Below, one piece after another: positions 1-64,000 of a stretch of DNA of 64,000 nucleotides. Origin of the DNA: a virus; the IMG/VR virus record IMGVR_UViG_3300029286_000012, one strand, 5' to 3'. The notes beneath the pieces were generated by a model. The model saw only the letters and a list, made by a program, of their open reading frames with translations, made no database searches and was not told the origin of the DNA. Numbering within the stretch: the stretch's first letter is position 1; every line of letters starts with the position of its first letter. The translations under genes and the position numbers were made by a program.

Positions 1-2814
1 AGTAGTGGCAGAAGTCGTTCCAGCTATCGTTCACAAGAAGATGATACATTTGATGACGATGTTGCATACTCTAAAAAGATGTATCAACTAAGCCAAAAAC
101 AAAAACGTGATGCAGACCATGATAGATTAGCAACTGGTACTAATGAAGGTATAGATGATCCATGGGGAGATCAAGGTAACTTTGCAGGTGATAAGCCGGT
201 TAATCTTGGTGGTGTTTCTATTAAAAATATACAGACTGGTGACACCGTTAAGTATTTTGGACAACCATCAAAAGTAGTTGCTATGAGTAAGGATCGTAAA
301 TATTCTCGCATCACAATTTCAAAAGGTATAGGTGAAGTTACGCAAGATGTATTAACAAGTGACTTACAACAATTAGGTCAAGGTGTTAGTGAAGAACAAC
401 TTGATGAAATCTCTAATGAGAAATTAAGTCAATATAAAACAGCGGCGGCATTAGATGCAGGTAAAGCTGATTTAGCAGGTGACTATAAGAAAGCTGATAA
501 ACGTTTCAGTGGTATTGTTAAAGCAACTAAGAAACAGTTTGCCAATGATACAAAAACTGTCAAAGAAGATATCAATGTTGTATATAAAAAAGCTAAATCA
601 TTAATAACACAATTAGATGAAAATACACAACAAAGAGTTATTAATGCATTAACAAAAAATATAGATGATGAAGAACAAAAAACATTCAAATCTACTTACC
701 CTAGAGTAAACAATCCTCAAATATTAGGAACAAAAAATAGAGCTAAGTCAGCTTACTATCCACCAAGTAAACCTAATGTAAAGAAGTTAGATAAACCACT
801 GCCAGAAAGTTTGGGTGATGAACTAAAATCTAAATCATTAGAAGCATTACAGCAAGTTAAACAACAACTTGAACAACAACGTATAGCTGATTTAGAGCAG
901 TGGGAAAAAGATTTTAAACAAAATACTGTTTCTAAGTTCACAGCAAGAGAACCTAATTTTAGACAAAGAGCTACATCTACCCCTATGGTAGCAATGCCAG
1001 GTGAGAAACATTCTGAACTAAAAGCAAGATTAAGCCAACTTGATAAAGCTATTGAAAAACAAGGTATATTAGATAACTTAGTTCAAAAGCTTGATAAGAA
1101 GGGTCTGTTGACACCAAACATTGAAGCCGGTGTTGATACAAGTATGTTAGCACGTGATGGTGCAAGAGATAACTATGTTGAGTTGAATAGAAAACTAGAC
1201 AAAGCATTAGAGTATGTTAAGAACAGATTATTGACTAACAAAGCCGCATATGCTAAACCAAAAGGTGTTGATGAAGGTTGGAGTCAAAAGTATAAGAGTA
1301 GTATCAACTGTAGTCATCCTAAAGGTTTCAGTCAAAAGGCTCATTGTGCTGGTAAGAAAAAGCACAATGAAAGTATTGAAATGGAAATGGTATGTGAAGA
1401 CTGCGGTATGTGTGAAACACACGTAGACCATACTAATTTAGATGAAGCCTGTTGGAAAGGTTATCACAAAGAGGGTAACAAGAAAATGTTTGGCAAAACA
1501 TATCCTAACTGTGTAAAAAATACTAATGAAGAACAGCTAGATGAAAAATGTTGGGATACGCATAAGCAAGTAGGTATGAAAAGTAAGGGCGGTAAACAAG
1601 TTCCCAACTGTGTGCCAAAAGAAAGTGTAGAAGAAGGGGAGGTTATTCCAATGCAACCTCGTAATCCTTTGAATAAAAACCTCATCATACAACTTAAAGC
1701 ATTAAGTGAAACTGCATTAGAAATATTTTGGGAAGGTTCTTATGTACCAACAGCCGCACAAGGGCAAATGGCACAATTAAGTCAACAAGAACAAACTAAA
1801 ATATTTAATCAAAATGTAGCACAATTTAAAGCACTTGGTTATGAAACTTCTATATTTGAAGATGACATGGATATTTTATTTTTACATTCTATTGCAAGAG
1901 AAGCATGGTATGACTCTAAAAAACCAATGAGTAAATATCGCGGATTACCTGACTTAGAGTATAATAGTGACACTAACAGCTTAAAAATTATTGATTTAAT
2001 TGGCGATGACGATGAAGGTATTGTGTATGATAAGAATGTATATGAGCAAGATATAACGGAAGAAAAATGTCCACATTGTAATGGCCCAATGTTCAGTGAA
2101 ATGATAATGAACGAAAAGAAAGATGCTTGCTACTATAAAGTAAAGAGCCGTTATAAAGTATGGCCAAGTGCTTATGCCAGTGGTGCATTAGTAAAGTGTC
2201 GTAAAAAAGGTGCAAGCAATTGGGGCAACGGTGGAAAGAAAAATGAAAGTTCTATACTAGAAGGTATTGAACAAGCGGATGAAAGTTTGCACGATTGGTT
2301 CAATAAAGAAAAATGGGTTCGTATGGATACTAAAGGCAATATTAAAGGTCCTTGTGCTAGAGAACCCGGAGAAGGTAAACCAAAATGTTTGCCACAAGCA
2401 AAAGCTCACAGTCTAGGTAAAAAAGGTCGTGCTAGTGCCGCTCAACGTAAGCGTAGAGAAGATCCTAATCCAGAACGTAGTGGTAAAGCTATCAATGTTA
2501 ATACAAAGAAAAACTCTAATGAAAATGTAGACGAGAATTGGAAACAGAAATTAGGTGCGGCTGCATTAACCGGGGCAATGGCACTAGGAGCAGCCGGCGC
2601 TAATGCTAGAGTTACACCCGGTGATGATCCTAATATTAATCGTTTAACAGGCAAACCCAATATCACACAACCTGTACAAACTCAAACTCCTACAAAAGCA
2701 GAAGCACCAAAAGGCTTTAGTAAAGAATATCTACAGAGCGTGGTAAATGGCACACATCCAAGACCTATGATTAGTGTTGAGAAAGCACAAGAACTATTAA
2801 AGCAAGGACAATAA
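1..2814 (+). CDS. Large modular putative head-internal polyprotein (5'-truncated by window edge)
   Basis: Frame is open from base 1 through the ATG at 79. Short basic/Cys-rich modules are separated by recurrent [LIV]-x-E sites (EQLDE twice, NLDE, VDE, ITEE, MNE, ILE). Contains two CW..(G/K)..K..PNCV repeats. Confidence 0.6.
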   Translation, partial: SSGRSRSSYRSQEDDTFDDDVAYSKKMYQLSQKQKRDADHDRLATGTNEGIDDPWGDQGNFAGDKPVNLGGVSIKNIQTGDTVKYFGQPSKVVAMSKDRKYSRITISKGIGEVTQDVLTSDLQQLGQGVSEEQLDEISNEKLSQYKTAAALDAGKADLAGDYKKADKRFSGIVKATKKQFANDTKTVKEDINVVYKKAKSLITQLDENTQQRVINALTKNIDDEEQKTFKSTYPRVNNPQILGTKNRAKSAYYPPSKPNVKKLDKPLPESLGDELKSKSLEALQQVKQQLEQQRIADLEQWEKDFKQNTVSKFTAREPNFRQRATSTPMVAMPGEKHSELKARLSQLDKAIEKQGILDNLVQKLDKKGLLTPNIEAGVDTSMLARDGARDNYVELNRKLDKALEYVKNRLLTNKAAYAKPKGVDEGWSQKYKSSINCSHPKGFSQKAHCAGKKKHNESIEMEMVCEDCGMCETHVDHTNLDEACWKGYHKEGNKKMFGKTYPNCVKNTNEEQLDEKCWDTHKQVGMKSKGGKQVPNCVPKESVEEGEVIPMQPRNPLNKNLIIQLKALSETALEIFWEGSYVPTAAQGQMAQLSQQEQTKIFNQNVAQFKALGYETSIFEDDMDILFLHSIAREAWYDSKKPMSKYRGLPDLEYNSDTNSLKIIDLIGDDDEGIVYDKNVYEQDITEEKCPHCNGPMFSEMIMNEKKDACYYKVKSRYKVWPSAYASGALVKCRKKGASNWGNGGKKNESSILEGIEQADESLHDWFNKEKWVRMDTKGNIKGPCAREPGEGKPKCLPQAKAHSLGKKGRASAAQRKRREDPNPERSGKAINVNTKKNSNENVDENWKQKLGAAALTGAMALGAAGANARVTPGDDPNINRLTGKPNITQPVQTQTPTKAEAPKGFSKEYLQSVVNGTHPRPMISVEKAQELLKQGQ

Positions 2815-3254
2815 TGTTATCAGATAATCTAAAAGTACTATTAGCTAGTACACAAAGCTTTGCTATCAAAAGCCAGAACTTTCATTGGAATGTTGAAGGC
2901 AGCAACTTTCCACAATATCACGACTTCTTTAATACATTGTACGAAGATGTAAATGCTACTATTGACCCTATTGCTGAATATATCAGAATATTAGGTTCGT
3001 ATACGCCCGGAAGTTTAACAAGATACGCAGAACTATCAATCATTGAAGACCAAATTAAAATCCCACGTGCTGAACTAATGTTTGCTGAATCATTACAAGA
3101 CTGTGAATTAATGCTTAAGTTAGTAACAGCAATGTTTGATGAGGCAGCTAGTGAGAATCAACACGGTATCGAAAACTATATGGCCGAACTACAAGATTTG
3201 TACGGCAAGAAAGCTTGGTTCATTCGTTCTATATTAAAACGAGAACGTGAGTAA
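2814..3254 (+). CDS. dps: Dps / ferritin-like DNA protection protein
   Basis: NFHWNVEGSNFPQYHDFF and IDPIAEYIRILG motifs; 146 aa; C-terminal KKAWFIRS. Confidence 0.9.
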   Translation: MLSDNLKVLLASTQSFAIKSQNFHWNVEGSNFPQYHDFFNTLYEDVNATIDPIAEYIRILGSYTPGSLTRYAELSIIEDQIKIPRAELMFAESLQDCELMLKLVTAMFDEAASENQHGIENYMAELQDLYGKKAWFIRSILKRERE

Positions 3255-4597
3255 TGCGAGCGAATGAGTTTTTAAACGAACTATTCCAGCAAGGTAAAAA
3301 GAACTGGGAATGGAAATTTCGCGGCGGTGAAGAAGCTAGAGCAAACTTTACAGTAGGCGATAGAACTTATCATTGGCAAGCGTTTTCCCGCAATGCCAAT
3401 CCTAAGAAATGGGAAGTTCAGTTTATGATGGGTAGAAAAGATACTGATCCACAGGAAATGGATATTTGGGGCACAACAGGTACAGGTAATTCAGCCGAAG
3501 TATTGTCTACCGCGGTTGATATTACCCGCGAGTTCTTACAAAAATATGGTCTTGATAAAGTAGAAGAAATAACATTCAATGCCAAAGAAGATAGTCGCAT
3601 TGGATTATATGCTAAGATGATTAAGCGTTTATTACCTGATTGGGACTTATATAGCAAAAAAGATCCACACGATGGAATGATTTTTACACTAACTGACCGT
3701 AGAGCATACGACAAGCCTGAAAATAAACTTAGTGAAAATGAACAACTGAATGAACGTGCAACTAGTGTAGTATTTCATTACACTAGTACCGGTGCCGCAT
3801 TAAAGATTCTACAATCAGGCAACTTTGAACTTGCAAGTGTAACAGGTAATCCAAGCGAAGAAGATTATGCACCAAAAGGTTATCCATACTTTTTAAGTTT
3901 AACACGCACACCAACCGGTGACTATCATAGATATGTTGGTACTGGTGGTGTAATGTTTAAAATGAACGGTGATTGGTTCAACAGTAGATACATTGTTAAG
4001 CCAATAGACTATTGGAATAGTGCTTGGTTAAAAAGTGATGGCACAAGAACACGTGAATCAGAAGATAGAGTATTCAGCAAAGAGCCAAGTATACCAATGA
4101 CACCTGTTACAGAGATACATATCTTACTAAAAGAACAAAATGAATATCGTAGCCCACAAACACGACAGCTAATGATAACAGCTAAAAAAAGAGATATACC
4201 AGTATATCTTTATACAGATGAAAAAGCTTGGAGATTGTTAGATACACGCAAGAGTGTTCAGCCAAGCCAAGCTAAAGATGTATTGAAGGGTCAACCAACT
4301 AGAGGTTCTACTCGCAAGCCAACAGACTTTGTTAAGCCTTGGATTGAGTTGATTGAAAAAGACAAAGAGGAATACTTAAGCGATAGAGCTAAGAGACAAC
4401 TAAAGAACCTGTTATGGTATCACGATACAACAGGCGATCATAACATAGGTGTTGATTTAAGTAACGCACGTAAGCCAGACGCAGGAGATAGAGCTAGTGC
4501 CGTGAAGTTGATTAAATATATGAACGACAATGGTTTTAAGAACACAATAGAGTTGAAAAACTATATATACGATAAATGGAATAAGTTAAAAAAATGA
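3254..4597 (+). CDS. Putative head-packaged two-domain protein; second domain ADP-ribosyltransferase-like
   Basis: N-terminus MRANEFLNE; internal EQLNE site followed by FHYTS...ILQSG...LSLTR...ESEDR. Confidence 0.45.
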   Translation: MRANEFLNELFQQGKKNWEWKFRGGEEARANFTVGDRTYHWQAFSRNANPKKWEVQFMMGRKDTDPQEMDIWGTTGTGNSAEVLSTAVDITREFLQKYGLDKVEEITFNAKEDSRIGLYAKMIKRLLPDWDLYSKKDPHDGMIFTLTDRRAYDKPENKLSENEQLNERATSVVFHYTSTGAALKILQSGNFELASVTGNPSEEDYAPKGYPYFLSLTRTPTGDYHRYVGTGGVMFKMNGDWFNSRYIVKPIDYWNSAWLKSDGTRTRESEDRVFSKEPSIPMTPVTEIHILLKEQNEYRSPQTRQLMITAKKRDIPVYLYTDEKAWRLLDTRKSVQPSQAKDVLKGQPTRGSTRKPTDFVKPWIELIEKDKEEYLSDRAKRQLKNLLWYHDTTGDHNIGVDLSNARKPDAGDRASAVKLIKYMNDNGFKNTIELKNYIYDKWNKLKK

Positions 4598-6936
4598 GAG
4601 CACTAGACTTTATAATATTAGAAACAGAAGTACTTGACGAAGTAGCGATGAATCCTACACGACTAAAGCAAGAAGCTGCCAAGACTGGTGCTCAGGCTGG
4701 TATGGAATTTGAGATGATTGTTCCAAACGTTAAACAAGAAGAAGGTGACGGGGATCCAGAAGCTGATTATGATAGTGATGAGAGTTCCGGTAGTATCCAA
4801 AACATACGCAACTTTTTTTATGACCGTAACTACAATGGTCTTAGAGAAGTAGAAAGTTTAGTTGATGAACTAACTCAATCTTATCTCGAATGGGCTGATG
4901 AAAGACGTAGCGAACAATGGGATAGTGAAGGTAAAGATTATCTACGTGAATATATTGAAAGTGAAGGCGAGTTTGATGAAGATGCCGCACTAGATGAGGC
5001 TTATGACCAGTTAGGCTTAACAGATGAACAAAAAGAAGCGGCAAACAAAGCCGGCGCAAAAACAACTAAACTAAAAGACAAAGAAAATAACGAAGATTGG
5101 AAACACTGGAAAGAAGCTACTGATATGGTAGAAGAAAAGCGTGACCAATTTGTTGAAGAAGAATGGGACAATCAAGAAAGATTGTATGACAATGCACGTG
5201 AAAAGTGGATGGATGAAACTGACTGGCCAGACGAAAGCGATTGGTTAGAAAGTGAAGGTCTTTATACAATGCAAGACGTTGAAAGTAACTATGATATTAG
5301 TTGGCCACATTGGTATTATCCCGATAACGGTGGTGAGTTAAGCGTTGATGATATTGGTGATGAGTTTAGCAGAATGATTGGTAAGCCAGTCAATACAAGC
5401 GAACGTTATCACGGTGCTCGCAGAGAAGCAGGTCACTATGTTGTTGAGCCTGATGGTAGCTTAGAGCCTGACGATTCCAGTGATGGTGGATTAGAGTTCG
5501 TATCTCCACCAATGCCCATAGATGAAATGATAAGTGACTTTAACAAAGTTGTTGCTTGGGCGAAAGATAAAGGTTGCTACACGAATGATAGCACTGGATT
5601 ACATATTAATGTAAGTGTACCTGACTTTAGTAGAGAAAAACTTGACTATGTTAAGTTAGCATTATTGTTAGGTGACGAATATATATTGAAAGAGTTTGAC
5701 CGTGAAGGTAACACTTTTTGTAAGAGTGCTTTGAAACAAGTTAAAGATAACATTAGACAAAATCCAGATAGTGCTAAAAAGTTGTTAGATGGAATGAAAG
5801 AAGGACTAAGTGATATCGCTAGCAAACTAGTTCATAGTGGTGCAACACACAAATACACAAGTATCAATACCAAAGACGGCTACATTGAGTTTCGTAGTCC
5901 CGGTGGTGATTGGTTAGATGCTGATATCCCTAAGATTGAAAACACGTTGTTACGATTTGTAGTAGCATTAGATGCCGCAGTTGATCCACAGAAATATAGA
6001 AAAGAATATCTAACAAAACTTTATAAGTTATTAGCACCAAGTAAAGATAGTACCGACACTATTCAATACTTTGCTAAGTATGCCGCAGGTGAGTTACCTA
6101 AGGCTGCATTGCGTAGCTTTGTTCAGCAAGCACAACTAGAACGCAAGTTGAAGAAAGATACTACCGGCGGCAAAAAATATTGGTGGAGTGTTCGTAGTCC
6201 TGGTGGTACTGCTAGTATAGAAGTTGTTGCCTTATCTAAAGAAGAAGCAAGAGAAAAAGCCATTGGTGGTTATCCAAATTGGGCTGACTATCGAAGTTCA
6301 TTGGTTGCCAAGCCATTGCGTCCGTATGAAAGGGACGACAGTAGTGAACCAAAGTATGAAATATTCAATTTGGATACTAACCGAAAGGTAGAAGATGCTG
6401 AAGGCATTACCAATGATAGAGAAGCATTGATTCGTCTAAATGATTACCTTGAACACGGACCACATAGACTACAACCATTCCAAGCAAGAGATATGTTTGG
6501 TATAAGACGTGTTGGTGATAGTGAGCCTATATTAGCACAACCTATTCGTGCTACAGGTGGTGAAACACAAGATTACAAACTATACAGAACAGCAGACCAA
6601 AGTATAGTTTATACATTCCAAGCTACATCAGTTGAAGAAGCAAGAGAAAAAGCTCAAGCTTGGTTGTTACAACAAGGTATTGATAGAAGAGGTTATGGTC
6701 TATCACGTATGGATCAACCAGCACCCGCACCAGGTAGCACAACTGATATACAACAACAACGTGCAGCCGGTGGCTTTACTGGTGCTTGGAAAGTGTTAGC
6801 TGATGGACAAGAAGTACATCGCTTTAGTGGAGTAGGTAACGTTCAACGTGATGCTAATCGTGTAGCTATTCAATGGCTAAGAGACAATGGGTACGATCAA
6901 GGTACAGACATTGAAGTATTACCTATAATGAGCTAA
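4594..6936 (+). CDS. Putative amidoligase (COOH-NH2 ligase family) domain protein, probably head-packaged
   Basis: GMEFEM, EPDGSL, GLEFVSPP, STGLHINVS, KYTSIN and IEFRSPG motifs; large acidic insert; N-terminus MRALDFIILE. Confidence 0.75.
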   Translation: MRALDFIILETEVLDEVAMNPTRLKQEAAKTGAQAGMEFEMIVPNVKQEEGDGDPEADYDSDESSGSIQNIRNFFYDRNYNGLREVESLVDELTQSYLEWADERRSEQWDSEGKDYLREYIESEGEFDEDAALDEAYDQLGLTDEQKEAANKAGAKTTKLKDKENNEDWKHWKEATDMVEEKRDQFVEEEWDNQERLYDNAREKWMDETDWPDESDWLESEGLYTMQDVESNYDISWPHWYYPDNGGELSVDDIGDEFSRMIGKPVNTSERYHGARREAGHYVVEPDGSLEPDDSSDGGLEFVSPPMPIDEMISDFNKVVAWAKDKGCYTNDSTGLHINVSVPDFSREKLDYVKLALLLGDEYILKEFDREGNTFCKSALKQVKDNIRQNPDSAKKLLDGMKEGLSDIASKLVHSGATHKYTSINTKDGYIEFRSPGGDWLDADIPKIENTLLRFVVALDAAVDPQKYRKEYLTKLYKLLAPSKDSTDTIQYFAKYAAGELPKAALRSFVQQAQLERKLKKDTTGGKKYWWSVRSPGGTASIEVVALSKEEAREKAIGGYPNWADYRSSLVAKPLRPYERDDSSEPKYEIFNLDTNRKVEDAEGITNDREALIRLNDYLEHGPHRLQPFQARDMFGIRRVGDSEPILAQPIRATGGETQDYKLYRTADQSIVYTFQATSVEEAREKAQAWLLQQGIDRRGYGLSRMDQPAPAPGSTTDIQQQRAAGGFTGAWKVLADGQEVHRFSGVGNVQRDANRVAIQWLRDNGYDQGTDIEVLPIMS

Positions 6937-6937
6937 T

Positions 6938-7483
6938 ATGAGAGCAACAGAGTTTATTAATAAGGAAATACCTTTTGCAGACGGGTATTTAGTTGTGAGC
7001 AAACACTTTATTAATGATAGAAGTGATGGTTCTGAACGTAACATTCCCATAGAAAAAGTCCTTCGAGTATTACATAAGTTAGAAACTAGACGTGGACATG
7101 AACTAATGAAAATGCCATATATTACTTTTGTAGTTAAAACTACTGATTTAGGAGTAGCTATAGCCAAGCAAAAAGATAATTATGGTGAAAATGCATATGT
7201 TGTATTAACCGCACATCCTACATTGCAAGTATCCTCAGATGAGGATGTATTTTATTTAGAAGAACAAGAAAATCCTAAAGTAGATTTAACACCCAACTAT
7301 CCTAACTATCAAGTGTTAGTAGGTGAGTTCTTGGGTGTAAAGAAGAACAGATATATCTTTCAAATAGTTGCCGCAGAACTAAAGCCTGGCCAAGGTGCTA
7401 CTGAGAAAATAGTTAAATCAATAACAAACAAGACACCGTTTGGTATTGATATTGAAAGAGTAAAGAATCGTAAGGTAATATGA
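6938..7483 (+). CDS. Hypothetical protein with capsid-targeting-like N-terminus
   Basis: Starts MRATEFINKE; 181 aa. Confidence 0.55.
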   Translation: MRATEFINKEIPFADGYLVVSKHFINDRSDGSERNIPIEKVLRVLHKLETRRGHELMKMPYITFVVKTTDLGVAIAKQKDNYGENAYVVLTAHPTLQVSSDEDVFYLEEQENPKVDLTPNYPNYQVLVGEFLGVKKNRYIFQIVAAELKPGQGATEKIVKSITNKTPFGIDIERVKNRKVI

Positions 7484-7926
7484 TAAAAATGAAAAAAATA
7501 ATAATATTAGTAATTCTAACATTAACTAGTGTTGCATTTGCACAAAAGCAAAAGCCAATGAACATCTATGATTTTCCTATCACTAGGATTATTGATGGGG
7601 ATACTGTTGCATTTCAAGCAACATTCTTACCTCCACCTTTAAAACAAGAACTAAGTATTCGTGTATTTGGTGTTGATACACCTGAAAAAGGTCATAGAGC
7701 AATGTGCCCAAGCGAAGACCAACGTGGTCAAGCCGCTACTGCATTTACAAAGAATGCTATCAGTAAAGCACAAAAACGTCAAGTAGCTATCGCTGATTGG
7801 GATAAATACGGTGGTCGTGTATTAGGTGATATATTACTTGATGGACAAAGTTTAAGAATGATGCTAATACAAAACGGATTTGCAAGAGAATACTACGGAG
7901 AAGCCAAACAAAGTTGGTGTAATTAA
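7480..7926 (+). CDS. Thermonuclease (SNase family) with signal peptide
   Basis: IIDGDT, IRVFGVDTPE, DKYGGRVLG, NGFAREY; hydrophobic N-terminus ending AFA. Confidence 0.9.
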   Translation: MIKMKKIIILVILTLTSVAFAQKQKPMNIYDFPITRIIDGDTVAFQATFLPPPLKQELSIRVFGVDTPEKGHRAMCPSEDQRGQAATAFTKNAISKAQKRQVAIADWDKYGGRVLGDILLDGQSLRMMLIQNGFAREYYGEAKQSWCN

Positions 7927-7977
7927 ACTACTTTTAGAGATTTTTGATAAATACATGTATAATAAAGGAACTTTTAT

Positions 7978-8253
7978 ATGACAAAAACATTTACTACTCC
8001 AATTCCAGATGATGCAGGAAGAATGCACACATTTGTATACGAAGTTGATAAATTTTTACCACTAAACGATTGGTTATCAGCTACCAAAACTAAAGAAGAA
8101 TATGATTATTGGCTTGCTAATGACAGTGTTGGTAACCACACTGATATTGGTTCTGATTATTATGCAGAATGGTTAGTATCTCAAAAATTAATACATACGA
8201 TTAAACGTACCGATGGTACTGAAATTGTTAACGACTATCACGAATATCTATAA
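7978..8253 (+). CDS. Hypothetical protein
   Basis: ORF with AAGGA RBS and upstream TAAATA. Confidence 0.6.
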   Translation: MTKTFTTPIPDDAGRMHTFVYEVDKFLPLNDWLSATKTKEEYDYWLANDSVGNHTDIGSDYYAEWLVSQKLIHTIKRTDGTEIVNDYHEYL

Positions 8254-8261
8254 TATATTAA

Positions 8262-8834
8262 ATGCGGTTTAGTCAGATTGTATTAGAGTCGCCTGCCAAT
8301 GAGCTAGCAAAGAAACTTCCTAGCTTAGAAAAGCACGACTATAATACAATCGACAGGCTAATGAGAAGAATCGCTAGTAAACATAAAATTACTGGTAAAG
8401 CATTACATGATTTATTTGTCAAAAAATATCATCGTAACCCTGACAGTTGGATTAAAAATAAACTAGATGAGGCTGGTGAAAATGAACTACAACGAGAAGT
8501 TGATATGTTTGTTCAGTGGGCCTCCAAAATATTACATTTAAAATCTACTCCATCTATTGAATTAAGTATGGATACCGAAGAGGCTCAAACTAATCATCAT
8601 ACCGGTGGTCATCAAATGGGTACTGATAATATTTGGGTCTATGCTAAAAATCGTAACCTTGTAGATATACTACGTACAGTATTCCATGAATTAGTACATG
8701 TCCGTCAAGGTGAACTAAATATGATTGAACCCGGGGATAGTTATCCCGGTAGCCCAATTGAAGCAATGGCAGATATGCTTGCAGGAAAATATATCAAAAT
8801 TTATGGAGAAAAAAATAACCATATCTTTCAATAA
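8262..8834 (+). CDS. HExxH zinc metallopeptidase-like protein
   Basis: TVFHELVHVRQ...PIEAMA; N-terminus MRFSQIVLE. Confidence 0.65.
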   Translation: MRFSQIVLESPANELAKKLPSLEKHDYNTIDRLMRRIASKHKITGKALHDLFVKKYHRNPDSWIKNKLDEAGENELQREVDMFVQWASKILHLKSTPSIELSMDTEEAQTNHHTGGHQMGTDNIWVYAKNRNLVDILRTVFHELVHVRQGELNMIEPGDSYPGSPIEAMADMLAGKYIKIYGEKNNHIFQ

Positions 8835-9798
8835 AAATGTTAATATATAAATTTAATAATGACCAAACAAATGTTTATATAAAAATAAAATTATTGAATA
8901 ATTCATTCGTATCTAATTGGAAAGATTATGTTACACGTACTTCAAAACGTCTCCCACATTTAGATTGGTCTTTTCATCCACATCATGTAACACAACAGCT
9001 TGTTACTAATGTAAATTATAGATTTTTTATATTTAATATCCTTAAATCATTTATATTATTAGGTAAACACTATCAAATTGATTATAGTGCAGAAATAATA
9101 GAACTTAAATCTTTATTAATTGATTATAGTAATCTTACTCAACATCATTTAAACAAGTGGCATAGACACTTTACATCACTGGCAAAATTATTAAATCCCT
9201 TTGTATCCTCTACTACATTTACCGACACACCAATAGATAAAATACATCATGCAATACATGAATTAAACAATAATTCACATCTACTAGAAACATTAACATA
9301 TCCAAAATTATCTAGGATAAACAAACTAGTTCCTAACCAAATGTATTATGGGTTACATGCCGCATCTACTAGTCATTTAGAAGATAACGAGGCAATATGG
9401 GGAACAGAGACAGTAGAATATATAACTGAAGAATTTGATTTTAGCGTACAATCATATAATCATAATGTTTGGATAACTGATGATATTTTGGGTAAGGATC
9501 ATTTTAAATGTTGGTTTGAAGAAGATGACCCTAGTAATGATGATATTGGCGGTAACAATTTAATGACTCCCAATATTACATTTGACCCTAATAAAATATT
9601 TACAAAAACAATAGAAGATCCTGAATTTCAACAATTTGTAATCAATTCAAATAAAAAACTCAATCGATATCCAATAGGTGACATAGAAAATATTGATGAA
9701 ATAGATTGGAATAATATAACCAATCTTAAATTAAAAAGTATAGAGTTAGATGGTTCTATATTATGGAAATATGAATGACCGTCATATCTTTCAATAAA
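8820..9798 (+). repeat. 16-bp direct repeat CATATCTTTCAATAAA at 8820-8835 and 9783-9798
   Basis: Exact match read from the sequence; the first copy encodes the HIFQ-stop of the upstream gene. Confidence 0.9.
8837..9778 (+). CDS. AT-rich hypothetical protein (inserted cargo gene)
   Basis: 313 aa ORF, Asn/Ile/His-rich, flanked by a 16-bp direct repeat. Confidence 0.65.
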   Translation: MLIYKFNNDQTNVYIKIKLLNNSFVSNWKDYVTRTSKRLPHLDWSFHPHHVTQQLVTNVNYRFFIFNILKSFILLGKHYQIDYSAEIIELKSLLIDYSNLTQHHLNKWHRHFTSLAKLLNPFVSSTTFTDTPIDKIHHAIHELNNNSHLLETLTYPKLSRINKLVPNQMYYGLHAASTSHLEDNEAIWGTETVEYITEEFDFSVQSYNHNVWITDDILGKDHFKCWFEEDDPSNDDIGGNNLMTPNITFDPNKIFTKTIEDPEFQQFVINSNKKLNRYPIGDIENIDEIDWNNITNLKLKSIELDGSILWKYE

Positions 9799-9803
9799 GA
9801 TTA

Positions 9804-9825
9804 ATCTATGCTATAATGCATAGAT
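9804..9825 (+). promoter_or_regulatory. Extended -10 promoter (TGcTATAAT) inside the inverted repeat ATCTATGC/GCATAGAT; leaderless tilS start
   Basis: TATAAT at 9812-9817 is the loop of an 8-bp perfect stem; ATG is 6 nt downstream. Confidence 0.6.
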
Positions 9826-10420
9826 GATTAAGCTAACAGTTCCCTTACCCAAAAGTATTACAATCGCATGTAGCGGTGGTGTAGATAGTATGGCAGTAGT
9901 TGACTTTCTAAGTCGCAAGCACGAAGTAACGATTGCCCATTTTAATCACAGAACACAAAACGGTGAAAAAGCCAGTGAGTTTGTTTCTAGGTATTGCGGT
10001 GATAACAATATTCCTATGTTGTACGGATCACCTCGTAGTCAAAAAGGTAGCAAAGAATCACAGGAAGAATACTGGCGTAGAGAACGCTATGAATTTTTAA
10101 GTGAGCTTGGTCCAGTCATTACTTGTCATCATTTGGATGATTGTGTTGAAACATATATTTGGTCAGCATTACACGGCACACCCAAAGTCATTCCATTAAC
10201 ACGCAACAATGTAATCAGACCATTTTTAACTACACGCAAACAAGAGTTTATCTATTGGTGCGAAAGCCATAATGTGCCTTGGATTGAAGATGAATCAAAC
10301 AAAAATTCACGCTATACCCGTAATTACATTCGCAATGAATTGATGCCACACGCATTACGAGTCAACCCAGGCTTACATACTTTGGTCAAAAAGATTGTCG
10401 AAGGTAAGCAAAATACTTGA
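9824..10420 (+). CDS. tilS: tRNA(Ile)-lysidine synthetase, catalytic domain only
   Basis: SGGVDS PP-loop, HFNH, RRERY, TCHHLDD, IRPFL, DESN, RNYIRN. Confidence 0.85.
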   Translation: MIKLTVPLPKSITIACSGGVDSMAVVDFLSRKHEVTIAHFNHRTQNGEKASEFVSRYCGDNNIPMLYGSPRSQKGSKESQEEYWRRERYEFLSELGPVITCHHLDDCVETYIWSALHGTPKVIPLTRNNVIRPFLTTRKQEFIYWCESHNVPWIEDESNKNSRYTRNYIRNELMPHALRVNPGLHTLVKKIVEGKQNT

Positions 10421-10445
10421 CTTCTCTACGCAAGCCAAGTATACT
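10417..10445 (+). promoter_or_regulatory. sigma70-type promoter
   Basis: TTGACT-N17-TATACT upstream of the replication operon. Confidence 0.7.
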
Positions 10446-10468
10446 AACTAATTATTTAAGGAGAACCT

Positions 10469-10735
10469 ATGTCAGATTATAACAGAACCTTTAACGGTGA
10501 AGCAAAGATTAAGCTAACTCAACTAGTCAATGAGGGTATGACTGTACTACACGAAATTGACACATTGAATGGTGGACTAAACGACACTATTAAAGCAGTT
10601 GCAGAAGAACTTGAAATCAAGGCTTCTACATTGAAGAAAGCAATTAAGATTGCTCACAAGGCAAGTCTCGGTCAGACTAACAAAGACCACGATGAACTCA
10701 ACACTATCTTGGAAACTGTGGGCAAAACACTTTGA
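10469..10735 (+). CDS. Small dsDNA-binding protein (T4 DsbA/GapR-like)
   Basis: 88 aa helical protein with LNDTIKAVAEELEIKASTLKKAIK pattern; strong AAGGAG RBS; immediately upstream of the polymerase. Confidence 0.5.
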   Translation: MSDYNRTFNGEAKIKLTQLVNEGMTVLHEIDTLNGGLNDTIKAVAEELEIKASTLKKAIKIAHKASLGQTNKDHDELNTILETVGKTL

Positions 10736-13449
10736 GTTACGTTGACGCTATTCACAGCAGGGATGAGGATCGTATCTACGTAGTAGAACGGGATAATAAC
10801 GGCAAGCGTCAATACAAAGAATATCCCACTAACTATGTATTGTATTATCCTGACCCTAAGGGTAAACATCGTAGTATCTATGGCGATCCAGTCAGTCGTT
10901 TCAGTACTCGAAAACGACAAGAGTTTGAAAAAGAAAGACGCATTCATTCAGGTAAGAAATTATTTGAAAGTGATGTTAACGTAGTCTTTCGCTGTCTAAG
11001 TGAAAACTATCTTAAAGTTGATGCTCCTAAACTTCATACTTGCTTCTTTGACATTGAGGTAGACTTTGATCCTGAGAAGGGTTTCAGTCCTACTAGCGAT
11101 CCATTCAATCCTGTAACTGCTATCAGTTGTTACTTAGATTGGCTAGACCAATGCATTACACTAGTGATTGCTCCTAAACATATGTCTAGTGAAACAGCCC
11201 AAGAAATCACTAATGAATTTGAAAACACAATGCTATTCAAATCAGAGAAGGAAATGTTTGATGTTTTCTTTCAACTCATTGAAGATGCAGATGTATTGAC
11301 TGGCTGGAACTCAGAGGGCTATGATATTCCCTATATGGTCAATCGTGTTACTAGAGTGATGAGTAAAGATGACACACGCAAGTTTTGCTTGATGGGTCAA
11401 CTTCCTAAAGCTAGAGAATACGAACGATTCGGTAAGAGTGAAACAACTTATGACTTAGTAGGTCGTATTCACTTGGACTATTTACAGTTGTACAAAAAGT
11501 ATAACTATGAATCTCGTCACAGTTATAAACTTGACTCTATCGGTGAGATGGAAGTCGGTGAAAACAAAACACAATATGAAGGTACGCTTGACCAACTGTA
11601 TAACAAAGACTTTAAAAAGTTCATTGAATACAATAGACAAGATACAATGTTGTTAGTGAAGATTCACAACAAACTTAAGTTTTTAGAATTAGCTAATCAA
11701 CTTGCACACGAAAACACAGTACTGCTTCCAACAGTAATGGGTTCAGTAGCAATGATTGAGATGGCTATTTTTAATGAGGCTCACGAACGTGGGTTAGTTG
11801 TTCCAGATAAAAAACGAAAGGTTGAAAATGAAGAAGAAATCCAGCAAGCGGCAGGTGCCTTTGTTGCTACGCCGAAAAGAGGAATGCACGAATATGTCGG
11901 GGCAGTTGACATTAACTCGCTCTATCCCTCGGTTATTCGTGCCCTCAACATGGGTGGAGAGACCATCGTTGCTCAAATCAGACAGACAATCACAGACCAG
12001 TATATGAAAGACAAGGGCCTTCGACTAGCAAGTGAGAAGAAACGCTATAAAGAAGGTGACGATGATGTGACTGGTGCCATACTATGGGAGAATCTGTTCG
12101 GTGCATTAGAGTATACTGCGATTATGAACCAAGAACGTGGTACTATGCTTACAGTTGACTTTGAAGATGGTCGTACTGAAGAAATGTCAGCGGCAGAAGT
12201 CTGGAAGATGATATTTGATAGTCATAAGCCCTGGATGCTAAGTGCTAATGGTACAATCTTTACTTATGAGAAAGAAGGTGTTGTTCCTGGTCTACTAACA
12301 CGTTGGTACTCAGACCGTAAAGAAATGCAGAAGAATCTAAAAGAAGCAACTACGACTGAAGATAGAGAATACTGGGATAAGCGACAACTTGTTCGTAAGA
12401 TTTTATTGAATTCAGCGTATGGTGCATTGTTGAATGAACATTGTAGGTTCTATGATAAACGTATAGGTCAAAGTGTTACACTAAGCGGTCGTCAAATTGT
12501 TCGTCATATGATGAGTACCATCAACGAATCAGTTGAGGGCACGTATTCACACGAAGGCAATGCAATTGTATATGGTGATACTGATAGTTGTTACTTCACT
12601 GCTTATCCCACACTGAAGCCACAGATTGATAAAGGTGAGTTAGTATGGGACAAAGAACTCTGTATCGGATTGTATGATAGTATTGCAGACCAAGCTAATG
12701 AAAGTTTCCCATCATTTATGGAGAAGGCATTTCACGCACCTCGTAAGAATGGTGAAATCATTAAAGCTGGTCGTGAACTAATTGGTGATCGTGCTATCTT
12801 TATTGTTAAGAAACGTTATGCTATTAACATCTTTGACAAAGAAGGTAAGCGTAAAGATAAAGATGGTAAGCTTGGTGATATCAAAGCTATGGGTCTTGAC
12901 TTGAAACGTGCTGATACTCCTAAATACATACAAGAATTTTTAATGAATGTATTGCAAATGATTCTGCAAGAAGGTAAAGGTCGTGATGAGGTCATTGAAG
13001 CTATCAAAGACTTTAAACGAGTATTAACTGCACAAGACAGTTGGACTAAAGGTTCTCCTAAAGGTGTTAACAAACTTACAATGTACGGTGATTTAGAAGC
13101 TAAGAGCAGTACTGGTCGTGCAAATATGCCCGGTCACGTAAGAGCGGCATTAAACTACAACTACTTGCGTAGAGTAAACAGCGACAACTATAGTCAGAAG
13201 ATTATTGATGGTATGAAGGTAGTGGTATGCAAACTTAAACCTAATCCATTAGGCTTTACCAGTATCGCATATCCTGTTGACGAATTACGATTACCAAAAT
13301 GGTTCACAGAGTTACCATTCGATGACCAAGCAATGGAACAAACATTGGTTGATGAAAAGATTGATAACTTGTTGGGAGTACTTGGTTGGGATATTCGTAG
13401 TAGTACAGATACGAATAGTACATTTGATGATTTATTCAGCTTCGGGTAA
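10732..13449 (+). CDS. Family B DNA polymerase (gp43-like)
   Basis: Exonuclease FFDIEV, GWNSEGYDIPY, YNRQD; polymerase DINSLYPS, KILLNSAYG, YGDTDS, KKRYA; TTG start. Confidence 0.97.
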   Translation: MSYVDAIHSRDEDRIYVVERDNNGKRQYKEYPTNYVLYYPDPKGKHRSIYGDPVSRFSTRKRQEFEKERRIHSGKKLFESDVNVVFRCLSENYLKVDAPKLHTCFFDIEVDFDPEKGFSPTSDPFNPVTAISCYLDWLDQCITLVIAPKHMSSETAQEITNEFENTMLFKSEKEMFDVFFQLIEDADVLTGWNSEGYDIPYMVNRVTRVMSKDDTRKFCLMGQLPKAREYERFGKSETTYDLVGRIHLDYLQLYKKYNYESRHSYKLDSIGEMEVGENKTQYEGTLDQLYNKDFKKFIEYNRQDTMLLVKIHNKLKFLELANQLAHENTVLLPTVMGSVAMIEMAIFNEAHERGLVVPDKKRKVENEEEIQQAAGAFVATPKRGMHEYVGAVDINSLYPSVIRALNMGGETIVAQIRQTITDQYMKDKGLRLASEKKRYKEGDDDVTGAILWENLFGALEYTAIMNQERGTMLTVDFEDGRTEEMSAAEVWKMIFDSHKPWMLSANGTIFTYEKEGVVPGLLTRWYSDRKEMQKNLKEATTTEDREYWDKRQLVRKILLNSAYGALLNEHCRFYDKRIGQSVTLSGRQIVRHMMSTINESVEGTYSHEGNAIVYGDTDSCYFTAYPTLKPQIDKGELVWDKELCIGLYDSIADQANESFPSFMEKAFHAPRKNGEIIKAGRELIGDRAIFIVKKRYAINIFDKEGKRKDKDGKLGDIKAMGLDLKRADTPKYIQEFLMNVLQMILQEGKGRDEVIEAIKDFKRVLTAQDSWTKGSPKGVNKLTMYGDLEAKSSTGRANMPGHVRAALNYNYLRRVNSDNYSQKIIDGMKVVVCKLKPNPLGFTSIAYPVDELRLPKWFTELPFDDQAMEQTLVDEKIDNLLGVLGWDIRSSTDTNSTFDDLFSFG

Positions 13450-13526
13450 ATTGCTATTGCATTACGCAATAAAATATAATATAATATACAACATAAACTG
13501 CCTAAATAGGTATACAAAGGAAAAAC

Positions 13527-14258
13527 ATGAAAGATTATTTACAAGATTTAATTACACACACAAACGGTCTAGGTGATGTAGACTTAATTAAAGTTTCAGG
13601 TACTGATACCGAGACAACTATCAACGCAATTTCAGAAAAGAAAACTGTTATTGTATCAGGAGTATTGAATAGCCCAATAGCTGATTTCATCGGTGTGTTC
13701 GGTATGCCTAACTTAACTAAACTCAAAACTATTCTAGGTTTTGATGACTACGATGAACACGCTAAAATTTCTGTATTACGCACTAATCGTGATGGTGTTG
13801 ATGTACCTAGTACTATTCACTTTGAAACAAAAGACGGTTCATTTGTTAATGACTATCGCTTGATGACTAAATCAATCGTTGAAGAAAAAGTTAAAAGTGT
13901 TACATTCAAGGGTACTACTTGGAATGTTGAGTTTGAGCCTACTATCGCAGGCATTCAACGACTAAAGAAACAAGCAAGTGCTAATAGTGAAGAAGAACAT
14001 TTTACATTCACAACAGTTAATGGTGACTTGAAGGTTAACTTTGGTGATCCATCAACTCACAGTGGTAACTTTGTATTTCAACCGGGTGTTACTGGTTCAT
14101 TAAACAAAGCTTGGAATTGGCCAGTTAAAGTGTTCTTAGCTATTATGGACTTGCCGGGTGACAAGAAAGTTCGTATTGCTGATGCAGGTGCTACTGAGAT
14201 TACAGTAGATTCAGGTCTGGCTACATATACATATCTATTGCCAGCTAACGCAAAATAA
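13527..14258 (+). CDS. Putative sliding clamp (gp45-like)
   Basis: 243 aa beta-rich two-domain pattern directly after the polymerase; C-terminal ATYTYLLPA. Confidence 0.65.
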   Translation: MKDYLQDLITHTNGLGDVDLIKVSGTDTETTINAISEKKTVIVSGVLNSPIADFIGVFGMPNLTKLKTILGFDDYDEHAKISVLRTNRDGVDVPSTIHFETKDGSFVNDYRLMTKSIVEEKVKSVTFKGTTWNVEFEPTIAGIQRLKKQASANSEEEHFTFTTVNGDLKVNFGDPSTHSGNFVFQPGVTGSLNKAWNWPVKVFLAIMDLPGDKKVRIADAGATEITVDSGLATYTYLLPANAK

Positions 14259-15808
14259 TGGAACAAGACAATCTATCACAAAAACAAAACCCTGATTGGG
14301 CATTGTTCTTACCTGCAGTCAGTAGTTTTTATATTGCTGGCTTGGGTAAACAACGTAAAGGTGAACAGTACTTTGATCCTGCACGTATCCCTGCACAATT
14401 TAATGGTGATGTAGAAAAACTAAACTTCTTAAATAGTAGTGAAGGTCTCTATTATTACAAATGGGGCTTGTACAGTGCTGGTCACGCAAACTTAGATACT
14501 ACTAAAAACGATCCTAGTGAAAGTATCATTAGAGAACGTGAATCTGGCACGTTTATGTTAGGTGACAGTGGTGGATTTCAGATTCTTAAAGGTCAATGGC
14601 CTGCTGATTGGAAAGATCCTAACTGCCCTAAAGCTATGATAAAGCGTAAAGCGGTGTTGAACTGGATGGATACATATATGGACTATGGTATGGTCCTTGA
14701 TATTCCTTCACAATCATTAACTACCTTTCATATGAAAGATAAGAATGGTGTCAGTCTTCACGGTATCAGTACTATTGAAGAAGCTATTAGTGCTACCCAT
14801 ATCAATAACGAATACTTCATTAAGAATCGTAATGGTAAATGTAAGTTTTTAAATGTATTACAAGGTCGTACACATAAACAAAGTGACGATTGGTATGCTG
14901 AAATGAAAAAGTATTGTGATCCAAATCAGTATCCAGACAATCATTTTAATGGTTGGGCATTCGGTGGTCAGAATAAGATTGATGTTCATTTGATGCTAAC
15001 ACGAATGGTTGATATTATCTATGATGGTTTACTGGTAGAAGGTAAACACGATTTGATTCACTGTTTGGGTACAAGTATCTTAGAGTATGCTGTATTGTTT
15101 ACTGATATTCAGAAAGCTATTCGCAAGTATCATAACCCTAAACTACAAATTACATTTGACTGTGCAAGCCCATTCTTTAGTGCGGCTAAAGGTTTAGCAT
15201 ATTTTAATACAAGTATTGAGCATAATAAAAAATGGTCATACAGTATGGAAAAGACTGCTGAAAAGAAAAGTTATGCTAATGATAATCGTAAATATCGTGA
15301 TGCTGTACTAGCTGAAGGCATCCATAAAGTCTTTACAGACAGTCCAGTAACTGATAAACTGTTACTTAAGGACTTGTGCTATAGAGGTCAAGGATTCATT
15401 GGTCAACATGGTAAAGAAACTAAAACAAGCTGGGATACGTTGAGTTATACATTGATTCAAAGTCATAATGTATGGATGCATATGAACGCTGTGCAGGAAG
15501 CTAATCGTCAATATGAAAGGGGCGTTGTACCTAAGATGTTGATGAATGAACAATTTGAACGTGTTTTGTTTAAAGATGTGATTGATGAAATTTTCAGTAA
15601 GAAAACAAAACAGGAATCTATTGATTTAATTAATCAAAACAGTAGATTGTGGATGCAATTTCAATCAGGTAGTCAAGGTATTAGTGGTAAGAAAACTATG
15701 AATGCACTAACAATGTTTGATGAATTGTTTGATGTACAAGACGAACCAGAGTTCGAAGAAGTCATTGAAGATAGCGATGATGAAATTTCTAAAATATTAG
15801 GAGAATAA
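14258..15808 (+). CDS. dpdA: TGT-fold guanine transglycosylase, DpdA-like (inserts 7-deazaguanine derivatives into DNA)
   Basis: MLGDSGGFQ catalytic motif, VLDIP, NVLQG, GWAFGG, IHCLG, TFDCAS; clustered with folE/queD/queE and the replisome. Confidence 0.8.
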   Translation: MEQDNLSQKQNPDWALFLPAVSSFYIAGLGKQRKGEQYFDPARIPAQFNGDVEKLNFLNSSEGLYYYKWGLYSAGHANLDTTKNDPSESIIRERESGTFMLGDSGGFQILKGQWPADWKDPNCPKAMIKRKAVLNWMDTYMDYGMVLDIPSQSLTTFHMKDKNGVSLHGISTIEEAISATHINNEYFIKNRNGKCKFLNVLQGRTHKQSDDWYAEMKKYCDPNQYPDNHFNGWAFGGQNKIDVHLMLTRMVDIIYDGLLVEGKHDLIHCLGTSILEYAVLFTDIQKAIRKYHNPKLQITFDCASPFFSAAKGLAYFNTSIEHNKKWSYSMEKTAEKKSYANDNRKYRDAVLAEGIHKVFTDSPVTDKLLLKDLCYRGQGFIGQHGKETKTSWDTLSYTLIQSHNVWMHMNAVQEANRQYERGVVPKMLMNEQFERVLFKDVIDEIFSKKTKQESIDLINQNSRLWMQFQSGSQGISGKKTMNALTMFDELFDVQDEPEFEEVIEDSDDEISKILGE

Positions 15809-15809
15809 T

Positions 15810-16022
15810 ATGCCATATAAAAATCGTATTAAAACACTAGAAGAATCAATTAGATTATTAGACAATCAAATTTTTCAATTAGAAAAAAACGGATCAACAG
15901 ATATTAAAAAAATATCCGAGTTAAAAGAAACTAAGGATAAATATTTTACTGATTTGCGATTAATGAATAGAGTGCAATGGGATCATGACCATAACACGGT
16001 AGACTTAGGAGATGATAGATGA
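15810..16022 (+). CDS. Small coiled-coil hypothetical protein
   Basis: ORF with AGGAG RBS. Confidence 0.6.
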   Translation: MPYKNRIKTLEESIRLLDNQIFQLEKNGSTDIKKISELKETKDKYFTDLRLMNRVQWDHDHNTVDLGDDR

Positions 16023-16474
16023 ACGAACAACATATACAAGCACTAGCTGAAAAACGTCAGCGAATTAAAGACAAAGCAGTACGTACAATTTTTGTGCGTT
16101 TTCAAAAAGAAGGTATTCATAAATACCCAGCGGCAGCAACAGACCCTAACTTGGCAACAGGTGATGAGTATGATGTTAGCTTTCTAGCAACTCCGCATAG
16201 ACACATCTTTCACTTTGAAGTGTCTATTGAAGTATTTCACAACGACCGTGATATTGAGTTTATTCAATTCAAAAGATGGTTAGAGAATCAATATTCTCAA
16301 GGCATTCTTCAATTGGATTACAAAAGTTGTGAAATGATTAGTGATGACCTCTATGATGTTATCGCAACTCGATATCCAGATCGTAATATCGTTATTCAAG
16401 TATCGGAAGATAATGAAAACGGTGCTACGATTGTTTACAATACTTATAAACCCTCTCTTTCAATCGCTATTTAA
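16019..16474 (+). CDS. dpdL: QueD-paralog T-fold protein, DpdL-like (predicted 7-carboxy-7-deazaguanine decarboxylase)
   Basis: LATPHRHIF matches LxxxHRHxF; HNDRDIEF, SCEMI, VSEDNENGA; lacks the QueD CxxxHGH motif; two genes from dpdA. Confidence 0.7.
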   Translation: MNEQHIQALAEKRQRIKDKAVRTIFVRFQKEGIHKYPAAATDPNLATGDEYDVSFLATPHRHIFHFEVSIEVFHNDRDIEFIQFKRWLENQYSQGILQLDYKSCEMISDDLYDVIATRYPDRNIVIQVSEDNENGATIVYNTYKPSLSIAI

Positions 16475-16487
16475 AGGAATTATTAAA

Positions 16488-16691
16488 ATGGCAAAACAAC
16501 AACAATCTAATCCACGTGTTCAACAACTGTTTGAGGACCTAGAAGGCTATCTAGCTTTCTGTCAGGACTATGGATACAAATACGATGAGGCAACACTATA
16601 TGATATGCGTGTTTTTGCATATCGTCAATATAGCAAAGCCTGTACAGGTAAATGGGCTAAGGATCAGTGGGCAGAGGATATGCGCCCATGA
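16488..16691 (+). CDS. Hypothetical protein
   Basis: ATG at 16488 with AAGGA RBS; FEDLEGYLAFCQDYGY. Confidence 0.6.
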   Translation: MAKQQQSNPRVQQLFEDLEGYLAFCQDYGYKYDEATLYDMRVFAYRQYSKACTGKWAKDQWAEDMRP

Positions 16692-17449
16692 AAGTAGTAT
16701 TAATTACAGGTGGATTTGATCCACTACACAGCGGACATATCGCATACATTAATGCGGCTAAAAAATTAGGAGATATGTTAGTCATCGGACTTAATAGCGA
16801 TGCTTGGTTATCTCGCAAAAAAGGTAGACCATTCTTGCCATTAGGTGAGCGAGTAGCAGTAACTTCAGCATTAGACACACCTAATGCATTATTGTTATTT
16901 GATGATAGTGATGACACTGCCAAAGATGCTATTAGACAAATCAGAGAAAACTATCCGGAAGCAACTATTGTGTTTGCTAATGGTGGTGATAGAACCAGTG
17001 ACAACATTCCAGAAATGGATATCGATGATAATAACATTGAATTCGTTTTTGGTGTAGGCGGAGAAGACAAGGTAAATTCTAGTAGTTGGATTCTCGACAC
17101 TTGGAAAGCACCCAAAACAGAACGTGAGTGGGGATACTATCGTGTATTGCATGAGGTAGATGGTACTAAAGTAAAAGAACTTACAGTAGAACCAAAACAA
17201 TCTCTTAGTATGCAAAAACATGCCAAACGTAGTGAACACTGGATCGTTACTGAAGGTAAGTGTAAGATACGTAGATATGCCGAAACGGGTGAATTGACCG
17301 AGACAATTCTAACTAAACATGATACAATTACTATTAAACCTGATGAGTGGCATCAGTTAACTAACACATTTAGTAAACCTTGTAAAATCGTTGAGATTCA
17401 ATATGGTAAGAAATGTGTAGAAGAAGATATCAAACGACAAAATGCATAA
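16688..17449 (+). CDS. Cytidylyltransferase-family nucleotidyltransferase fused to a type II mannose-6-phosphate isomerase-like cupin
   Basis: TGGFDPLHSGH (HxGH), GLNSD, FANGGDR, NSSS; C-terminal REWGYY..LSMQKH..RSEHWIV..WHQL..VEIQYG. Confidence 0.85.
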   Translation: MKVVLITGGFDPLHSGHIAYINAAKKLGDMLVIGLNSDAWLSRKKGRPFLPLGERVAVTSALDTPNALLLFDDSDDTAKDAIRQIRENYPEATIVFANGGDRTSDNIPEMDIDDNNIEFVFGVGGEDKVNSSSWILDTWKAPKTEREWGYYRVLHEVDGTKVKELTVEPKQSLSMQKHAKRSEHWIVTEGKCKIRRYAETGELTETILTKHDTITIKPDEWHQLTNTFSKPCKIVEIQYGKKCVEEDIKRQNA

Positions 17450-18641
17450 ACTATTTTACATGGGCCTAGAGCCTTACAAAGCACGATACACATTACAGTT
17501 GCAAGACTGGAATGAAAGTGTATTTAAACGTAGGGGCATTAACTATGTTATTGTCCCGGGCGAAACATTAAGTAATGACCAAGCTATCGTTACGGGACAA
17601 GTGTTGGATGCACATGGTCGCACATACTTTGGTATGAGTCAACTTATGAATCTTGTTAAGATGATGAAGCAAGGCGATGTAGGCGCAGGTGATATAGTTT
17701 ATTTTGAAGATATGTTTCAGCCCGGAATTGAGTCATTGCCTTACATTATGAAACAGATTCCGATCACAAGTCGTCCTAAGATTTTTGTTCGCTGTCTAGC
17801 ACAAAGTATTGATCCTGATGATTTCGTACACGTATGGGGTATGAGTGAATTCATGGGTCACTATGAGAAGATGGTTGATTCATTCGCTGATGGTGTACTT
17901 GCTAGTAATGAAGAAATGGTAATGCATATGAAGATTGCGGGTTGGCGTGCTCCGATCTACAATATCTCAGGCTTAGCATTTGGTAAAGAAGAAGTACGAG
18001 GTCGTATCAATAATAACATCAAGCCTTTTGATGAACGAAAGATGCGTATTGCATTCTCAGCACGTTGGGATCAAGAAAAACAACCTGATTTCTATATGGA
18101 TGTGATTGAAGAATTCTTTAACCGTTATGGTATGAAGGATCGTCATGGTGTATATCGTAGTGTAGAGTTCTGTGTGTTTAGTGGTAGTAAATTGAAAAGC
18201 AATAACGATAGTTATATGAAGCGTACACAAGATATGCAAAATCGTGGTTTGTTAAAAGTACACGAAGACCTAGATAAAAACGCATACTATGAGTTATTAA
18301 ATGATACTAGAGTATTGTTTAACTGTGCTTTACAAGACTGGGTAAGTAATACAGTTAGTGAAGCAGATGCATTGGGTTGTAATGTATTGTATCCGGCATA
18401 TCGCAGTTTCCCAGAAACATTTGCGAATGATTATACAAGACTATATACACCCTGGAGTGTTGAAGATGCAACAATTAAATTGTATAATATGTTACATCAG
18501 CCGCATGTAAATCAAGGTAAAATCAGTGATTGGACTGATGGTACTATTGATAGAATCTGTGATATTCTAGAGGGTAATGGACAACAATGGTTGCGTATGG
18601 ACACAGACTATCGCAAACATACCAGAGAGAGTAAATACTAA
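17442..18641 (+). CDS. GT-B fold glycosyltransferase
   Basis: FSARWDQEKQP, ALQDWVSNTVSEADALGC, YPAYRSFPE (GT4-like C-terminal domain). Confidence 0.75.
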   Translation: MHKLFYMGLEPYKARYTLQLQDWNESVFKRRGINYVIVPGETLSNDQAIVTGQVLDAHGRTYFGMSQLMNLVKMMKQGDVGAGDIVYFEDMFQPGIESLPYIMKQIPITSRPKIFVRCLAQSIDPDDFVHVWGMSEFMGHYEKMVDSFADGVLASNEEMVMHMKIAGWRAPIYNISGLAFGKEEVRGRINNNIKPFDERKMRIAFSARWDQEKQPDFYMDVIEEFFNRYGMKDRHGVYRSVEFCVFSGSKLKSNNDSYMKRTQDMQNRGLLKVHEDLDKNAYYELLNDTRVLFNCALQDWVSNTVSEADALGCNVLYPAYRSFPETFANDYTRLYTPWSVEDATIKLYNMLHQPHVNQGKISDWTDGTIDRICDILEGNGQQWLRMDTDYRKHTRESKY

Positions 18642-18653
18642 AAGGAGACTATT

Positions 18654-19343
18654 ATGTTTGAAACAACTTATGAAAATGAAATGTCGTATCGTTCGGCAAG
18701 CGAGGTAAACTCAGCAATGGGTCGAGTTTACGGACATATGAGTATTGCTGTTATTGTATCAATGATTGTTAGTTACTTTGTAGGCACAAGCCCAGAGTTG
18801 CTGGCATTCTTTTTTACAGGCGTAATGAAATGGATTGTAATCTTTTCACCATTAGTAGCAATTTTTGGTATTGCTATGATCCTAGGAAATAATCCTAGTA
18901 AAGGTACTGCACAGTTATGCTTGCATGGCTTTGCGGCATTGATGGGATTAAGCTTTGCTACAATCTTTGCTGTATTCACTATGGGTAGTATTGTGTCAGC
19001 ATTTATGGGTGCGGCAATACTGTTTGGTGTTATGAGTGGATATGGTTACTTTACTAAACAAAGTTTAGATAGTGTTGGAAAGTTTATGTTTGTAGGATTG
19101 ATTGCTATTATCATTGCTAGTATTGTTAATATCTTTATTGGAAGTACCGTGATGCAAATGGTAATATCAGCATTAGCTATTATCATCTTTCTTGGCTTAA
19201 CTGCCTATGACACACAAAAGATCCGTGAAGAACTAAGTGTACAAGCCAGTGATGTTGCAGAAGTACGTGGGGCATTGACGCTGTATATGGACTTTATTAA
19301 CTTGTTTATTAATCTATTACAAATTTTTGGTGATAGGAAATAA
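18654..19343 (+). CDS. Bax inhibitor-1/YccA family membrane protein
   Basis: About 7 TM segments; TAYDTQKI, GALTLYMDFINLF. Confidence 0.9.
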   Translation: MFETTYENEMSYRSASEVNSAMGRVYGHMSIAVIVSMIVSYFVGTSPELLAFFFTGVMKWIVIFSPLVAIFGIAMILGNNPSKGTAQLCLHGFAALMGLSFATIFAVFTMGSIVSAFMGAAILFGVMSGYGYFTKQSLDSVGKFMFVGLIAIIIASIVNIFIGSTVMQMVISALAIIIFLGLTAYDTQKIREELSVQASDVAEVRGALTLYMDFINLFINLLQIFGDRK

Positions 19344-19345
19344 TC

Positions 19346-19540
19346 ATGGCAACTCGCAAGAAAAAAGAAATTACAGAACCAACAGTAGTTAAAGGTAATC
19401 ATTTGACCGTAACTACTTTTCCTGACGGCAAAACTATGTTAGAATGGGATGATGACGCATTATTAAAAGAAGTGCGAGAAGCACTCAACTCGGTAGAAGT
19501 ACCAAAAGCAAAACGCAAATTAATAAAGGAAAAACAATGA
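19346..19540 (+). CDS. Hypothetical protein
   Basis: ORF in operon. Confidence 0.55.
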   Translation: MATRKKKEITEPTVVKGNHLTVTTFPDGKTMLEWDDDALLKEVREALNSVEVPKAKRKLIKEKQ

Positions 19541-19734
19541 GCGCACAAAATGATATCGAAACAAGTTTAGAAGCATACAATAGTGAGAACGACAAATTTA
19601 ACAAAGGCAATGCAGCCGCTGGTACACGTGCCCGTAAGGCACTAGCCGAGTTAGCTAAAGCAGTTAAGGCACGCCGTAATGAAATTACAGCAGAGAAAGC
19701 CGCACGTGCTGAAGAAAAAGCTAAAGCTAAGTAA
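19537..19734 (+). CDS. Histone H1-like (Hc1-type) basic DNA-binding protein
   Basis: KFNKGNAAAGTRARKALAEL motif. Confidence 0.7.
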   Translation: MSAQNDIETSLEAYNSENDKFNKGNAAAGTRARKALAELAKAVKARRNEITAEKAARAEEKAKAK

Positions 19735-19740
19735 TCGTGA

Positions 19741-19775
19741 TAAATACAATGTAAGCTACACAACGGTAGCTTACA
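19741..19775 (+). promoter_or_regulatory. TAAATA late-type promoter followed by a perfect 10-bp 5' hairpin (folE leader)
   Basis: TAAATA 19741-19746; TGTAAGCTAC-acaacg-GTAGCTTACA at 19750-19775. Confidence 0.6.
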
Positions 19776-19811
19776 CTTCAAAACAAAAACCATCACAAAG
19801 GAAGGTTATCT

Positions 19812-20498
19812 ATGAGTTATAATAAAACAAAAACTGATCCAGAGTTGGGTCAAAAAGTTCATCTACATCTATTAAATATGGGAGTAGAAACACCAATTGA
19901 CGACACAATTGATTTAGGTGATCGTAAGGATCGCATTGAAAAGATTGAAGGTCATTTCAAGGCTATTATGGAAACAATGGGTTTAGACCTAGATGATGAT
20001 AGTCTCATCGAAACACCCAAACGTGTTGCTAAGATGTATGTGAATGAAATCTTTTGGGGACTTGATTATGAAGCATTCCCTAAATGTACAACAGTTGACA
20101 ACAAGATGCAATATAACGAAATGGTTGTAGAGCGTAATGTTAATGTTCAATCTAACTGCGAACATCATTTTGTAGTCATCGATGGATTGGCTACTGTAGC
20201 TTATGTCCCTAAACAAAAAGTATTAGGGCTTAGTAAGATAAACCGTATCGTAGAATATTTTAGCAAAAGACCTCAAATCCAAGAGAGGTTAACAGAGCAA
20301 ATTTTTCACACCTTACAGTTCATCCTTGATACAGAAGATGTTGCAGTTATGATTGATGCACAGCATTATTGTGTTAAGTCACGCGGTGTAGAAGATACAG
20401 GTAGTAGTACTGTTACTTGTCGTTTAGGTGGAGGTTTCAAATCAGACCCCGCGGCACGTAGTGAGTTCTTACAAATTGCTAATAAAGGTTGCAAATAA
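19812..20498 (+). CDS. folE: GTP cyclohydrolase I
   Basis: ETPKRVAKMY, SNCEHHF, GLSKINRIV, RPQIQERLT, HYCVKSRG. Confidence 0.97.
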   Translation: MSYNKTKTDPELGQKVHLHLLNMGVETPIDDTIDLGDRKDRIEKIEGHFKAIMETMGLDLDDDSLIETPKRVAKMYVNEIFWGLDYEAFPKCTTVDNKMQYNEMVVERNVNVQSNCEHHFVVIDGLATVAYVPKQKVLGLSKINRIVEYFSKRPQIQERLTEQIFHTLQFILDTEDVAVMIDAQHYCVKSRGVEDTGSSTVTCRLGGGFKSDPAARSEFLQIANKGCK

Positions 20499-20695
20499 TG
20501 TTAAAAGATAGACGAGTTTTACTAGAGCAAGAAATTACAAAAGCCCACGAAGAGGCTGCTAATTTGTATTTAGATATTGTTACTAATGACGGTGATATGT
20601 CTAGTCCAGAATATCAATCTCTTAAAGATAAAATTACGAATTTACAGTTTGACCTTAACATTGTAAATAAATTAATCCACAAGGGACACCAATAA
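20498..20695 (+). CDS. Hypothetical protein
   Basis: TAATG-coupled ORF. Confidence 0.5.
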   Translation: MLKDRRVLLEQEITKAHEEAANLYLDIVTNDGDMSSPEYQSLKDKITNLQFDLNIVNKLIHKGHQ

Positions 20696-20931
20696 TGGGC
20701 TTTCGTAAACAAATGGATTACAACAGTGTACATCATCAAATCTATATGAGTGGTGTAGAACTTCATAGTAACTATAATGATGGTTTCAATCAATTTGAAA
20801 TCAAAAAAGATTTACATAAATTAAAATGGTTATTAGATGAAATTATGTCTGATAGTCCTACGTTTGCAGGTGAAGAAGAATTTTTAAAAGAACATGACCA
20901 AACTAAAATGTGGAGAGCACTTTCAAAATGA
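20695..20931 (+). CDS. Hypothetical protein
   Basis: TAATG-coupled ORF. Confidence 0.55.
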   Translation: MGFRKQMDYNSVHHQIYMSGVELHSNYNDGFNQFEIKKDLHKLKWLLDEIMSDSPTFAGEEEFLKEHDQTKMWRALSK

Positions 20932-21401
20932 TTTTCAACCACATTAAAAAACTTAAACAAGAAGGTAAAAAGATTGGTATTACTTTTAGCACATTTGACT
21001 TACTACACGCAGGCCACGTTGCTATGTTAAGTGAGGCAAAGAATCATTGTGATTACTTGATTTGTGGATTACAAACTGATCCAACTATCGATAGACCTGA
21101 TACTAAGAATAAACCCATTCAAAGTATTGTAGAACGACAAATTCAGTTAGCGGCTTGTCGCTATGTTGATGAAGTAGTGGTTTATCAAACTGAACAGGAC
21201 TTAATTGACTTGTTATTAATACTACCAGTAGATGTTCGCATACTAGGTGTAGAATATGCAGAAAAAGAATTTACCGGAAGATATGAAGGTGGAGAACGTG
21301 GCATTGAACTTGTGTTTAATGGACGTGACCATAGTTTCAGTAGTTCAAGTTTAAGAAAAAGGGTAGCTGATGCCCAGATTATTAACACTCTTAATAAATA
21401 A
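20928..21401 (+). CDS. Glycerol-3-phosphate cytidylyltransferase-like (TagD family)
   Basis: STFDLLHAGH, GLQTDP, CRYVDEV, RDHSFSSSSLR. Confidence 0.85.
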   Translation: MIFNHIKKLKQEGKKIGITFSTFDLLHAGHVAMLSEAKNHCDYLICGLQTDPTIDRPDTKNKPIQSIVERQIQLAACRYVDEVVVYQTEQDLIDLLLILPVDVRILGVEYAEKEFTGRYEGGERGIELVFNGRDHSFSSSSLRKRVADAQIINTLNK

Positions 21402-21476
21402 CTATAGCGGTCTTTGGACATCATCCCGCTTTACAAATTCTGCTGCCTATGCTATAATACAACATAGGAGAAATTC
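21395..21476 (+). promoter_or_regulatory. Structured queD leader with two promoters (TAAATA; TTTACA-N17-TATAAT) and an SD-sequestering hairpin
   Basis: Stem AGCGG 21406-10 / CCGCT 21426-30; stem CCTATG 21446-51 / CATAGG 21463-68 overlapping the SD AGGAG. Confidence 0.55.
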
Positions 21477-21959
21477 ATGGCAAACAAAAAATTCTTTTCA
21501 ACAAAAACATACAGACAAATAGGTCCTGTTGCATATCGTCAATGGCGTGCTGACAGTCATTGTAATTTAATTCATGGCTATGCTATGAGTTTTCACTTTG
21601 AGTTTGAAGCTGATACATTAGACGCACGTAACTGGGTAACTGACTTCGGTGGATTACGACCCCTCAAAGATAAACTAGAGGAATGGTTTGACCATACTCT
21701 ATTAGTCGCACAAGATGATCCTATGCGTGATGAACTATTGCGTTTAGGTGAATTGAAACTAGCAAAGATTACAGAAGTAGAACGTACTGGTTGTGAAGGT
21801 ATATCTGACTTCTTATACGAATACATTAACACAATTTTCTTACCCAACTGTGGTAGTGAAGAAGCTAAACGTGTTTGGTGTTGCAGAGTAGAGGTACGTG
21901 AGACTGATAGCAATATGGCAGGACGTAGTGGTCATAGGGAAGACGGGGAGTTTGCATAA
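21477..21959 (+). CDS. queD: 6-carboxy-5,6,7,8-tetrahydropterin synthase
   Basis: SHCNLIHGY (CxxxHG), WVTDFG, FDHTLL, GCEG, VRETDSN. Confidence 0.85.
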   Translation: MANKKFFSTKTYRQIGPVAYRQWRADSHCNLIHGYAMSFHFEFEADTLDARNWVTDFGGLRPLKDKLEEWFDHTLLVAQDDPMRDELLRLGELKLAKITEVERTGCEGISDFLYEYINTIFLPNCGSEEAKRVWCCRVEVRETDSNMAGRSGHREDGEFA

Positions 21960-22390
21960 TGTTTAGTGTACTCAAATTCATTTGGTTGATTAGTCGTTCC
22001 TCTTGGAATATTATAAACCCTAATATGAATCCTCTGCGTCATGCGCCCGTATATGTCAAATACTTTCTCAGTATCCTACTAGGCTGTTTTTGGAGTCTGG
22101 CGTTTGGTCTTTACGTTGGTGAACTACTGACTATCGGCTACAACATGATTGGACACATTGCTATCATTAGCATGGTGTTTGCTACTTGGGCAGTGTTTCG
22201 TTCAGTAGAAAATACTTATGGTCCACGCGGTGGCACAGTAGACTGGCTACGTATGCCAGATTACAGTAGCCGTTGTGACGAACTTACTGAACAACAACGA
22301 CTTGAAAAAGTACAAGAATGGAACAATCGTAATGTTTGGAACGAACCTAAACATTCTGAAAAAGATAAAGAAACTTATTACGGAGCATGA
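21959..22390 (+). CDS. Membrane hypothetical protein
   Basis: Two hydrophobic segments. Confidence 0.55.
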   Translation: MFSVLKFIWLISRSSWNIINPNMNPLRHAPVYVKYFLSILLGCFWSLAFGLYVGELLTIGYNMIGHIAIISMVFATWAVFRSVENTYGPRGGTVDWLRMPDYSSRCDELTEQQRLEKVQEWNNRNVWNEPKHSEKDKETYYGA

Positions 22391-22622
22391 GTATGACTGT
22401 TAATGAAATTATTGCCGTAATAATAATGGTAACTGTAGTAGGAATAGTACTATGGGATATACACAAAAATGGATTAAGTAAAGAAGATGAACCAAGAGAA
22501 TAAAGAACCTGAAACAGAACAATGGTTAGAAGATATAACCAAACACGCACCGGTTGTGATTCCTATTGTGGGAGCAGTATTAAGTTTTATGTTGGCTTTT
22601 ATTGCCATCACAATGGCTTGAT

Positions 22623-22841
22623 ATGGCAATAATCAAATGGATTTGCTTTGGCATTATGTTCGCAGGAGCCATAGTAGTTAGTTTTAATCTAGATCCTATA
22701 ATAGGCATTGAGCTACTATTTGTAGGCAACGCCGCTTGGTTGGTAACTGCCGTACGTACTAGAGATTGGCCTAGTGCCGCAAACTTTGGCATGCTGGCAT
22801 CAGTATGGTTTCTAGGTATGTTACAATATTATAAAGGATAA
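22623..22841 (+). CDS. Small membrane protein
   Basis: Three hydrophobic segments. Confidence 0.5.
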   Translation: MAIIKWICFGIMFAGAIVVSFNLDPIIGIELLFVGNAAWLVTAVRTRDWPSAANFGMLASVWFLGMLQYYKG

Positions 22842-22843
22842 AA

Positions 22844-23482
22844 ATGTTAGAAACAATTTGCGATACATTAGTTGAAGCATATAGACGCAACTGGATTACC
22901 AGTCGTGATGGCAATGTAAGTATTCGTCATCACGACCGTGACCACTTCTACATCACACCCAGTGGTGTTCGTAAGCAAACGATGCAACCCGACCAGTTTA
23001 AGAAGATTGGGATAATCGATCAGATTTGGCAAGAAGATCCGTCGTTGATAGAACTTCCTTATTCAGATATAAGCCAAGGATTGAGACCTAGTGGAGAATT
23101 GCCTTTGCATTTTGGATTGCAAAAGAGACTAGGACAACACAGTGATGATGTAAGAGTTGTAGTTCATTTACACCCTACTTATTGTATTGCCGCTATGCAC
23201 GCCGGTATTGATTTAAGCACTATCAGTAGTGCGTTTCCAGAATTGAATCGTTACACTAAGGTAGCACCCAATGTAAGGGATGTGGCTCCCATTAGCCAAG
23301 AGCTTGCGGATCAATGCCATAATCAATTACAATTAGACAATAAAGGCAACATTGCCTATGACATTGTAGGTATTAAAGGACACGGAGTAGTAGCAATTGA
23401 CACAAGCCCCTGGCGTGCGTTTGAACACATTGAACGATTAGAACATATTTGTCAAATCGTATTAGCATCAGGAAAATATTAA
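22844..23482 (+). CDS. Class II aldolase/adducin-family protein (FucA/AraD/MtnB-like)
   Basis: DGNVS, ITPSG, PSGELPLH, VVHLHP, GHGVV. Confidence 0.9.
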   Translation: MLETICDTLVEAYRRNWITSRDGNVSIRHHDRDHFYITPSGVRKQTMQPDQFKKIGIIDQIWQEDPSLIELPYSDISQGLRPSGELPLHFGLQKRLGQHSDDVRVVVHLHPTYCIAAMHAGIDLSTISSAFPELNRYTKVAPNVRDVAPISQELADQCHNQLQLDNKGNIAYDIVGIKGHGVVAIDTSPWRAFEHIERLEHICQIVLASGKY

Positions 23483-23483
23483 A

Positions 23484-24119
23484 ATGAGTTACATTGTAGG
23501 ATCATTGCCACCAATTAAGTGTTGGATAAAACGTGAATTTCTTTATAACTTTGAAAAGGGGCACGGAGAATTAGAACCTGCCATCTGGGTTAGTCTTAAA
23601 GCATTGCGTGGACAAGTATTTCGTATTGAAAGTTTATTACCCAATTACGGAGCATTGTATGATAAACTACCTATACACGCTTATGTATGGAAAAAAGACC
23701 ACACAGCAACGTTACCTATTGATATGTTACAGCTTTGGGACTGTATGGGGTATCGTTTTACTATCATTGAAAAAATAGGATTACGCAATTTAGGTGTTAA
23801 GTTTCTAGGTAAAGACAAGGAATGGCATTACGGAACTTATTTGTTTACTGTAGACTTTTGTGCTGACGGCATGGATGTGGACACAGGCTTTACTGAAGTT
23901 GCAGAAGAACACAAATCGTTTAATTTTATTAAGTTAGAAAATGGACAGTTTGCTTGTCAGCCTAACAACCGTTGCTTGTGGTACGATCAAAGTTTGATTC
24001 CCGGTGAAACTAAATTTCCTGATTTTCAGGCGGCTCAAAATCTATGGACAGTAGATGGTACACGTAAATGGAGTGCAGGAGATGATTGGTTTTATTCTAT
24101 TGAGGAAAAACATGAATAG
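23484..24119 (+). CDS. Hypothetical protein
   Basis: 211 aa; LQLWDC, EHKSFN, QPNNR motifs; function unknown. Confidence 0.6.
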   Translation: MSYIVGSLPPIKCWIKREFLYNFEKGHGELEPAIWVSLKALRGQVFRIESLLPNYGALYDKLPIHAYVWKKDHTATLPIDMLQLWDCMGYRFTIIEKIGLRNLGVKFLGKDKEWHYGTYLFTVDFCADGMDVDTGFTEVAEEHKSFNFIKLENGQFACQPNNRCLWYDQSLIPGETKFPDFQAAQNLWTVDGTRKWSAGDDWFYSIEEKHE

Positions 24120-24303
24120 TTTAGAAAAAATTTGGGCAAGAGCAACCGGCCATTTAATGGGTAATACAGATGATGACAGGCCTGATGTTCCTATTCTTAC
24201 ATTGGGTGAAGCGAGGATTGCATTGTTCCTAAAGACTTTCTGGGTGGTGCTACATGTGATAACATGTTGTGTCATTATAGCAAATACTATACGTCATTGG
24301 TAA
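24112..24303 (+). CDS. Small membrane hypothetical protein
   Basis: ATG at 24112 with GAGGA RBS. Confidence 0.55.
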   Translation: MNSLEKIWARATGHLMGNTDDDRPDVPILTLGEARIALFLKTFWVVLHVITCCVIIANTIRHW

Positions 24304-24306
24304 TAA

Positions 24307-24525
24307 ATGAACAAAAAAATAGAAGAACTAGCAAAAGAAGCAGGGTTTGACTGGGCATTAAAACGAGCATCACTTGCAGGTCAAACTGCTGATAGTGAAT
24401 CTATTGAAAAATTTGCTGAATTAATTATACGTGATTGTGCTAAACAAGTTAATCACATTTACAAACAAGGTGGCGGCACTTGGGGTGAAGTCATCCTTAC
24501 CAACTACAACATAAAAATCAAATGA
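24307..24525 (+). CDS. Hypothetical protein (KFAELII family)
   Basis: EKFAELIIRDC; paralogous motif at 46389. Confidence 0.55.
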   Translation: MNKKIEELAKEAGFDWALKRASLAGQTADSESIEKFAELIIRDCAKQVNHIYKQGGGTWGEVILTNYNIKIK

Positions 24526-25370
24526 GTCATTTAAAAGTATCAGAATTATTTTATAGCATTCAAGGTGAGGGTAGATACATGGGTGTTCCCAGTGTGTTCT
24601 TACGAACATATGGATGTAATTTTACATGCGGTGGCTTCGGTATGCCTAAGGGAGAAATGAGTAGTGAGAGAGATGTTATTGCAATTAAAGCAGAAGATTA
24701 TACAGATTATAAATCCTTACCGCTTGTCAGTACAGGATGTGATAGTTACGCAAGCTGGGACCCTCGCTTTAAACATCTTAGTCCTGTTATCGCTACCGAT
24801 AGTATTGTTGACAGCATTATGGATATACTTCCTCACAAGCGTTGGATGGATGAACACCTTGTTATCACAGGTGGTGAACCTCTTCTTGGATGGCAAAGAG
24901 CGTATCCAGACTTACTTTCAAATGAAAAAATGAGAAGTCTTAAAGAGATTACATTCGAAACTAACGGTACACAAGAACTTAGTCAAGACCTCACAATATA
25001 TTTACAGAAGTGGAAGATTAACAGAGAAAAGAATGCATTAACATTTAGTGTTAGTCCTAAACTAAGTATCAGTGGCGAGAAGTGGCAAGAAGCAATTTGT
25101 CCTAGTATTATTCGTCAATATGAAAGTGTAGGTTTTGTTTATCTTAAGTTTGTAGTAGCAACAGAAGATGATGCACTTGAAGCAGATAAAGCAGTAAAAG
25201 AATTTCGCAATGGTGGATTTAGAGGCCCTGTATACTTCATGCCATGCGGTGGCGTAGAGTCATTATATAAACTAAATGCAAAGAATGTTGCTATTGAAGC
25301 AATGAATCGTGGTTATCGTTATAGTGATAGACTGCAAGTACCGTTATTTAAAAATGAGTGGGGAACATGA
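24522..25370 (+). CDS. queE: 7-carboxy-7-deazaguanine synthase (radical SAM)
   Basis: ELFYSIQGEG, VFLRTYGCNFTC...GCDS, ITGGEPLL, FETNGT, SVSPKL, SDRLQ. Confidence 0.93.
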   Translation: MSHLKVSELFYSIQGEGRYMGVPSVFLRTYGCNFTCGGFGMPKGEMSSERDVIAIKAEDYTDYKSLPLVSTGCDSYASWDPRFKHLSPVIATDSIVDSIMDILPHKRWMDEHLVITGGEPLLGWQRAYPDLLSNEKMRSLKEITFETNGTQELSQDLTIYLQKWKINREKNALTFSVSPKLSISGEKWQEAICPSIIRQYESVGFVYLKFVVATEDDALEADKAVKEFRNGGFRGPVYFMPCGGVESLYKLNAKNVAIEAMNRGYRYSDRLQVPLFKNEWGT

Positions 25371-25609
25371 AAAAATATCAGCACATTGTATTATTGCCAT
25401 GGGATTATTGGAAATACTATATGGGACCAGACGGTTCTATAAGAGATAAAAATAATCCATTAGATTGGTGTGTTGATACTTTTGGTCCTGGTAGAACAAA
25501 GTCTAGGTGGACGTATGAATATAAAGATACACAAGATGATGGATTTGAAACTACGTTCAAATTCACAGATGAGAAAGATTATATTCATTTTATGTTACGA
25601 TGGAGATAG
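25367..25609 (+). CDS. Hypothetical protein
   Basis: WC..TFG...FTDEKDYIHFMLRW phage-type small protein. Confidence 0.55.
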   Translation: MKKYQHIVLLPWDYWKYYMGPDGSIRDKNNPLDWCVDTFGPGRTKSRWTYEYKDTQDDGFETTFKFTDEKDYIHFMLRWR

Positions 25610-25611
25610 TT

Positions 25612-25839
25612 ATGCCACTAGATAGCATGGGTCATACTTCTGAGTTTAATCGTAATAGTTATCTAGGAGCAGAACTTAAATTTGTTTGGTTACCTGAAAG
25701 ATGCAATCTAACAGGTAAACGTATCTGGTTAGTAAAAGCTTACAGACTAACTAGTATCTGGCACGGCCCCGATGCTGCCGTATTAGAACACAGTTGGCAC
25801 GATAAGAATACCCATATTATGTGGTTATTAAAAAGGTAA
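25612..25839 (+). CDS. Hypothetical protein
   Basis: ORF with GGAG RBS. Confidence 0.5.
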   Translation: MPLDSMGHTSEFNRNSYLGAELKFVWLPERCNLTGKRIWLVKAYRLTSIWHGPDAAVLEHSWHDKNTHIMWLLKR

Positions 25840-26013
25840 ATATATGTATGAATTAAGATATCTTGTCCGAAACGGTTGGGACGGACCAGAAAAAGTGTTA
25901 CAATATAGAACACAAATTGAAGTAACAGATTATAGTACAACCACTGATAAAGGTAGTTTTACTAAAAAGCGTGAATGGACTGAATGGCAAGATGTGCCCA
26001 CAGTGAAAGATAA

Positions 26014-27405
26014 ATGAGAACATACGATAAACGAATTGGCTTCTTAGTAAGCTCACAAACATTGATACCACATGGTGGTATAGGACAATTTACAAAAAGC
26101 TTTTGTGAATTGATGGATAGTCATAATATTAAAGTTGATATCATTACTGATAAACAACCGCAGAATACAGATTTCATCAAGTCACTTAATGCAAAAATTA
26201 TCGCACCGACTAATGTATTAAAATACACAGACCATAGTGCTATCTTTATGTATGGTGATACATTCTGCTATGAGCGTATGGCCAACTTCCGTAATAGTAT
26301 TGTTGAAGCACTAGAAGAAAATATGTATGATGCACTCGTATGTAATACATATGAAACTGTGCAATTAGCTTCAACTATGGGATTAGAAGATATTATTCAA
26401 ATTATTGCGTACACTCACTTAGAAAGTCAAATCTTTACTAATACTTCAAATCCATTTCTATTAAGTACGAATGAAATGATGCGTAAACAATTAGAGATGA
26501 ATGCATTGTTTATAGGGACACAAAGTAAATACAATCAATTGCAATTTCAAAATGCATATGAATTACCTATCCCATTGCCAGAAAAAGATTTATTAAAAGA
26601 ACACCATAAGCCACGTGAAGGTGTACTGTTTATTGGTAGATGGGAAGAGGGTAAGAATCCCGAACTCTATTTAGATTTAATTGAGCAAACACGATTGCCA
26701 GCAAGAGTAATGACAAGTGCGACTGGTGCTAAAAAGTTTGAAGCACGATTAAAAGAAATTGGTGTACCATATGAAATTCGTATAGGTATTATTGGTCAAG
26801 AGAAGGTTGATTTCATAACTAGTTGTCGTGTTGCATTTAATCCTAGTTTAGTTGAGAGTTACGGGATTGCATTTTTAGAACAAATGACACAAATGCCAAC
26901 TGTTGCGTTAGATAATATACGATGGACTAACAATTTTAATAGTCAATATTTTTTCACTTGTACAAAACAAACAATGGTAACTGTAGTGGAAGCGTTGTAT
27001 CATTCATATGACACTGCACAAAGTTGGTATGATGAAGGCTCATTAAAACATACTCAAACTATGGATAGTTTAGTATTTCATAAATGGAATGATTGTTTTA
27101 ATCAATTTGCTTGTAAACAATCAAGGAACAGTACTGCAGGTATTTGCAAGACTCTCACTTCTCCAAATTTAACTGTTAGATATGCAGATTTTATTGCAAC
27201 CCTAAACAGAAGAATAATCTGCATTGATGATGCCCGTAGTGTGTTTACAAACAAATACAAATATCGTGTAATTTATACTGATGACGATACATATTTGACT
27301 CTTGATCCTGCATTTGTACCCGCACCAATTGTAATATTGCAACCAACTATACAATCAAATCTTACCGGTAACCCAATGGAAGATTTGTTTGAAATTGAGA
27401 AATAA
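26014..27405 (+). CDS. GT4-family (GT-B) glycosyltransferase
   Basis: PHGGIGQF, LFIGRWEEGKNP, NPSLVESYGIAFLE (ExxGxxxxE). Confidence 0.85.
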   Translation: MRTYDKRIGFLVSSQTLIPHGGIGQFTKSFCELMDSHNIKVDIITDKQPQNTDFIKSLNAKIIAPTNVLKYTDHSAIFMYGDTFCYERMANFRNSIVEALEENMYDALVCNTYETVQLASTMGLEDIIQIIAYTHLESQIFTNTSNPFLLSTNEMMRKQLEMNALFIGTQSKYNQLQFQNAYELPIPLPEKDLLKEHHKPREGVLFIGRWEEGKNPELYLDLIEQTRLPARVMTSATGAKKFEARLKEIGVPYEIRIGIIGQEKVDFITSCRVAFNPSLVESYGIAFLEQMTQMPTVALDNIRWTNNFNSQYFFTCTKQTMVTVVEALYHSYDTAQSWYDEGSLKHTQTMDSLVFHKWNDCFNQFACKQSRNSTAGICKTLTSPNLTVRYADFIATLNRRIICIDDARSVFTNKYKYRVIYTDDDTYLTLDPAFVPAPIVILQPTIQSNLTGNPMEDLFEIEK

Positions 27406-27923
27406 TGATGAAACAAAAAGTTATAGATTTTATTAATAGTAACAAGTTTAAAAATAAGTTTGGAATACCCTTCGTCATTTTTGACGGAGAGCTAAAAAAA
27501 TACAAAACCGATAAATTACCAAATACCTGTGGTATATATATTACTCATAGTGACAAGTTAGGAATAATATATATAGGAATGACTGAATCAAGTGCTAATA
27601 GTAGATTTGAAAGGCACATGGGTAGGGCAGACAAAGGTAAAGATTATGACAAAAATAAACCTCATAAAGTTTGGGATTATTTTCATAGCTGGTGTAAAAC
27701 AGAAAGGTATAGTTTAGAACAAGATAGCGATTATATTTTTGTGTCTTTCCAAAACAAAATTACGAAAAAACAATTAGAATTCTTGGAAAGCGGATTAATC
27801 TTTGAATTTCAAACTTTACTGAATGATGATTGTTTTGAATGGTTTGGTTTTCAACAGTTAGAAAATCTTAAAGGAACTTTGTCCACGTCAAGAGATACAA
27901 CAGATTTATTTGAAGGATTATGA
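27405..27923 (+). CDS. GIY-YIG endonuclease (probable free-standing homing endonuclease)
   Basis: CGIYITH...IYIGMT...SRFERH...LESGLI...LLN. Confidence 0.75.
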   Translation: MMKQKVIDFINSNKFKNKFGIPFVIFDGELKKYKTDKLPNTCGIYITHSDKLGIIYIGMTESSANSRFERHMGRADKGKDYDKNKPHKVWDYFHSWCKTERYSLEQDSDYIFVSFQNKITKKQLEFLESGLIFEFQTLLNDDCFEWFGFQQLENLKGTLSTSRDTTDLFEGL

Positions 27924-28744
27924 AAAAGATTTTAATTACAGGTAACAGTGGTTACATTGGTTCACATCTTACTAAGATGTTGAAGGGTGAATATCAAGTG
28001 TATGGTTTAGATAAAGTAGAACCACAAGAATCACCTTATACATTTTATCAATGTGATATCAATAGACCATTTAGTTTAGAAGATGAATTTGATTGTGTTA
28101 TTCATTTAGCCGCATTGGTTAATGTAGGTGAAAGTGAACAGAAACCTATTCAATACTATATTACTAATTTGAATGGTACAATGAATGTACTAAACAAGAT
28201 TAAGACAAAGAACTTTATCTTTGCAAGTACAGGTGCCGCACAAGATTGTGAGAGTGCATATGGTATCAGTAAACGTGCGGCAGAGGATGTAGTGAAAGAA
28301 TATTGTACAACTCATCGTCAAATACCATATACAATCTTTAGATTTTATAATGTTATTGGAAGCGAAGGCTTTGCTCCCACTAACCCCGATGGGTTAATGT
28401 ACAATCTCATTATGGCTATGCAATCAAAAGAGTTTACTGTATTTGGTAATGATTATGAAGTATCACCCGATGGCACTTGTGTGCGTGATTATGTACACGT
28501 AAACGAGATATGTGACGCATTGAAACAAGCTATTGAGAAGCCTAGCAATAGCGTTGAATCACTTGGTCACGGAGTAGGATATACTGTTAAAGAGATTGTT
28601 GATGAGTTTCAAAAAGTCAATGATGTTAGCTTCAACGTGAAATACGGCCCAAGAAGAAAGGGCGATATTGCTAGCAGTGTGCTAGAAGATGTGTCACCTT
28701 ATATGCGTAACTTGTATACGATGGATCAGTTATTGAAGATTTAA
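27920..28744 (+). CDS. galE: NAD-dependent sugar epimerase (UDP-glucose 4-epimerase-like)
   Basis: TGNSGYIGSH, IHLAA, YGISK (YxxxK), FRFYNV, DGTCVRDYVHV, RRKGD. Confidence 0.85.
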   Translation: MKKILITGNSGYIGSHLTKMLKGEYQVYGLDKVEPQESPYTFYQCDINRPFSLEDEFDCVIHLAALVNVGESEQKPIQYYITNLNGTMNVLNKIKTKNFIFASTGAAQDCESAYGISKRAAEDVVKEYCTTHRQIPYTIFRFYNVIGSEGFAPTNPDGLMYNLIMAMQSKEFTVFGNDYEVSPDGTCVRDYVHVNEICDALKQAIEKPSNSVESLGHGVGYTVKEIVDEFQKVNDVSFNVKYGPRRKGDIASSVLEDVSPYMRNLYTMDQLLKI

Positions 28745-29422
28745 TTATGCTAAGTGTGTCATTAGCGTATTCATTTGTTTAACTCCACCTTTTGACAACT
28801 GAAATCCTTTTTGACCTGCACGATTGATTCGTTGGTCATAACTAGGATGACTGCTATTAGGCAGTTTAGTTATACTATTGTAAAAGTCGTAATCAGATTG
28901 TTTTTGATGCAAGAACTTAAACATCTCAACTTTGTTGTAGCCCAAAGCCCTACATAACCTAATAGCAAAGTCGTCAGCATCCATTTCTTCCCGACGTGCT
29001 TGCCCGAGATCAGGCTGAAAACCGTGTCCTAGGGCAATGTGTCCCAGTTCATGTGCTATAGCAAATGCCAGTGTAGCATCAGGAGCATCCCAAAACACAG
29101 TTAGGTCAAGACTGACAGTGCGATTGTCAGCATTTCCTTGAACCCATTGGTCATTCGACATAACACGAACCTTTGTCCCTGTCAGTCTTTGTGCCCATTC
29201 TGGACCGGCGGCTCGCATTAATTTACCTAACATACCATTACTACGTTGTTGCAGTTGTTCGAATCTAGGCATCCAAACGTCAGGTTGTTTTTTTATAGTT
29301 TCTAAATCTTGATATTCACCTGCTTTAGCTAAACCAGTAGCGCCCAATGCGGCGGCACCCGCTACACCTTTAAGTAAGTCTCTACGGCTAATAGCTTCGC
29401 TGATGAATTCGTTTGCTCTCAC
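28745..29422 (-). CDS. M48-family zinc metallopeptidase with a capsid-targeting-like leader followed by a twin-arginine signal (GTG start)
   Basis: (M)RANEFISE-AISRRDLLKG..AKA; AHELGH, EEMDAD, SHPS..RI. Confidence 0.8.
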   Translation of the reverse strand: MRANEFISEAISRRDLLKGVAGAAALGATGLAKAGEYQDLETIKKQPDVWMPRFEQLQQRSNGMLGKLMRAAGPEWAQRLTGTKVRVMSNDQWVQGNADNRTVSLDLTVFWDAPDATLAFAIAHELGHIALGHGFQPDLGQARREEMDADDFAIRLCRALGYNKVEMFKFLHQKQSDYDFYNSITKLPNSSHPSYDQRINRAGQKGFQLSKGGVKQMNTLMTHLA

Positions 29423-29423
29423 G

Positions 29424-29978
29424 TTATTTCTTAAGGTTTCTAATTTTCTGTTCAGCAATCATTACCAATTTTTCCATCTGTTGTACACTTTCACAGTTCC
29501 ATCTGCGTAGTGCTTTGTTGATTGGGCTATCCGGATCTCGTTTAGTCTTAGCACTTGCGTGAGCCTTCTTCATTCCACTCATTCTAGCACAGAATGATTT
29601 ACGGCGTTTAGCGGCTTTACTACCCTTCTTTAGTTTTGAAGGCTTAGTAGTAACAGCAGTCTTTAGTTTAGATCCTGGATTCTCTCTGCGATATGCTTTG
29701 ACAGCCTTACTGCTCATGCCATCAGTTTTGTCTTTTTTGTTGACCTTTTGCCAATCCTCATCTAAATCTTCTTCTTGTATATCTTTTGGCTTCTTACCAG
29801 CCTTTTTCATACTAATAGCAATAGCGGCTTGTTGTGCTGGATTAGCGGCTTCATCAATGTTCTTTGGATAGCCGGGCTTTGGTTTGCATTTGCAAGTTCC
29901 GGGTTTGCAAGTGCAACCTCTCATTCCACATTGTGGACAAATCTTGCTTGATTCTGTTAGTACTTCAGTAATTTTCAT
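29424..29978 (-). CDS. Basic modular putative head-internal protein
   Basis: MKITEVLTE start; IDE and LDE sites; Cys-rich module; KRRKSFCARM..ALRRWNC. Confidence 0.6.
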   Translation of the reverse strand: MKITEVLTESSKICPQCGMRGCTCKPGTCKCKPKPGYPKNIDEAANPAQQAAIAISMKKAGKKPKDIQEEDLDEDWQKVNKKDKTDGMSSKAVKAYRRENPGSKLKTAVTTKPSKLKKGSKAAKRRKSFCARMSGMKKAHASAKTKRDPDSPINKALRRWNCESVQQMEKLVMIAEQKIRNLKK

Positions 29979-30055
29979 AGTGGTATCCGTAAATAGTTGA
30001 CTTTATTGCGTAGGTATGCTACACTACATCTATTATTTATCATTTTGGTCTATCT

Positions 30056-31084
30056 ATGCACACAAATCAGTCAATCAAACGTATCGGTTTCGCTTGTAAA
30101 TGGGCAGAAATCAATCACAAAGATGAGATTGTTTCAGTCGAAGGTTTTAACACAGGAGGTACAACTCAAGCTTGGGCAAAGCGTAATAATCGAAGTGTAG
30201 TAGAAGAAAAGATTATGGATGTTGCTAAACGCAATATTATGAATACTCACGCACTTGTTAAACGTGTTGCTACACTAGAACCAGAATTGCGTATGTTGCG
30301 TTTGACTAGCGACATGCTTAGTTTCTATACTATGGATGAATACAAAGACTTTTGGCATAGTACAGATGTACAGAATAGCTTGGCTCGATGGTTTGCCCCT
30401 ATAGGTGAAACAGCACGTGCTAATGATGTGCGTCTTAGCTTTCACCCCGATCAGTTTGTTGTTTTAGCAAGCGACCGTGATGAGGTAGTAAATAAGAGTA
30501 TTGAAGAATTTGAATATCATTGTGACATGGTTCGTTTTATGGGCTATGGCAAATCATTTCAAGACTTCAAAGTAAACGTACACATTTCAGGACGTAGAGG
30601 CCCACAAGGCATTAGGGATGTGTACAACAGATTGTCGCCAGAAGCGAGAAACACACTAACACTAGAGAATGAGGAATACACACATGGACTTACAGACTGC
30701 TTATCATTATCTGACCTCGTACCTACGGTCATGGACATACATCATCACTGGATACGTGAAGGGGAATACATTGAACCTACTGATGACCGTGTTAAAAGGG
30801 TTATTGACAGTTGGCGTGGCGTTCGCCCTACTTTACACTATTCTGTCAGTAGGGAAGATTGTCTTGTTGAACACTCCCGCAATGAACGTCCCGCCCATGA
30901 TGCGTTGATTGAGGCAGGATACAGTAAGCAAAAACTTCGGGCACATAGTGATTACTATTGGAACGAAGCTGTTAACGATTGGGCATTGACATTCATTGAT
31001 AATTTTGATATGATGTGTGAATCAAAGGCAAAGAATCTTGCCAGCTTTAAATTACTAGAGAGATATAAATGTTTGAAAAATTAA
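30056..31084 (+). CDS. uvsE: UV damage endonuclease
   Basis: RIGFACK, RLSFHPDQF, LENEE, DIHHH, HYS, RAHSDY, MCESKAKNLA. Confidence 0.92.
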   Translation: MHTNQSIKRIGFACKWAEINHKDEIVSVEGFNTGGTTQAWAKRNNRSVVEEKIMDVAKRNIMNTHALVKRVATLEPELRMLRLTSDMLSFYTMDEYKDFWHSTDVQNSLARWFAPIGETARANDVRLSFHPDQFVVLASDRDEVVNKSIEEFEYHCDMVRFMGYGKSFQDFKVNVHISGRRGPQGIRDVYNRLSPEARNTLTLENEEYTHGLTDCLSLSDLVPTVMDIHHHWIREGEYIEPTDDRVKRVIDSWRGVRPTLHYSVSREDCLVEHSRNERPAHDALIEAGYSKQKLRAHSDYYWNEAVNDWALTFIDNFDMMCESKAKNLASFKLLERYKCLKN

Positions 31085-31479
31085 AGAATTTATTTAAGAA
31101 GCCAGAAGTTAAATCTGAGCCTGCACCTAAGAAGGTTAAAGAAAAGAAAGTTGCACCCGAACTTACTGCTAAAGAGAAAGCAACGGCGGCTGGCGAGCCA
31201 TACGTTAACATTCTAAGTATGGAGCTTGACCCCAATGATGTTAATAACGGTGCATTTGAATTAGATTGGAATGATAAGTTCATTTTGAATTTGATTCGTG
31301 CAGGGTATAAACAAAAAGATAGTGATACAGATGATGTACTAGTAGACCGCTGGTTCCAAACAGTTTGCAGAAATATCGCATTAGAAGTATATGAGCAACA
31401 ACAGGCTGATCCTACAAACCGTGACTTACGTGTGGTCCGTACTAAAAACTTGGGTGATGGCCGTACAGAAGTTAGTTGA
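31069..31479 (+). CDS. Hypothetical protein
   Basis: AFELDWND...VDRWFQTVC. Confidence 0.6.
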   Translation: MFEKLKNLFKKPEVKSEPAPKKVKEKKVAPELTAKEKATAAGEPYVNILSMELDPNDVNNGAFELDWNDKFILNLIRAGYKQKDSDTDDVLVDRWFQTVCRNIALEVYEQQQADPTNRDLRVVRTKNLGDGRTEVS

Positions 31480-31484
31480 AGTAG

Positions 31485-31540
31485 TGTTGTAAAAATACAA
31501 CAAAATAAAATTTGACAATAATACCATATGGATGTATAAT
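31485..31540 (+). promoter_or_regulatory. sigma70 promoter with upstream palindrome
   Basis: TGTTGTA-AAAA-TACAACA at 31485-31502; TTGACA 31512-N17-TATAAT 31535. Confidence 0.75.
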
Positions 31541-31570
31541 ACATACATTGCAACAAACTATAGGTAACAC

Positions 31571-33379
31571 ATGAAGCGTAATAAAACATCAGTAGCGTTA
31601 GCAGTTGATGAAATTTCAATTCCCGATATCGAACCATTACAACAGGAATATCTAGTAGACAATATTCTTGATGCAATCACTAGGTTTTTAAAATCAGCCG
31701 TAAAAAAAGCTATTGTAGTGCAGGCTCCTACTGGTAGTGGTAAAAGTTTCACTATCACTAACTACACCTCTATTCTTATTGCACAAAACTTTAAGAAAAT
31801 TAAAAATATTTTCTTTGCGGCGCCTTCACAGGAATGTGTTGACGAGCCACTTGAAAGTATGATGAAGTATGATGGCACCTACATTGGCAACAAATTAGTT
31901 AAAGTCTATGACAGTAAACAATTGAAATATTCATTGGTCAATAATATTGACTTACCGGGTGACATTCGTTATTTCTTTATGACTACACAATATATGTATG
32001 GTCTGTATGAGAACTATGACCCAGCGAATCCCGATGACTTTGATTTGATGTTACCCGATCTTATCTTTAATGATGAGGCACATCGTGGTTTAGGCGTACC
32101 TGACAAGTCAACTACTAAAGATGACCAGGGCATTACTAATAATAACTGGGAACCTAAATGGTTTGACATGCAGACTGCAATGATGGATAGTGGTACTATC
32201 GTCATTCATTTGACTGCAACACCTACCCAATCTCAACGTATGAAAACATTGGTTGGTGCTGACAAGTACATACAGTTGCCTACAATGCCTAAATTCAAAG
32301 AAGCAAATGCATTCACTAAATTTGAATATCATGGAAATCGTGAAGATTTGAATGAGACATTAGATGCCGCCTACAAGACATTTGCTTGGCAAGTTAATGA
32401 GATTCGCAATCAACAAGTTTTGATTCCACAAGACACATGGGATTCTGTTTCTGATAAGATACCAAAAATGATGCCCGGCATCATTATTAGTTTAGGACGC
32501 AATAACGCAGTTAATGGTATCCCAATTGGTGCAGTAATGAAAGATGTTAAAGAGTTCGTTAAACGAATCAATGCGGTGTTGTTTGTTTCTACATCTAAAG
32601 AAAAGCATTTTGATGGTAAGGCTATCAAGCGCATGAGTGACGGTATTAAATTGGCTAATAGCCCTGCTTACCTGAACAGACCGCTTGTGATGGTTGTTGT
32701 TGATTCAGGTAAGATGGGTATCAACATTCCTCGATTGATTACGGCAGTAGTTTGTAAAGTCCCCGCACAACAAAAGATTCACAACAGCTATACACAGTTT
32801 GTTGCACGTACTTGTCGTTTGCCTTTCTTCCGTGACCATGAATTGGGAATTGAATTCATTCGCAAGATGAAAGTGTCCGATGAAGTGAAATCACTAGTGT
32901 GTTCATACTATTCGTTACTGTCTACATCGTTTGCCATTCTTCCGCAAGATACTGAATTGATGCAGTTAGTAGAAGAATTCTACACAGAAGATACGTTTGA
33001 AATGATCGATGGTATCGATTACATTCTGAAGGGAGTGTTCGGAGGTAAGGATCCAAAAAAGTTGCTTTCGGGTTTGCGACTTGCGTTTGATAACGGCCAA
33101 CTTAATCAATTGTTTCGCAAGGACCATTGTGAAGCCTGTAAAGGTGTTTGTTTTGAGCAAGCAATTAAGGGTTACATTGAACAATACGGAGACGATACTA
33201 GTTCATTAGGAGACTTCATTGAAGATTGGAAAACTACATTGCAAGTAGATCATATTGATGGTAATCGTTACAATAACGACACATCAAATCATGCAACAGT
33301 TTGTCCAAATGTACATATGTTGAAAACTCAGAGACAAAAAGACTTTTTGAACAAATATACTTTTGGCAATAAAAAATAA
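31571..33379 (+). CDS. SF2 (DEAH / type III Res-like) helicase with C-terminal HNH nuclease domain
   Basis: APTGSGKS, NDEAH, LTATP, GKMGINIP, QFVARTCR; CEAC...QVDHIDGNRYNN..NHATVCPNVH. Confidence 0.8.
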   Translation: MKRNKTSVALAVDEISIPDIEPLQQEYLVDNILDAITRFLKSAVKKAIVVQAPTGSGKSFTITNYTSILIAQNFKKIKNIFFAAPSQECVDEPLESMMKYDGTYIGNKLVKVYDSKQLKYSLVNNIDLPGDIRYFFMTTQYMYGLYENYDPANPDDFDLMLPDLIFNDEAHRGLGVPDKSTTKDDQGITNNNWEPKWFDMQTAMMDSGTIVIHLTATPTQSQRMKTLVGADKYIQLPTMPKFKEANAFTKFEYHGNREDLNETLDAAYKTFAWQVNEIRNQQVLIPQDTWDSVSDKIPKMMPGIIISLGRNNAVNGIPIGAVMKDVKEFVKRINAVLFVSTSKEKHFDGKAIKRMSDGIKLANSPAYLNRPLVMVVVDSGKMGINIPRLITAVVCKVPAQQKIHNSYTQFVARTCRLPFFRDHELGIEFIRKMKVSDEVKSLVCSYYSLLSTSFAILPQDTELMQLVEEFYTEDTFEMIDGIDYILKGVFGGKDPKKLLSGLRLAFDNGQLNQLFRKDHCEACKGVCFEQAIKGYIEQYGDDTSSLGDFIEDWKTTLQVDHIDGNRYNNDTSNHATVCPNVHMLKTQRQKDFLNKYTFGNKK

Positions 33380-33390
33380 GAAAGAGTTAA

Positions 33391-34260
33391 ATGTCAACTA
33401 ATATTCGCACTAGCCACAAAGGTATTTGGAGTGTAGACCTTGAAAGATATATTCCTTTCTCTATATTTGAAAATGAGGCAGCATCTCGAGGATATCGTGC
33501 TAAAGATAGAAGACCAGAAGAGCATATTATACATAATGGATTTACTATTAGGTCTAATAATGGCGTAGATTGTGAACTAAAAGTTGTTACCAAGGGATAT
33601 CCAGAAGGTAAACCCAAAGTAGTGTATATTGCTGGTTTTAAAAATGCAGAAGCTAAAACTCTAATATTGAGACAGGAAATTGAATCTAAAGGAATGGTCA
33701 TAGTACATGACAATCGTGATTATCTCTTCATCCAATTAGCAGAAAATGTTATGGATGGTTTTTGGGAACTAGTTGACTGTGTTGAAAATATTAATACAAT
33801 TCTTAGAAGTCCCGGTGGTCCTAGAAGAAGTATTACCATTAATCCACACAATTATGCGATTGCATCAGCCGAAGTGTTATATACTGCACAAAAATACGGA
33901 ATGCCTGTTTTATTAGGCAGGGGTGCAGATATTTTTGATAACCTTCATGTAAAAAAATTAGTTACTAAAGGTTATAGTATTGCAGGACGACAACAACTTA
34001 CAACCAAAAATGCATATTGTGAGCATATTGTTCCGTGTGCCTGGATAGAAAAAACGGCATTAGAAATGTATAAAAACAACTATTCTGTACAAGATGTTGC
34101 TGATATGATACAGCGAAATTTAGCAGTGGCTTATATTAGCGATGCAGAAGCCGATTTGTTAAACAATTATTTTAAATGGAAAACAACTATGCCCCCTAAT
34201 TGGAAAGACGGCGACAATGTGATTGACCGTTTAACTCAGGCTGGCATCATCATGACTTGA
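33391..34260 (+). CDS. Hypothetical protein, possible HNH-like C-terminal domain
   Basis: CEHIVP motif; co-transcribed with the helicase-HNH gene. Confidence 0.5.
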   Translation: MSTNIRTSHKGIWSVDLERYIPFSIFENEAASRGYRAKDRRPEEHIIHNGFTIRSNNGVDCELKVVTKGYPEGKPKVVYIAGFKNAEAKTLILRQEIESKGMVIVHDNRDYLFIQLAENVMDGFWELVDCVENINTILRSPGGPRRSITINPHNYAIASAEVLYTAQKYGMPVLLGRGADIFDNLHVKKLVTKGYSIAGRQQLTTKNAYCEHIVPCAWIEKTALEMYKNNYSVQDVADMIQRNLAVAYISDAEADLLNNYFKWKTTMPPNWKDGDNVIDRLTQAGIIMT

Positions 34261-34291
34261 CATTTATTAAATAATAGTATATAATACAAAT
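34257..34291 (+). promoter_or_regulatory. sigma70 promoter, leaderless start of rnh
   Basis: TTGACA 34257-N17-TATAAT 34280; ATG 6 nt later. Confidence 0.75.
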
Positions 34292-35290
34292 ATGAAATAC
34301 GCACTTATCGACACAGCAAATACCTTCTTTCGGGCACGACACATTGCTTCACGCAATAGTGATACTTGGGAGAAGATTGGAATGGCACTACATCTTACAC
34401 TTGCATCAGTCAATCAGGTTGTACGCAAGTTTGGAGCCGATCACGTAGTGTTCTGCTTAGAAGGCCGTAGCTGGCGTAAGGATCATTATGCTCCGTATAA
34501 GAAAAATAGGGTAGTAGATACTCTATCACAGACTGAAGCTGAACGTGAAGAAAATGAAATGTTTTGGGATACGTATGAAAAGTTCACTACGTTTCTAAAA
34601 GAAAAAACAAACGTATCAGTACTCAGGCATGAACGTGCTGAAGCTGATGATATGATTGCCCGTTTCGTTCACTTACACCCAAATGACACGCATTACATTA
34701 TTAGTTCTGATACTGATTACATTCAACTTATTAGTGACAACGTGCACCAATACAACGGTATCACAAATCAATTCATCACCCTCGAAGGATACCATGATGA
34801 AAAGGGTAGATTAGTTGTAGATAAGAAAACTAAAGAACCCAAGTTACTTGGTGACCCACAATGGCATCTTTTTATGAAGTGTATGCGCGGTGATAGTTCT
34901 GACAATGTGTTCAGTGCTTATCCCGGGGTACGTGAGAAAGGTACTAAGAACAAAGTTGGACTAACTGAAGCGTATGCTGATAGACATAAAATGGGCTTCA
35001 ATTGGAACAATATGATGTTGCAACGTTGGGTAGACCATAATGAGGTTGAACACAGGGTTAAAGATGATTACGAACGTAACCGTGTACTGATTGACTTGAC
35101 CGCACAACCACAAGAGATTAAAGATTTAGTTGACCAACGTATTAAAGAGGGTGTTCGTGTAACTACTACCCCTCAAGTAGGCATTCACTTTATGCGATTC
35201 TGTGGTAAGTATGAGTTGACTAAAATTAGTGACCAAGCTGAGACCTATGCAAAGTGGTTGAACAGTCCTTATAAAGGTAATTTAGTATGA
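34292..35290 (+). CDS. rnh: T4 RNase H-like 5'-3' exonuclease (FEN family)
   Basis: LIDTAN, SWRK..Y..YKKNR, EADDMIA, ISSDTDY, GDSSDNV. Confidence 0.9.
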   Translation: MKYALIDTANTFFRARHIASRNSDTWEKIGMALHLTLASVNQVVRKFGADHVVFCLEGRSWRKDHYAPYKKNRVVDTLSQTEAEREENEMFWDTYEKFTTFLKEKTNVSVLRHERAEADDMIARFVHLHPNDTHYIISSDTDYIQLISDNVHQYNGITNQFITLEGYHDEKGRLVVDKKTKEPKLLGDPQWHLFMKCMRGDSSDNVFSAYPGVREKGTKNKVGLTEAYADRHKMGFNWNNMMLQRWVDHNEVEHRVKDDYERNRVLIDLTAQPQEIKDLVDQRIKEGVRVTTTPQVGIHFMRFCGKYELTKISDQAETYAKWLNSPYKGNLV

Positions 35291-35604
35291 GCAATAAAGA
35301 AGAAACACAATGGGTTCTTGTAGAATGTGTTAGTACATTCCGTCAACGGTATATGGTTGAAGTGCCCCTAGGTACTGATGACTATGGCAATGATAAAACA
35401 TTGTGGGCGTTAGATACAGTAACAATGCAAGCGGCAAAAGAATTCAGCCAAGAATATCTTGGTGAACAGATTGTCAGTCATCGTGTAGTTACGTATGATG
35501 AGGCATTGTCATTATGTGATAAGGACAACGATTATGTTGTATCTTGGGATACTGAAACAAAAGTTAAAAACTTTTTTACAACACTGGCTGACCAAGAAAA
35601 ATGA
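35287..35604 (+). CDS. Hypothetical protein
   Basis: ATGA-coupled ORF. Confidence 0.6.
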   Translation: MSNKEETQWVLVECVSTFRQRYMVEVPLGTDDYGNDKTLWALDTVTMQAAKEFSQEYLGEQIVSHRVVTYDEALSLCDKDNDYVVSWDTETKVKNFFTTLADQEK

Positions 35605-35828
35605 CATACACAACACCTGACAAAATCATTAAAACAATTCGTAAAGATGATCCTGACTTTATGATTGATAATGGTATTGTTATGGCACCACGTGCTGGAC
35701 TTGAAATAAGTAATGATTGTCCAAGACAATATAAATCGATGATTATAGAAGCTATAAAAAATGGTTGGTTAAAGCCTATAGCCTACATGAAAGAATCAGA
35801 ATTTGTTTGGGAACAACTAGGAGAATGA
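35601..35828 (+). CDS. Hypothetical protein
   Basis: ATGA-coupled ORF. Confidence 0.55.
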   Translation: MTYTTPDKIIKTIRKDDPDFMIDNGIVMAPRAGLEISNDCPRQYKSMIIEAIKNGWLKPIAYMKESEFVWEQLGE

Positions 35829-35829
35829 A

Positions 35830-36036
35830 ATGAACAGAGATTACAACAACTTACAATATATTTTAAACAAAACACCGGAAGAATTGCATGAGTGGTGGTA
35901 CTCATTAGAAGATGAAGACAAAGCCTATGCTATGGAAATCATTATAGAATATCGTAAGATGCTAGATGAACCAGTGGTAGCAGATTATTCTATAGCAAAA
36001 AATTATCTGAAAAAATTTCAACTAAATATCTCATGA
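35830..36036 (+). CDS. Hypothetical protein
   Basis: ORF with AGGAG RBS. Confidence 0.55.
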   Translation: MNRDYNNLQYILNKTPEELHEWWYSLEDEDKAYAMEIIIEYRKMLDEPVVADYSIAKNYLKKFQLNIS

Positions 36037-37172
36037 ACGACAACATTTGCTATTATCCCTGGGTTGGTATTGATATAGGAGTGCAACATGATTTTAGACC
36101 ATGTTGTAAATATTCCAATATTATTGCCAACACACTGGAAGATTATTTAGCAAGTGATGAATTAGCACAACTTAAACAAGATTTTATTGACGGTAAGAAA
36201 CCAGCCGGATGTAGTAGATGTTGGAAAGATGAATCTGTAAAGGTTGAATCTAAAAGACAACGTGATTGGAAATACGTTTTTGAAGAAACAGTTCCTGATC
36301 TAAGTCACATAAAAGCATTATGTGTTCCTTTTGGCAATATATGTAATCTTGCTTGTAGAAGTTGCAGAAGTTATGCAAGCAGTCGTTGGCTTTCAGAAGA
36401 ACAAAAATTAAAAGAGGTGTTTCCTGAAACTAAATCATGGCCGCACAATAGATATTATGCAGAAGAAAACTTCCTTGAAAATATCAAAAGTATATCAGAT
36501 AATCTAATATTGATTGAGGTTCCCGGTGGCGAACCATTTGTAACCGGTACTGAAACTCACTTAGAATACTTAGATTATCTGATTGAACACAATGCTAAAA
36601 ACATAACCATACATTATACTACAAATTGCACCATCATGCCTGATGAAAGATTTTGGTCTAGATGGAATAATTTTAAAAAAATTGATATGCAATTAAGTAT
36701 TGATGGCACACATAAAGTGTATGAATATACAAGATGGCCCGGTGTTTGGTCAGAAGTATATGACAATATTAAATCATACCAAAATAAAGAAAAAGAGTAT
36801 ACTAATTTACAATTAAGTATTTCACATACACTAAGCATATTTAATATATTCTATGTTGATGATTTTTTACAATGGTGTAGAGATGAACAACTTCCCAAAC
36901 CTTTTATAGGTATGGTGTTTAGACCAGATTATTACAGTGTCAATATGTTGAGCAAAAATACAAAAGAATACTTGTGTAACAAATTAATTGATCCGCACTC
37001 ACAACAGGTATTAAGTTATATGATTGGAGAGGACAACCAAAAGTTACTAGAAAAGGCATTCAAGTATATAATAACACTTGACGAGCATAGAAATCAAAAG
37101 TTTAGTGAGTCATTACCCGAATTTTATAATCTATTAAAAGATACCTGTAGTGTGCTAGGAAAGTTACCATGA
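36033..37172 (+). CDS. Radical SAM protein with N-terminal SPASM/twitch-like Cys cluster
   Basis: CNLACRSC, GGEPF, YTTN, SIDG; N-terminal C..PW...PCC...CSRCW. Confidence 0.85.
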   Translation: MNDNICYYPWVGIDIGVQHDFRPCCKYSNIIANTLEDYLASDELAQLKQDFIDGKKPAGCSRCWKDESVKVESKRQRDWKYVFEETVPDLSHIKALCVPFGNICNLACRSCRSYASSRWLSEEQKLKEVFPETKSWPHNRYYAEENFLENIKSISDNLILIEVPGGEPFVTGTETHLEYLDYLIEHNAKNITIHYTTNCTIMPDERFWSRWNNFKKIDMQLSIDGTHKVYEYTRWPGVWSEVYDNIKSYQNKEKEYTNLQLSISHTLSIFNIFYVDDFLQWCRDEQLPKPFIGMVFRPDYYSVNMLSKNTKEYLCNKLIDPHSQQVLSYMIGEDNQKLLEKAFKYIITLDEHRNQKFSESLPEFYNLLKDTCSVLGKLP

Positions 37173-37369
37173 AATCACGTGAAGAAATCATTACTGATAT
37201 GTGCTATACATATCGACATGATTATGGATTAGATAAAGATTCAAATGGTCCTCCTTGGTTATCAGGAATGACACCGGAAGAGCGTAAAGGATTGTACAAC
37301 ACAATGGCTCAGATTTTTGATAATAGTATTGCACCTGTTATGGAATTAAAAAATGGCAAGTCTCGCTGA
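37169..37369 (+). CDS. Hypothetical protein
   Basis: MCYTYRHDYGL. Confidence 0.55.
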   Translation: MKSREEIITDMCYTYRHDYGLDKDSNGPPWLSGMTPEERKGLYNTMAQIFDNSIAPVMELKNGKSR

Positions 37370-37622
37370 ATACTTTGAACAACATCGTTATAAGCCTAAA
37401 TATGAGTTTATGGCTAGAGTGACCGGTATGTATGGTAAGATACGTTGGATTGGTAGTGTTGGTAATGATACTGTTATTAGTGACCAAATAGGTCCTATGT
37501 TGCACATTCATTTAGATTTACCACTAAAGATTGATGGTAAATATACCGATCATCTTTTCACGAAACACAAAGGTGTAAATAGATTAGTAAGCTTTGATGA
37601 AGAACCCAAGAAAAAGAAATAA
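37353..37622 (+). CDS. Hypothetical protein
   Basis: ORF in operon. Confidence 0.55.
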   Translation: MASLAEYFEQHRYKPKYEFMARVTGMYGKIRWIGSVGNDTVISDQIGPMLHIHLDLPLKIDGKYTDHLFTKHKGVNRLVSFDEEPKKKK

Positions 37623-39151
37623 TGTATGATGCAGTAATTTTTACTGATGTAACCGATACAGTAACTATCTATAAAGCAATCGGTGCATATAAGATTGCTA
37701 ATACTCTACGACAACAAGGATATAGATGTTTAGTCGTGGATCACCTACACGCATTTAATTTAGATGAGATTAAACAAGTCATTGACAAATCAGTATCAGT
37801 TAATACGTTGTTTGTAGGATTCAGTACAACCTTCTTTAATAACATCATTGACTCTACTAACATAGATGGGTCAAAAACATATAAACCTGTATTGTCCGGA
37901 GTTATACCACAGGGTATTGATTTTGAAACTTGTGTTGTTAATCATATTAAATCCAGAAACTATAACTGTAAAATTGTAGTAGGCGGTACAAAGGCTCACG
38001 CTAACTTAAATGATAAGAACATAGATTATAGTGTGATTGGATACGGGGAAGTCAGTATTCTATCTATCGCTAATCATTTAAAAAATAATACACCACTAGT
38101 TAATAGCTATAAAAATTTATATGGTATTACAATAGTTGATAACAGAACAAATGATAACTATAATTTTGTCAATAGCAAATTTGAATGGGAAGATTTAGAT
38201 GTTGGAAATGCTAAGGTATTACCATTAGAGATAGCACGTGGATGTATTTTTAAATGTAAGTTTTGTAGTTATCCATTGAATGGAAAACAGAACTTAGATT
38301 TTATTAGACACAGTGATATCTTATATGAAGAAATGCAATCAAGCTATGACAAGTTTGGTGTATCTAATTTTTATATACTTGATGATACTTTCAATGATAG
38401 TACATATAAATTGGATATACTACACAACACAATCAAACGATTGACCTTTCAACCTAAGTTCTGGGCCTATACACGGTTAGATTTAATAGCACAGAACAAT
38501 GAATTGATTGATAAGTTATATGAGATTGGCTTGCGTGGGATTTATTTCGGAATTGAGACACTTCATAAACGCACAGGATTAATAATTGGTAAGGGATTTG
38601 ATAGGGAAAAACAAATCAATACTATAAAACAAATACGTGAACGATATGGTAATCAAGTAACAATGCACGGAAGTTTTATATTAGGATTACCAGAAGAACC
38701 AATAGATTCCATGCGACATACTTTTAATCAACTAATGGATAATAGTATCCCGTTACATACGTTTATATTTCATGGGTTAAGTTTATACAAGAATGAATCC
38801 GTACCCTTCAATAGTGAATTGGGTAAAAATTTTAAAGATTACGGTTATACCGAACTAAATACGGATCATAATAGTCCTAAAATCAATTGGAAAAATCAAC
38901 ATTTAGATAATACGATTGCAAACGAGTTAGCAAACGAGTTTAATACAACAGCACAAAATAGTAATAGACTAGGCTTGCCCGGGCAGATAGGATTTTCGTT
39001 AAAGAATTTAGGATATACAGATGATTACATTTCAAATACCAAGTATAATGAAATAAAATGGCAAGATATCACCCTTAACAAAAATTTATATATTGAAGCA
39101 TACAAGAATCTATTGTTTAATAGGTTAACCAAATCTATTGACTTAAAATGA
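37622..39151 (+). CDS. Class B-type (B12-binding-domain-like) radical SAM protein
   Basis: VGFSTTF, IVVGG, GYGE; EIARGCIFKCKFC, DDTFND, FGIET, FILGLPEE. Confidence 0.85.
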   Translation: MYDAVIFTDVTDTVTIYKAIGAYKIANTLRQQGYRCLVVDHLHAFNLDEIKQVIDKSVSVNTLFVGFSTTFFNNIIDSTNIDGSKTYKPVLSGVIPQGIDFETCVVNHIKSRNYNCKIVVGGTKAHANLNDKNIDYSVIGYGEVSILSIANHLKNNTPLVNSYKNLYGITIVDNRTNDNYNFVNSKFEWEDLDVGNAKVLPLEIARGCIFKCKFCSYPLNGKQNLDFIRHSDILYEEMQSSYDKFGVSNFYILDDTFNDSTYKLDILHNTIKRLTFQPKFWAYTRLDLIAQNNELIDKLYEIGLRGIYFGIETLHKRTGLIIGKGFDREKQINTIKQIRERYGNQVTMHGSFILGLPEEPIDSMRHTFNQLMDNSIPLHTFIFHGLSLYKNESVPFNSELGKNFKDYGYTELNTDHNSPKINWKNQHLDNTIANELANEFNTTAQNSNRLGLPGQIGFSLKNLGYTDDYISNTKYNEIKWQDITLNKNLYIEAYKNLLFNRLTKSIDLK

Positions 39152-39184
39152 AAATATGTTATTATTAGATAATAAAGGAATATA

Positions 39185-39649
39185 ATGAATAAAACACTAA
39201 TTGCAAAACCAGTAGTAAAGAACCAATTTTGGATTGTGACGGACGGCAATGAAAAAGTAGGAAACGTACTAGCAGATGGCTCAGGCTTTGAACTCAAATT
39301 GAATGGTAACAAAACTCATTACAAAAATACTAAGGCTATAGAAAAAATAACAAACATTGAGTTTCAAACATTCAGTAAATTCAGTAGTATAAAAAAGGAA
39401 GTGGCTTTTAGTGAGTATCCTACTACTGCAAAGGTATGTAATTCGATACTAGATATTAAACGAAAATTACATTTATATACCAAAACACCAAAAAGCAAGT
39501 GTTATCATGCCGCAGGATGGTACACATTTAAACAAGGTAGTGAAGAAAAAGTGATTTTTTGTCCCAAATACATCTTTATTCAACGATATGAGTATCAGGG
39601 TCCGTTTAAAACAAAAGATGAAGCTGAATTATTGATAAATAATATATGA
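39185..39649 (+). CDS. Hypothetical protein
   Basis: AAGGA RBS; FCPKYIFIQRY..GPFKT. Confidence 0.6.
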   Translation: MNKTLIAKPVVKNQFWIVTDGNEKVGNVLADGSGFELKLNGNKTHYKNTKAIEKITNIEFQTFSKFSSIKKEVAFSEYPTTAKVCNSILDIKRKLHLYTKTPKSKCYHAAGWYTFKQGSEEKVIFCPKYIFIQRYEYQGPFKTKDEAELLINNI

Positions 39650-39840
39650 TTATTATAAAGCGTTTCATTGATAAGGTTTCATCTATAAAGGGCAACAACT
39701 TAGTTTTGCCTGTTGAAGAAGCTAAAATGTTACGTGATGAGATATCAAAGTTATTAGCAGATAATTATGAGCTACATAATAAAACTTCATCTGAGGATGA
39801 TACTGTTATTCAACTAGAAATTAACGGCGGTAAATGGTAA
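39646..39840 (+). CDS. Hypothetical protein
   Basis: TAAATA 4 nt before ATG. Confidence 0.55.
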   Translation: MIIIKRFIDKVSSIKGNNLVLPVEEAKMLRDEISKLLADNYELHNKTSSEDDTVIQLEINGGKW

Positions 39841-40134
39841 ATGAGTAGAACACAGCCCACTATCTTACTAGAGATAGTAGATAAAGTTACATATAAGTGC
39901 GACCAGATTGTAGAGGCTGCAGGCATATGGGCAGTTTTCTATGATGACCAACCTATCAATTTAAAAAGTCAGCATTATCAAGATCCTGATGCAACCCCTA
40001 AATATAAAAAAACTAGCTTCAGCAATCCTGGTCACGCTAGAAACTTGTGTCGTAAACTCAACGCACAATTTAAAACTGATAAATTTAGTGTTGTGTTTAT
40101 GAACAACGGCAATAAAGTTTATCCAGATGAGTGA
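39841..40134 (+). CDS. Hypothetical protein
   Basis: KYKKTSFSNPGHARNL. Confidence 0.6.
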   Translation: MSRTQPTILLEIVDKVTYKCDQIVEAAGIWAVFYDDQPINLKSQHYQDPDATPKYKKTSFSNPGHARNLCRKLNAQFKTDKFSVVFMNNGNKVYPDE

Positions 40135-40531
40135 ACGTAAGTCACATAAACTAATTATAACCGAAGCCGTATTGGCCGAACTACCTAACAATCAGCAGGT
40201 TGATTCCACTGCGGATGGATTAATGATGCGTATATGGATGAGTGGTAGACAAGACGGCTTACGTTTAACAGAGTATGGAGACTTTATTTTTAGAATGGCA
40301 GAAATAGAGTACTATCAATCTAATTTTAAACTCAGAGAGGGAACCAGTGAACACGCCTATGTTATGGAAATCAATAAAAAAATCAAATGCCCCTTCTACT
40401 TGGGTGTAAATAAGATTGAAGGCAAGAAAAAACAACCATACATAAGATTATATGATAGCAAGATTGCTATGATGATTGAGTTATATGGTGATATAGTAAG
40501 TTACTTAGATTCAGTAAAGGTAAGAAAATGA
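40127..40531 (+). CDS. Hypothetical protein
   Basis: GLRLTEYG...CPFYL. Confidence 0.6.
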   Translation: MSERKSHKLIITEAVLAELPNNQQVDSTADGLMMRIWMSGRQDGLRLTEYGDFIFRMAEIEYYQSNFKLREGTSEHAYVMEINKKIKCPFYLGVNKIEGKKKQPYIRLYDSKIAMMIELYGDIVSYLDSVKVRK

Positions 40532-40692
40532 CAGAAAAGAAAAATCCAAATCCATTTATTAATTTAGCCAACGAAGCTAAAAAGAAAAATACTCCCGCAA
40601 TTACAGGTAAAAAAGTTGAACAAAAAGCTCCTAAGCCTAGTAAAGGATTCGGTGGTGCTAGTGTAGTTAGACGTACCGGCAGGGGTGGTTAA
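40528..40692 (+). CDS. Small basic protein (54 aa)
   Basis: ATGA-coupled; MTEKKNPNPF...RRTGRGG. Confidence 0.5.
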   Translation: MTEKKNPNPFINLANEAKKKNTPAITGKKVEQKAPKPSKGFGGASVVRRTGRGG

Positions 40693-41180
40693 TACCAAAT
40701 ACCCTCATTACGCATACGTTTAATGAGAGTTAAGAATCCGCTACATATACCGTAACTTTTTACTTTAACCATAGTATACAGGCTACGGTCATTTATTTCT
40801 GGTAAAAACATAACACTATTAATATTGATAGGTACTGTGCCCGGAGTAATCAATTTACCATTGCTAGCAGTAGCATACGGTGGGGGCGGAGTACTTGCCG
40901 CAAAAGTAAAATAATTTGGATACAATGTACTTGATTGGGTAGCTATCCAAGTTTGCATATCAGTATTTACAGCGTTAATCCAAAAGCGCGGACCTTGAAT
41001 GTATTTTTCGGTTACTTCAATAACTGGTTGCCCGTTACCAACATATAGTTTATTGTTAATACGCCAAACATATATTAAACAACTAAATCCTTTGCCGAGT
41101 GCTTTGTTTATTTGTTTTGGAGTATTGGCATCTTCATAGTTTTGCCCGTCGTAAATTCCCTGATAAGATATATATAACAT
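40689..41180 (-). CDS. Glycerophosphodiester phosphodiesterase-like protein with degenerate active site
   Basis: ISYQG..G....ANT...I..AL..GF pattern parallels the GDPD ISHRG...ENT motif, but H/R/E are replaced. Confidence 0.45.
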   Translation of the reverse strand: MLYISYQGIYDGQNYEDANTPKQINKALGKGFSCLIYVWRINNKLYVGNGQPVIEVTEKYIQGPRFWINAVNTDMQTWIATQSSTLYPNYFTFAASTPPPPYATASNGKLITPGTVPININSVMFLPEINDRSLYTMVKVKSYGICSGFLTLIKRMRNEGIWY

Positions 41181-41271
41181 AATATGTATTTATGTCAACG
41201 GAATCAATAGCTGCCGCGTTATATATATGTAGACATATAAATCTACTTCATTAACATAAAGGAAACATAAA

Positions 41272-41532
41272 ATGAAAACATTAGCAATCGCAATCATCGC
41301 CTCTTTCAGTATCGGTTCTGCCTTCGCACAAGCTGCCAAACAACCCGAAGGTATTGCCAAAACGGCGCCAGCTGTTACAGCACCCGCTAAAGTAGAAGCA
41401 CCAAAAGAAGAAATGAAACTAGCTAAGAAAAAGGATGCTCCCAAAGCAGATACTAAAAGTGCACCTGCCAAGACAGAAAAGACTACAGCAACAACTGCTC
41501 CTAAGGCAGACACCAAGCCAGCTGGCAAGTGA
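41272..41532 (+). CDS. Secreted Ala/Lys/Pro-rich small protein
   Basis: Sec signal MKTLAIAIIASFSIGSAFA; APKADTK repeated twice. Confidence 0.7.
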   Translation: MKTLAIAIIASFSIGSAFAQAAKQPEGIAKTAPAVTAPAKVEAPKEEMKLAKKKDAPKADTKSAPAKTEKTTATTAPKADTKPAGK

Positions 41533-41712
41533 ACTAAATGATGACGATAACTATGATATAGTTGATTTAGACTTTCATCGTAGTTATAGTCGTCCTAGAC
41601 TAGTCACAAATAATCTTTGGGATGATGATACAGAATTACCCGAACGTATATTGAAAAAACTTGAATCTGCAAGAATTAAAGCCCTACAGGAATATGGTAA
41701 TAAATATACGTT

Positions 41713-42420
41713 ATGATTTTACCCAATTTATATCTCAGAGGCTTTTCAAATAAACATAGAGAATATTCCGGGTTAGATACATTAGAGGAATGTTGGGATA
41801 AAGAGCATTTTTTAAAGTATCCACATAAAGTAGAGTATCAGTATAATTCTAGAGGTTTTAGAGGGCCTGAATGGCCCTCTAACTTAACTGACATATGTTG
41901 GTGTGTAGGTGATAGTTTTACAGCCGGATTGGGTGTTCCGTATCATCATACTTGGCATCAAGTATTATCTAACAAGTTAAAAATCAACACGATAAACGTA
42001 AGCATGGATGGTGCTAGTAATTCTTGGATTACACGTAAAATTATTGATTTGTTAAGTATTAAACCAAAAAACATAATTATCCAATGGTCGTATATTCATC
42101 GTAGAGAATCTACCGACATTAAATTAACAGATGAAAATCGTAGAATTTATGCTATTAATACTACCAGTGAACAGGATACGCAACATATAATTGATTGTAT
42201 AAATTCAGTTGAGTCTATAAAAGAAAACACAAATATTATTCACACATTCATTCCCGGATGCTTCCCAAATGGAGATATTGATGAAGCAATTATCAAAATG
42301 AATATAAATATAGTTTTATTTCATCAAATTGACCGTGCTAGAGATGGGCACCACTATGATATTAAAACATCAGACTTGCTGACCAATAACATTGTCAACT
42401 CGGGTCTGTTAAGTATATAA
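41713..42420 (+). CDS. SGNH-hydrolase-like protein
   Basis: YNSRGFRG, VGDSFTAGLG, GASN, QWSY..RRE, ARDGHHY. Confidence 0.6.
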   Translation: MILPNLYLRGFSNKHREYSGLDTLEECWDKEHFLKYPHKVEYQYNSRGFRGPEWPSNLTDICWCVGDSFTAGLGVPYHHTWHQVLSNKLKINTINVSMDGASNSWITRKIIDLLSIKPKNIIIQWSYIHRRESTDIKLTDENRRIYAINTTSEQDTQHIIDCINSVESIKENTNIIHTFIPGCFPNGDIDEAIIKMNINIVLFHQIDRARDGHHYDIKTSDLLTNNIVNSGLLSI

Positions 42421-42511
42421 TTATATTGCGGATAAACAACGCATAAATATATATGAAGTTAGAGTTCTTCATAAAAACTCAACACTTAAACACACACATA
42501 GGAGATATAAA

Positions 42512-42781
42512 ATGTTTAACACAGCAACTTACGCCTTTATTGACGGCGTTTCAGACTTTAAAAAGAAATTCGTAGAACAAACAGTTCAACACGAAGGCAT
42601 CAAAACAGCAATAAACACATTCATTGATGCACAATCAAAATACACTAAATCAGCCGCAGATGCAGGAATGCAATCTATGATGGCTTTGGGTATGATTTTC
42701 ACAAGCAAAGATTTCTATACAGAAATGGGTGACCAGTTCAAAGCAATGGTTCCTGCTTTTAATCAAAAGAAGGCTAAGTAA
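42512..42781 (+). CDS. Small helical protein, phasin-like
   Basis: Amphipathic helical pattern; strong AGGAG RBS; phasin assignment tentative. Confidence 0.4.
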   Translation: MFNTATYAFIDGVSDFKKKFVEQTVQHEGIKTAINTFIDAQSKYTKSAADAGMQSMMALGMIFTSKDFYTEMGDQFKAMVPAFNQKKAK

Positions 42782-42783
42782 TC

Positions 42784-43221
42784 ATGAAACTTTTAGGAAT
42801 GTTAATAGCGTTCCTAGGTTTCTCTACAGATACCTATGGATCACAGTTAGAAAAATATATCATCGGCCGAAATCCACAAGATATAGGCGACATTGAGCGA
42901 TTGACCTACGAGTTCCATCGCAAACAATCAGATTGGAGATTTCTATGAACACACTTAAACAACTATTCAATAGTCTCTTAGAGGCAATTCAGTCTATCAA
43001 AGACTACAAAGCGAGTAAACTAAAATGAGATTACTTAACGACCTAATTATGCTATTCAACTGGGCTAAGGATGGTTGGGAAGTACATCCAATCATTGACG
43101 ATGAATTTAGAGGTTGGATATGAATCAATGGCAACCTATGACTGATGAAGATTGGGAGTGGGTCAATCATGGTACATTACCAAAACCGGTTGACATTCCA
43201 GTCAAAACAAACTACAATTAA
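42784..43221 (+). other. Chain of four translationally coupled micro-ORFs (42784-42948, 42945-43028, 43025-43123, 43120-43221)
   Basis: 54, 27, 32 and 33 aa ORFs, joined to one another by ATGA overlaps. Confidence 0.6.
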
Positions 43222-43248
43222 TGTACATACACTTTTTAAGGAAATAAA

Positions 43249-43524
43249 ATGACAGACTACACACCAAAACTACCTGAAGTTAAATTTAACAAAAACGGCT
43301 ATGAACTACGCACAGATATTTTGGCTATGGCTAAAGATGCTGTTCAACACGAATATCAAATGAAGTTCCAAGGTTGGGAACTAAGTGCTAAACGTGATGA
43401 GAAGACAGGACAACTTGTTAGCACAGTTAACATGCCCGAGTTTCCCGGCCTCGACAAAATCCTTGAAGTTGCTGAGAAGATGTATGGCTTTGTAAATCAA
43501 GGTCAAACACAATCTAAGAAGTAA
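43249..43524 (+). CDS. Hypothetical protein
   Basis: TTGACA-N17-TACAAT promoter upstream, AAGGA RBS; NGYELRTDILAMAK. Confidence 0.65.
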   Translation: MTDYTPKLPEVKFNKNGYELRTDILAMAKDAVQHEYQMKFQGWELSAKRDEKTGQLVSTVNMPEFPGLDKILEVAEKMYGFVNQGQTQSKK

Positions 43525-43531
43525 TTCTTAA

Positions 43532-43560
43532 CGAAGGGCTCTTTTTAGAGCCTTCCTTTA
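43532..43560 (+). terminator. Putative intrinsic terminator
   Basis: GAAGGGCTCT-tttt-AGAGCCTTC hairpin after the stop. Confidence 0.5.
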
Positions 43561-43577
43561 CGGCTATAAATATCTAC

Positions 43578-44684
43578 ATGAATGTATTAATACTAACCCC
43601 CGATCGTGTAGGTAGCACCCTACTACAACGCCTCATAACTGTTTACATGAATGCACATGAATATGACAAACCAGTTATTAATTTGCATGAACTTACTAAT
43701 GGTATAGAATCATATTACAGTGATGTTTATAATAGAGAGATATTAGGTAAACCTAGAAACGGTAAAGAATGGGGTTACTATCAATCACTGGAAGAAGTAG
43801 TAAACAACTTATCAAAAGTTGACCACTATAAAACAGCTAGGCTTGCATTATACCATTTAAATGTCAGAAATGATAGTACTGAGGATAGAACTCAATTTTA
43901 TAATTACCTTAATGATAATTTTTATATAATATCAGCACGTAGGAATAATTTATTTGAACATGCTATCAGTTGGGGAATAGTTACTGCAAGTAAGAAATTG
44001 AATGTGTATACTCATGCGGAAAAAATAGATACTTTTTATAACATATATAAAAATGGTATAACCATTAATGAGACAACATTAACCAATTATTTATACAGTT
44101 ACAAAGAATACTTTAAGTGGTCTGATACTCATTTTAGAGTGGCAAGTTATTTTGACTATGAGAAAGACTTAAAGGATATTGAAAAATACATATTAAATTT
44201 AGATATCTTCCCAAATAAAGAAAAGAAGTCATGGAATGATATATTCAACATTGAATGGCGTGATTGGAATAAGTGCCATAAATTAATTAGTGATGTTGGT
44301 TCAATGGATCCCAAATTACTAGAATATGATGTTACTTCTAGTGATAGTACCGCATTAGTGTTAGATAAGCTCAAAAGTAATTTAAGTTTAGTGGATCAAA
44401 ACTACCTAATGGAACATAGTCAAAAATATGTTTCTGCATATAAAGGTATAGAACAATTAGTTAAACAAGGTGCATTAGTAAGTGGCATACCTATTAAATT
44501 GCAAACTATGGCAGAAAAGAAAAAAGTAATTAAAAACTTTGATGAATGTGTTGATGTTTATAATAAATGGGTGGATCAAAATAATTTAGGTACAAAATAT
44601 ACCAATGATGAACTTAAACAAATTGCCAATGAAGAAGTAAAAAATTGGTACAATGAAGTTCCAAAAAACTTACTAATAGAATAA
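43578..44684 (+). CDS. Sulfotransferase-like (P-loop) protein
   Basis: TPDRVGSTLL (5'-PSB-like), NLHE, RRNNLFEHAISW (3'-PB-like); exact TATAAATA at 43565-43572. Confidence 0.55.
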   Translation: MNVLILTPDRVGSTLLQRLITVYMNAHEYDKPVINLHELTNGIESYYSDVYNREILGKPRNGKEWGYYQSLEEVVNNLSKVDHYKTARLALYHLNVRNDSTEDRTQFYNYLNDNFYIISARRNNLFEHAISWGIVTASKKLNVYTHAEKIDTFYNIYKNGITINETTLTNYLYSYKEYFKWSDTHFRVASYFDYEKDLKDIEKYILNLDIFPNKEKKSWNDIFNIEWRDWNKCHKLISDVGSMDPKLLEYDVTSSDSTALVLDKLKSNLSLVDQNYLMEHSQKYVSAYKGIEQLVKQGALVSGIPIKLQTMAEKKKVIKNFDECVDVYNKWVDQNNLGTKYTNDELKQIANEEVKNWYNEVPKNLLIE

Positions 44685-44742
44685 TTTATAGGTCACCTAT
44701 TCCTAAGATAATTACTAGTATATAAACTTTAAAGGAACCAAC

Positions 44743-44943
44743 ATGTCAGAAACAACAAGTGATTCGCTAACACTAACTATGAGCCAAGCAGATTTAACTG
44801 TAATGGCAAAGGCGATAGAAAAATCTGTAATTACTATGCAACTAGAATTTGCAGAATTAGAAAAAAAAGCTATTGTATTAAAACTAGATATTGACCGTCA
44901 AGTTGCAATGCTAGGTGTGATGAAATCTAGATTAGAAGCCTAA
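44743..44943 (+). CDS. Small coiled-coil protein
   Basis: AAGGA RBS. Confidence 0.5.
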   Translation: MSETTSDSLTLTMSQADLTVMAKAIEKSVITMQLEFAELEKKAIVLKLDIDRQVAMLGVMKSRLEA

Positions 44944-44951
44944 CATCATTC

Positions 44952-44972
44952 GCCCCAAATTCTGGGGCTTTT
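44952..44972 (+). terminator. Intrinsic terminator
   Basis: GCCCCA-aattc-TGGGGC followed by TTTT. Confidence 0.7.
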
Positions 44973-44982
44973 CCATATGTGT

Positions 44983-45357
44983 AAAATTTGACAATAAATG
45001 GATTTGGGTATATAATAGAATCTTAGACAGTCAACTAAAGGACATAAAATGAAAGTAGAAACAGCATTGAAACAGATCCAAAAAGAAGCACAATTCTTGG
45101 GTCTAGGTGTAATGGAAACACTACAGTTTATTGCACAAAATCCCTTAGCACAACCGGCTAAGACTTTGGAAGCTTTCAAGGTTCTGAACCCCAACTTTGT
45201 TTTCCCCAAGAAAACAGTCAAAAATCTAATGTCCGGCAAGGAAATTGAAATTGATGCCGATACCCCACACTGTTGTAATCCTGCAACAGAGACTTATTGG
45301 TCAATGTAAAAATTTGACAATAAATGGATTTGGGTATATAATAGAATCTTAGACAGT
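44983..45357 (+). repeat. 49-bp identical early-promoter cassette at 44983-45031 and 45309-45357
   Basis: AAAATTTGACAATAAATGGATTTGGGTATATAATAGAATCTTAGACAGT; TTGACA-N17-TATAAT. Confidence 0.92.
45049..45309 (+). CDS. Early hypothetical protein
   Basis: Lies between promoter repeats; C-terminal TPHCCNPATETYWSM. Confidence 0.65.
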   Translation: MKVETALKQIQKEAQFLGLGVMETLQFIAQNPLAQPAKTLEAFKVLNPNFVFPKKTVKNLMSGKEIEIDADTPHCCNPATETYWSM

Positions 45358-45374
45358 TAAATAAAGGAAACAAA

Positions 45375-45641
45375 ATGTCAGCACTTACACAGTATTTGGA
45401 TCGTAAAAACTCTTTTGCTAAAATCTTTGGTAACAAAGAACTTAGCCTGCAAATTGCAAGTGACCGTCAGAAAATTGCCGATTCAATCGACAGTGATTTG
45501 AGTCCAGAGAATTTGACTTGCGATGGTGAGCTGCCCCGTAGTCAGGTTCATGCTCGGTACAAGGCATTGACTAAGGCAGCTTTTGAGTTGAAACAGTTGG
45601 ATCCATCAGTTAAGTTTTACGAGTACGGTACAGAAGTTTAA
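45375..45641 (+). CDS. Early hypothetical protein
   Basis: LSPENLTCDGE motif. Confidence 0.65.
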   Translation: MSALTQYLDRKNSFAKIFGNKELSLQIASDRQKIADSIDSDLSPENLTCDGELPRSQVHARYKALTKAAFELKQLDPSVKFYEYGTEV

Positions 45642-45651
45642 GGAGATTAAT

Positions 45652-46392
45652 ATGTCAGGTTTTGTTGATGTATCAAAAATGTCAAATCGTCAGGTCCAAC
45701 GTATGGGTCACGAGGATGATACCACTACATATCGTGCAAGGACTAACACTAAAAAGGTTGTGTTGAATCTTAATGCCGATGATGTGTGGGCCGCGGCTTG
45801 TCAGGCACAACGCACGAATGGTGCGTATGTTAAACTGAGTGTATTGACCGAGTCCGACAAAAGTCAAAACAAACTGTCCAATCGTCAGATTATTGAAAGT
45901 TTATTGGTTGATGCTACATCGATTACCGACGAGTCTAGGGAAGAAGGTAAAAAGGTTCGTGCTTTCTATCAAGCATTTACTTTCAAAATCCTACAAGGTA
46001 AATTACTAAGTGAGTTTGATAACAATGCTATGTTGATTGCCAATCGGGAAGTTATTACTGGTACATATGATTTGGCAGTGATTGCAAGTTTGCCAAGTTG
46101 CTATGAGCGTGGAGTAAAACGTCAATCAGTTGACCAGCGTGTTAACTTTTCTACTGGTGGTTTGATTGGTGCTGTTGGCAACAAAGTTTCAACAAGTATT
46201 GAAGTATTAAGATCGGTATTCTCACATACTTACAATGTGAATTTTATTACTGGTATCAATAGTGATGACCAAGTTGTTTTCTTTGCTTACAAAAAAGAAT
46301 TGGATGTAGGCAAGATGTATGACATTTATGGTACTGTTAAAGGTCATAGAGATAACACTACCCAACTTAATCGTGTAAAGGTTATTGTATGA
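45652..46392 (+). CDS. Hypothetical protein with C-terminal OB-fold-like segment
   Basis: GTVKGH..TTQLNRVK. Confidence 0.55.
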   Translation: MSGFVDVSKMSNRQVQRMGHEDDTTTYRARTNTKKVVLNLNADDVWAAACQAQRTNGAYVKLSVLTESDKSQNKLSNRQIIESLLVDATSITDESREEGKKVRAFYQAFTFKILQGKLLSEFDNNAMLIANREVITGTYDLAVIASLPSCYERGVKRQSVDQRVNFSTGGLIGAVGNKVSTSIEVLRSVFSHTYNVNFITGINSDDQVVFFAYKKELDVGKMYDIYGTVKGHRDNTTQLNRVKVIV

Positions 46393-46607
46393 ACGTTCTG
46401 ATTAAAGAATTTGCCGAACAGGCTTCACATCAAAGTCCTGACGGGTATCCCGTGACTATTCCATATAGTAAAGATTTTGCAAAGAAGTTTGCGGAGTTGC
46501 TTATTAAAGAATGCAATCGTTATGCTTGTAGTGTATGGGAGCATGGTCCGTTGTTAGGTAGAGATTTGTTAATACATTTTGGTATTGAGGAGATGAGTAA
46601 TGACTAA
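46389..46607 (+). CDS. Hypothetical protein (KFAELLI family)
   Basis: KKFAELLIKEC. Confidence 0.5.
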   Translation: MNVLIKEFAEQASHQSPDGYPVTIPYSKDFAKKFAELLIKECNRYACSVWEHGPLLGRDLLIHFGIEEMSND

Positions 46608-46728
46608 TTTACTAGTAGGTTTTATTCTTGGTATTGTTGTTTCCACAGTAGGTTTTAGCGGTATCGCTAAGATGGCTGACAAAGGTGTAGACAAGGTTAA
46701 AGAAGTAACACAGGAACAGGTGAAATAA

Positions 46729-47157
46729 ATGGGATTAGATCAATATATGTATGTGGCATCAAGGGCAGGGCAATATAGTGAGTTCTACGATACCGCTGAG
46801 TTTGATGCAACAACCAGTGAGTTTGTGAGTAAGACAGTTACCAAGCCATTTGAAATAGGATACCGAAGAAAACACCCGAATTTGCATGGTTGGATGGAAC
46901 AACTTTGGCGAAGCAAGGGTATGCCGGGTACAGGCAATAGTGATGCTACATTCAATGGCATTGAGTTAGAACTAACTTGGGATGATTTGGATGAACTTGA
47001 ACGTGCTATTCGTCATAATCAACTTCCAGATACACAAGGTTTCTTCTTTGGCAATCCCGCTGACGGTCATTACTATGAACAAGACCTTGAGTTTGTGAAC
47101 AACGCTAAGGCAGAAGTGTTCTTAGGATTGAAAGTTTTTTATAACAGTAGTTGGTAA
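46729..47157 (+). CDS. Hypothetical phage protein
   Basis: MGLDQY...RKHPNLHGWM...GFFFG...YNSSW. Confidence 0.65.
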   Translation: MGLDQYMYVASRAGQYSEFYDTAEFDATTSEFVSKTVTKPFEIGYRRKHPNLHGWMEQLWRSKGMPGTGNSDATFNGIELELTWDDLDELERAIRHNQLPDTQGFFFGNPADGHYYEQDLEFVNNAKAEVFLGLKVFYNSSW

Positions 47158-47591
47158 TGAACAAATATTATTTTGCGTATGGTATGAATACAAACATTAC
47201 CGAGATGACCAATCGTTGTCCAAACGCGGTCAGTCTCGGCAAATGTGTGTTAGAGAACTTTGAGTTAAGGTTCCGCATCCATGCAGATATTGACTTAGTT
47301 CCCGGTAGTTGTATGGAAGGTGTGTTATGGGAAATCACACCTGAATGCGAACAAGCATTAGATAGATTAGAAGGATACCCATATTACTACAATAAAATTA
47401 ATGTAGTATTGGATGATAACACTGTTGCTATGGCTTATATTATGAACAAAAAAGGTAAACAAGAGCCGCCCGGTTTAAGTTATGAAAAATGTTTGATTGA
47501 AGGTTACACATCACATGGATTGAATGTAGATTGGTTGACAGAAACTATTGATATGCTTTTACAAGGAGAATATAATGAAAATACTATATAG
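47157..47591 (+). CDS. Gamma-glutamylcyclotransferase (AIG2-like) family protein
   Basis: YFAYGMN, GVLWEI, LDRLEGYP..Y. Confidence 0.85.
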   Translation: MNKYYFAYGMNTNITEMTNRCPNAVSLGKCVLENFELRFRIHADIDLVPGSCMEGVLWEITPECEQALDRLEGYPYYYNKINVVLDDNTVAMAYIMNKKGKQEPPGLSYEKCLIEGYTSHGLNVDWLTETIDMLLQGEYNENTI

Positions 47592-48060
47592 AATTAAACC
47601 TGCAGATAAAAAATCAGTTGAGGCATATTATGATGTTTATAGTAAGGATGAACAGGGTAATATCCGCAGTTGGAGTGTAACCGAACTGTATCGTTGGGGT
47701 CAAGGGTTTGTAGAAGATGAGTCCGAGTTGCCATATAGTGATGATCGGTATCATTGTGTTGATCCTACGATTGGTTGGGGTTGTGAACTTGAGGACCTTT
47801 GTGCGGTAGACTTTGAGTTTGACGATAGTTTTACCGAAGAAGAAAAAGAAGAAATTGAACAACTTTGGGAAGACGGTGGTGCAGGTTGGCTATATGACGG
47901 TGACCATAATTGGGAAGTAGAAGAAGATACTATTACTATTTTGGGTCCGTTTGTAGTTGACAAAATTGATGAGGACGTGTATAATGAGAGTATTGAAACA
48001 TTAGAACTTAAACCCAGACCACCTTTTGTAGCAACAACAGCGTGGCCATTCTCAGGATAA
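47575..48060 (+). CDS. Acidic hypothetical protein
   Basis: AGGAG RBS, ATG at 47575. Confidence 0.6.
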   Translation: MKILYRIKPADKKSVEAYYDVYSKDEQGNIRSWSVTELYRWGQGFVEDESELPYSDDRYHCVDPTIGWGCELEDLCAVDFEFDDSFTEEEKEEIEQLWEDGGAGWLYDGDHNWEVEEDTITILGPFVVDKIDEDVYNESIETLELKPRPPFVATTAWPFSG

Positions 48061-48063
48061 TAT

Positions 48064-48264
48064 ATGACAAATTTAGAAGTAAGAGAGAAACTCTTGCAGG
48101 CACAAGACTTACTGGCCGATGTTTATCATTGGGCCCGGCAACCACATACCAAGTTTACTGGTATGGATATGAATAGGCAGATAGCTAGGTACACAAGCAA
48201 TGCCGATTCTTCCATTAATGATTCCCTTAAGGAATTAGAACATCCCAATGGATGCATGCCTTAA
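48064..48264 (+). CDS. Hypothetical protein
   Basis: ORF in operon. Confidence 0.5.
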   Translation: MTNLEVREKLLQAQDLLADVYHWARQPHTKFTGMDMNRQIARYTSNADSSINDSLKELEHPNGCMP

Positions 48265-48275
48265 GGAGTTGAAAA

Positions 48276-49610
48276 ATGAGTGCAAGTTGGATTAATAAAT
48301 TAAATGAATCAGATAGTCGCCTGCATAAGGAAGATGTTATCAAACAAGCATTAGAGGCAAGTGTCCTTGGTAGCTCAAATGCTAACAATTTCTTGTTTTT
48401 GGCTAAACTTACATACAATCCTTATGTTACATTCGGTGTGCGTAAAGTACCAGATACAGTTGGTATTGTTGATGCAGAAAATCCCTGGGATGAGTTTATT
48501 TCATTACTTAATCAGTTAGGGCATCGCCAATTGACAGGCAATGCCGCACTTGATGCTATCAATGAAATGAGTGAACGATTTGATAGCAGTGAATGGAATA
48601 CATTCTGTGCTCCTGTTATTCGTAGAGATTTACGTGCAGGTGTTAGCGAAAAGACAATCAATAAAATCTGTAAGAAAACAGAGTATGAGATTCCTGTATT
48701 CGGTTGTCAACTTGCTACTAATAGCGAAGGTCGTCCTGAGATGAAAGGCACTAAACGTTTAGAGCCTAAGCTTGATGGTGTTCGTGTATTGATGTTTGTT
48801 ATCCCAAGTGATTTTGGTGATGTATCTACTGTTTGTTATAGCCGTAACGGTAAGGTGTTTGACAACTTTGGTCACATTGAAGAACAGGTTCGTGAGAACT
48901 GGATTAAGATTGCCAGAGGTCATCAGAACGCATTGGTTAACGGGTTTGTATTAGATGGAGAAGTGATTGGTAATACATTCCAAGAACTAATGCGACAGGC
49001 TCGCCGCAAAACTGATGTACAAGCGGATGATAGTGTATTCAATATCTTTGATATTATTCCATTAAGTGATTTCCGTGAAGGACATTGGAATGCTCAACTA
49101 CGCAAACGTATTGCTATACTTGAACATATTCGGCACGTGATTGATATAATGCCTAACGTTGAACTACTACCACACATCATGGTTGACTTAGATACAGCCG
49201 CAGGTAAGGATCAACTTGAACGTTATGCTAAGGATAATGTCAATGCAGGGTTTGAAGGCATTATGATTAAAGAATTAGAAGCTCCATATATCTGCAAACG
49301 TAGTACTGATTGGATGAAATGGAAACCAACATTAACCGTAGACTTGGAAGTCGTAGGTGTTGAAGAAGGAACTGGTAGAAATTTGGGAAGACTTGGAGCA
49401 CTGGTTTGTCATGGAATTGACGACGGGAAAGAAATTACAGTCAATGTGGGTAGTGGTTTTAGTGATACTGATAGAGATGACTATTGGACTAACCGTAATC
49501 TGGTCATAGGTCGTACTGCTGAAGTCTTATGTGATGTGATTACACAGAACCAAGACGGAACATATAGTTTGCGTTTCCCCAGATTCGTTCGTTTCCGTGA
49601 CGATAAGTGA
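48276..49610 (+). CDS. ATP-dependent DNA ligase
   Basis: EPKLDGVR, YSRNGK, LDGEV, FDI, EGIMIK, WMKWKP, VGSGFSD, SLRFPRF. Confidence 0.96.
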   Translation: MSASWINKLNESDSRLHKEDVIKQALEASVLGSSNANNFLFLAKLTYNPYVTFGVRKVPDTVGIVDAENPWDEFISLLNQLGHRQLTGNAALDAINEMSERFDSSEWNTFCAPVIRRDLRAGVSEKTINKICKKTEYEIPVFGCQLATNSEGRPEMKGTKRLEPKLDGVRVLMFVIPSDFGDVSTVCYSRNGKVFDNFGHIEEQVRENWIKIARGHQNALVNGFVLDGEVIGNTFQELMRQARRKTDVQADDSVFNIFDIIPLSDFREGHWNAQLRKRIAILEHIRHVIDIMPNVELLPHIMVDLDTAAGKDQLERYAKDNVNAGFEGIMIKELEAPYICKRSTDWMKWKPTLTVDLEVVGVEEGTGRNLGRLGALVCHGIDDGKEITVNVGSGFSDTDRDDYWTNRNLVIGRTAEVLCDVITQNQDGTYSLRFPRFVRFRDDK

Positions 49611-49729
49611 TACAATGACACTAAATGAATTTGCAATGTTTGTCACCGGAGTAATCTGGGGCATCTTTATTATTAAGCCTCTATATGATATAGCGGCAAA
49701 AATTTATAAAAACGCTAAGGAGGCGCAAA

Positions 49730-50968
49730 ATGGTAACAATAGTTAAACACGAATGGCATCAACATGATAGACAATATGCTATTGAAATTGATGAAGCATT
49801 ATTAAGTGAAATTTATCCTGAATTAGATGAGGATGAGATTGTACAAAAACTTGCTGACATTGAGTCCGGTGAAGTTGATTATGAAGATGTTATTAACGAT
49901 GCCCATGAGAATGATGTAGAAATTGAATGGGAGTTTCAATACGATGATTGCTGGACTGACCGCAAAGGTGGTTACGATGTTACATATGAACTAGGTGATG
50001 AGTCTAGTTGGGTTGTTGAGCCTGAGCCAGCACCGCATACTCACAAATGCACTAAGTGCAAGTGGACTGGACAGAGTTATGATGCTGAATGGTCTTGGGA
50101 AGATAAAGACGGTATTGAAATTGATGATCCTAGAAAAGTTTGCCCTTACTGTGAAAGTGACACTGAACTAACAGAAGCTGGTGTGATAGCAGAAAAAGAA
50201 AGTGCAGAACGTTCTGCACGTTGGGCTAAGGAAAAAGAAACAGGTGACGAAGCTGATTTGGAAAGAGACTTAGAAGAACTTGAGCGTGAGTTTGAGGACC
50301 TTGACGAAGCCTTCAACGTAGAGGATGATGACTCATTGAAGGAAAGTTATCCTGAAGATACATACACAATTCGTGTGTGGGGTCGCACACGTGAGATTGG
50401 CGTACATAAGATTAAGAAGGCACAATACGAACATTGGAGTAGTGAAGAACACGAAGATGATTTGAGTGATGCACTTAATGAGAACTATGACTATGATGAG
50501 AATGAGACTCCTAAAGCGGCACGATTTGATAGTCCTTACTATGAGTATCAAGGCAAACATTCGTTCTGGGGCTTTGACCAAGATGATACTCACATGACTA
50601 TTGAGAATAGTGAAGGTGAGACTATCTATGACGGTGACTTAGAATCATTCTTTAGTGAAGCACACGGAGAAGAAGATAGTCGTTATGATTGTGCTGAAGA
50701 ATTAGAAGAACTATATCCAGAACATCTAGGCAAGGGTTACTGGTTGATGTGGACACAAGGTGGCAAGGGTTCGTGTATTCAAACAAGTATCGAAGGTGTA
50801 TTTGAACCTAAGAAACTTAAAGTATTCAACTGGGATATTCAAGGCACAAGCGTAGTCACACGATTAGTATATGATGGTGTTGAACTTGATGACGAGGGTA
50901 TGGATAGTGAACACGACAACTGGAGAGGTCAGTGGTCACAGTTTGATGTGTATCACAATACGAAATGA
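49730..50968 (+). CDS. Highly acidic hypothetical protein with CxxC...CxxC zinc ribbon
   Basis: CTKC...CPYC; D/E-rich. Confidence 0.6.
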   Translation: MVTIVKHEWHQHDRQYAIEIDEALLSEIYPELDEDEIVQKLADIESGEVDYEDVINDAHENDVEIEWEFQYDDCWTDRKGGYDVTYELGDESSWVVEPEPAPHTHKCTKCKWTGQSYDAEWSWEDKDGIEIDDPRKVCPYCESDTELTEAGVIAEKESAERSARWAKEKETGDEADLERDLEELEREFEDLDEAFNVEDDDSLKESYPEDTYTIRVWGRTREIGVHKIKKAQYEHWSSEEHEDDLSDALNENYDYDENETPKAARFDSPYYEYQGKHSFWGFDQDDTHMTIENSEGETIYDGDLESFFSEAHGEEDSRYDCAEELEELYPEHLGKGYWLMWTQGGKGSCIQTSIEGVFEPKKLKVFNWDIQGTSVVTRLVYDGVELDDEGMDSEHDNWRGQWSQFDVYHNTK

Positions 50969-51171
50969 TGCCACCTGACTTACAAAAGTTAATAGGTAAG
51001 TCATTTGTATTTGAGGATGGTGCTACAATCACTGTCACACAAATTAAATTACGTGATGAGGGTATATACTGGATTACTTATATGACTAAGACAGGTCCAG
51101 GTATACCCGTCAGATACGTAATGGGCGTCGAAGAATTTATCAACACTTATGGCTACCTATTTAAAGACTAA
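50965..51171 (+). CDS. Hypothetical protein
   Basis: ATGA-coupled ORF. Confidence 0.5.
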   Translation: MMPPDLQKLIGKSFVFEDGATITVTQIKLRDEGIYWITYMTKTGPGIPVRYVMGVEEFINTYGYLFKD

Positions 51172-51178
51172 ATATTAG

Positions 51179-52795
51179 ATGCGTTTAAAATTTCTATCAT
51201 TCTCAAATCTTACACTATTAGTGGCACTATCGCTTAGTTCGGTAGCTGCCTGGTATAGTATCATTGGATTGACCGCCATCTTTGCAGGTGCGGTTATTCC
51301 TGTTATCATTATGGGAGGTATACTAGAAATAGGTAAGATTACCACCACAGTATGGTTACGTAAATATTGGAGTCGTTGTGGATTTTTACTTAAACTCTAT
51401 CTTGTACCCGCTGTTATTGCACTTGCACTATTAACAAGCATGGGTATCTTTGGCTTCTTAAGTAAAGCACACATGGAACAAGGTATTACCTCAGGTGAGG
51501 TGCAAGATAAGATTGCATTATACGATGAGAAGATTAAAACTTCAAAGGAAAACATAGATGTTAATCGCAAAGCTCTCAAACAAATGGATGAGGCAGTGGA
51601 CCAAATTATGGGTCGAAGTACAACAGAAACGGGTGCAGATAAGGCCGTGGCTGTCCGTAGGGCGCAACAAAAAGAACGTGGGCGTCTACTTGCTGAGATT
51701 GAAGCCGAACAGAAAAAAATTACAAAACTTAATGAAGAACGAGCCCCTATTGCTGCCGAGGTACGCAAGGTTGAGGCAGAAGTCGGTCCGATAAAATATA
51801 TTGCCGCATTAATATATGGTGACAATGCTGATACCAATATGCTGGAAGCATCAGTACGTTGGGTTATTATTTTACTTGTTATTGTTTTTGATCCATTAGC
51901 TATTGCATTAGTGTTAGCTGCCAATGCAAGTAAAGAATGGGATAAAAAAGATGAGGAGGGTGACAGCCCTCTAGGGAATGAAACACCATCGACTCCCGCT
52001 GTCACAGAACCAGATTATGAACCAGATGACGGACCATTGACAGATGAGCAGATTGAACAAATAAAACAAAGTGTTAATGATATTGAGGTTACAGCAGAAG
52101 AAGATGAAGCCTTTAAAAACTTAGAACCAAAAGGTAATGACCCTACAATAAATTGTCACAAGTGTGGTGCAACATTAGAAAATGCACCCGGTATAGGATT
52201 GTTCTGTGCAAATAAAAATTGTGATATTAATGATGGTCCTTTTGAAGAACCCAAATCTATATTAGAACAACATCCATATTTAACTAAACCATTTGTTAAT
52301 TTTGATGTTAAACCAATGGTCGCTCCCAAAGCTGAAGCAACAGTAGATGAACCTACAGCAGATGAAGACCATAGTATGATAGTTAAACAAGATTTACCTT
52401 TTAAAGAATTACCAGGCGGGTATGTAGCGTTTGATGGTAAGCATATGCAACGGGATGCATTATTCAGTATGCATCCCGAATTCTTAAAGTTATCAGTTGA
52501 TTCGGGTAAATTGGTTAACAGTGGTTTTGGTCCTAAGTTTCCTGAGTCCGCAGATAAAGGAGATGTATTTACACGTGTAGATGTATTACCAAACAAGGTT
52601 TACAAATATGATGGTAAAAATTGGATTGAAATTGCCAAAACTTCTAGCAATACATACTTGTATAACTCAAAATACATTGAGTATTTGATTGAGATGTTGG
52701 GTAAGGGCGAATACGATCCTGAATTACTATCAGAAAATGAACGTGCCCAAATTGAAGATTACATTAAAATTCAAAAGAATAACCAAAACAGTTGA
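51179..52795 (+). CDS. Membrane-anchored coiled-coil protein
   Basis: N-terminal TMs, TSMGIFGFLSKAH, coiled coil, EVGPIKYIA, VFDPLAI. Confidence 0.7.
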   Translation: MRLKFLSFSNLTLLVALSLSSVAAWYSIIGLTAIFAGAVIPVIIMGGILEIGKITTTVWLRKYWSRCGFLLKLYLVPAVIALALLTSMGIFGFLSKAHMEQGITSGEVQDKIALYDEKIKTSKENIDVNRKALKQMDEAVDQIMGRSTTETGADKAVAVRRAQQKERGRLLAEIEAEQKKITKLNEERAPIAAEVRKVEAEVGPIKYIAALIYGDNADTNMLEASVRWVIILLVIVFDPLAIALVLAANASKEWDKKDEEGDSPLGNETPSTPAVTEPDYEPDDGPLTDEQIEQIKQSVNDIEVTAEEDEAFKNLEPKGNDPTINCHKCGATLENAPGIGLFCANKNCDINDGPFEEPKSILEQHPYLTKPFVNFDVKPMVAPKAEATVDEPTADEDHSMIVKQDLPFKELPGGYVAFDGKHMQRDALFSMHPEFLKLSVDSGKLVNSGFGPKFPESADKGDVFTRVDVLPNKVYKYDGKNWIEIAKTSSNTYLYNSKYIEYLIEMLGKGEYDPELLSENERAQIEDYIKIQKNNQNS

Positions 52796-52850
52796 CGTTT
52801 AGTTAAAAGTAGTGTATAATAAACACATCTTTAACAAAACCGGAGTATAT

Positions 52851-53516
52851 ATGAAACTCAAGCTTTTAGCAATCTCACTAGTATTAGTGCTAACAGGTTG
52901 CTCAACAACAAAAAATGCAAGTGTAGAGTCTGCACCTATCACTGCAATCAATACACAAAAACTAACCTCTAGTTTTAAACGACAGGGAATTAAGATTGAA
53001 TGGTCTTGTGCATGGGGTACAGGATTATTCGGTGTAAGTGATGCATTGTGTGTCAAGGGTGAGATTCGAGCCATTGAAGTAACTGGTTACGCAAATAGTT
53101 TTGGCAATAGTGAAGCATTACGTGAACGTGCATTCATTGCCGCTGAGATGGATGCTAAGGCACGATTGATTCGTTTTATGAACGAGGGTGTCGGCTCTAA
53201 TAACTTTGCTAATACTGTTACAAAGAACGTAGAGAAAGCACAAGACCGAATTAAGAATCGTATCAAATCAGACGAAGCAGTTGAAATGAGCGACCAAGAT
53301 GCAAGCAAGGATACAAACTTTGCTATACGTGAAAACAACAACGAGGTTGTTCGTACACTAAGTGAAAGCATTCGCAATAATGCTGAAGGTAAACTACGTG
53401 GTGCATTACTCAAAGATGCCGAAATAGTAGATAGACAAACTGTTAAAGCAGTTATTCGCTGGGACCATGATACTGAACGTGCCGCAATGTATATGCGTAA
53501 ACGCTTTGGTCAATAA
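52851..53516 (+). CDS. Lipoprotein (LPP20-like)
   Basis: Lipobox VLTGC; AEMDAKARL; promoter TTGACG-N17-TATAAT at 52792-52820. Confidence 0.65.
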   Translation: MKLKLLAISLVLVLTGCSTTKNASVESAPITAINTQKLTSSFKRQGIKIEWSCAWGTGLFGVSDALCVKGEIRAIEVTGYANSFGNSEALRERAFIAAEMDAKARLIRFMNEGVGSNNFANTVTKNVEKAQDRIKNRIKSDEAVEMSDQDASKDTNFAIRENNNEVVRTLSESIRNNAEGKLRGALLKDAEIVDRQTVKAVIRWDHDTERAAMYMRKRFGQ

Positions 53517-54484
53517 TGAAAAAACTATTATCAGGCTTGTTGTGTCTGGTAGCTCCCTTTGCAAATGCACTACAGATTAGTGGTCAGGGTGCTACGTTTG
53601 AAGAAGCTAAACTAAATGCTTTTAGAACAGCGATTGAGGTTGTTGCTGGTTCAGTCGTAACCACAGAACGTGAATCTATCAACTATAAACTAGTTAAAGA
53701 TGAAATTTTAGTTTATAGTGCCGGTTATGTAACTGACTACAAAATCATTAATACATTTAAATCGGGGAATCAGGTTCAGGTTATTGTTGATGTTCAAGTA
53801 TCTAGTAGCAAATTATCTGATAGAATACTAGGTTTAGGTAAAGAAGTTAAAAACTTTGAAGCTGATAAACACGGTAATCAATATCAAACTTATCTATATG
53901 GTAAAAGTAATGGTGATAAGTTATTAATGCAAGTGTTAAATGATTATCCTGCAAAGGCATACACTATAACACAGGGTGTGCACCAATTTAAAGTTGATGC
54001 ATATCGTAATGGTATCATCGAAATTCCATTAGAAGTAAAATGGAATTATAACTTTATTGAATCATTTAATGAGGCATTAAAGATATTACAAGATGGTAGT
54101 AATGGATTACTTCAACATAGTCCGGGTAATGTTGTTGTTATGGCAAAGGATCCTAAAGATTGGGTCATAGGTACAAAGAATCATTATAAGTTTAATGATA
54201 TGATTACCGTATCTAATATTAGAACTACATTACAACAGAGAAAACCTAATATACTATTGACCATCAATAACTTTGAAAACAAAACAGTATTTCGTCAATG
54301 CTATGTACCCGATTCGATTGCAGGAAAGAAGTCCGCGTTTTATAATGTAGGGCCTACACTAGCATTGTATGGTAATCAAACAGAGAAAAATAAAATAGAA
54401 CTAAGTTTAACCAATATGCAAGATGCAATAAAGCAAATTCAAAATATTGAGTTGACCATAGTCACTGATGACAAATGTCCATAA
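53516..54484 (+). CDS. Secreted protein (LPP20-like N-terminal domain)
   Basis: Signal peptide ending ANA; G.GATFEEAKLNAFRTAIE. Confidence 0.55.
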   Translation: MKKLLSGLLCLVAPFANALQISGQGATFEEAKLNAFRTAIEVVAGSVVTTERESINYKLVKDEILVYSAGYVTDYKIINTFKSGNQVQVIVDVQVSSSKLSDRILGLGKEVKNFEADKHGNQYQTYLYGKSNGDKLLMQVLNDYPAKAYTITQGVHQFKVDAYRNGIIEIPLEVKWNYNFIESFNEALKILQDGSNGLLQHSPGNVVVMAKDPKDWVIGTKNHYKFNDMITVSNIRTTLQQRKPNILLTINNFENKTVFRQCYVPDSIAGKKSAFYNVGPTLALYGNQTEKNKIELSLTNMQDAIKQIQNIELTIVTDDKCP

Positions 54485-54520
54485 AAATCATTCAAAGAAA
54501 AAACATAGATAAGTATTAAT

Positions 54521-55723
54521 ATGTCAACAGAAAATAAACTAAGCCATTGCTCTTTTTGCGGTAATCATAAAGATAACGTAAAAAAATTAATTATAAGTGA
54601 AGAGGTAGCTATTTGTAGTACTTGTGTAGAATTATGCAACACATTAATGGTTGATGAGGAAAGTAAAAGTGATTTTGTATCGGAAAATATGGTATCATAT
54701 GATCCTGAATCCATTAAAGACTTTCTAGACCAGCATGTTATTGGACAACATAATGCCAAAAAAGTATTGAGTGTTGCTATTGCTAATCATTATAAACGTA
54801 TTAATCGTCCACCAAAAGATTTAGAAATATCTAAGGGTAACGTATTACTAGTAGGCCCAACTGGTTCAGGTAAAACATTATTAGCTAAAACAGTAGCAAA
54901 ATACTTAGAAGTTCCCTTTATTGTTGCAGATGCTACAAGTATCACAGAAGCAGGTTATGTGGGTGATGATGTTGAATCAATGATTAGTATGCTATTGAAT
55001 GCCGCCGGCGGTGATGTTAAATTGGCCGAGCGTGGTATCGTATTCATTGACGAAATTGATAAGATTGCACGTAAGGGTGAAAGTGCCAATATTACACGTG
55101 ATGTGTCAGGCGAGGGTGTTCAACAAGCATTATTGAAAATGGTTGAAGGAACAGTATGTCGCATTCCATCTGGTGGTGGTCGTAAGCATCCAGGCGGTGA
55201 TATGATAGAAATCAATACAAAAAATATCTTATTCATTGCGGGCGGGGCCTTTGTTGGATTAAAAGATATTATTAACAGTAGAGAGAATGGTACTAGTATT
55301 GGGTTTGGTGCTCAGATTAAAGACCATCGCAAAGACGGGGATTTGAGTAATGTTAGTCCTGATGATTTGGTTAAGTTTGGTATGATTCCTGAATTTATTG
55401 GACGTTTTACTACTACAGTAAATGTTGAAGATTTGACAAAAGAGGAACTAATTAAAGTATTGACCGGTATTAAAAACAACTATATTGACCAATACAAATA
55501 TTTGCTTAGTTTAGATGACATTGATTTAAATTTTACAGAAGATGCACTAGACCAATTAGCAGAAAATACAATGTCACTTAAGACAGGAGCACGTGGATTG
55601 CATACTGAGATTGAACGTGTATTGATGCCGCATATGTTCTACACTAAAAAGTATCGGGATAATCAGGTATTAAACATAAATATAGATAGAAAACAAATTT
55701 TGGAGCCAAAAGTTATAGTATGA
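54521..55723 (+). CDS. clpX: ATP-dependent Clp protease ATP-binding subunit
   Basis: CSFCG zinc finger, GPTGSGKT, EAGYVGDDVE, DEIDK, RDVSGEGVQQALLK, RKHP, IGF loop, TGARGL. Confidence 0.97.
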   Translation: MSTENKLSHCSFCGNHKDNVKKLIISEEVAICSTCVELCNTLMVDEESKSDFVSENMVSYDPESIKDFLDQHVIGQHNAKKVLSVAIANHYKRINRPPKDLEISKGNVLLVGPTGSGKTLLAKTVAKYLEVPFIVADATSITEAGYVGDDVESMISMLLNAAGGDVKLAERGIVFIDEIDKIARKGESANITRDVSGEGVQQALLKMVEGTVCRIPSGGGRKHPGGDMIEINTKNILFIAGGAFVGLKDIINSRENGTSIGFGAQIKDHRKDGDLSNVSPDDLVKFGMIPEFIGRFTTTVNVEDLTKEELIKVLTGIKNNYIDQYKYLLSLDDIDLNFTEDALDQLAENTMSLKTGARGLHTEIERVLMPHMFYTKKYRDNQVLNINIDRKQILEPKVIV

Positions 55724-55935
55724 GAGGTAGAAAGGTTTTAGTTCAGGATGGAAACGTAGACAAAGCATTGCGAAAATTTAAAAAAGTTATCGCAGACTAT
55801 GGTACCTTACAAGAGGTACGTGACCGTCAAGAATATGTAAAACCCACTATCAAACGCAAACTAGCAAAGAGTCAGGCTAAACGTAGATGGCAAAAGTATT
55901 TGAGAGACCAGAGTCTCCCGAAGAAAGAATTTTAA
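55720..55935 (+). CDS. rpsU: 30S ribosomal protein bS21
   Basis: NVDKALRKFKK, EVRDRQEYVKPT..RK. Confidence 0.9.
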   Translation: MRGRKVLVQDGNVDKALRKFKKVIADYGTLQEVRDRQEYVKPTIKRKLAKSQAKRRWQKYLRDQSLPKKEF

Positions 55936-55975
55936 GTTCCAAAATAGTAGAATTTTTTGCATATTTTTATTATAA

Positions 55976-56040
55976 TAAATATGTATTCAGATGCCGATGG
56001 TCGGGTCTGAAATATGTCATCTTGCTTATAGGAGAAAAAA
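55976..56040 (+). promoter_or_regulatory. ROSE-like RNA thermometer leader of hsp20
   Basis: TAAATA 55976; hairpin 55986-56011; TCTTGCT 56020-26 pairs with SD AGGAGA 56030-35 with a bulged G. Confidence 0.6.
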
Positions 56041-56490
56041 ATGACAAATCAATTAACCCTTCGTTCCATAGATATTCCATCTATTCATAAGTTCTCAGTC
56101 GGTTTTGACCGTATGTTTGACGAACTAACTCGCAATCAATCGCAACAAACAAACTATCCCCCATATAACATCGTTCAGATTAATGAAGATGAATATATGA
56201 TTAGTCTCGCTGTTGCAGGATTCGGTCCTGATAATCTATCAGTAACTAAAGAAAAAAACTTTTTAATTATTGAAGGTAATCATGCGTTGAATAGTATTGA
56301 AACTGATACAGAACCCACATATCTACACAAAGGTATTAGTGAACGTAATTTCCGTCGTGAGTTCCGTCTTGCGGATCACGTAGAAATTGAGAACGCACAT
56401 TTAGAATTGGGTATCTTAAGTATTCACTTAAAACGTGAAGTTCCTGAAGAACAAAAGCCCAAGTCTATTGCTATTACTTACACTAAATAA
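56041..56490 (+). CDS. Small heat shock protein (Hsp20/IbpA family)
   Basis: GFDRMF, NYPPYNI, AVAGF, YLHKGISERNFRREF, GILSIHL. Confidence 0.95.
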   Translation: MTNQLTLRSIDIPSIHKFSVGFDRMFDELTRNQSQQTNYPPYNIVQINEDEYMISLAVAGFGPDNLSVTKEKNFLIIEGNHALNSIETDTEPTYLHKGISERNFRREFRLADHVEIENAHLELGILSIHLKREVPEEQKPKSIAITYTK

Positions 56491-56510
56491 TATAATAGAT
56501 GTTCGTTAAC

Positions 56511-56540
56511 AGTGTGCGGCAATGTCGCACACTATTTTAT
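56511..56540 (+). terminator. Stable hairpin (terminator or 5' leader hairpin of clpS)
   Basis: AGTGTGCGGC-aat-GTCGCACACT followed by ATTTT. Confidence 0.5.
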
Positions 56541-56552
56541 AAAGTATAAAAA

Positions 56553-56858
56553 ATGGCTAAAACAGAAACTAAACCTAAAATCAAACCCAACATCAATTTG
56601 GCTGAACCACCGTTGTATAAAATCATTTATCTCAACGATGAAGTAACCAGTATGAATTTTGTAGTTAACAGTTTGATTGAATATTTCAATTACAACCAGG
56701 ATACTGCATCATCACTAACAGTGAGTATTCACGATCAGGGTAGTGCGGTAGTTGCTGTATTGCCTTATGAAATTGCTGAACAAAAAGGCATTGAAGTGAC
56801 CCTTGATGCACGTAGTCAAGGATTTCCACTACAGATTAAAGTTGAAGCAGAAGTTTAA
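56553..56858 (+). CDS. clpS: Clp protease adaptor ClpS
   Basis: PPLYKIIYLNDEVTSMNFVV, IHDQGSAVV, YEIAEQK, GFPL. Confidence 0.9.
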   Translation: MAKTETKPKIKPNINLAEPPLYKIIYLNDEVTSMNFVVNSLIEYFNYNQDTASSLTVSIHDQGSAVVAVLPYEIAEQKGIEVTLDARSQGFPLQIKVEAEV

Positions 56859-57556
56859 ACTTCTATTTCAATTCGTTTAGACCAATAAGGTATTTTTTTA
56901 AAATATGAATTGTTGATATAATTAATATTATCTATTGTTGTATCAACATTTTTATCATAGCTACCATAAATCCAAGTAGATACTTTATGTTCAGAGTCGT
57001 GGCCTAAAGTTTGTATTAGTGGGATCTGGTCAGCAATTTCTTCTGGTTCTTCCCCAAAAAATAATTCTGGACCTGGTGCACAATTTGTGACTATTATTAT
57101 TTTTTTAACATCTAAATGTAGTTGAAGTTTTTCTAAACTTGAACCTATGTATGAAACATCTTCTACGTGTTGTGCGTGTAAATGAAGTTTTTCTAATGCA
57201 GTAGTAGTATCCACTTTACTACCATACCAACCATTTGCACCTAGTATAGCAATGCCATCTAATACAACAACGTGCCTATAAAGTAGTGCTACGTTAGGTA
57301 GTGATTTGCATATTTCAGATATTTCAAGGTACCTGTTCTTTACAAGATGCATATTATCGTGTTCTAAAGAACCCGGCGTGTAAAAAATACCACGATAAAA
57401 TTTTGATAAATGAAGCAGGGTTTGATGTATTACTCGCAAATCATTGCTTATATTTCCTGCTATGATTAGATATAGGCTTGTTGCCTTATTTTCCCAATCA
57501 AAGCTATCTTCAGCGTCCAGATTAAGGTCGCTAATAACATCAAATCCTATATTCAT
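56855..57556 (-). CDS. Metallophosphoesterase-fold protein with degenerate metal ligands
   Basis: ISDLNL, AGNIS, PGSLEH, TNCAP and WIYGS replace DLH, GD, GNHE, THH and HGH. Confidence 0.6.
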   Translation of the reverse strand: MNIGFDVISDLNLDAEDSFDWENKATSLYLIIAGNISNDLRVIHQTLLHLSKFYRGIFYTPGSLEHDNMHLVKNRYLEISEICKSLPNVALLYRHVVVLDGIAILGANGWYGSKVDTTTALEKLHLHAQHVEDVSYIGSSLEKLQLHLDVKKIIIVTNCAPGPELFFGEEPEEIADQIPLIQTLGHDSEHKVSTWIYGSYDKNVDTTIDNINYINNSYFKKIPYWSKRIEIEV

Positions 57557-57810
57557 TAAGATTGCGTTGTAGGCTTAGCTTTTGGTGCTCTTGGGGCTTT
57601 TGGCTTAGCAGGTGCCTTAGCTTTTGGTGCTGCCGGAGCTTTTGGTTTAGCCGGGGCTTTAGCTTTTACAGGTGCAACTGCTTCTACAACCAACGGAATT
57701 GGTGTAGTAGCTGCCGGTTCTGGTACTTTGTACGGTGCAGTTACGTTGGCCGGTTCTGCCTCGACTGGTTTAGCTGAAAAGCCAAATAAACGCTTGATAA
57801 AGTCTATCAT
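57556..57810 (-). CDS. Ala/Lys/Pro-rich small protein
   Basis: KAKAPAKPKAP repeats; AGGAG RBS and TAAATA upstream. Confidence 0.6.
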   Translation of the reverse strand: MIDFIKRLFGFSAKPVEAEPANVTAPYKVPEPAATTPIPLVVEAVAPVKAKAPAKPKAPAAPKAKAPAKPKAPRAPKAKPTTQS

Positions 57811-57908
57811 TTCTATCTCCTAAACATATATTTACTCGGAACACTAACCCGTATATTTTTTCCGTAATATGAGTATTATTATGGGTAATATAGTATCATA
57901 AATACATT

Positions 57909-58400
57909 ATGTACAGAAAAACTTCTATCATCGACCTCATGTGCGAAGAATTGCCACCAATCACATACCAAAAACGTCTTTGTTATAGGACTGACCGTGA
58001 TGAGGTAATAGTACTATATAAGATGTTAAATAGGTTAATTTTCAATAACAAATTGTTAATGCCTGAGATTGAAGTTATGCCCCGTTGTAGAAAATATTGG
58101 GGAATGTGTTATGGTTCTTATGATGAGCCTACACTCTATAAAAGTTCGTGTAAAATTAGATTGATGGACAAGTGGTACTGCAAACAATGGTTAATTACTA
58201 CACTAGCACATGAAATGTGTCATCAGTATCAATGGGATGTACAGGGTATTGAACGCCGTAAAATTGGAAAAGAGCCTATTATGAGTCACGGTCCTAGTTT
58301 CTTTGTGTTCAGAGATAAACTAAAAGCACACGGCATTTCATTAAAAAGCGCACACGGTCGCAAACGATGGTTTAAGCACCAAAATTTATTTAAGTGTTAA
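57909..58400 (+). CDS. SprT-like zinc metalloprotease
   Basis: LNRLIFNNKL, TLAHEMCHQYQ, MSHGPSF. Confidence 0.8.
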   Translation: MYRKTSIIDLMCEELPPITYQKRLCYRTDRDEVIVLYKMLNRLIFNNKLLMPEIEVMPRCRKYWGMCYGSYDEPTLYKSSCKIRLMDKWYCKQWLITTLAHEMCHQYQWDVQGIERRKIGKEPIMSHGPSFFVFRDKLKAHGISLKSAHGRKRWFKHQNLFKC

Positions 58401-58419
58401 TATTGCATAAATACACATT

Positions 58420-59982
58420 ATGCGTGATTTATTAACATTACTTGAAAACTTGGCTATGGCAGAAGCCGCAAAGAAGGACCCCAATGCTCCTTCTACATTA
58501 TTTGCTAACGGCTTAACTCCTACACAAATTAACAAAGAACCAGGAAGATGGAATTTGTTAATCAATAAAATAAAAACTAACAAACCATTCGTTGACAATT
58601 ATACCGGTGAGGATATCTTCATCAAAGCTAGTGAAATAAATCGATTGACCCAACTTAAAGATGACGGTAAATTTAAGGGGGAGAAGATTACTATCATAAC
58701 TAAAGATGGTAGAGAAATCCCAATGGCCCAACTAGCTAAGAATGAAGAATTTGGTGGTAGCACTAAAGAGTCAGTTTTACTAAAGCCGTCATTAATTAAA
58801 ATCACGGATAAAAACATCCCAGCATCGGACTTATACTCAACTATTGAAAACAACCAAGTACTAGCTAGTACAGATTACGGACAAGTAGTTCAACAGCTTG
58901 CTACATACATTGTATCCGGTGAGTATGTTCAAATGCCAGAGGAATATACAACAAAAGAAAAAGAAAAAGAACGTAAAGCTATCGTTGACTATGCTGGTGA
59001 ATACTTAGGCGTATTAGCATTATTATATGACCGTAGTCGCTTCCCAAGAAAACGTCAGTTCCAAGAATGGCTAGGTGGTGATATGGGTGCGTTAGTATTA
59101 AACTTCCCAAGTGCGGCTAACAACAATATTGCTGATAGTTATGCTACTATTACTAATCCAGGAACAAGTCATAGCTTGAATATTTCAAGTAAAGGTACCG
59201 GTGGTGGCGCGGCCCCTGCTGTATCTGGGTTGAAAGTTAGTGAAGATATTAAACGTAATCCTAAACTAAGAAACGCAGTAAAGCTTATTGAATTATGCCA
59301 AGCAGGTAAAGATGCAACCGGGCCAAGTACGATTGTGCAAGCATTTAAAATTATGGATTTTTTATATCAAGTAAATCCAAATAGTATTCCTAAAATATGG
59401 CATAAGTTCTTACCGTTCTCAGCTAAGGCTCCAAAGATATTACAACAGAGTATTGACAGTATAAACAATGGATCTGGATTACCAGCATCATACCAACCAC
59501 TGCTTAATACAGTAAAAAGTGAGACTGCTACTGATGGCGGTAAGTTAGTATATCTAATCAAAAAAACAATAGCACGTGCTGTAAATGAAGATAATGCAAT
59601 CCCTGAATTCGCTGATACTATCTTACAAGTTTTGGAAATGAACTTTATCCAACAATACACTGATTATCATAGTAACGGTGAGTTAACCTTTGCAACACAA
59701 TGGCCATCTAAGTTAGAAGGTGTTGTAACATTAGAAAACAAATCAAGTGCTAAAGAACCAAGTAGTGCAGGCTTTAGTTTCAAATTGGGTAGAAATGCAC
59801 AAGACTACGAAGATCCAGGACCAGATGGTGCTACAGGTGATGTGGTTCAACCGGATGAATATGGTGACGATGTTGAGGTTGCGGCTGCTGACATTGTTGA
59901 ACCATCTCGCAGAAAAGAACCCAAACGTAAAGAACCCGTTGATACTGATACCGGTGGTGTTGGTCGCAAGAAACGTAAATAA
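58420..59982 (+). CDS. Large hypothetical protein, possible PD-(D/E)xK nuclease, putative head-packaged
   Basis: MRDLLTLLE start; K.EEFGG; YAGEYLG...NFP...ADS...ISSK. Confidence 0.45.
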   Translation: MRDLLTLLENLAMAEAAKKDPNAPSTLFANGLTPTQINKEPGRWNLLINKIKTNKPFVDNYTGEDIFIKASEINRLTQLKDDGKFKGEKITIITKDGREIPMAQLAKNEEFGGSTKESVLLKPSLIKITDKNIPASDLYSTIENNQVLASTDYGQVVQQLATYIVSGEYVQMPEEYTTKEKEKERKAIVDYAGEYLGVLALLYDRSRFPRKRQFQEWLGGDMGALVLNFPSAANNNIADSYATITNPGTSHSLNISSKGTGGGAAPAVSGLKVSEDIKRNPKLRNAVKLIELCQAGKDATGPSTIVQAFKIMDFLYQVNPNSIPKIWHKFLPFSAKAPKILQQSIDSINNGSGLPASYQPLLNTVKSETATDGGKLVYLIKKTIARAVNEDNAIPEFADTILQVLEMNFIQQYTDYHSNGELTFATQWPSKLEGVVTLENKSSAKEPSSAGFSFKLGRNAQDYEDPGPDGATGDVVQPDEYGDDVEVAAADIVEPSRRKEPKRKEPVDTDTGGVGRKKRK

Positions 59983-60052
59983 TTACCAAAAACATTTGAC
60001 AACAACATAAACACTTGTTATAATAGTAGAAATATTTTTATAAAGGAAGTTT

Positions 60053-60640
60053 ATGAGTCTAGTCCCAATCGTTATTGAACAAACAGCTAAAGGTGAGCGT
60101 AGTTATGATATCTACAGCCGTCTATTGCGTGACCGTGTTATTTTGCTTGAAGGCGAAGTGCATGACCAAATGGCAAATCTTATCGTTGCACAATTATTGT
60201 TCTTAGAGTCTGAGGGTGAAAAAGATATCTCAATGTATATCAATAGCCCAGGCGGTAGTGTAACTGCTGGTATGGCTATCTATGATTGTATGCAATTCAT
60301 CAAGCCTGATGTACAAACAATTGTTATGGGTCAAGCCTGTAGTATGGGTTCACTGCTTGCACAAGCAGGAGCTAAAGATAAACGCTTTATGTTGCCAAGC
60401 GCACGACATATGATTCATCAACCAAGTGGTGGCGCACGTGGTCAAGCAACTGATATGTTGATTCAGGTAGAAGAAATTTTAGCGATGAAAAAGAATCTTA
60501 CTGAAATCTATGTTAAGCATAACAGTGCAGGTAAGACATTTGAACAGCTTACACAAGATATGGAACGTGATAACTTTATGTCAGCCAAACAAGCTTTGGA
60601 CTATGGATTAATCGATAAAATTATCGAAAAACGAGAATAA
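60053..60640 (+). CDS. clpP: ATP-dependent Clp protease proteolytic subunit
   Basis: [35 protein letters not shown]; promoter TTGACA 59996-N17-TATAAT 60019. Confidence 0.97.
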
Positions 60641-60655
60641 AAAGTACTACTTTTT

Positions 60656-60677
60656 GCCCCGGAAACGGGGCTTTTTT
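60656..60677 (+). terminator. Intrinsic terminator
   Basis: GCCCCG-gaaa-CGGGGC followed by TTTTTT. Confidence 0.85.
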
Positions 60678-60750
60678 ACGGTTACCAAAATTTGACAATA
60701 AATGGATTTGGGTCTATAATACATGTATAGATTGATTAAAGGACTTGAAA

Positions 60751-60975
60751 ATGACAAATTTTGAAAAAAACTGCTATGGTATAACTGAACAGGCTATCCG
60801 TGAGCAATACATGGAAAGCATCACTGCTAAGTGTTCTGGCCTTGAAATGGTCGTGATGGGTGTTCTTAGTGATGCCCAAGAGTTGTTAGCTATGGGTCGT
60901 AACGAAGCTTCCCGCAAGCAAATGAACATTGCCAAGTTTATTTTGTCAGAAATGATGGATGCTAAAGTATCCTAA
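60751..60975 (+). CDS. Early hypothetical protein
   Basis: After promoter cassette; AAGGA RBS. Confidence 0.6.
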   Translation: MTNFEKNCYGITEQAIREQYMESITAKCSGLEMVVMGVLSDAQELLAMGRNEASRKQMNIAKFILSEMMDAKVS

Positions 60976-61036
60976 ATTTGACAATAAATGGATTTGGGTA
61001 TATAATACTTGTATTGACTTAATTAAAGGACTAAAG

Positions 61037-61303
61037 ATGACTAAGAAAATTTCTATCAAAGTTTTTGGCGACCCCGGACACGCTTGGGCACGTTTCCCCA
61101 AAGCACGACTGGTCAAGCTTGGTATCGCTGATAAGATTACCCCCTACAGTTATCAGAATGGAGCTAATGCTTTCCTTGAGGAAGACTGTGACCTGTCAAC
61201 ATTGATGGCGGCTCTTAAGGCCAAGGGCTATGAAGTCAAATTCAATGAGAGTTTTACCAATAAACAAAGCAAAATCCGTGGTTATTGCTCATACAGAATT
61301 TGA
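61037..61303 (+). CDS. Early hypothetical protein
   Basis: DPGHAW...YSY...FLEEDCD. Confidence 0.65.
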   Translation: MTKKISIKVFGDPGHAWARFPKARLVKLGIADKITPYSYQNGANAFLEEDCDLSTLMAALKAKGYEVKFNESFTNKQSKIRGYCSYRI

Positions 61304-61334
61304 CAATAAATGGACATTGTGCTATAATACATTT

Positions 61335-61559
61335 ATGAAATCAAAAATCTTTATTAATCAACGTGACAACGACAAGTATTTCAAGCAGAAAATGCCTACT
61401 TGGCGCAATGGTTTCTGTGAGATTGTGCGTAATGTCACTATTGAACCAGATCCTCACGGCATCTATATGGATGGTGAGTGGGGTTACATCACGGTCTATG
61501 GCCGTAAGATTTATGTCACTAGGGCCGGCACTGAATTTTCTTTTGAAATTCGTGGCTAA
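61335..61559 (+). CDS. Early hypothetical protein (leaderless)
   Basis: ATG 6 nt after TATAAT. Confidence 0.55.
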   Translation: MKSKIFINQRDNDKYFKQKMPTWRNGFCEIVRNVTIEPDPHGIYMDGEWGYITVYGRKIYVTRAGTEFSFEIRG

Positions 61560-61626
61560 AAGGTTGACAATAAATGATTTTGGGTATATAATAGAATCTT
61601 AAACAGTTAAACAAAGGACTTACAAA

Positions 61627-62106
61627 ATGGCAACTCGCTCTACAATCGCTCTCGAATTCGCTGATGGTACTATTGGTCAAGTGTATTGTCACTGGGATGG
61701 TTATTTAGCTCACAACGGTAAAATGTTGATGGAGTATTATTCTAATCCCTTCGTTTTGCGTGACTTGATTGACCTCGGTAGCTTGTCTAGCTTGCGTCCT
61801 CAAATTGGTACTAAACATCCCTTCAGTATGTTTGAAGCAAACATGACACAGGATGAATACGCTAACCTGTATCGTGACATGTGTACATTCTATGGACGTG
61901 ATCGTGGTGAAGGTGAATACGAGGCTACATACTTTAAAGACTATGATCTACACTTTTTGGTTGACGGTCAAGAAGAAGAATACGATTACATTTTGCGTAA
62001 TGTTAATGGTGTTGCTACTTGGTTCGTATCCGATCACGGCGGTGACTTTAAGTTGTTGACAGAGGCACTTGCTAAAGAAGCACAAGAAGAATTAGAGGTA
62101 GCTTAA
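61627..62106 (+). CDS. Early hypothetical protein
   Basis: MATRSTI...YCHWDGY...FYGRDRGE...EEYDY. Confidence 0.7.
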   Translation: MATRSTIALEFADGTIGQVYCHWDGYLAHNGKMLMEYYSNPFVLRDLIDLGSLSSLRPQIGTKHPFSMFEANMTQDEYANLYRDMCTFYGRDRGEGEYEATYFKDYDLHFLVDGQEEEYDYILRNVNGVATWFVSDHGGDFKLLTEALAKEAQEELEVA

Positions 62107-62107
62107 T

Positions 62108-62440
62108 ATGGAAGCAGTAGTAGAAACAACAGTTTGGAATGATAGCAACCTTGCCAATCACACATACTTACTTGATGGAACCAAAATGGTTGCGTATATC
62201 AAGGTTGGTTCTACTACTCCTGTCTATTTCAAATCTCCGATCACAATAGACAAACGTGGTCGTAAATTTGTAACAGTAAACCCGAATCCTTTTAAAAAGA
62301 TTAAAGAAAAGAGTACAATAGTCAAAGTGTCTGGTAGTAAAGGCAATGTCTATTCTATCGACACTGATGAAAAAACTTGTACATGTCCAGGATATATGTA
62401 TCGTGGAACTTGTAAACACATTACGGAGTTAGTTAAATGA
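62108..62440 (+). CDS. SWIM zinc-finger protein
   Basis: GSKGNVY...CTCPGY..RGTCKH. Confidence 0.75.
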   Translation: MEAVVETTVWNDSNLANHTYLLDGTKMVAYIKVGSTTPVYFKSPITIDKRGRKFVTVNPNPFKKIKEKSTIVKVSGSKGNVYSIDTDEKTCTCPGYMYRGTCKHITELVK

Positions 62441-62649
62441 ATGATTATAATACGCATATAGATCCCGAGTATCCATACTCTATCGTAATACCCACTAACA
62501 ACATACAAATGTCAGCGACTAATAGTCCTACAAGTAAGTGGTTACGAACTAAAAAGTATCCCTACATTGTAGGTGGTACTTTTGAAAGACACATTTTTAG
62601 ATTTAAAGAATACAAACATGCTAAAGCGTTTGCGTTAAAATGGAAATAA
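62437..62649 (+). CDS. Hypothetical protein
   Basis: C-terminal FALKW. Confidence 0.5.
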   Translation: MNDYNTHIDPEYPYSIVIPTNNIQMSATNSPTSKWLRTKKYPYIVGGTFERHIFRFKEYKHAKAFALKWK

Positions 62650-62650
62650 A

Positions 62651-63499
62651 ATGAGAATAGCATTATGCAGTGACCTGCATTTAGAGTTTGAAGATGTAGA
62701 CCTCAAGAATACAGAAAATGCTGAGGTCCTTATCCTATCGGGTGATATTATGTTGGCGGCAGATTTACATAGTCATCCGGAAATAGATTATGAAATGTAT
62801 TCGACTGTTAAACTTGAAGACCTAGGTCGCAGACAAAAAACAGCATTACGCTTCCGTGACTTCCTCAAACGAGTAAGTAATGGGTTTCCTCACGTTGTTT
62901 ATGTTGCAGGCAACCACGAATTCTATCACGGCAAATGGAATGCTAGTTTAGAGCACCTACGTACTGAATGTGCCAAGTACCCAAATATTTACTTTTTGGA
63001 ACGTGATATCAAAGTCATTAATGATTATACATTCATTGGTGCTACATTGTGGACCGATTGTAATAAGAGTGATAGATTAACTATATTGTCATTGAATGAC
63101 ATGATGAATGATTACCGTGTTATTCGCAACGATGAACATGAGTATGCTAGATTGCACCCAGATAGTACAATACAACGCCATCATCAAACGATTGGTTATT
63201 TGAAGGCAGTTTTACCTGATTTGAAAGATAAAAAGGTTGTGTTTGTAGGACATCATGGTCCTTCTGCAATGAGTACACACCCTAGATATCAATACGAAAC
63301 ACATATGAATGGTGGATATCGCAGTGAGTTAAGTGAGTTTATTTTGGATCATCCGCAAATTAAATTATGGACTCACGGTCATATGCACGACCCGTTTGAC
63401 TATATGATCGGCACGACCAGAGTGGTTTGTAATCCTCGCGGATATTCGGGCCACGATGAACAAGCTGATGTATTTCAGCTAAAGTTTTTGGACATATAA
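62651..63499 (+). CDS. Calcineurin-like metallophosphoesterase
   Basis: SDLHLE, SGDI, AGNHEFY, GHHGP, THGHMH, NPRGY. Confidence 0.9.
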   Translation: MRIALCSDLHLEFEDVDLKNTENAEVLILSGDIMLAADLHSHPEIDYEMYSTVKLEDLGRRQKTALRFRDFLKRVSNGFPHVVYVAGNHEFYHGKWNASLEHLRTECAKYPNIYFLERDIKVINDYTFIGATLWTDCNKSDRLTILSLNDMMNDYRVIRNDEHEYARLHPDSTIQRHHQTIGYLKAVLPDLKDKKVVFVGHHGPSAMSTHPRYQYETHMNGGYRSELSEFILDHPQIKLWTHGHMHDPFDYMIGTTRVVCNPRGYSGHDEQADVFQLKFLDI

Positions 63500-63595
63500 A
63501 TGAAACAAGGTGTCCAGAATATATTGTATGATAATAGAAAGTATCGTATAATCTATACACGTTGTGAGAACAACGAAATTTTTAAGGAAAATAAA

Positions 63596-63856
63596 ATGAA
63601 CGTAACTAAGCAAACAGCCTTACTTGAGGCACTAAAGAACGGTGAAGAACTCACTGCAAAGCAAATCACAAGCCGTTTCGGTATTGCTAACCCAACAGCA
63701 ACCGTAAGCGACCTTCGCATCCGCGGTGGTTTTGCTGTTTACGCTAACAAGCGTACCAACAAGCGTGGTGAAACTTTCACTAAGTACCGTTTGGGTACAC
63801 CAACCCGTGCAGTAGTAGCCGCAGGTTACCGTGCAATGGCAATGGGTCTAGTTTAA
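63596..63856 (+). CDS. Winged-helix DNA-binding protein
   Basis: ATG at 63596 with AAGGA RBS; LTAKQITSRFGIANPTATVSDLR. Confidence 0.65.
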   Translation: MNVTKQTALLEALKNGEELTAKQITSRFGIANPTATVSDLRIRGGFAVYANKRTNKRGETFTKYRLGTPTRAVVAAGYRAMAMGLV

Positions 63857-63876
63857 TCTCTATATTGAGATGAGAC

Positions 63877-63897
63877 AAAGGGCATTCGTGCCCTTTT
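63877..63897 (+). terminator. Intrinsic terminator
   Basis: AAAGGGCA-ttcg-TGCCCTTTT. Confidence 0.8.
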
Positions 63898-64000
63898 CCT
63901 ACGTGTATCACTTGCGTTTAATTCAAAAGTATGTTATAATATTACATAGTATAGGAGAATGTATGAGTTTATTTCACAAGATTATGAACAAGCTAGGTCG

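Follow-up and report, generated by a model that had tools for sequence, protein, structure and literature searches.

A polymerase-like C-terminal motif is shared by a DpdA-like enzyme and a GT4-like glycosyltransferase candidate of a jumbo phage and may dock both on the sliding clamp

Our data show that a short motif, [FM]-[DE]-[DE]-L-F-x-[FVI], is common to the C-terminal tails of the DNA polymerase, a DpdA-like enzyme, and a GT4-like enzyme encoded in the window (i.e., the whole 64,000-nucleotide stretch of DNA analyzed here, which comes from a jumbo phage with a genome of roughly 350 kb; Table 1). We observed the motifs themselves, a clamp fold for the ORF taken as the clamp, and tails that are not only conserved but also change in step with the polymerase tail. 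In the absence of binding data, we postulate that the shared tail is very probably a real clamp-docking epitope carried by two new kinds of client. It is likely, in our estimation, that all three tails dock on the clamp and thereby tie DNA modification to replication; the binding itself, the link to replication, and both the chemistry and the sequence of the two modification steps are inferences.

Table 1. Features of the window discussed in the text (positions are those of the window).
Feature	Position	Strand	Basis
Family B DNA polymerase, T4 gp43 type	10732..13449	+	Pfam DNA_pol_B and phrog_262 matches
Presumed clamp-binding epitope ..TFDDLFSFG, last ~10 residues of the polymerase	13420-13446	+	Tail position and conservation
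Sliding clamp, PCNA/gp45 two-domain fold	13527..14258	+	AF2 model, Foldseek, homologues
Divergent TGT/DpdA-like DNA transglycosylase candidate	14258..15808	+	Motifs, profile match, fold leads
Polymerase-like epitope TMFDELFDV in the DpdA-like tail	15710..15736	+	Core conservation, match to polymerase tails
Acidic tail after the epitope, with conserved IEDSDD patch	15737..15805	+	Conserved in relatives
151-aa conserved partner	16019-16474	+	Pathway context (16019..25370)
Nucleotidyltransferase-cupin protein	16667-17449	+	Pathway context
Second glycosyltransferase	17442-18641	+	Pathway context
FolE	19812-20498	+	Pathway context
Cytidylyltransferase-like protein	20910-21401	+	Pathway context
QueD-like protein	21477-21959	+	Pathway context
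Class II aldolase	22844-23482	+	Pathway context
QueE-like protein	24522-25370	+	Pathway context
GT-B (GT4-like) glycosyltransferase candidate with Pro-rich linker	26014..27405	+	Pfam Glyco_trans_1_4, E 2.8e-4, below curated cut-off
GT4 terminal epitope ..MEDLFEIEK	27373-27402	+	LF conservation in relatives
GIY-YIG homing endonuclease ORF inserted at the GT4 3' end	27405..27923	+	Pfam GIY-YIG, E 6e-4, below cut-off
Relic of the ancestral GT4 C terminus, TTDLFEGL + stop	27897..27923	+	DNA homology to the GT4 3' ends in endonuclease-free relatives
NAD-dependent sugar epimerase/dehydratase, downstream of GT4	27920..28744	+	Pfam Epimerase, E 4.8e-36

A scan of the 99 window ORFs uncovered no further ORF with this motif. 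The shorter string [DE]LF occurs eight times in the 20,471 residues of these ORFs, with 4 of the 8 sites lying in the final 30 residues of a protein and 3 of them no more than 4 residues from its end. In addition, the 7-mer [FM][DE][DEQK][LF]F[DESTV][FVI] has three matches in the window, each in a C-terminal tail, versus 0.02 expected from within-protein shuffles. Since this pattern was drawn up post hoc, with the data already seen, the real weight rests on conservation and covariation. A relative's complete genome has the strict motif in just two proteins, the polymerase and the DpdA-like one.

The polymerase C terminus reads ..STFDDLFSFG, its last nine codons and the stop occupying positions 13420-13449. 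Its thumb domain can be aligned with the T4 and RB69 enzymes until ~46 residues before their ends, and therefore the tail occupies the place of their clamp-binding tails. It is kept in 79 of 79 relatives whose polymerase end lies inside the locus (the 80th was left out, its locus being cut at a contig end). On the basis of this comparison, the terminal peptide can be inferred to be, most likely, a sliding-clamp docking epitope, as in T4/RB69.

The DpdA-like ORF found no match in Pfam, PADLOC, or PDB sequences, and its link to TGT is only transitive: the profile of its family aligns with the "TGT domain" protein of phage GR7B (hhalign 96.8%, E 2.7e-10), which itself falls short of the PF01702 cut-off (24.1 versus 26.3 bits). 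A protein-atlas lead likewise pointed to TGT, and D103 of DSGGFQ, at the catalytic Asp position of the superfamily, and D301 of FDC are invariant across seven sequences, down to 28% identity. As evidence for the TIM-barrel TGT fold, the model is poor (pLDDT 46), with a beta-alpha pattern and top Foldseek rows of TGT and DpdA at E values of at least 0.14. We thus treat the label as a probable assignment that lies below any curated family threshold. As in phage and bacterial DpdA (the DNA preQ0 insertase, PDB 7ui4), the ORF has the TGT hallmark motifs DSGGFQ and FDC and lies in a locus with genes for 7-deazaguanine synthesis; the protein differs from those enzymes in being about 100-150 residues longer, in its clamp-type tail, in the adjacency of its gene to the clamp gene, and in matching no Pfam or PADLOC model.

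In the DpdA-like motif, the F-[DEN]-x-L-F core occurs in at least 119 of 120 homologues, the three residues after the motif are hypervariable, and the linker displays an entropy of 2.2-2.3 bits beside invariant core positions. An F-x-x-L-F core is also present in a second DpdA-like clade (80 loci). The motif sits inside a longer conserved block (..SGKKT-NA-T-F..), so that the conservation is not specific to LF alone, and the distant TGT-domain homologue of Vibrio phage GR7B has a Lys-rich tail in its place. In contrast to T4/RB69, the epitope lies inside the protein, with an acidic tail of 23 residues behind it; analogous acidic tails are carried by the DpdA-like proteins of PA5oct and of the large second clade.

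The GT4-like ORF scores 21.6 and 20.4 bits on the Glycos_transf_1 and Glyco_trans_1_4 domains (cut-offs, 27 and 26.4), its homologue in BUCT-ZZ01 reaches 24.6 bits, and its Xanthomonas phage homologues carry a glycosyltransferase annotation. GT4 is thus a probable label, again short of the curated family threshold. The protein ends in ..NPMEDLFEIEK (27373-27405), preceded by a Pro-rich linker. Among 80 relatives, every one of the 78 GT4 tails read (57 distinct tails) has LF 1-4 residues before its end, while the acidic linker that precedes it varies in both length and sequence. A sequence-only reading of the window had proposed four clamp-binding-type peptides, all of which we located as described, and had named motif conservation in DpdA and GT4 homologues as a test; both families passed it.

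The fourth of those peptides, TTDLFEGL, ends the ORF downstream of GT4 and does not represent an independent client. That ORF meets our criterion for a GIY-YIG homing endonuclease, with a weak domain match and a clear presence/absence polymorphism: it is missing in 78 of the 80 relatives, which have GT4 immediately next to the epimerase gene and conserved flanks, and it occurs in three genomes (the window, L084, and L085). Its last stretch (27897-27923) is homologous at the DNA level to the GT4 3' ends of endonuclease-free relatives, including the ATGA overlap with the epimerase start. Judged by this homology, TTDLFEGL is the former GT4 terminus, displaced by the insertion of the homing endonuclease gene; the L085 endonuclease ORF lacks such a relic. 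In the three interrupted GT4 genes, the Pro-rich tails are unrelated yet close once more with D-L-F-x-I or T-L-F-K-F; the genes bearing the insertion have gained a new tail in which the LF epitope is restored.

Across phage lineages, the motif and the polymerase tail also change in concert. In 11 lineages, the DpdA-like tail matches the polymerase tail of its own phage, the within-genome pairing score being 43 versus a mean of 30.2 for random pairings, with 25 of 200,000 permutations attaining the observed score. For this comparison the 7-mers were aligned by hand, and some of the lineages are related to one another (G004-G007 and L227), so that independence is incomplete. The polymerase/DpdA-like pair of V2275 reads ..DLFDW and ..DLFGW, both at the terminus; the PA5oct pair, FDSLF and FNSLF, represents the sole F[DN]SLF occurrences among 428 ORFs; L227 pairs NKFFSW with NKFFSF; and both L236 tails are of the FF type. 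In BUCT-ZZ01, a T4-like cyanophage, [ST]L[DE]xFF is found on the polymerase, the GT4 homologue, and a putative DpdA. The DpdA-like tail of Phosso (..EGLF) is only weakly like its polymerase tail. What we required of an epitope, namely a hydrophobic-acidic peptide at or near the C terminus that closely resembles the polymerase tail of the same phage and is kept while its linker diverges in sequence and length, is therefore seen here.

These observations bear on the possibility that unrelated acidic, low-complexity ends resemble each other by coincidence. An LF within the last six residues is indeed not rare alone, being found in 7 ORFs of the relative's genome versus ~5 expected. Chance resemblance is nonetheless very hard to reconcile with LF tails this uniformly kept in both enzyme families, with the regain of LF after the endonuclease insertion, and with a covariation that includes switches to FF and to a terminal W, and we consider it already disfavoured and scarcely credible.

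The ORF between the polymerase and DpdA-like genes, which the sequence-only reading took as the clamp, has a sliding-clamp fold both in its AF2 model (pLDDT 96.8, pTM 0.91) and by Foldseek against PCNA chains (probability 1.0, TM 0.62-0.72). It satisfies the fold criterion of two topologically similar beta-alpha-beta-beta-beta domains per subunit of about 230-260 residues. Its homologues fall into 601 representative clusters, those in two phage records being annotated as PCNA or clamp, and the complete genome of a close relative also encodes a clamp-loader-like AAA+ protein. PA5oct, V2275, and several metagenomic lineages share the order polymerase-clamp-DpdA-like for these genes.

The multimer prediction that had been suggested as a check lends only weak support: for the clamp trimer with the GT4 tail, the ipSAE was 0.48 (runs, 0.47-0.51) versus 0.00-0.03 for controls, with a partner pLDDT of at least 41, at least 34% of contacts common to the runs, and no interface reported. 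In calibration of the complex tool, 58 of 80 solved complexes reached the mark, as did 2 of 110 mismatched pairs, and those that reached it with a score of 0.60 or below comprised 7 of the 80 solved complexes and both mismatched pairs; these counts hold only roughly for a multi-copy job such as a clamp trimer plus a peptide. Memory of solved PCNA-peptide complexes may also contribute to the score.

Given that the direct evidence is limited to similarity to the polymerase tail and to this weakly supported model, the shared tail might instead dock on another replisome partner (i.e., the clamp loader, the single-strand-binding protein, the polymerase, or a replication-compartment scaffold), with the enzymes still being recruited to replication. 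Moreover, the T4 tail has been reported at two different gp45 sites, and therefore the detailed docking mode is uncertain even in T4. We regard another partner as unlikely in view of the position of the polymerase tail, equivalent to the T4/RB69 clamp-binding tails, the location, in several lineages, of the clamp gene between those for the polymerase and the DpdA-like protein, and the gap between the GT4 tail and the controls.

The genes between the DpdA-like and GT4-like ORFs were assigned from Pfam matches and from BLAST matches to modules of Phosso, BUCT-ZZ01, and metagenomes. We recognised no QueC gene in the window. In BUCT-ZZ01, the GT4 homologue comes directly after QueE-QueD-FolE and ends in its own polymerase-type tail. 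PA5oct virion DNA is resistant to several restriction enzymes in a pattern that suggests modified G (PMC12191111).

It is also conceivable that the tails bind the clamp for another purpose, such as enzyme regulation or sequestration, late-transcription clamps, or a GT4 that acts on a non-DNA substrate. The GT4 substrate is unknown, the usual targets of the GT4 family are sugars, lipids, and proteins, and the locus has a Bax1-I family membrane protein and sugar-nucleotide enzymes that could serve a surface glycan. Against this stand a GT4 homologue inside a QueE-QueD-FolE-GT4-putative DpdA operon of an unrelated phage family, the fact that a clamp tether makes little sense with a non-DNA substrate, and the restriction of the motif to DNA-related proteins, leaving such a purpose slightly less plausible still than another docking partner.

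Clamp docking by interchangeable tails has a precedent in T4, where the hydrophobic-acidic C termini of gp43, gp33, and gp55 are interchangeable clamp epitopes on divergent linkers (PMC2988020). The system described here resembles this T4/RB69 gp45 "toolbelt" in its short hydrophobic-acidic C-terminal peptide, nearly identical to that of the polymerase and borne on a variable, divergent linker, and in its phage-encoded PCNA-like clamp (trimeric in T4/RB69; no oligomer data here). The consensus in our phage, F-x-x-L-F-x-hydrophobic, differs from the T4 form. The clients differ as well, being DNA-modifying enzymes here and transcription factors (gp33 and gp55) in T4. An interaction of the T4 alpha-glucosyltransferase with gp45 was proposed in 2004, and a 2025 preprint (also Nucleic Acids Research 2026) found no such interaction in in vitro and in vivo pull-downs. 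That proposal shares with ours the idea of a DNA glycosyltransferase that rides the clamp and modifies DNA during replication, but it was made without a shared tail motif, whereas a conserved polymerase-like epitope is present here. Among cellular clamps, DNMT1, UNG2, FEN1, and ligase I are PIP-box clients of eukaryotic or archaeal PCNA, and bacterial repair proteins carry beta-clamp-binding motifs. In these systems, a short linear motif tethers DNA-modifying or base-excising enzymes and couples them to replication, as we propose here with another motif sequence and in a phage context. The known clamp clients in the literature searched include no base-exchange (TGT-type) enzyme and no glycosyltransferase.

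We anticipate that each clamp trimer would offer three docking pockets, there being no data on the oligomeric state; with three pockets per clamp, clamps at or behind the fork can carry enzymes along the newly made duplex. Clamps loaded at the fork or left behind it would thus bring the DpdA-like and GT4-like enzymes, tethered through flexible tails, onto nascent DNA. The DpdA-like enzyme, encoded right after the clamp gene, may swap guanine for a 7-deazaguanine base, and the GT4-like enzyme, from the 7-deazaguanine and sugar cluster, would probably then add a sugar to a modified base. That host DNA would be spared by such clamp-riding modification, as the sequence-only reading had proposed, is untested speculation. 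More tentatively, and with some doubt on our part, the clamp may act as an assembly line, on which the tethered DpdA-like enzyme installs 7-deazaguanine and the tethered glycosyltransferase adds a sugar supplied by the neighbouring sugar-nucleotide enzymes, these enzymes having received the same modular tail in phage families that are unrelated, matched each time to the local polymerase tail. If this is true, the assembly line would yield glycosylated 7-deazaguanine, which has yet to be described as a DNA base.

Our comparisons of the encoded proteins showed that a conserved, covarying tail is common to the polymerase, the DpdA-like protein, and the GT4 glycosyltransferase. The sequence-only reading had assigned a polymerase-type clamp motif to these three proteins and to the ORF following GT4, and all four peptides were found where it had placed them. 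Among the 99 ORFs of the window (20,471 residues), [DE]LF occurs eight times, with four occurrences in the final 30 residues and three no more than four residues from the end. In addition, the 7-mer [FM]-[DE]-[DE]-L-F-x-[FVI] occurs three times in the window, exclusively in the polymerase, DpdA-like, and GT4 tails (0.02 occurrences expected from shuffling). This pattern was defined post hoc, after the data had been seen, and the real weight for the shared motif is in its conservation and covariation, not in the 7-mer count.

Coordinates of the genes, tails, and side features discussed in the text
Feature	Record	Coordinates	Strand	Tail or size
Polymerase	window	10732-13449	+	..TFDDLFSFG
Clamp	window	13527-14258	+	
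DpdA-like protein	window	14258-15808	+	
DpdA-like epitope	window	15710-15736	+	TMFDELFDV
DpdA-like acidic tail	window	15737-15805	+	IEDSDD patch
phrog_17812 protein	window	16019-16474		151 aa
GT1-like glycosyltransferase	window	17442-18641		399 aa
Bax1-I family membrane protein	window	18654-19343		
GT4	window	26014-27405	+	..MEDLFEIEK
GIY-YIG ORF	window	27405-27923	+	..TTDLFEGL
Relic of GT4 terminus	window	27897-27923	+	27 bases
Epimerase	window	27920-28744	+	
Split polymerase gene	PA5oct (L001)	1-4831		
Protein 228	Phosso (L226)	2788-3192		135 aa, ..NDLFDFG
Distant TGT-domain homologue	Vibrio phage GR7B (L205)	1117-2730		Lys-rich, ~45 residues
Small protein	G001	9007-9198	-	63 aa, ..DEELFEV
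Small protein	Vibrio phage 2.275.O	118713-118937		74 aa, ..SLFEW

The window has a GC content of ~36%, and nearly all of its genes lie on the plus strand. Its polymerase is of family B, T4 gp43 type (Pfam DNA_pol_B, phrog_262), and the closest polymerases in phage records all belong to jumbo phages: Sinorhizobium phage Phosso (49% identity), Atu_ph07 (47%), and Vibrio phage 2.275.O and RaK2-like phages (~43-44%). A nucleotide search against phage records returned no near match to the window. Since IMG/VR holds more than 200 related contigs, some of them 348-352 kb and complete by CheckV, and since the polymerase matches point to jumbo phages, we conclude that the source is an abundant, uncultured jumbo phage.

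Conservation of the motif in homologues of both enzymes, which the sequence-only reading required, was borne out. For GT4, we collected 80 IMG/VR relatives (65-97% identity) with 78 readable tails, 57 of them distinct; LF lies 1-4 residues from the C-terminus in all 78, usually with an aromatic or aliphatic residue at the second position after it, and the E/P-rich linker upstream varies in length and sequence. In T4 gp55, too, the epitope is described as conserved and the linker that bears it as divergent (PMC2988020). Of 120 database homologues of the DpdA-like protein, at least 119 retain the core F-[DEN]-x-L-F; the three positions that follow the motif are hypervariable (entropy ~2.2 bits), and the IEDSDD patch is conserved in the acidic tail beyond. 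A second DpdA-like clade (80 loci, 66-81% identical to a different reference) carries ..T-x-F-x-x-L-F-[DE]-V and, after it, an extended acidic tail. Such tails, analogous to that of the window, were seen both in PA5oct and in this second large clade, where ..LDETKLEELEDEQL is conserved; possible roles for the acidic tail of the DpdA-like protein are mimicry of DNA, autoinhibition, or docking at a second site. GT4 was not found in four IMG/VR records of the second clade (one of them complete), and it is therefore not universal among phages with a DpdA-like protein. In the distant homologue from Vibrio phage GR7B, a Lys-rich tail replaces the clamp epitope and may be an alternative means of holding DNA.

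The fourth peptide, read earlier as a further clamp motif, proved not to be independent, and we rejected the GIY-YIG homing endonuclease ORF as a fourth clamp client. This ORF occurs only in the window and in two of the 80 GT4 relatives (L084 and L085); in the other 78, the end of GT4 and the epimerase start codon overlap directly (ATGA). The last 27 bases of the ORF show DNA-level homology to the GT4 ends of these relatives, and the homology takes in the overlap with the epimerase gene. From these two observations, the sequences indicate that a homing endonuclease gene entered the locus immediately 5' of the old GT4 epitope, into which the endonuclease ORF now reads. The relic is absent from L085. 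All three insertion-bearing GT4 genes have acquired an unrelated, Pro-rich replacement tail, once more with an LF epitope at its end, which argues that selection maintains this epitope on GT4.

We then compared the polymerase and DpdA-like tails within single genomes.

Polymerase and DpdA-like tails paired by genome or lineage
Genome	Polymerase	DpdA-like protein
PA5oct	FDSLFGW (end)	FNSLFDV + acidic tail
Vibrio phage 2.275.O	NTDLFDW (end)	NNDLFGW (end)
Phosso	FNDLFTF (end)	..EGLF (end)
Metagenomic lineage L227	NKFFSWG (end)	NKFFSF + six residues
Metagenomic lineage L236	FNLFFS (end)	NTFFTGL..
Four IMG/VR genomes (G004-G007)	TFxxLF..	xFxxLF..

Among the 428 ORFs of PA5oct, F[DN]SLF is found only in the polymerase and the DpdA-like protein. 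A 7-mer identity score over 11 genomes was 43 for the true pairing against a random mean of 30.2, a value reached in 25 of 200,000 permutations; some of the lineages are interrelated, and the 7-mers were aligned by hand. The most telling case of covariation, judged from sequence, is BUCT-ZZ01, a T4-like cyanophage of a different phage family. There, QueE-QueD-FolE is immediately followed by the GT4 homologue (39% identity), which has the terminus ..SLEDFFND, the next gene encodes a putative DpdA with a DSGGLQ motif that ends in ..SLDSFFD, and the gp43 polymerase ends in ..TLDDFFS. The link of this putative DpdA to TGT goes no further than DSGGLQ and a profile alignment that is weak, with a probability of 21%.

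Several side observations concern other tails. In PA5oct, a Hef-like homing endonuclease gene splits the polymerase gene in two, and the clamp-type tail is on the C-terminal fragment. Phosso protein 228, of unknown family and encoded between FolE and QueE, ends like the Phosso polymerase; it may be another deazaguanine-pathway protein that binds the clamp. Two small proteins with polymerase-like tails, one from genome G001 (with an acidic end) and one from Vibrio phage 2.275.O, may be clamp-binding regulators with a role comparable to that of T4 gp33. The other C-terminal LF proteins of PA5oct and Vibrio phage 2.275.O, screened as candidates for additional clamp clients, are unannotated hypothetical proteins.

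The gene between those for the polymerase and the DpdA-like protein encodes a clamp of PCNA fold. It has no Pfam match, but its model (pLDDT 96.8) shows two beta-alpha-beta-beta-beta domains, and Foldseek matched it to PCNA chains (probability 1.0, TM ~0.7). Its homologues form 601 representative clusters, and a clamp-loader-like AAA+ gene is also present in the complete genome of a relative. The proposed docking was modeled with the clamp trimer (120-row alignment) and a 44-residue GT4 tail (32-row alignment), giving an ipSAE of 0.48 (runs 0.47-0.51) against 0.03, 0.00, and 0.00 for three controls, with a partner pLDDT of at least 41 and at least 34% of contacts common to the runs. The tool's verdict was "weak support", and binding is not settled by it. 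In calibration with 80 solved complexes and 110 mismatched pairs, 58 and 2, respectively, reached the tool's mark; at scores of 0.60 or below, it was reached by only 7 solved complexes and both mismatched pairs. These counts apply only approximately to the clamp-GT4 job, and the score may owe something to the predictor's memory of PCNA-peptide structures already solved. We regard this prediction as weak support, a small addition to the evidence.

The identity of both enzymes rests on indirect evidence. No curated model (Pfam, PADLOC) matched the DpdA-like ORF, PADLOC returned nothing for the clamp ORF or GT4 either, and comparison of the DpdA-like protein with PDB chains, by single sequence and by a 7-sequence profile, gave no meaningful match. 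A large homologue search retrieved only close relatives (at least 81% identity) and was of no help for distant lineages. The TGT hallmarks DSGGFQ and FDC are kept in seven homologues, down to 28% identity; the family profile aligns with a phage "TGT domain" protein (hhalign 96.8%, E 2.7e-10) that itself scores just below the Pfam TGT cut-off; and a protein atlas points to a TGT-like cluster for the DpdA-like protein. The fold model is poor (pLDDT 46, shallow alignment), and its non-significant top matches, TGT and DpdA, are a hint at most. Taken together, these four indirect lines and the FolE, QueD-like, and QueE-like genes downstream make membership in the TGT/DpdA superfamily probable, though below curated thresholds and not proven. 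Despite these genes, none of the cluster ORFs that were scanned (14258-28744) was recognized as QueC, and therefore the inserted base may not be preQ0. For GT4, all Glycos_transf_1 matches are sub-threshold, and homologues in Xanthomonas phages carry a glycosyltransferase annotation.

In the middle of the deazaguanine/sugar cluster, we also noted a gene for a membrane protein of the Bax1-I family (Pfam E 1.6e-52). The 151-aa protein, of unknown function, and the GT1-like protein are mostly 57-68% identical to their counterparts in Phosso, BUCT-ZZ01, and lineages from metagenomes, although some pairs reach only 19-38%. Since this exceeds the conservation of the polymerase (52-57%) and clamp (30-41%) in the metagenomic lineages, it suggests that these genes belong to a modification module that is either mobile or under strong constraint.

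The genes for 7-deazaguanine and sugar functions are neighbors in the window. We infer, without binding data, that the tail would dock into the clamp pocket, and that both the base-exchange enzyme and the glycosyltransferase would travel on the clamp along newly made DNA; the sugar would be added onto a modified base, for which there are no chemistry data. PA5oct has the gene order polymerase, clamp, DpdA-like of the window. Among known systems, the T4 gp45 toolbelt (gp43, gp33, and gp55) comes closest and has the tethering principle inferred here; the window phage differs from it by presumed new client classes and a distinct consensus. Functionally, the proposed tether has analogues in PIP-box clients, among them DNMT1 and UNG2. 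PA5oct DNA is resistant to a number of restriction enzymes, with a pattern suggestive of modified G (PMC12191111). An interaction of T4 alpha-glucosyltransferase with gp45 was proposed in 2004 but was not reproduced in a 2025 preprint (also Nucleic Acids Research 2026). Our literature searches turned up neither a clamp-binding DpdA nor glycosylated deazaguanine in DNA, and we consider the tethering principle known and the client classes and consensus new.

Post-replicative base exchange by DpdA must cover, in a single infection cycle, a large share of the guanines of a genome that runs to hundreds of kilobases, and a polymerase-type clamp tether is a concrete, testable mechanism by which the enzyme could reach and keep up with new DNA. 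PA5oct, BUCT-ZZ01, Phosso, and Vibrio phage 2.275.O are culturable relatives. The tail also offers a simple marker for picking DNA-acting enzymes from among the many unannotated phage glycosyltransferases. If true, the clamp tether would also provide the first sequence-based case of a replisome-coupled DNA glycosyltransferase, an idea debated for T4 since 2004 and recently contradicted there.

What the first reader, a model, noticed from the sequence alone, without database searches (positions are those of the whole stretch)
29321..29422. Two-address protein: capsid-targeting leader masking a Tat signal on an M48 peptidase
Seen: from the GTG at 29422 (minus strand) the protein reads MRANEFISE|AISRRDLLKGVAGAAALGATGLAKA|GEY..., then an M48 domain (HELGH, ExxAD, SHP). 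Known: S-R-R-x-(F/L)-L-K plus an h-region and AxA is a twin-arginine signal, and Tat exports folded proteins post-translationally. Inference: the protein is packaged, trimmed at E, injected, then exported by host Tat to the periplasm with no new synthesis. It could cleave receptors or envelope sensors (superinfection exclusion). I do not know of this route having been described.
Basis: partly seen in the sequence, partly recalled or inferred. Interest (0 to 1): 0.72.

Follow-up and report, generated by a model that had tools for sequence, protein, structure and literature searches.

The report
Phage protease with head-leader plus Tat signal
A giant uncultured T4-related phage encodes a small zinc protease whose start carries a T4-like "pack into the head, then cut" tag followed directly by a bacterial Tat export signal. 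Relatives keep the same cut site and export signal buried inside long multi-enzyme proteins, which suggests (untested) that proteins injected with the DNA are sent on to the host periplasm.

Summary
ORF 29422..28745 (minus strand, GTG start, 225 aa) reads: 9-residue leader MRANEFISE, a complete Tat signal (SRRDLLK, Ala/Gly-rich h-region, AKA), then an M48 core with HELGH, ExxAD and SHPxxxxR invariant in 45 homologues.

- **The leader is a separate module.** It heads at least 6 unrelated ORFs in the window, against 0 in shuffles, and matches the T4 IPII/IPIII capsid-targeting sequence (EFIAE|A). It also persists in homologues that lack the Tat signal.
- **The Tat signal is often internal.** In 33 of 129 homologues the Tat-M48 module lies at residue 28-620 of polyproteins of up to 1942 aa.
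- **A cut-site motif precedes it.** 74 of 78 RR motifs have [ILV]xE at most 4 residues upstream, against a 4.7% baseline.
- **The head machinery is present in relatives.** A 98%-complete relative has the polyprotein, a gp21-type prohead protease and a Gp23 capsid protein. The homologue of the fused amidoligase partner was found in Atu_ph07 virions by mass spectrometry.

Packaging, cleavage, injection and Tat export are all inferred, not shown. A 9-residue leader need not mask a Tat signal, and internal Tat signals can work uncut (FecR). The scan has noted the same layout before on other DNA (19 notes, at least 16 genomes). I found no paper describing it.

The parts
29396..29422 (-). Leader, residues 1-9 (MRANEFISE). 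It resembles the T4 capsid-targeting sequence and ends in I-S-E, a gp21-type cleavage motif.
   Evidence: T4 IPII/IPIII start MKTYQEFIAE|A. The same type of leader heads other window ORFs.
29321..29395 (-). Tat signal peptide, residues 10-34: SRRDLLK motif (RR at 29381-29386), Ala/Gly-rich h-region, AKA signal-peptidase site.
   Evidence: TIGR01409 scores 20.0 bits against a 16.7 cut-off. Pfam TAT_signal scores 20.5 against 22.7. Conserved in 80 homologues. Mean Kyte-Doolittle hydropathy of the h-region is 1.42, against 2.25-2.87 for the Sec/lipoprotein signals in the window. pLDDT is below 50 for residues 1-30.
28745..29320 (-). Mature minimal M48-type zinc metallopeptidase, residues 35-225 plus stop. 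HELGH at 29039-29053, ExxAD at 28973-28987, SHPxxxxR at 28829-28852.
   Evidence: Pfam M48 E 1.8e-8. Catalytic residues are invariant in 45 sequences. PDB profile hits: 3c37 M48 (E 1.2e-4) and BepA (E 7e-4). AF2 model pLDDT 80.7. Best Foldseek hit is BepA 6sar (E 2e-3).
29424..29978 (-). Upstream gene of the same two-gene minus-strand unit. A basic DUF6321 protein (pI 10.0) with its own leader MKITEVLTE; its stop lies 1 nt before the M48 GTG.
   Evidence: The DUF6321 domain occurs in 386 cyanophage and pelagiphage records.
3254..4597 (+). Unrelated 447-aa ORF with the same leader (MRANEFLNE). All five shared RANEF codons differ synonymously from those of the target.
4594..6936 (+). Amidoligase_2 protein, 780 aa, with leader MRALDFIILE. 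In relatives it is fused downstream of the Tat-M48 module in one polyprotein. Its Atu_ph07 homologue (CDS196) is a virion protein.
6938..7483 (+). 181-aa ORF with leader MRATEFINKE. It is syntenic with the gene that follows the polyprotein in relatives.
8262..8834 (+). 190-aa ORF with leader MRFSQIVLE.

Best explanation
The gene encodes an active, minimal M48-family zinc peptidase with two successive N-terminal addresses.

Step 1 (inferred by analogy with T4 internal proteins): the 9-residue leader takes the protein into the assembling prohead. In relatives, membership of a leader-headed polyprotein does the same.

Step 2 (inferred): the gp21-type prohead protease cuts after Glu-9, as it cuts after the [ILV]xE junctions in the polyprotein forms. 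The new N-terminus begins A-I-S-R-R, a Tat signal with a minimal n-region.

Step 3 (inferred): the protein is ejected with the DNA into the next host's cytoplasm and refolds with zinc.

Step 4 (inferred): host TatABC exports it after translation, and signal peptidase I cuts at AKA|GEY.

Step 5 (speculative): in the periplasm it cleaves envelope proteins early in infection, as the periplasmic M48 proteases BepA, YcaL and LoiP act on outer-membrane proteins. This would happen with no new protein synthesis.

Shown here: the gene, the three modules, their conservation and modularity, the cut-site motif before RR, and the presence of the protease and head genes in relatives. All trafficking steps are inference.
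For: **The leader is modular.**
- It heads at least 6 unrelated window ORFs, against 0 in shuffles, plus two more just upstream of the window.
- The five RANEF codons differ synonymously between paralogues, so selection acts on the peptide.
- It is kept in M48 homologues that lack the Tat signal.

**It resembles the T4 capsid-targeting sequence.**
- T4 IPII/IPIII start MKTYQEFIAE|A, read from NC_000866.
- The first 10 residues suffice for packaging, and residues 8 and 10 govern processing (PMC9026906).
- gp21-family proteases cut after Glu (PMC5694885).

**A cut-site motif precedes the Tat signal.**
- 74 of 78 Tat motifs in the family have [ILV]xE at most 4 residues before RR, against a 4.7% baseline, across 50 distinct upstream 8-mers.
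- 33 Tat signals are internal, at residue 28-620 of polyproteins of 243-1942 aa.
- The junction in G001 has no start codon.
- The module switched between stand-alone and embedded at least 6-7 times while keeping the motif.

**Only Tat signals sit behind these sites.**
- All 6 Tat-like motifs found in the window, G001 and G008 sit behind such a site.
- Sec and lipoprotein signals in the window are plain N-termini.

**Relatives have the T4-type head machinery.**
- G008 is 98% complete, with polB 61% identical and a syntenic cluster. It has the M48 polyprotein, Peptidase_S77 and Gp23.
- G011 also has M48 plus Peptidase_S77.
- RaK2, Vibrio phage 2.275.O and Atu_ph07 all have Peptidase_S77.
- The capsid proteins keep LxE just before the conserved mature start.

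**Link to virions.** Atu_ph07 CDS196, a homologue of the amidoligase module that is fused to Tat-M48 elsewhere, was detected in virions with 14 peptides and 30% coverage.

**The peptidase looks active.** The catalytic set is invariant. The nearest solved relatives are the 3c37 M48 peptidase and the periplasmic protease BepA.
Against: - No virion, cleavage, injection or export data exist for this protein or any homologue. No cultured phage carries it.
- The window's own genome is not held, so its prohead protease was not seen. The closest 111-kb relative fragment has none.
- A 9-residue leader does not obviously block Tat recognition, so the protein could be exported in the producing cell.
- Internal uncleaved Tat signals work in FecR-type substrates, so polyprotein forms do not strictly need cleavage.
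- 49 of 129 homologues lack the Tat signal, so the peptidase is not bound to a periplasmic role.
- The MRAxEF leader was found only in the one tested complete genome that also has M48, and not in 4 other jumbo genomes or 3 cultured relatives that have the gp21-type protease. This fits lineage specificity, but it also fits dependence on M48.
- Pfam TAT_signal is just below its cut-off.
Confidence: 0.5

Rival explanations
1. Ordinary Tat export in the producing cell. The protein is made during infection and is exported straight away by host Tat, either with the leader as part of the n-region or as an internal FecR-like signal in the polyprotein forms. It acts on the envelope of the infected cell (superinfection exclusion, lysis timing) and is never packaged.
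For: The Tat signal is real by model score and conservation. An 11-residue n-region is within the normal range (my knowledge of TorA). Internal Tat signals behind a cytoplasmic domain are a recognised class. The gene lies among replication and modification genes, not head genes.
Against: It does not explain why the same leader heads unrelated non-exported proteins. It does not explain why [ILV]xE precedes RR in 95% of cases. It does not explain why modules downstream of M48 in the polyproteins, such as the amidoligase, would be dragged across the membrane. The amidoligase homologue is a virion protein. T4 internal-protein genes also lie outside the head cluster.
Confidence: 0.25
2. The M48 domain is the processing protease of the leader and junction sites. 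It would free the modules of the 'polyvalent' cargo proteins in the head or after injection, as proposed for metallopeptidase domains of polyvalent proteins.
For: Iyer et al. 2017 propose autoproteolytic metallopeptidase domains in phage polyvalent proteins (PMC5512222). MRAxEF leaders and M48 co-occur in G008 and are both absent from 4 other jumbo genomes. 49 homologues have no Tat signal.
Against: The junction motif (cut after Glu, Ile/Leu/Val at P3) is the known gp21-family specificity. T4 has the same kind of leader and cuts it with gp21. A conserved cleavable Tat signal on 80 homologues points to a periplasmic workplace, away from cytoplasmic or capsid substrates. The nearest solved relatives are an M48-family peptidase (3c37) and the periplasmic protease BepA.
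Confidence: 0.1
3. The RR/hydrophobic segment is not an export signal. It would be a membrane-insertion or docking element of an ejected protein, for example one that anchors cargo at the inner membrane or at the Tat translocon during DNA entry.
For: The h-region is only weakly hydrophobic. Two of the four polyprotein versions tested score below the TIGR01409 cut-off: P0119 at 16.5 bits and P0133 at 12.4 bits.
Against: The full tripartite signal is conserved, including the AxA site directly before the conserved mature start G-E/Q/D-Y/F. The window protein and several internal copies pass the curated Tat models.
Confidence: 0.07

Closest known systems
T4 internal proteins IPI, IPII, IPIII and Alt (capsid-targeting sequence, gp21 processing, injection with the DNA)
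   Same: A short N-terminal leader shared by otherwise unrelated proteins. It ends in (I/L)xE followed by Ala. Compare EFISE|A here with EFIAE|A in T4. Genes lie outside the head cluster. The lineage has a gp21-type protease.
   Different: The T4 proteins act in the cytoplasm and carry no second address. Here the residues exposed by the cut form a Tat signal. The leader is one residue shorter. In relatives the same motif also serves as an internal linker of polyproteins.
Periplasmic and outer-membrane M48 proteases of Gram-negative bacteria (BepA/YfgC, LoiP/YggG, YcaL; PDB 6sar, 6ait, 3c37)
   Same: HExxH, ExxAD and (S/T)HPxxxxR motifs. These are the best sequence and fold matches. The predicted destination is the periplasm.
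   Different: About 190 residues with no TPR domain and no lipobox. The 35-45-residue insert between the zinc-ligand helices is missing. Export would be by Tat rather than Sec (BepA and LoiP using Sec/Lol is my knowledge). It is phage-encoded.
Tat substrates: class I (cleaved N-terminal signal) and class V (internal uncleaved signal behind a cytoplasmic domain, FecR)
   Same: S/T-R-R-x-F/L-L-K, a weakly hydrophobic h-region and an AxA site. The internal position in the polyprotein forms resembles class V.
   Different: None of the five classes in the 2026 review involves unmasking by a protease or delivery by a virion. Here a conserved Glu cut-site lies 1-4 residues before RR.
Polyvalent proteins of phages and conjugative elements (Iyer et al. 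2017)
   Same: Long multi-domain cargo proteins with a zincin-type metallopeptidase among enzymatic domains, predicted to travel with the DNA.
   Different: That paper does not mention signal peptides, Tat or amidoligase (0 occurrences). Here the peptidase carries an export signal and the junctions fit the prohead protease, not self-cleavage.
Ejection proteins of phiKZ/SPN3US-type giant phages processed by the prohead protease
   Same: Many head-internal proteins are cut after Glu. Diverged paralogues share conserved N-termini.
   Different: The motif there is (A/S/G)xE with long propeptides. No export signals are reported.

Membership tests
Peptidase family M48 | Match to the curated family model above its cut-off | tested here: met
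   PF01435 scores 34.9 bits against a 20.3 cut-off, E 1.8e-8.
Peptidase family M48 | Zinc site HExxH plus a third ligand Glu in ExxAD, and the C-terminal (S/T)HPxxxxR motif | tested here: met
   H124, E125, H128, E146, A149, D150, H192, P193 and R198 are invariant in 45 sequences. They align to the same motifs of 3c37 and BepA.
Peptidase family M48 | M48/gluzincin fold | tested here: inconclusive
   AF2 model pLDDT 80.7. Best Foldseek hits are BepA (E 2e-3, TM 0.38), selecase and 3c37. None reaches E 1e-3.
Peptidase family M48 | Proteolytic activity | not testable with these tools
   Needs an enzyme assay.
Tat (twin-arginine) signal peptide | Consensus (S/T)RRxFLK at the boundary of the n- and h-regions | tested here: met
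   S-R-R-D-L-L-K at residues 12-18. RR is invariant in 80 homologues.
Tat (twin-arginine) signal peptide | Weakly hydrophobic h-region and an AxA signal-peptidase site, with a basic residue in the c-region | tested here: met
   A 13-residue Ala/Gly-rich stretch with mean hydropathy 1.42, against 2.25-2.87 for the window's Sec signals. A-K-A lies before the conserved mature start.
Tat (twin-arginine) signal peptide | Curated model score | tested here: met
   TIGR01409 scores 20.0 against 16.7. Pfam TAT_signal is just below its cut-off at 20.5 against 22.7.
Tat (twin-arginine) signal peptide | TatABC-dependent export | not testable with these tools
   Needs tat+ versus tatC- fractionation or reporter fusions.
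T4-type capsid-targeting sequence / internal head protein | A leader of about 10 residues shared by otherwise unrelated proteins of the same phage | tested here: met
   At least 6 ORFs in the window and 2 just upstream. Shuffles give 0.
T4-type capsid-targeting sequence / internal head protein | The leader ends in the prohead-protease motif (I/L)xE | tested here: met
   I-S-E|A in the window protein. [ILV]xE precedes 74 of 78 RR motifs.
T4-type capsid-targeting sequence / internal head protein | The genome encodes a gp21-type prohead protease (Peptidase_S77) | tested here: inconclusive
   The window's genome is not held. The protease is present in relatives G008 and G011 that carry the M48 family and in 3 cultured relatives. 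It is absent from the 111-kb fragment G001.
T4-type capsid-targeting sequence / internal head protein | The protein is present in virions with the leader removed and is injected | not testable with these tools
   Only indirect evidence: the homologue of the fused amidoligase module is in Atu_ph07 virions.
Polyvalent proteins (Iyer 2017) | Several unrelated effector or enzyme domains in one polypeptide of a phage or plasmid | tested here: not met
   The window protein is a single-domain gene. Relatives P0116-P0135 meet this feature, with a weak sub-threshold NTP_transf_2 (nucleotidyltransferase-type) N-terminal region, M48 and Amidoligase_2 in one chain.

The most novel reading that the evidence does not exclude
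A sixth kind of Tat substrate and a new infection route. Phage head-cargo proteins would have a Tat signal that is created or exposed by the prohead protease inside the capsid. After ejection into the next cell, host Tat would then send ready-made enzymes (here an M48 protease) to the periplasm before any phage gene is expressed. The address code would be modular and would move between stand-alone genes and polyproteins.
Probability: 0.45. Interest if true: 0.85.

Novelty: new variant of a known kind. Interest (0 to 1): 0.7.

Why it matters
If true, injected virion proteins are not confined to the cytoplasm. A phage could remodel the host envelope within seconds of DNA entry, using the only export pathway that accepts finished, folded, metal-loaded proteins. 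That would explain why Tat signals, and not Sec signals, sit behind head-protease sites.

It would add a protease-unmasked, virion-delivered class to the five known classes of Tat substrates. It would also give a ready two-tag system for delivering proteins to the periplasm with T4-type particles.

The idea is directly testable with existing T4 capsid-targeting tools and tat mutants.

Tried and rejected
**Searches that found nothing.**
- tblastn of the M48 protein against 50,697 cultured-phage records gave no match.
- Megablast of the locus gave only a 150-bp hit.
- An exact 42-mer search in IMG/VR gave none.

**Could not reach the window's own head genes.**
- The window's whole genome is not held.
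- The metagenome records behind my loci are not searchable.
- Walking 17 kb upstream of the window found clamp loader, PhoH, DnaJ and ClpB genes but no head genes.
- Peptidase_S77 is absent from the 111-kb and 44-kb relative fragments G001 and G002.

**Patterns not found elsewhere.**
- The MRxxEF leader pattern is absent from RaK2, Vibrio phage 2.275.O and Atu_ph07.
- It is also absent from the jumbo genomes G003-G006.
- The M48 module is absent from G003-G007.

**Uninformative.**
- The T4 late-promoter box TATAAATA occurs 3 times against 9.9 expected.
- Foldseek against the PDB gave only weak matches.

**Readings rejected.**
- The leader as merely the n-region of the Tat signal: rejected because it occurs on non-Tat homologues and on unrelated proteins.
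- The leader as an RNA-level element: rejected because of the synonymous codon differences.

**Literature.** Searches for Tat combined with ejected, jumbo or virion phage proteins found nothing relevant.

Full report
**1. What is there.**
On the minus strand, an ORF runs from the GTG at 29422 to the stop at 28745 and encodes 225 aa. The GTG lies one base after the TAA of the upstream gene 29978..29424, so the two form a coupled pair that points against the flanking plus-strand genes.

- leader MRANEFISE at 29396-29422;
- the segment from A10 to A34 at 29321-29395, holding S-R-R-D-L-L-K, a 13-residue Ala/Gly-rich stretch and A-K-A.

The mature part starts G-E-Y-Q.

Model scores:
- Pfam Peptidase_M48: E 1.8e-8, above its cut-off.
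- Pfam TAT_signal: 20.5 bits, just under its 22.7 cut-off.
- NCBIfam TIGR01409: 20.0 bits against a 16.7 cut-off, whether or not the leader is removed.

**2. The organism.**
The window is part of an uncultured giant myovirus.
- Its family-B DNA polymerase is 43-49% identical to those of Sinorhizobium phage Phosso, Atu_ph07, Vibrio phage 2.275.O and the RaK2/K64-1 group.
- Identical genes occur on ENA, JGI and Logan metagenome contigs of up to 86 kb.
- No whole genome is held.

Two IMG/VR relatives were used:
- **G001** is 111 kb, with polB 93% identical, and is syntenic with the window.
- **G008** is 340 kb and 98% complete, with polB 61% identical and the same gene cluster in front of polB.

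**3. The peptidase.**
In an alignment of 45 diverse homologues the following are invariant: H124, E125 and H128 (HELGH), H133, E146/A149/D150 (ExxAD), and H192/P193/R198.
- A profile search of the PDB finds the Geobacter M48 peptidase 3c37 (E 1.2e-4) and E. coli BepA (E 7e-4). These align over the same three motifs, but the phage proteins lack a 35-45-residue insert.
- The AF2 model is confident for residues 31-213 and disordered for residues 1-30.
- Its best, though weak, structural matches are BepA, the minimal gluzincin selecase, and 3c37.

It is therefore a minimal and probably active M48-type enzyme.

**4. The leader is a module of its own.**
- In the window the same kind of N-terminus heads ORFs 3254, 4594 (Amidoligase_2), 6938, 8262, the target, and its DUF6321 neighbour. 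The strict pattern gives 4 hits against 0.0 in shuffles.
- Two more such ORFs lie just upstream of the window.
- Between ORF 3254 and the target, all five codons of R-A-N-E-F differ at synonymous sites, so the peptide is what is conserved.
- T4 IPII and IPIII, read from NC_000866, begin MKTYQEFIAE followed by Ala. The window protein has EFISE followed by Ala.
- In T4 the first 10 residues suffice for packaging, and residues 8 and 10 govern cleavage (PMC9026906).
- gp21-family proteases cut after Glu (PMC5694885).

**5. The family shows the two addresses are separable.**
136 homologues were collected: 107 of similar length and 29 longer. Of these, 129 were informative:

| Layout | Number |
|---|---|
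| Leader plus Tat signal at the N-terminus | 47 |
| Tat signal internal, RR at residue 28-620 | 33 |
| Leader present but no RR motif | 49 |

- In the 33 internal cases the host proteins are 243-1942 aa long.
- In the 49 without RR, the leader is followed by a Pro/Ala/Thr linker or runs directly into the mature start.
- In G001 the closest relative of the window protein (95% identical in the core) is the C-terminal part of a 508-aa ORF. Its junction reads N-E-L-A-E then A-I-S-R-R, with no ATG, GTG or TTG nearby.
- In the long polyproteins the Tat-M48 module is followed, after H-L-A-E, by a linker that resembles the leader and then by Amidoligase_2. This is the same protein as window ORF 4594..6936.
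- The window's separate leader-headed genes are therefore modules of one chain elsewhere.
- A FastTree of the mature cores needs at least 6-7 switches between stand-alone and embedded forms, and only about 3 between Tat and no Tat.

**6. The cut-site motif.**
- Across all collected proteins, 74 of 78 Tat-like motifs have [ILV]xE ending at most 4 residues before RR. The baseline for random positions in the same proteins is 4.7%. The upstream 8-mers are diverse, with 50 distinct.
- The cut would leave 1-3 residues before RR. That is as short as some genuine E. coli Tat signals, from my knowledge of CueO and MdoD.
- In the near-complete genome G008 the only two Tat-like motifs are both internal and both behind xE.
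- G001 has three, all behind xE, on three different cargo modules. One of them passes the Pfam cut-off at 23.5 bits.
- By contrast, the window's Sec and lipoprotein signals (ORFs 7480, 52851, 53516) are plain N-termini with far more hydrophobic cores.

**7. Link to the head.**
- Peptidase_S77 (T4 gp21 type) is present in RaK2, Vibrio phage 2.275.O and Atu_ph07.
- In G008 it lies beside a scaffold-like gene and the Gp23 capsid gene. It is also present in G011, which carries a Tat-less M48.
- The capsid proteins of these four phages keep L-x-E just before the conserved mature start.
- Atu_ph07 CDS196 is 32% identical to the window amidoligase (E 1e-29) and lies two genes from the portal gene. 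It was detected in purified virions with 14 peptides and 30% coverage (supplement of PMC6102473).
- The operon partner, the DUF6321 protein, is very basic (pI 10.0), like the T4 internal proteins.

**8. What this does not show.**
- Nothing demonstrates packaging, cleavage, injection or export of this protein.
- The window's own prohead protease was not seen.
- A 9-residue leader gives an n-region of ordinary length, so the stand-alone protein might be exported in the producing cell.
- Internal uncleaved Tat signals work in FecR-type substrates (PMC13673990), so 'masking' is not established even for the polyproteins.
- The MRAxEF leader was found only where M48 is also present. This keeps alive the rival that the M48 domain is itself the processing enzyme, as suggested in general for polyvalent proteins (PMC5512222).
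- I rate that rival low for three reasons. The junction motif is the gp21 specificity. T4 uses the same leader and cuts it with gp21. A conserved cleavable export signal places the enzyme away from such substrates.

**9. Comparison and novelty.**
The parts are known: a T4-type capsid-targeting leader, a gp21-type cut site, a class I Tat signal and a BepA-like M48 core. Their serial arrangement, and its recurrence inside polyproteins, is not in the five Tat substrate classes of the 2026 review. It is not in the polyvalent-protein paper, and none of the literature searches found it.

Within this scan, the same layout was noted before on other DNA: 19 notes in at least 16 genomes, one of them on an M48 homologue. 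Those notes were leads only. The tests reported here were run independently.

**10. Verdict.**
- Observation: confirmed.
- Interpretation: partly supported.
- Best reading: a head-packaged, protease-trimmed, Tat-re-exported periplasmic effector protease, at about 0.5.
- Main rival: ordinary Tat export in the producing cell, at about 0.25.

Noticed in passing
window 54521-60640; L039 4010-7104: The phage encodes its own proteostasis set: ClpX (54521-55723), Hsp20 (56041-56490), the N-end-rule adaptor ClpS (56553-56858) and ClpP (60053-60640), plus DnaJ and ClpB about 12-15 kb upstream of the window. Cutting after the leader Glu would create Leu or Ile N-termini on some cargo (for example ORF 3254, LNE followed by L), which ClpS-type adaptors read as degrons.
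   Followed up: partly
G001 (L034 7004-11365; L035 14126-16012 minus strand): Two further internal Tat signals sit on other cargo. One is at residue about 922 of a 1445-aa polyprotein, between A-V-D-E and V-V-A-E sites. The other is at residue about 113 of a 628-aa protein that ends in a GP88 domain, between two G-V-N-E sites. The cargo modules are about 170-190 aa and have no family.
   Followed up: partly
G008 66378-70778 (L170 6378-10778): A second polyprotein of 1466 aa has a LysM peptidoglycan-binding domain at residues 416-471 and an internal Tat signal at residue 1113. This is another hint of envelope-directed cargo.
   Followed up: partly
window 28745-28760 and polyproteins P0116-P0135: The M48 module always ends T-H-L-A. 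In the polyproteins the next residue is Glu, giving L-A-E, a second cut-site motif that would release the module at its C-terminus.
   Followed up: partly
window 29880-29951: Right after its leader, the DUF6321 protein has a Cys-rich stretch (C-P-Q-C-G ... C-T-C-K-P-G-T-C-K-C) and then internal I-D-E and L-D-E sites. Its basic DUF6321 tail is shared with 386 cyanophage and pelagiphage records. In P-TIM68 the tail ends a 428-aa protein next to the large terminase.
   Followed up: partly
window 7480-7926, 52851-53516, 53516-54484: Three proteins have ordinary Sec or lipoprotein signals and no leader: a staphylococcal-nuclease homologue, a lipobox protein (L-T-G-C) and a 322-aa secreted protein.
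   Followed up: partly
window 2814-3254: A ferritin/Dps-like gene sits inside the cluster of leader-headed cargo genes. It is conserved at the same place in G001, G008 and L037.
   Followed up: no
window 27405-27923 and 31571-33379: A GIY-YIG-like ORF lies between the glycosyltransferase and epimerase genes. A helicase-like protein has a C-terminal HNH domain.
   Followed up: no
L037 1-1029: The relative that carries the 1574-aa polyprotein P0119 also encodes CsgG and CsgF homologues (curli secretion channel parts) about 9 kb upstream.
   Followed up: no
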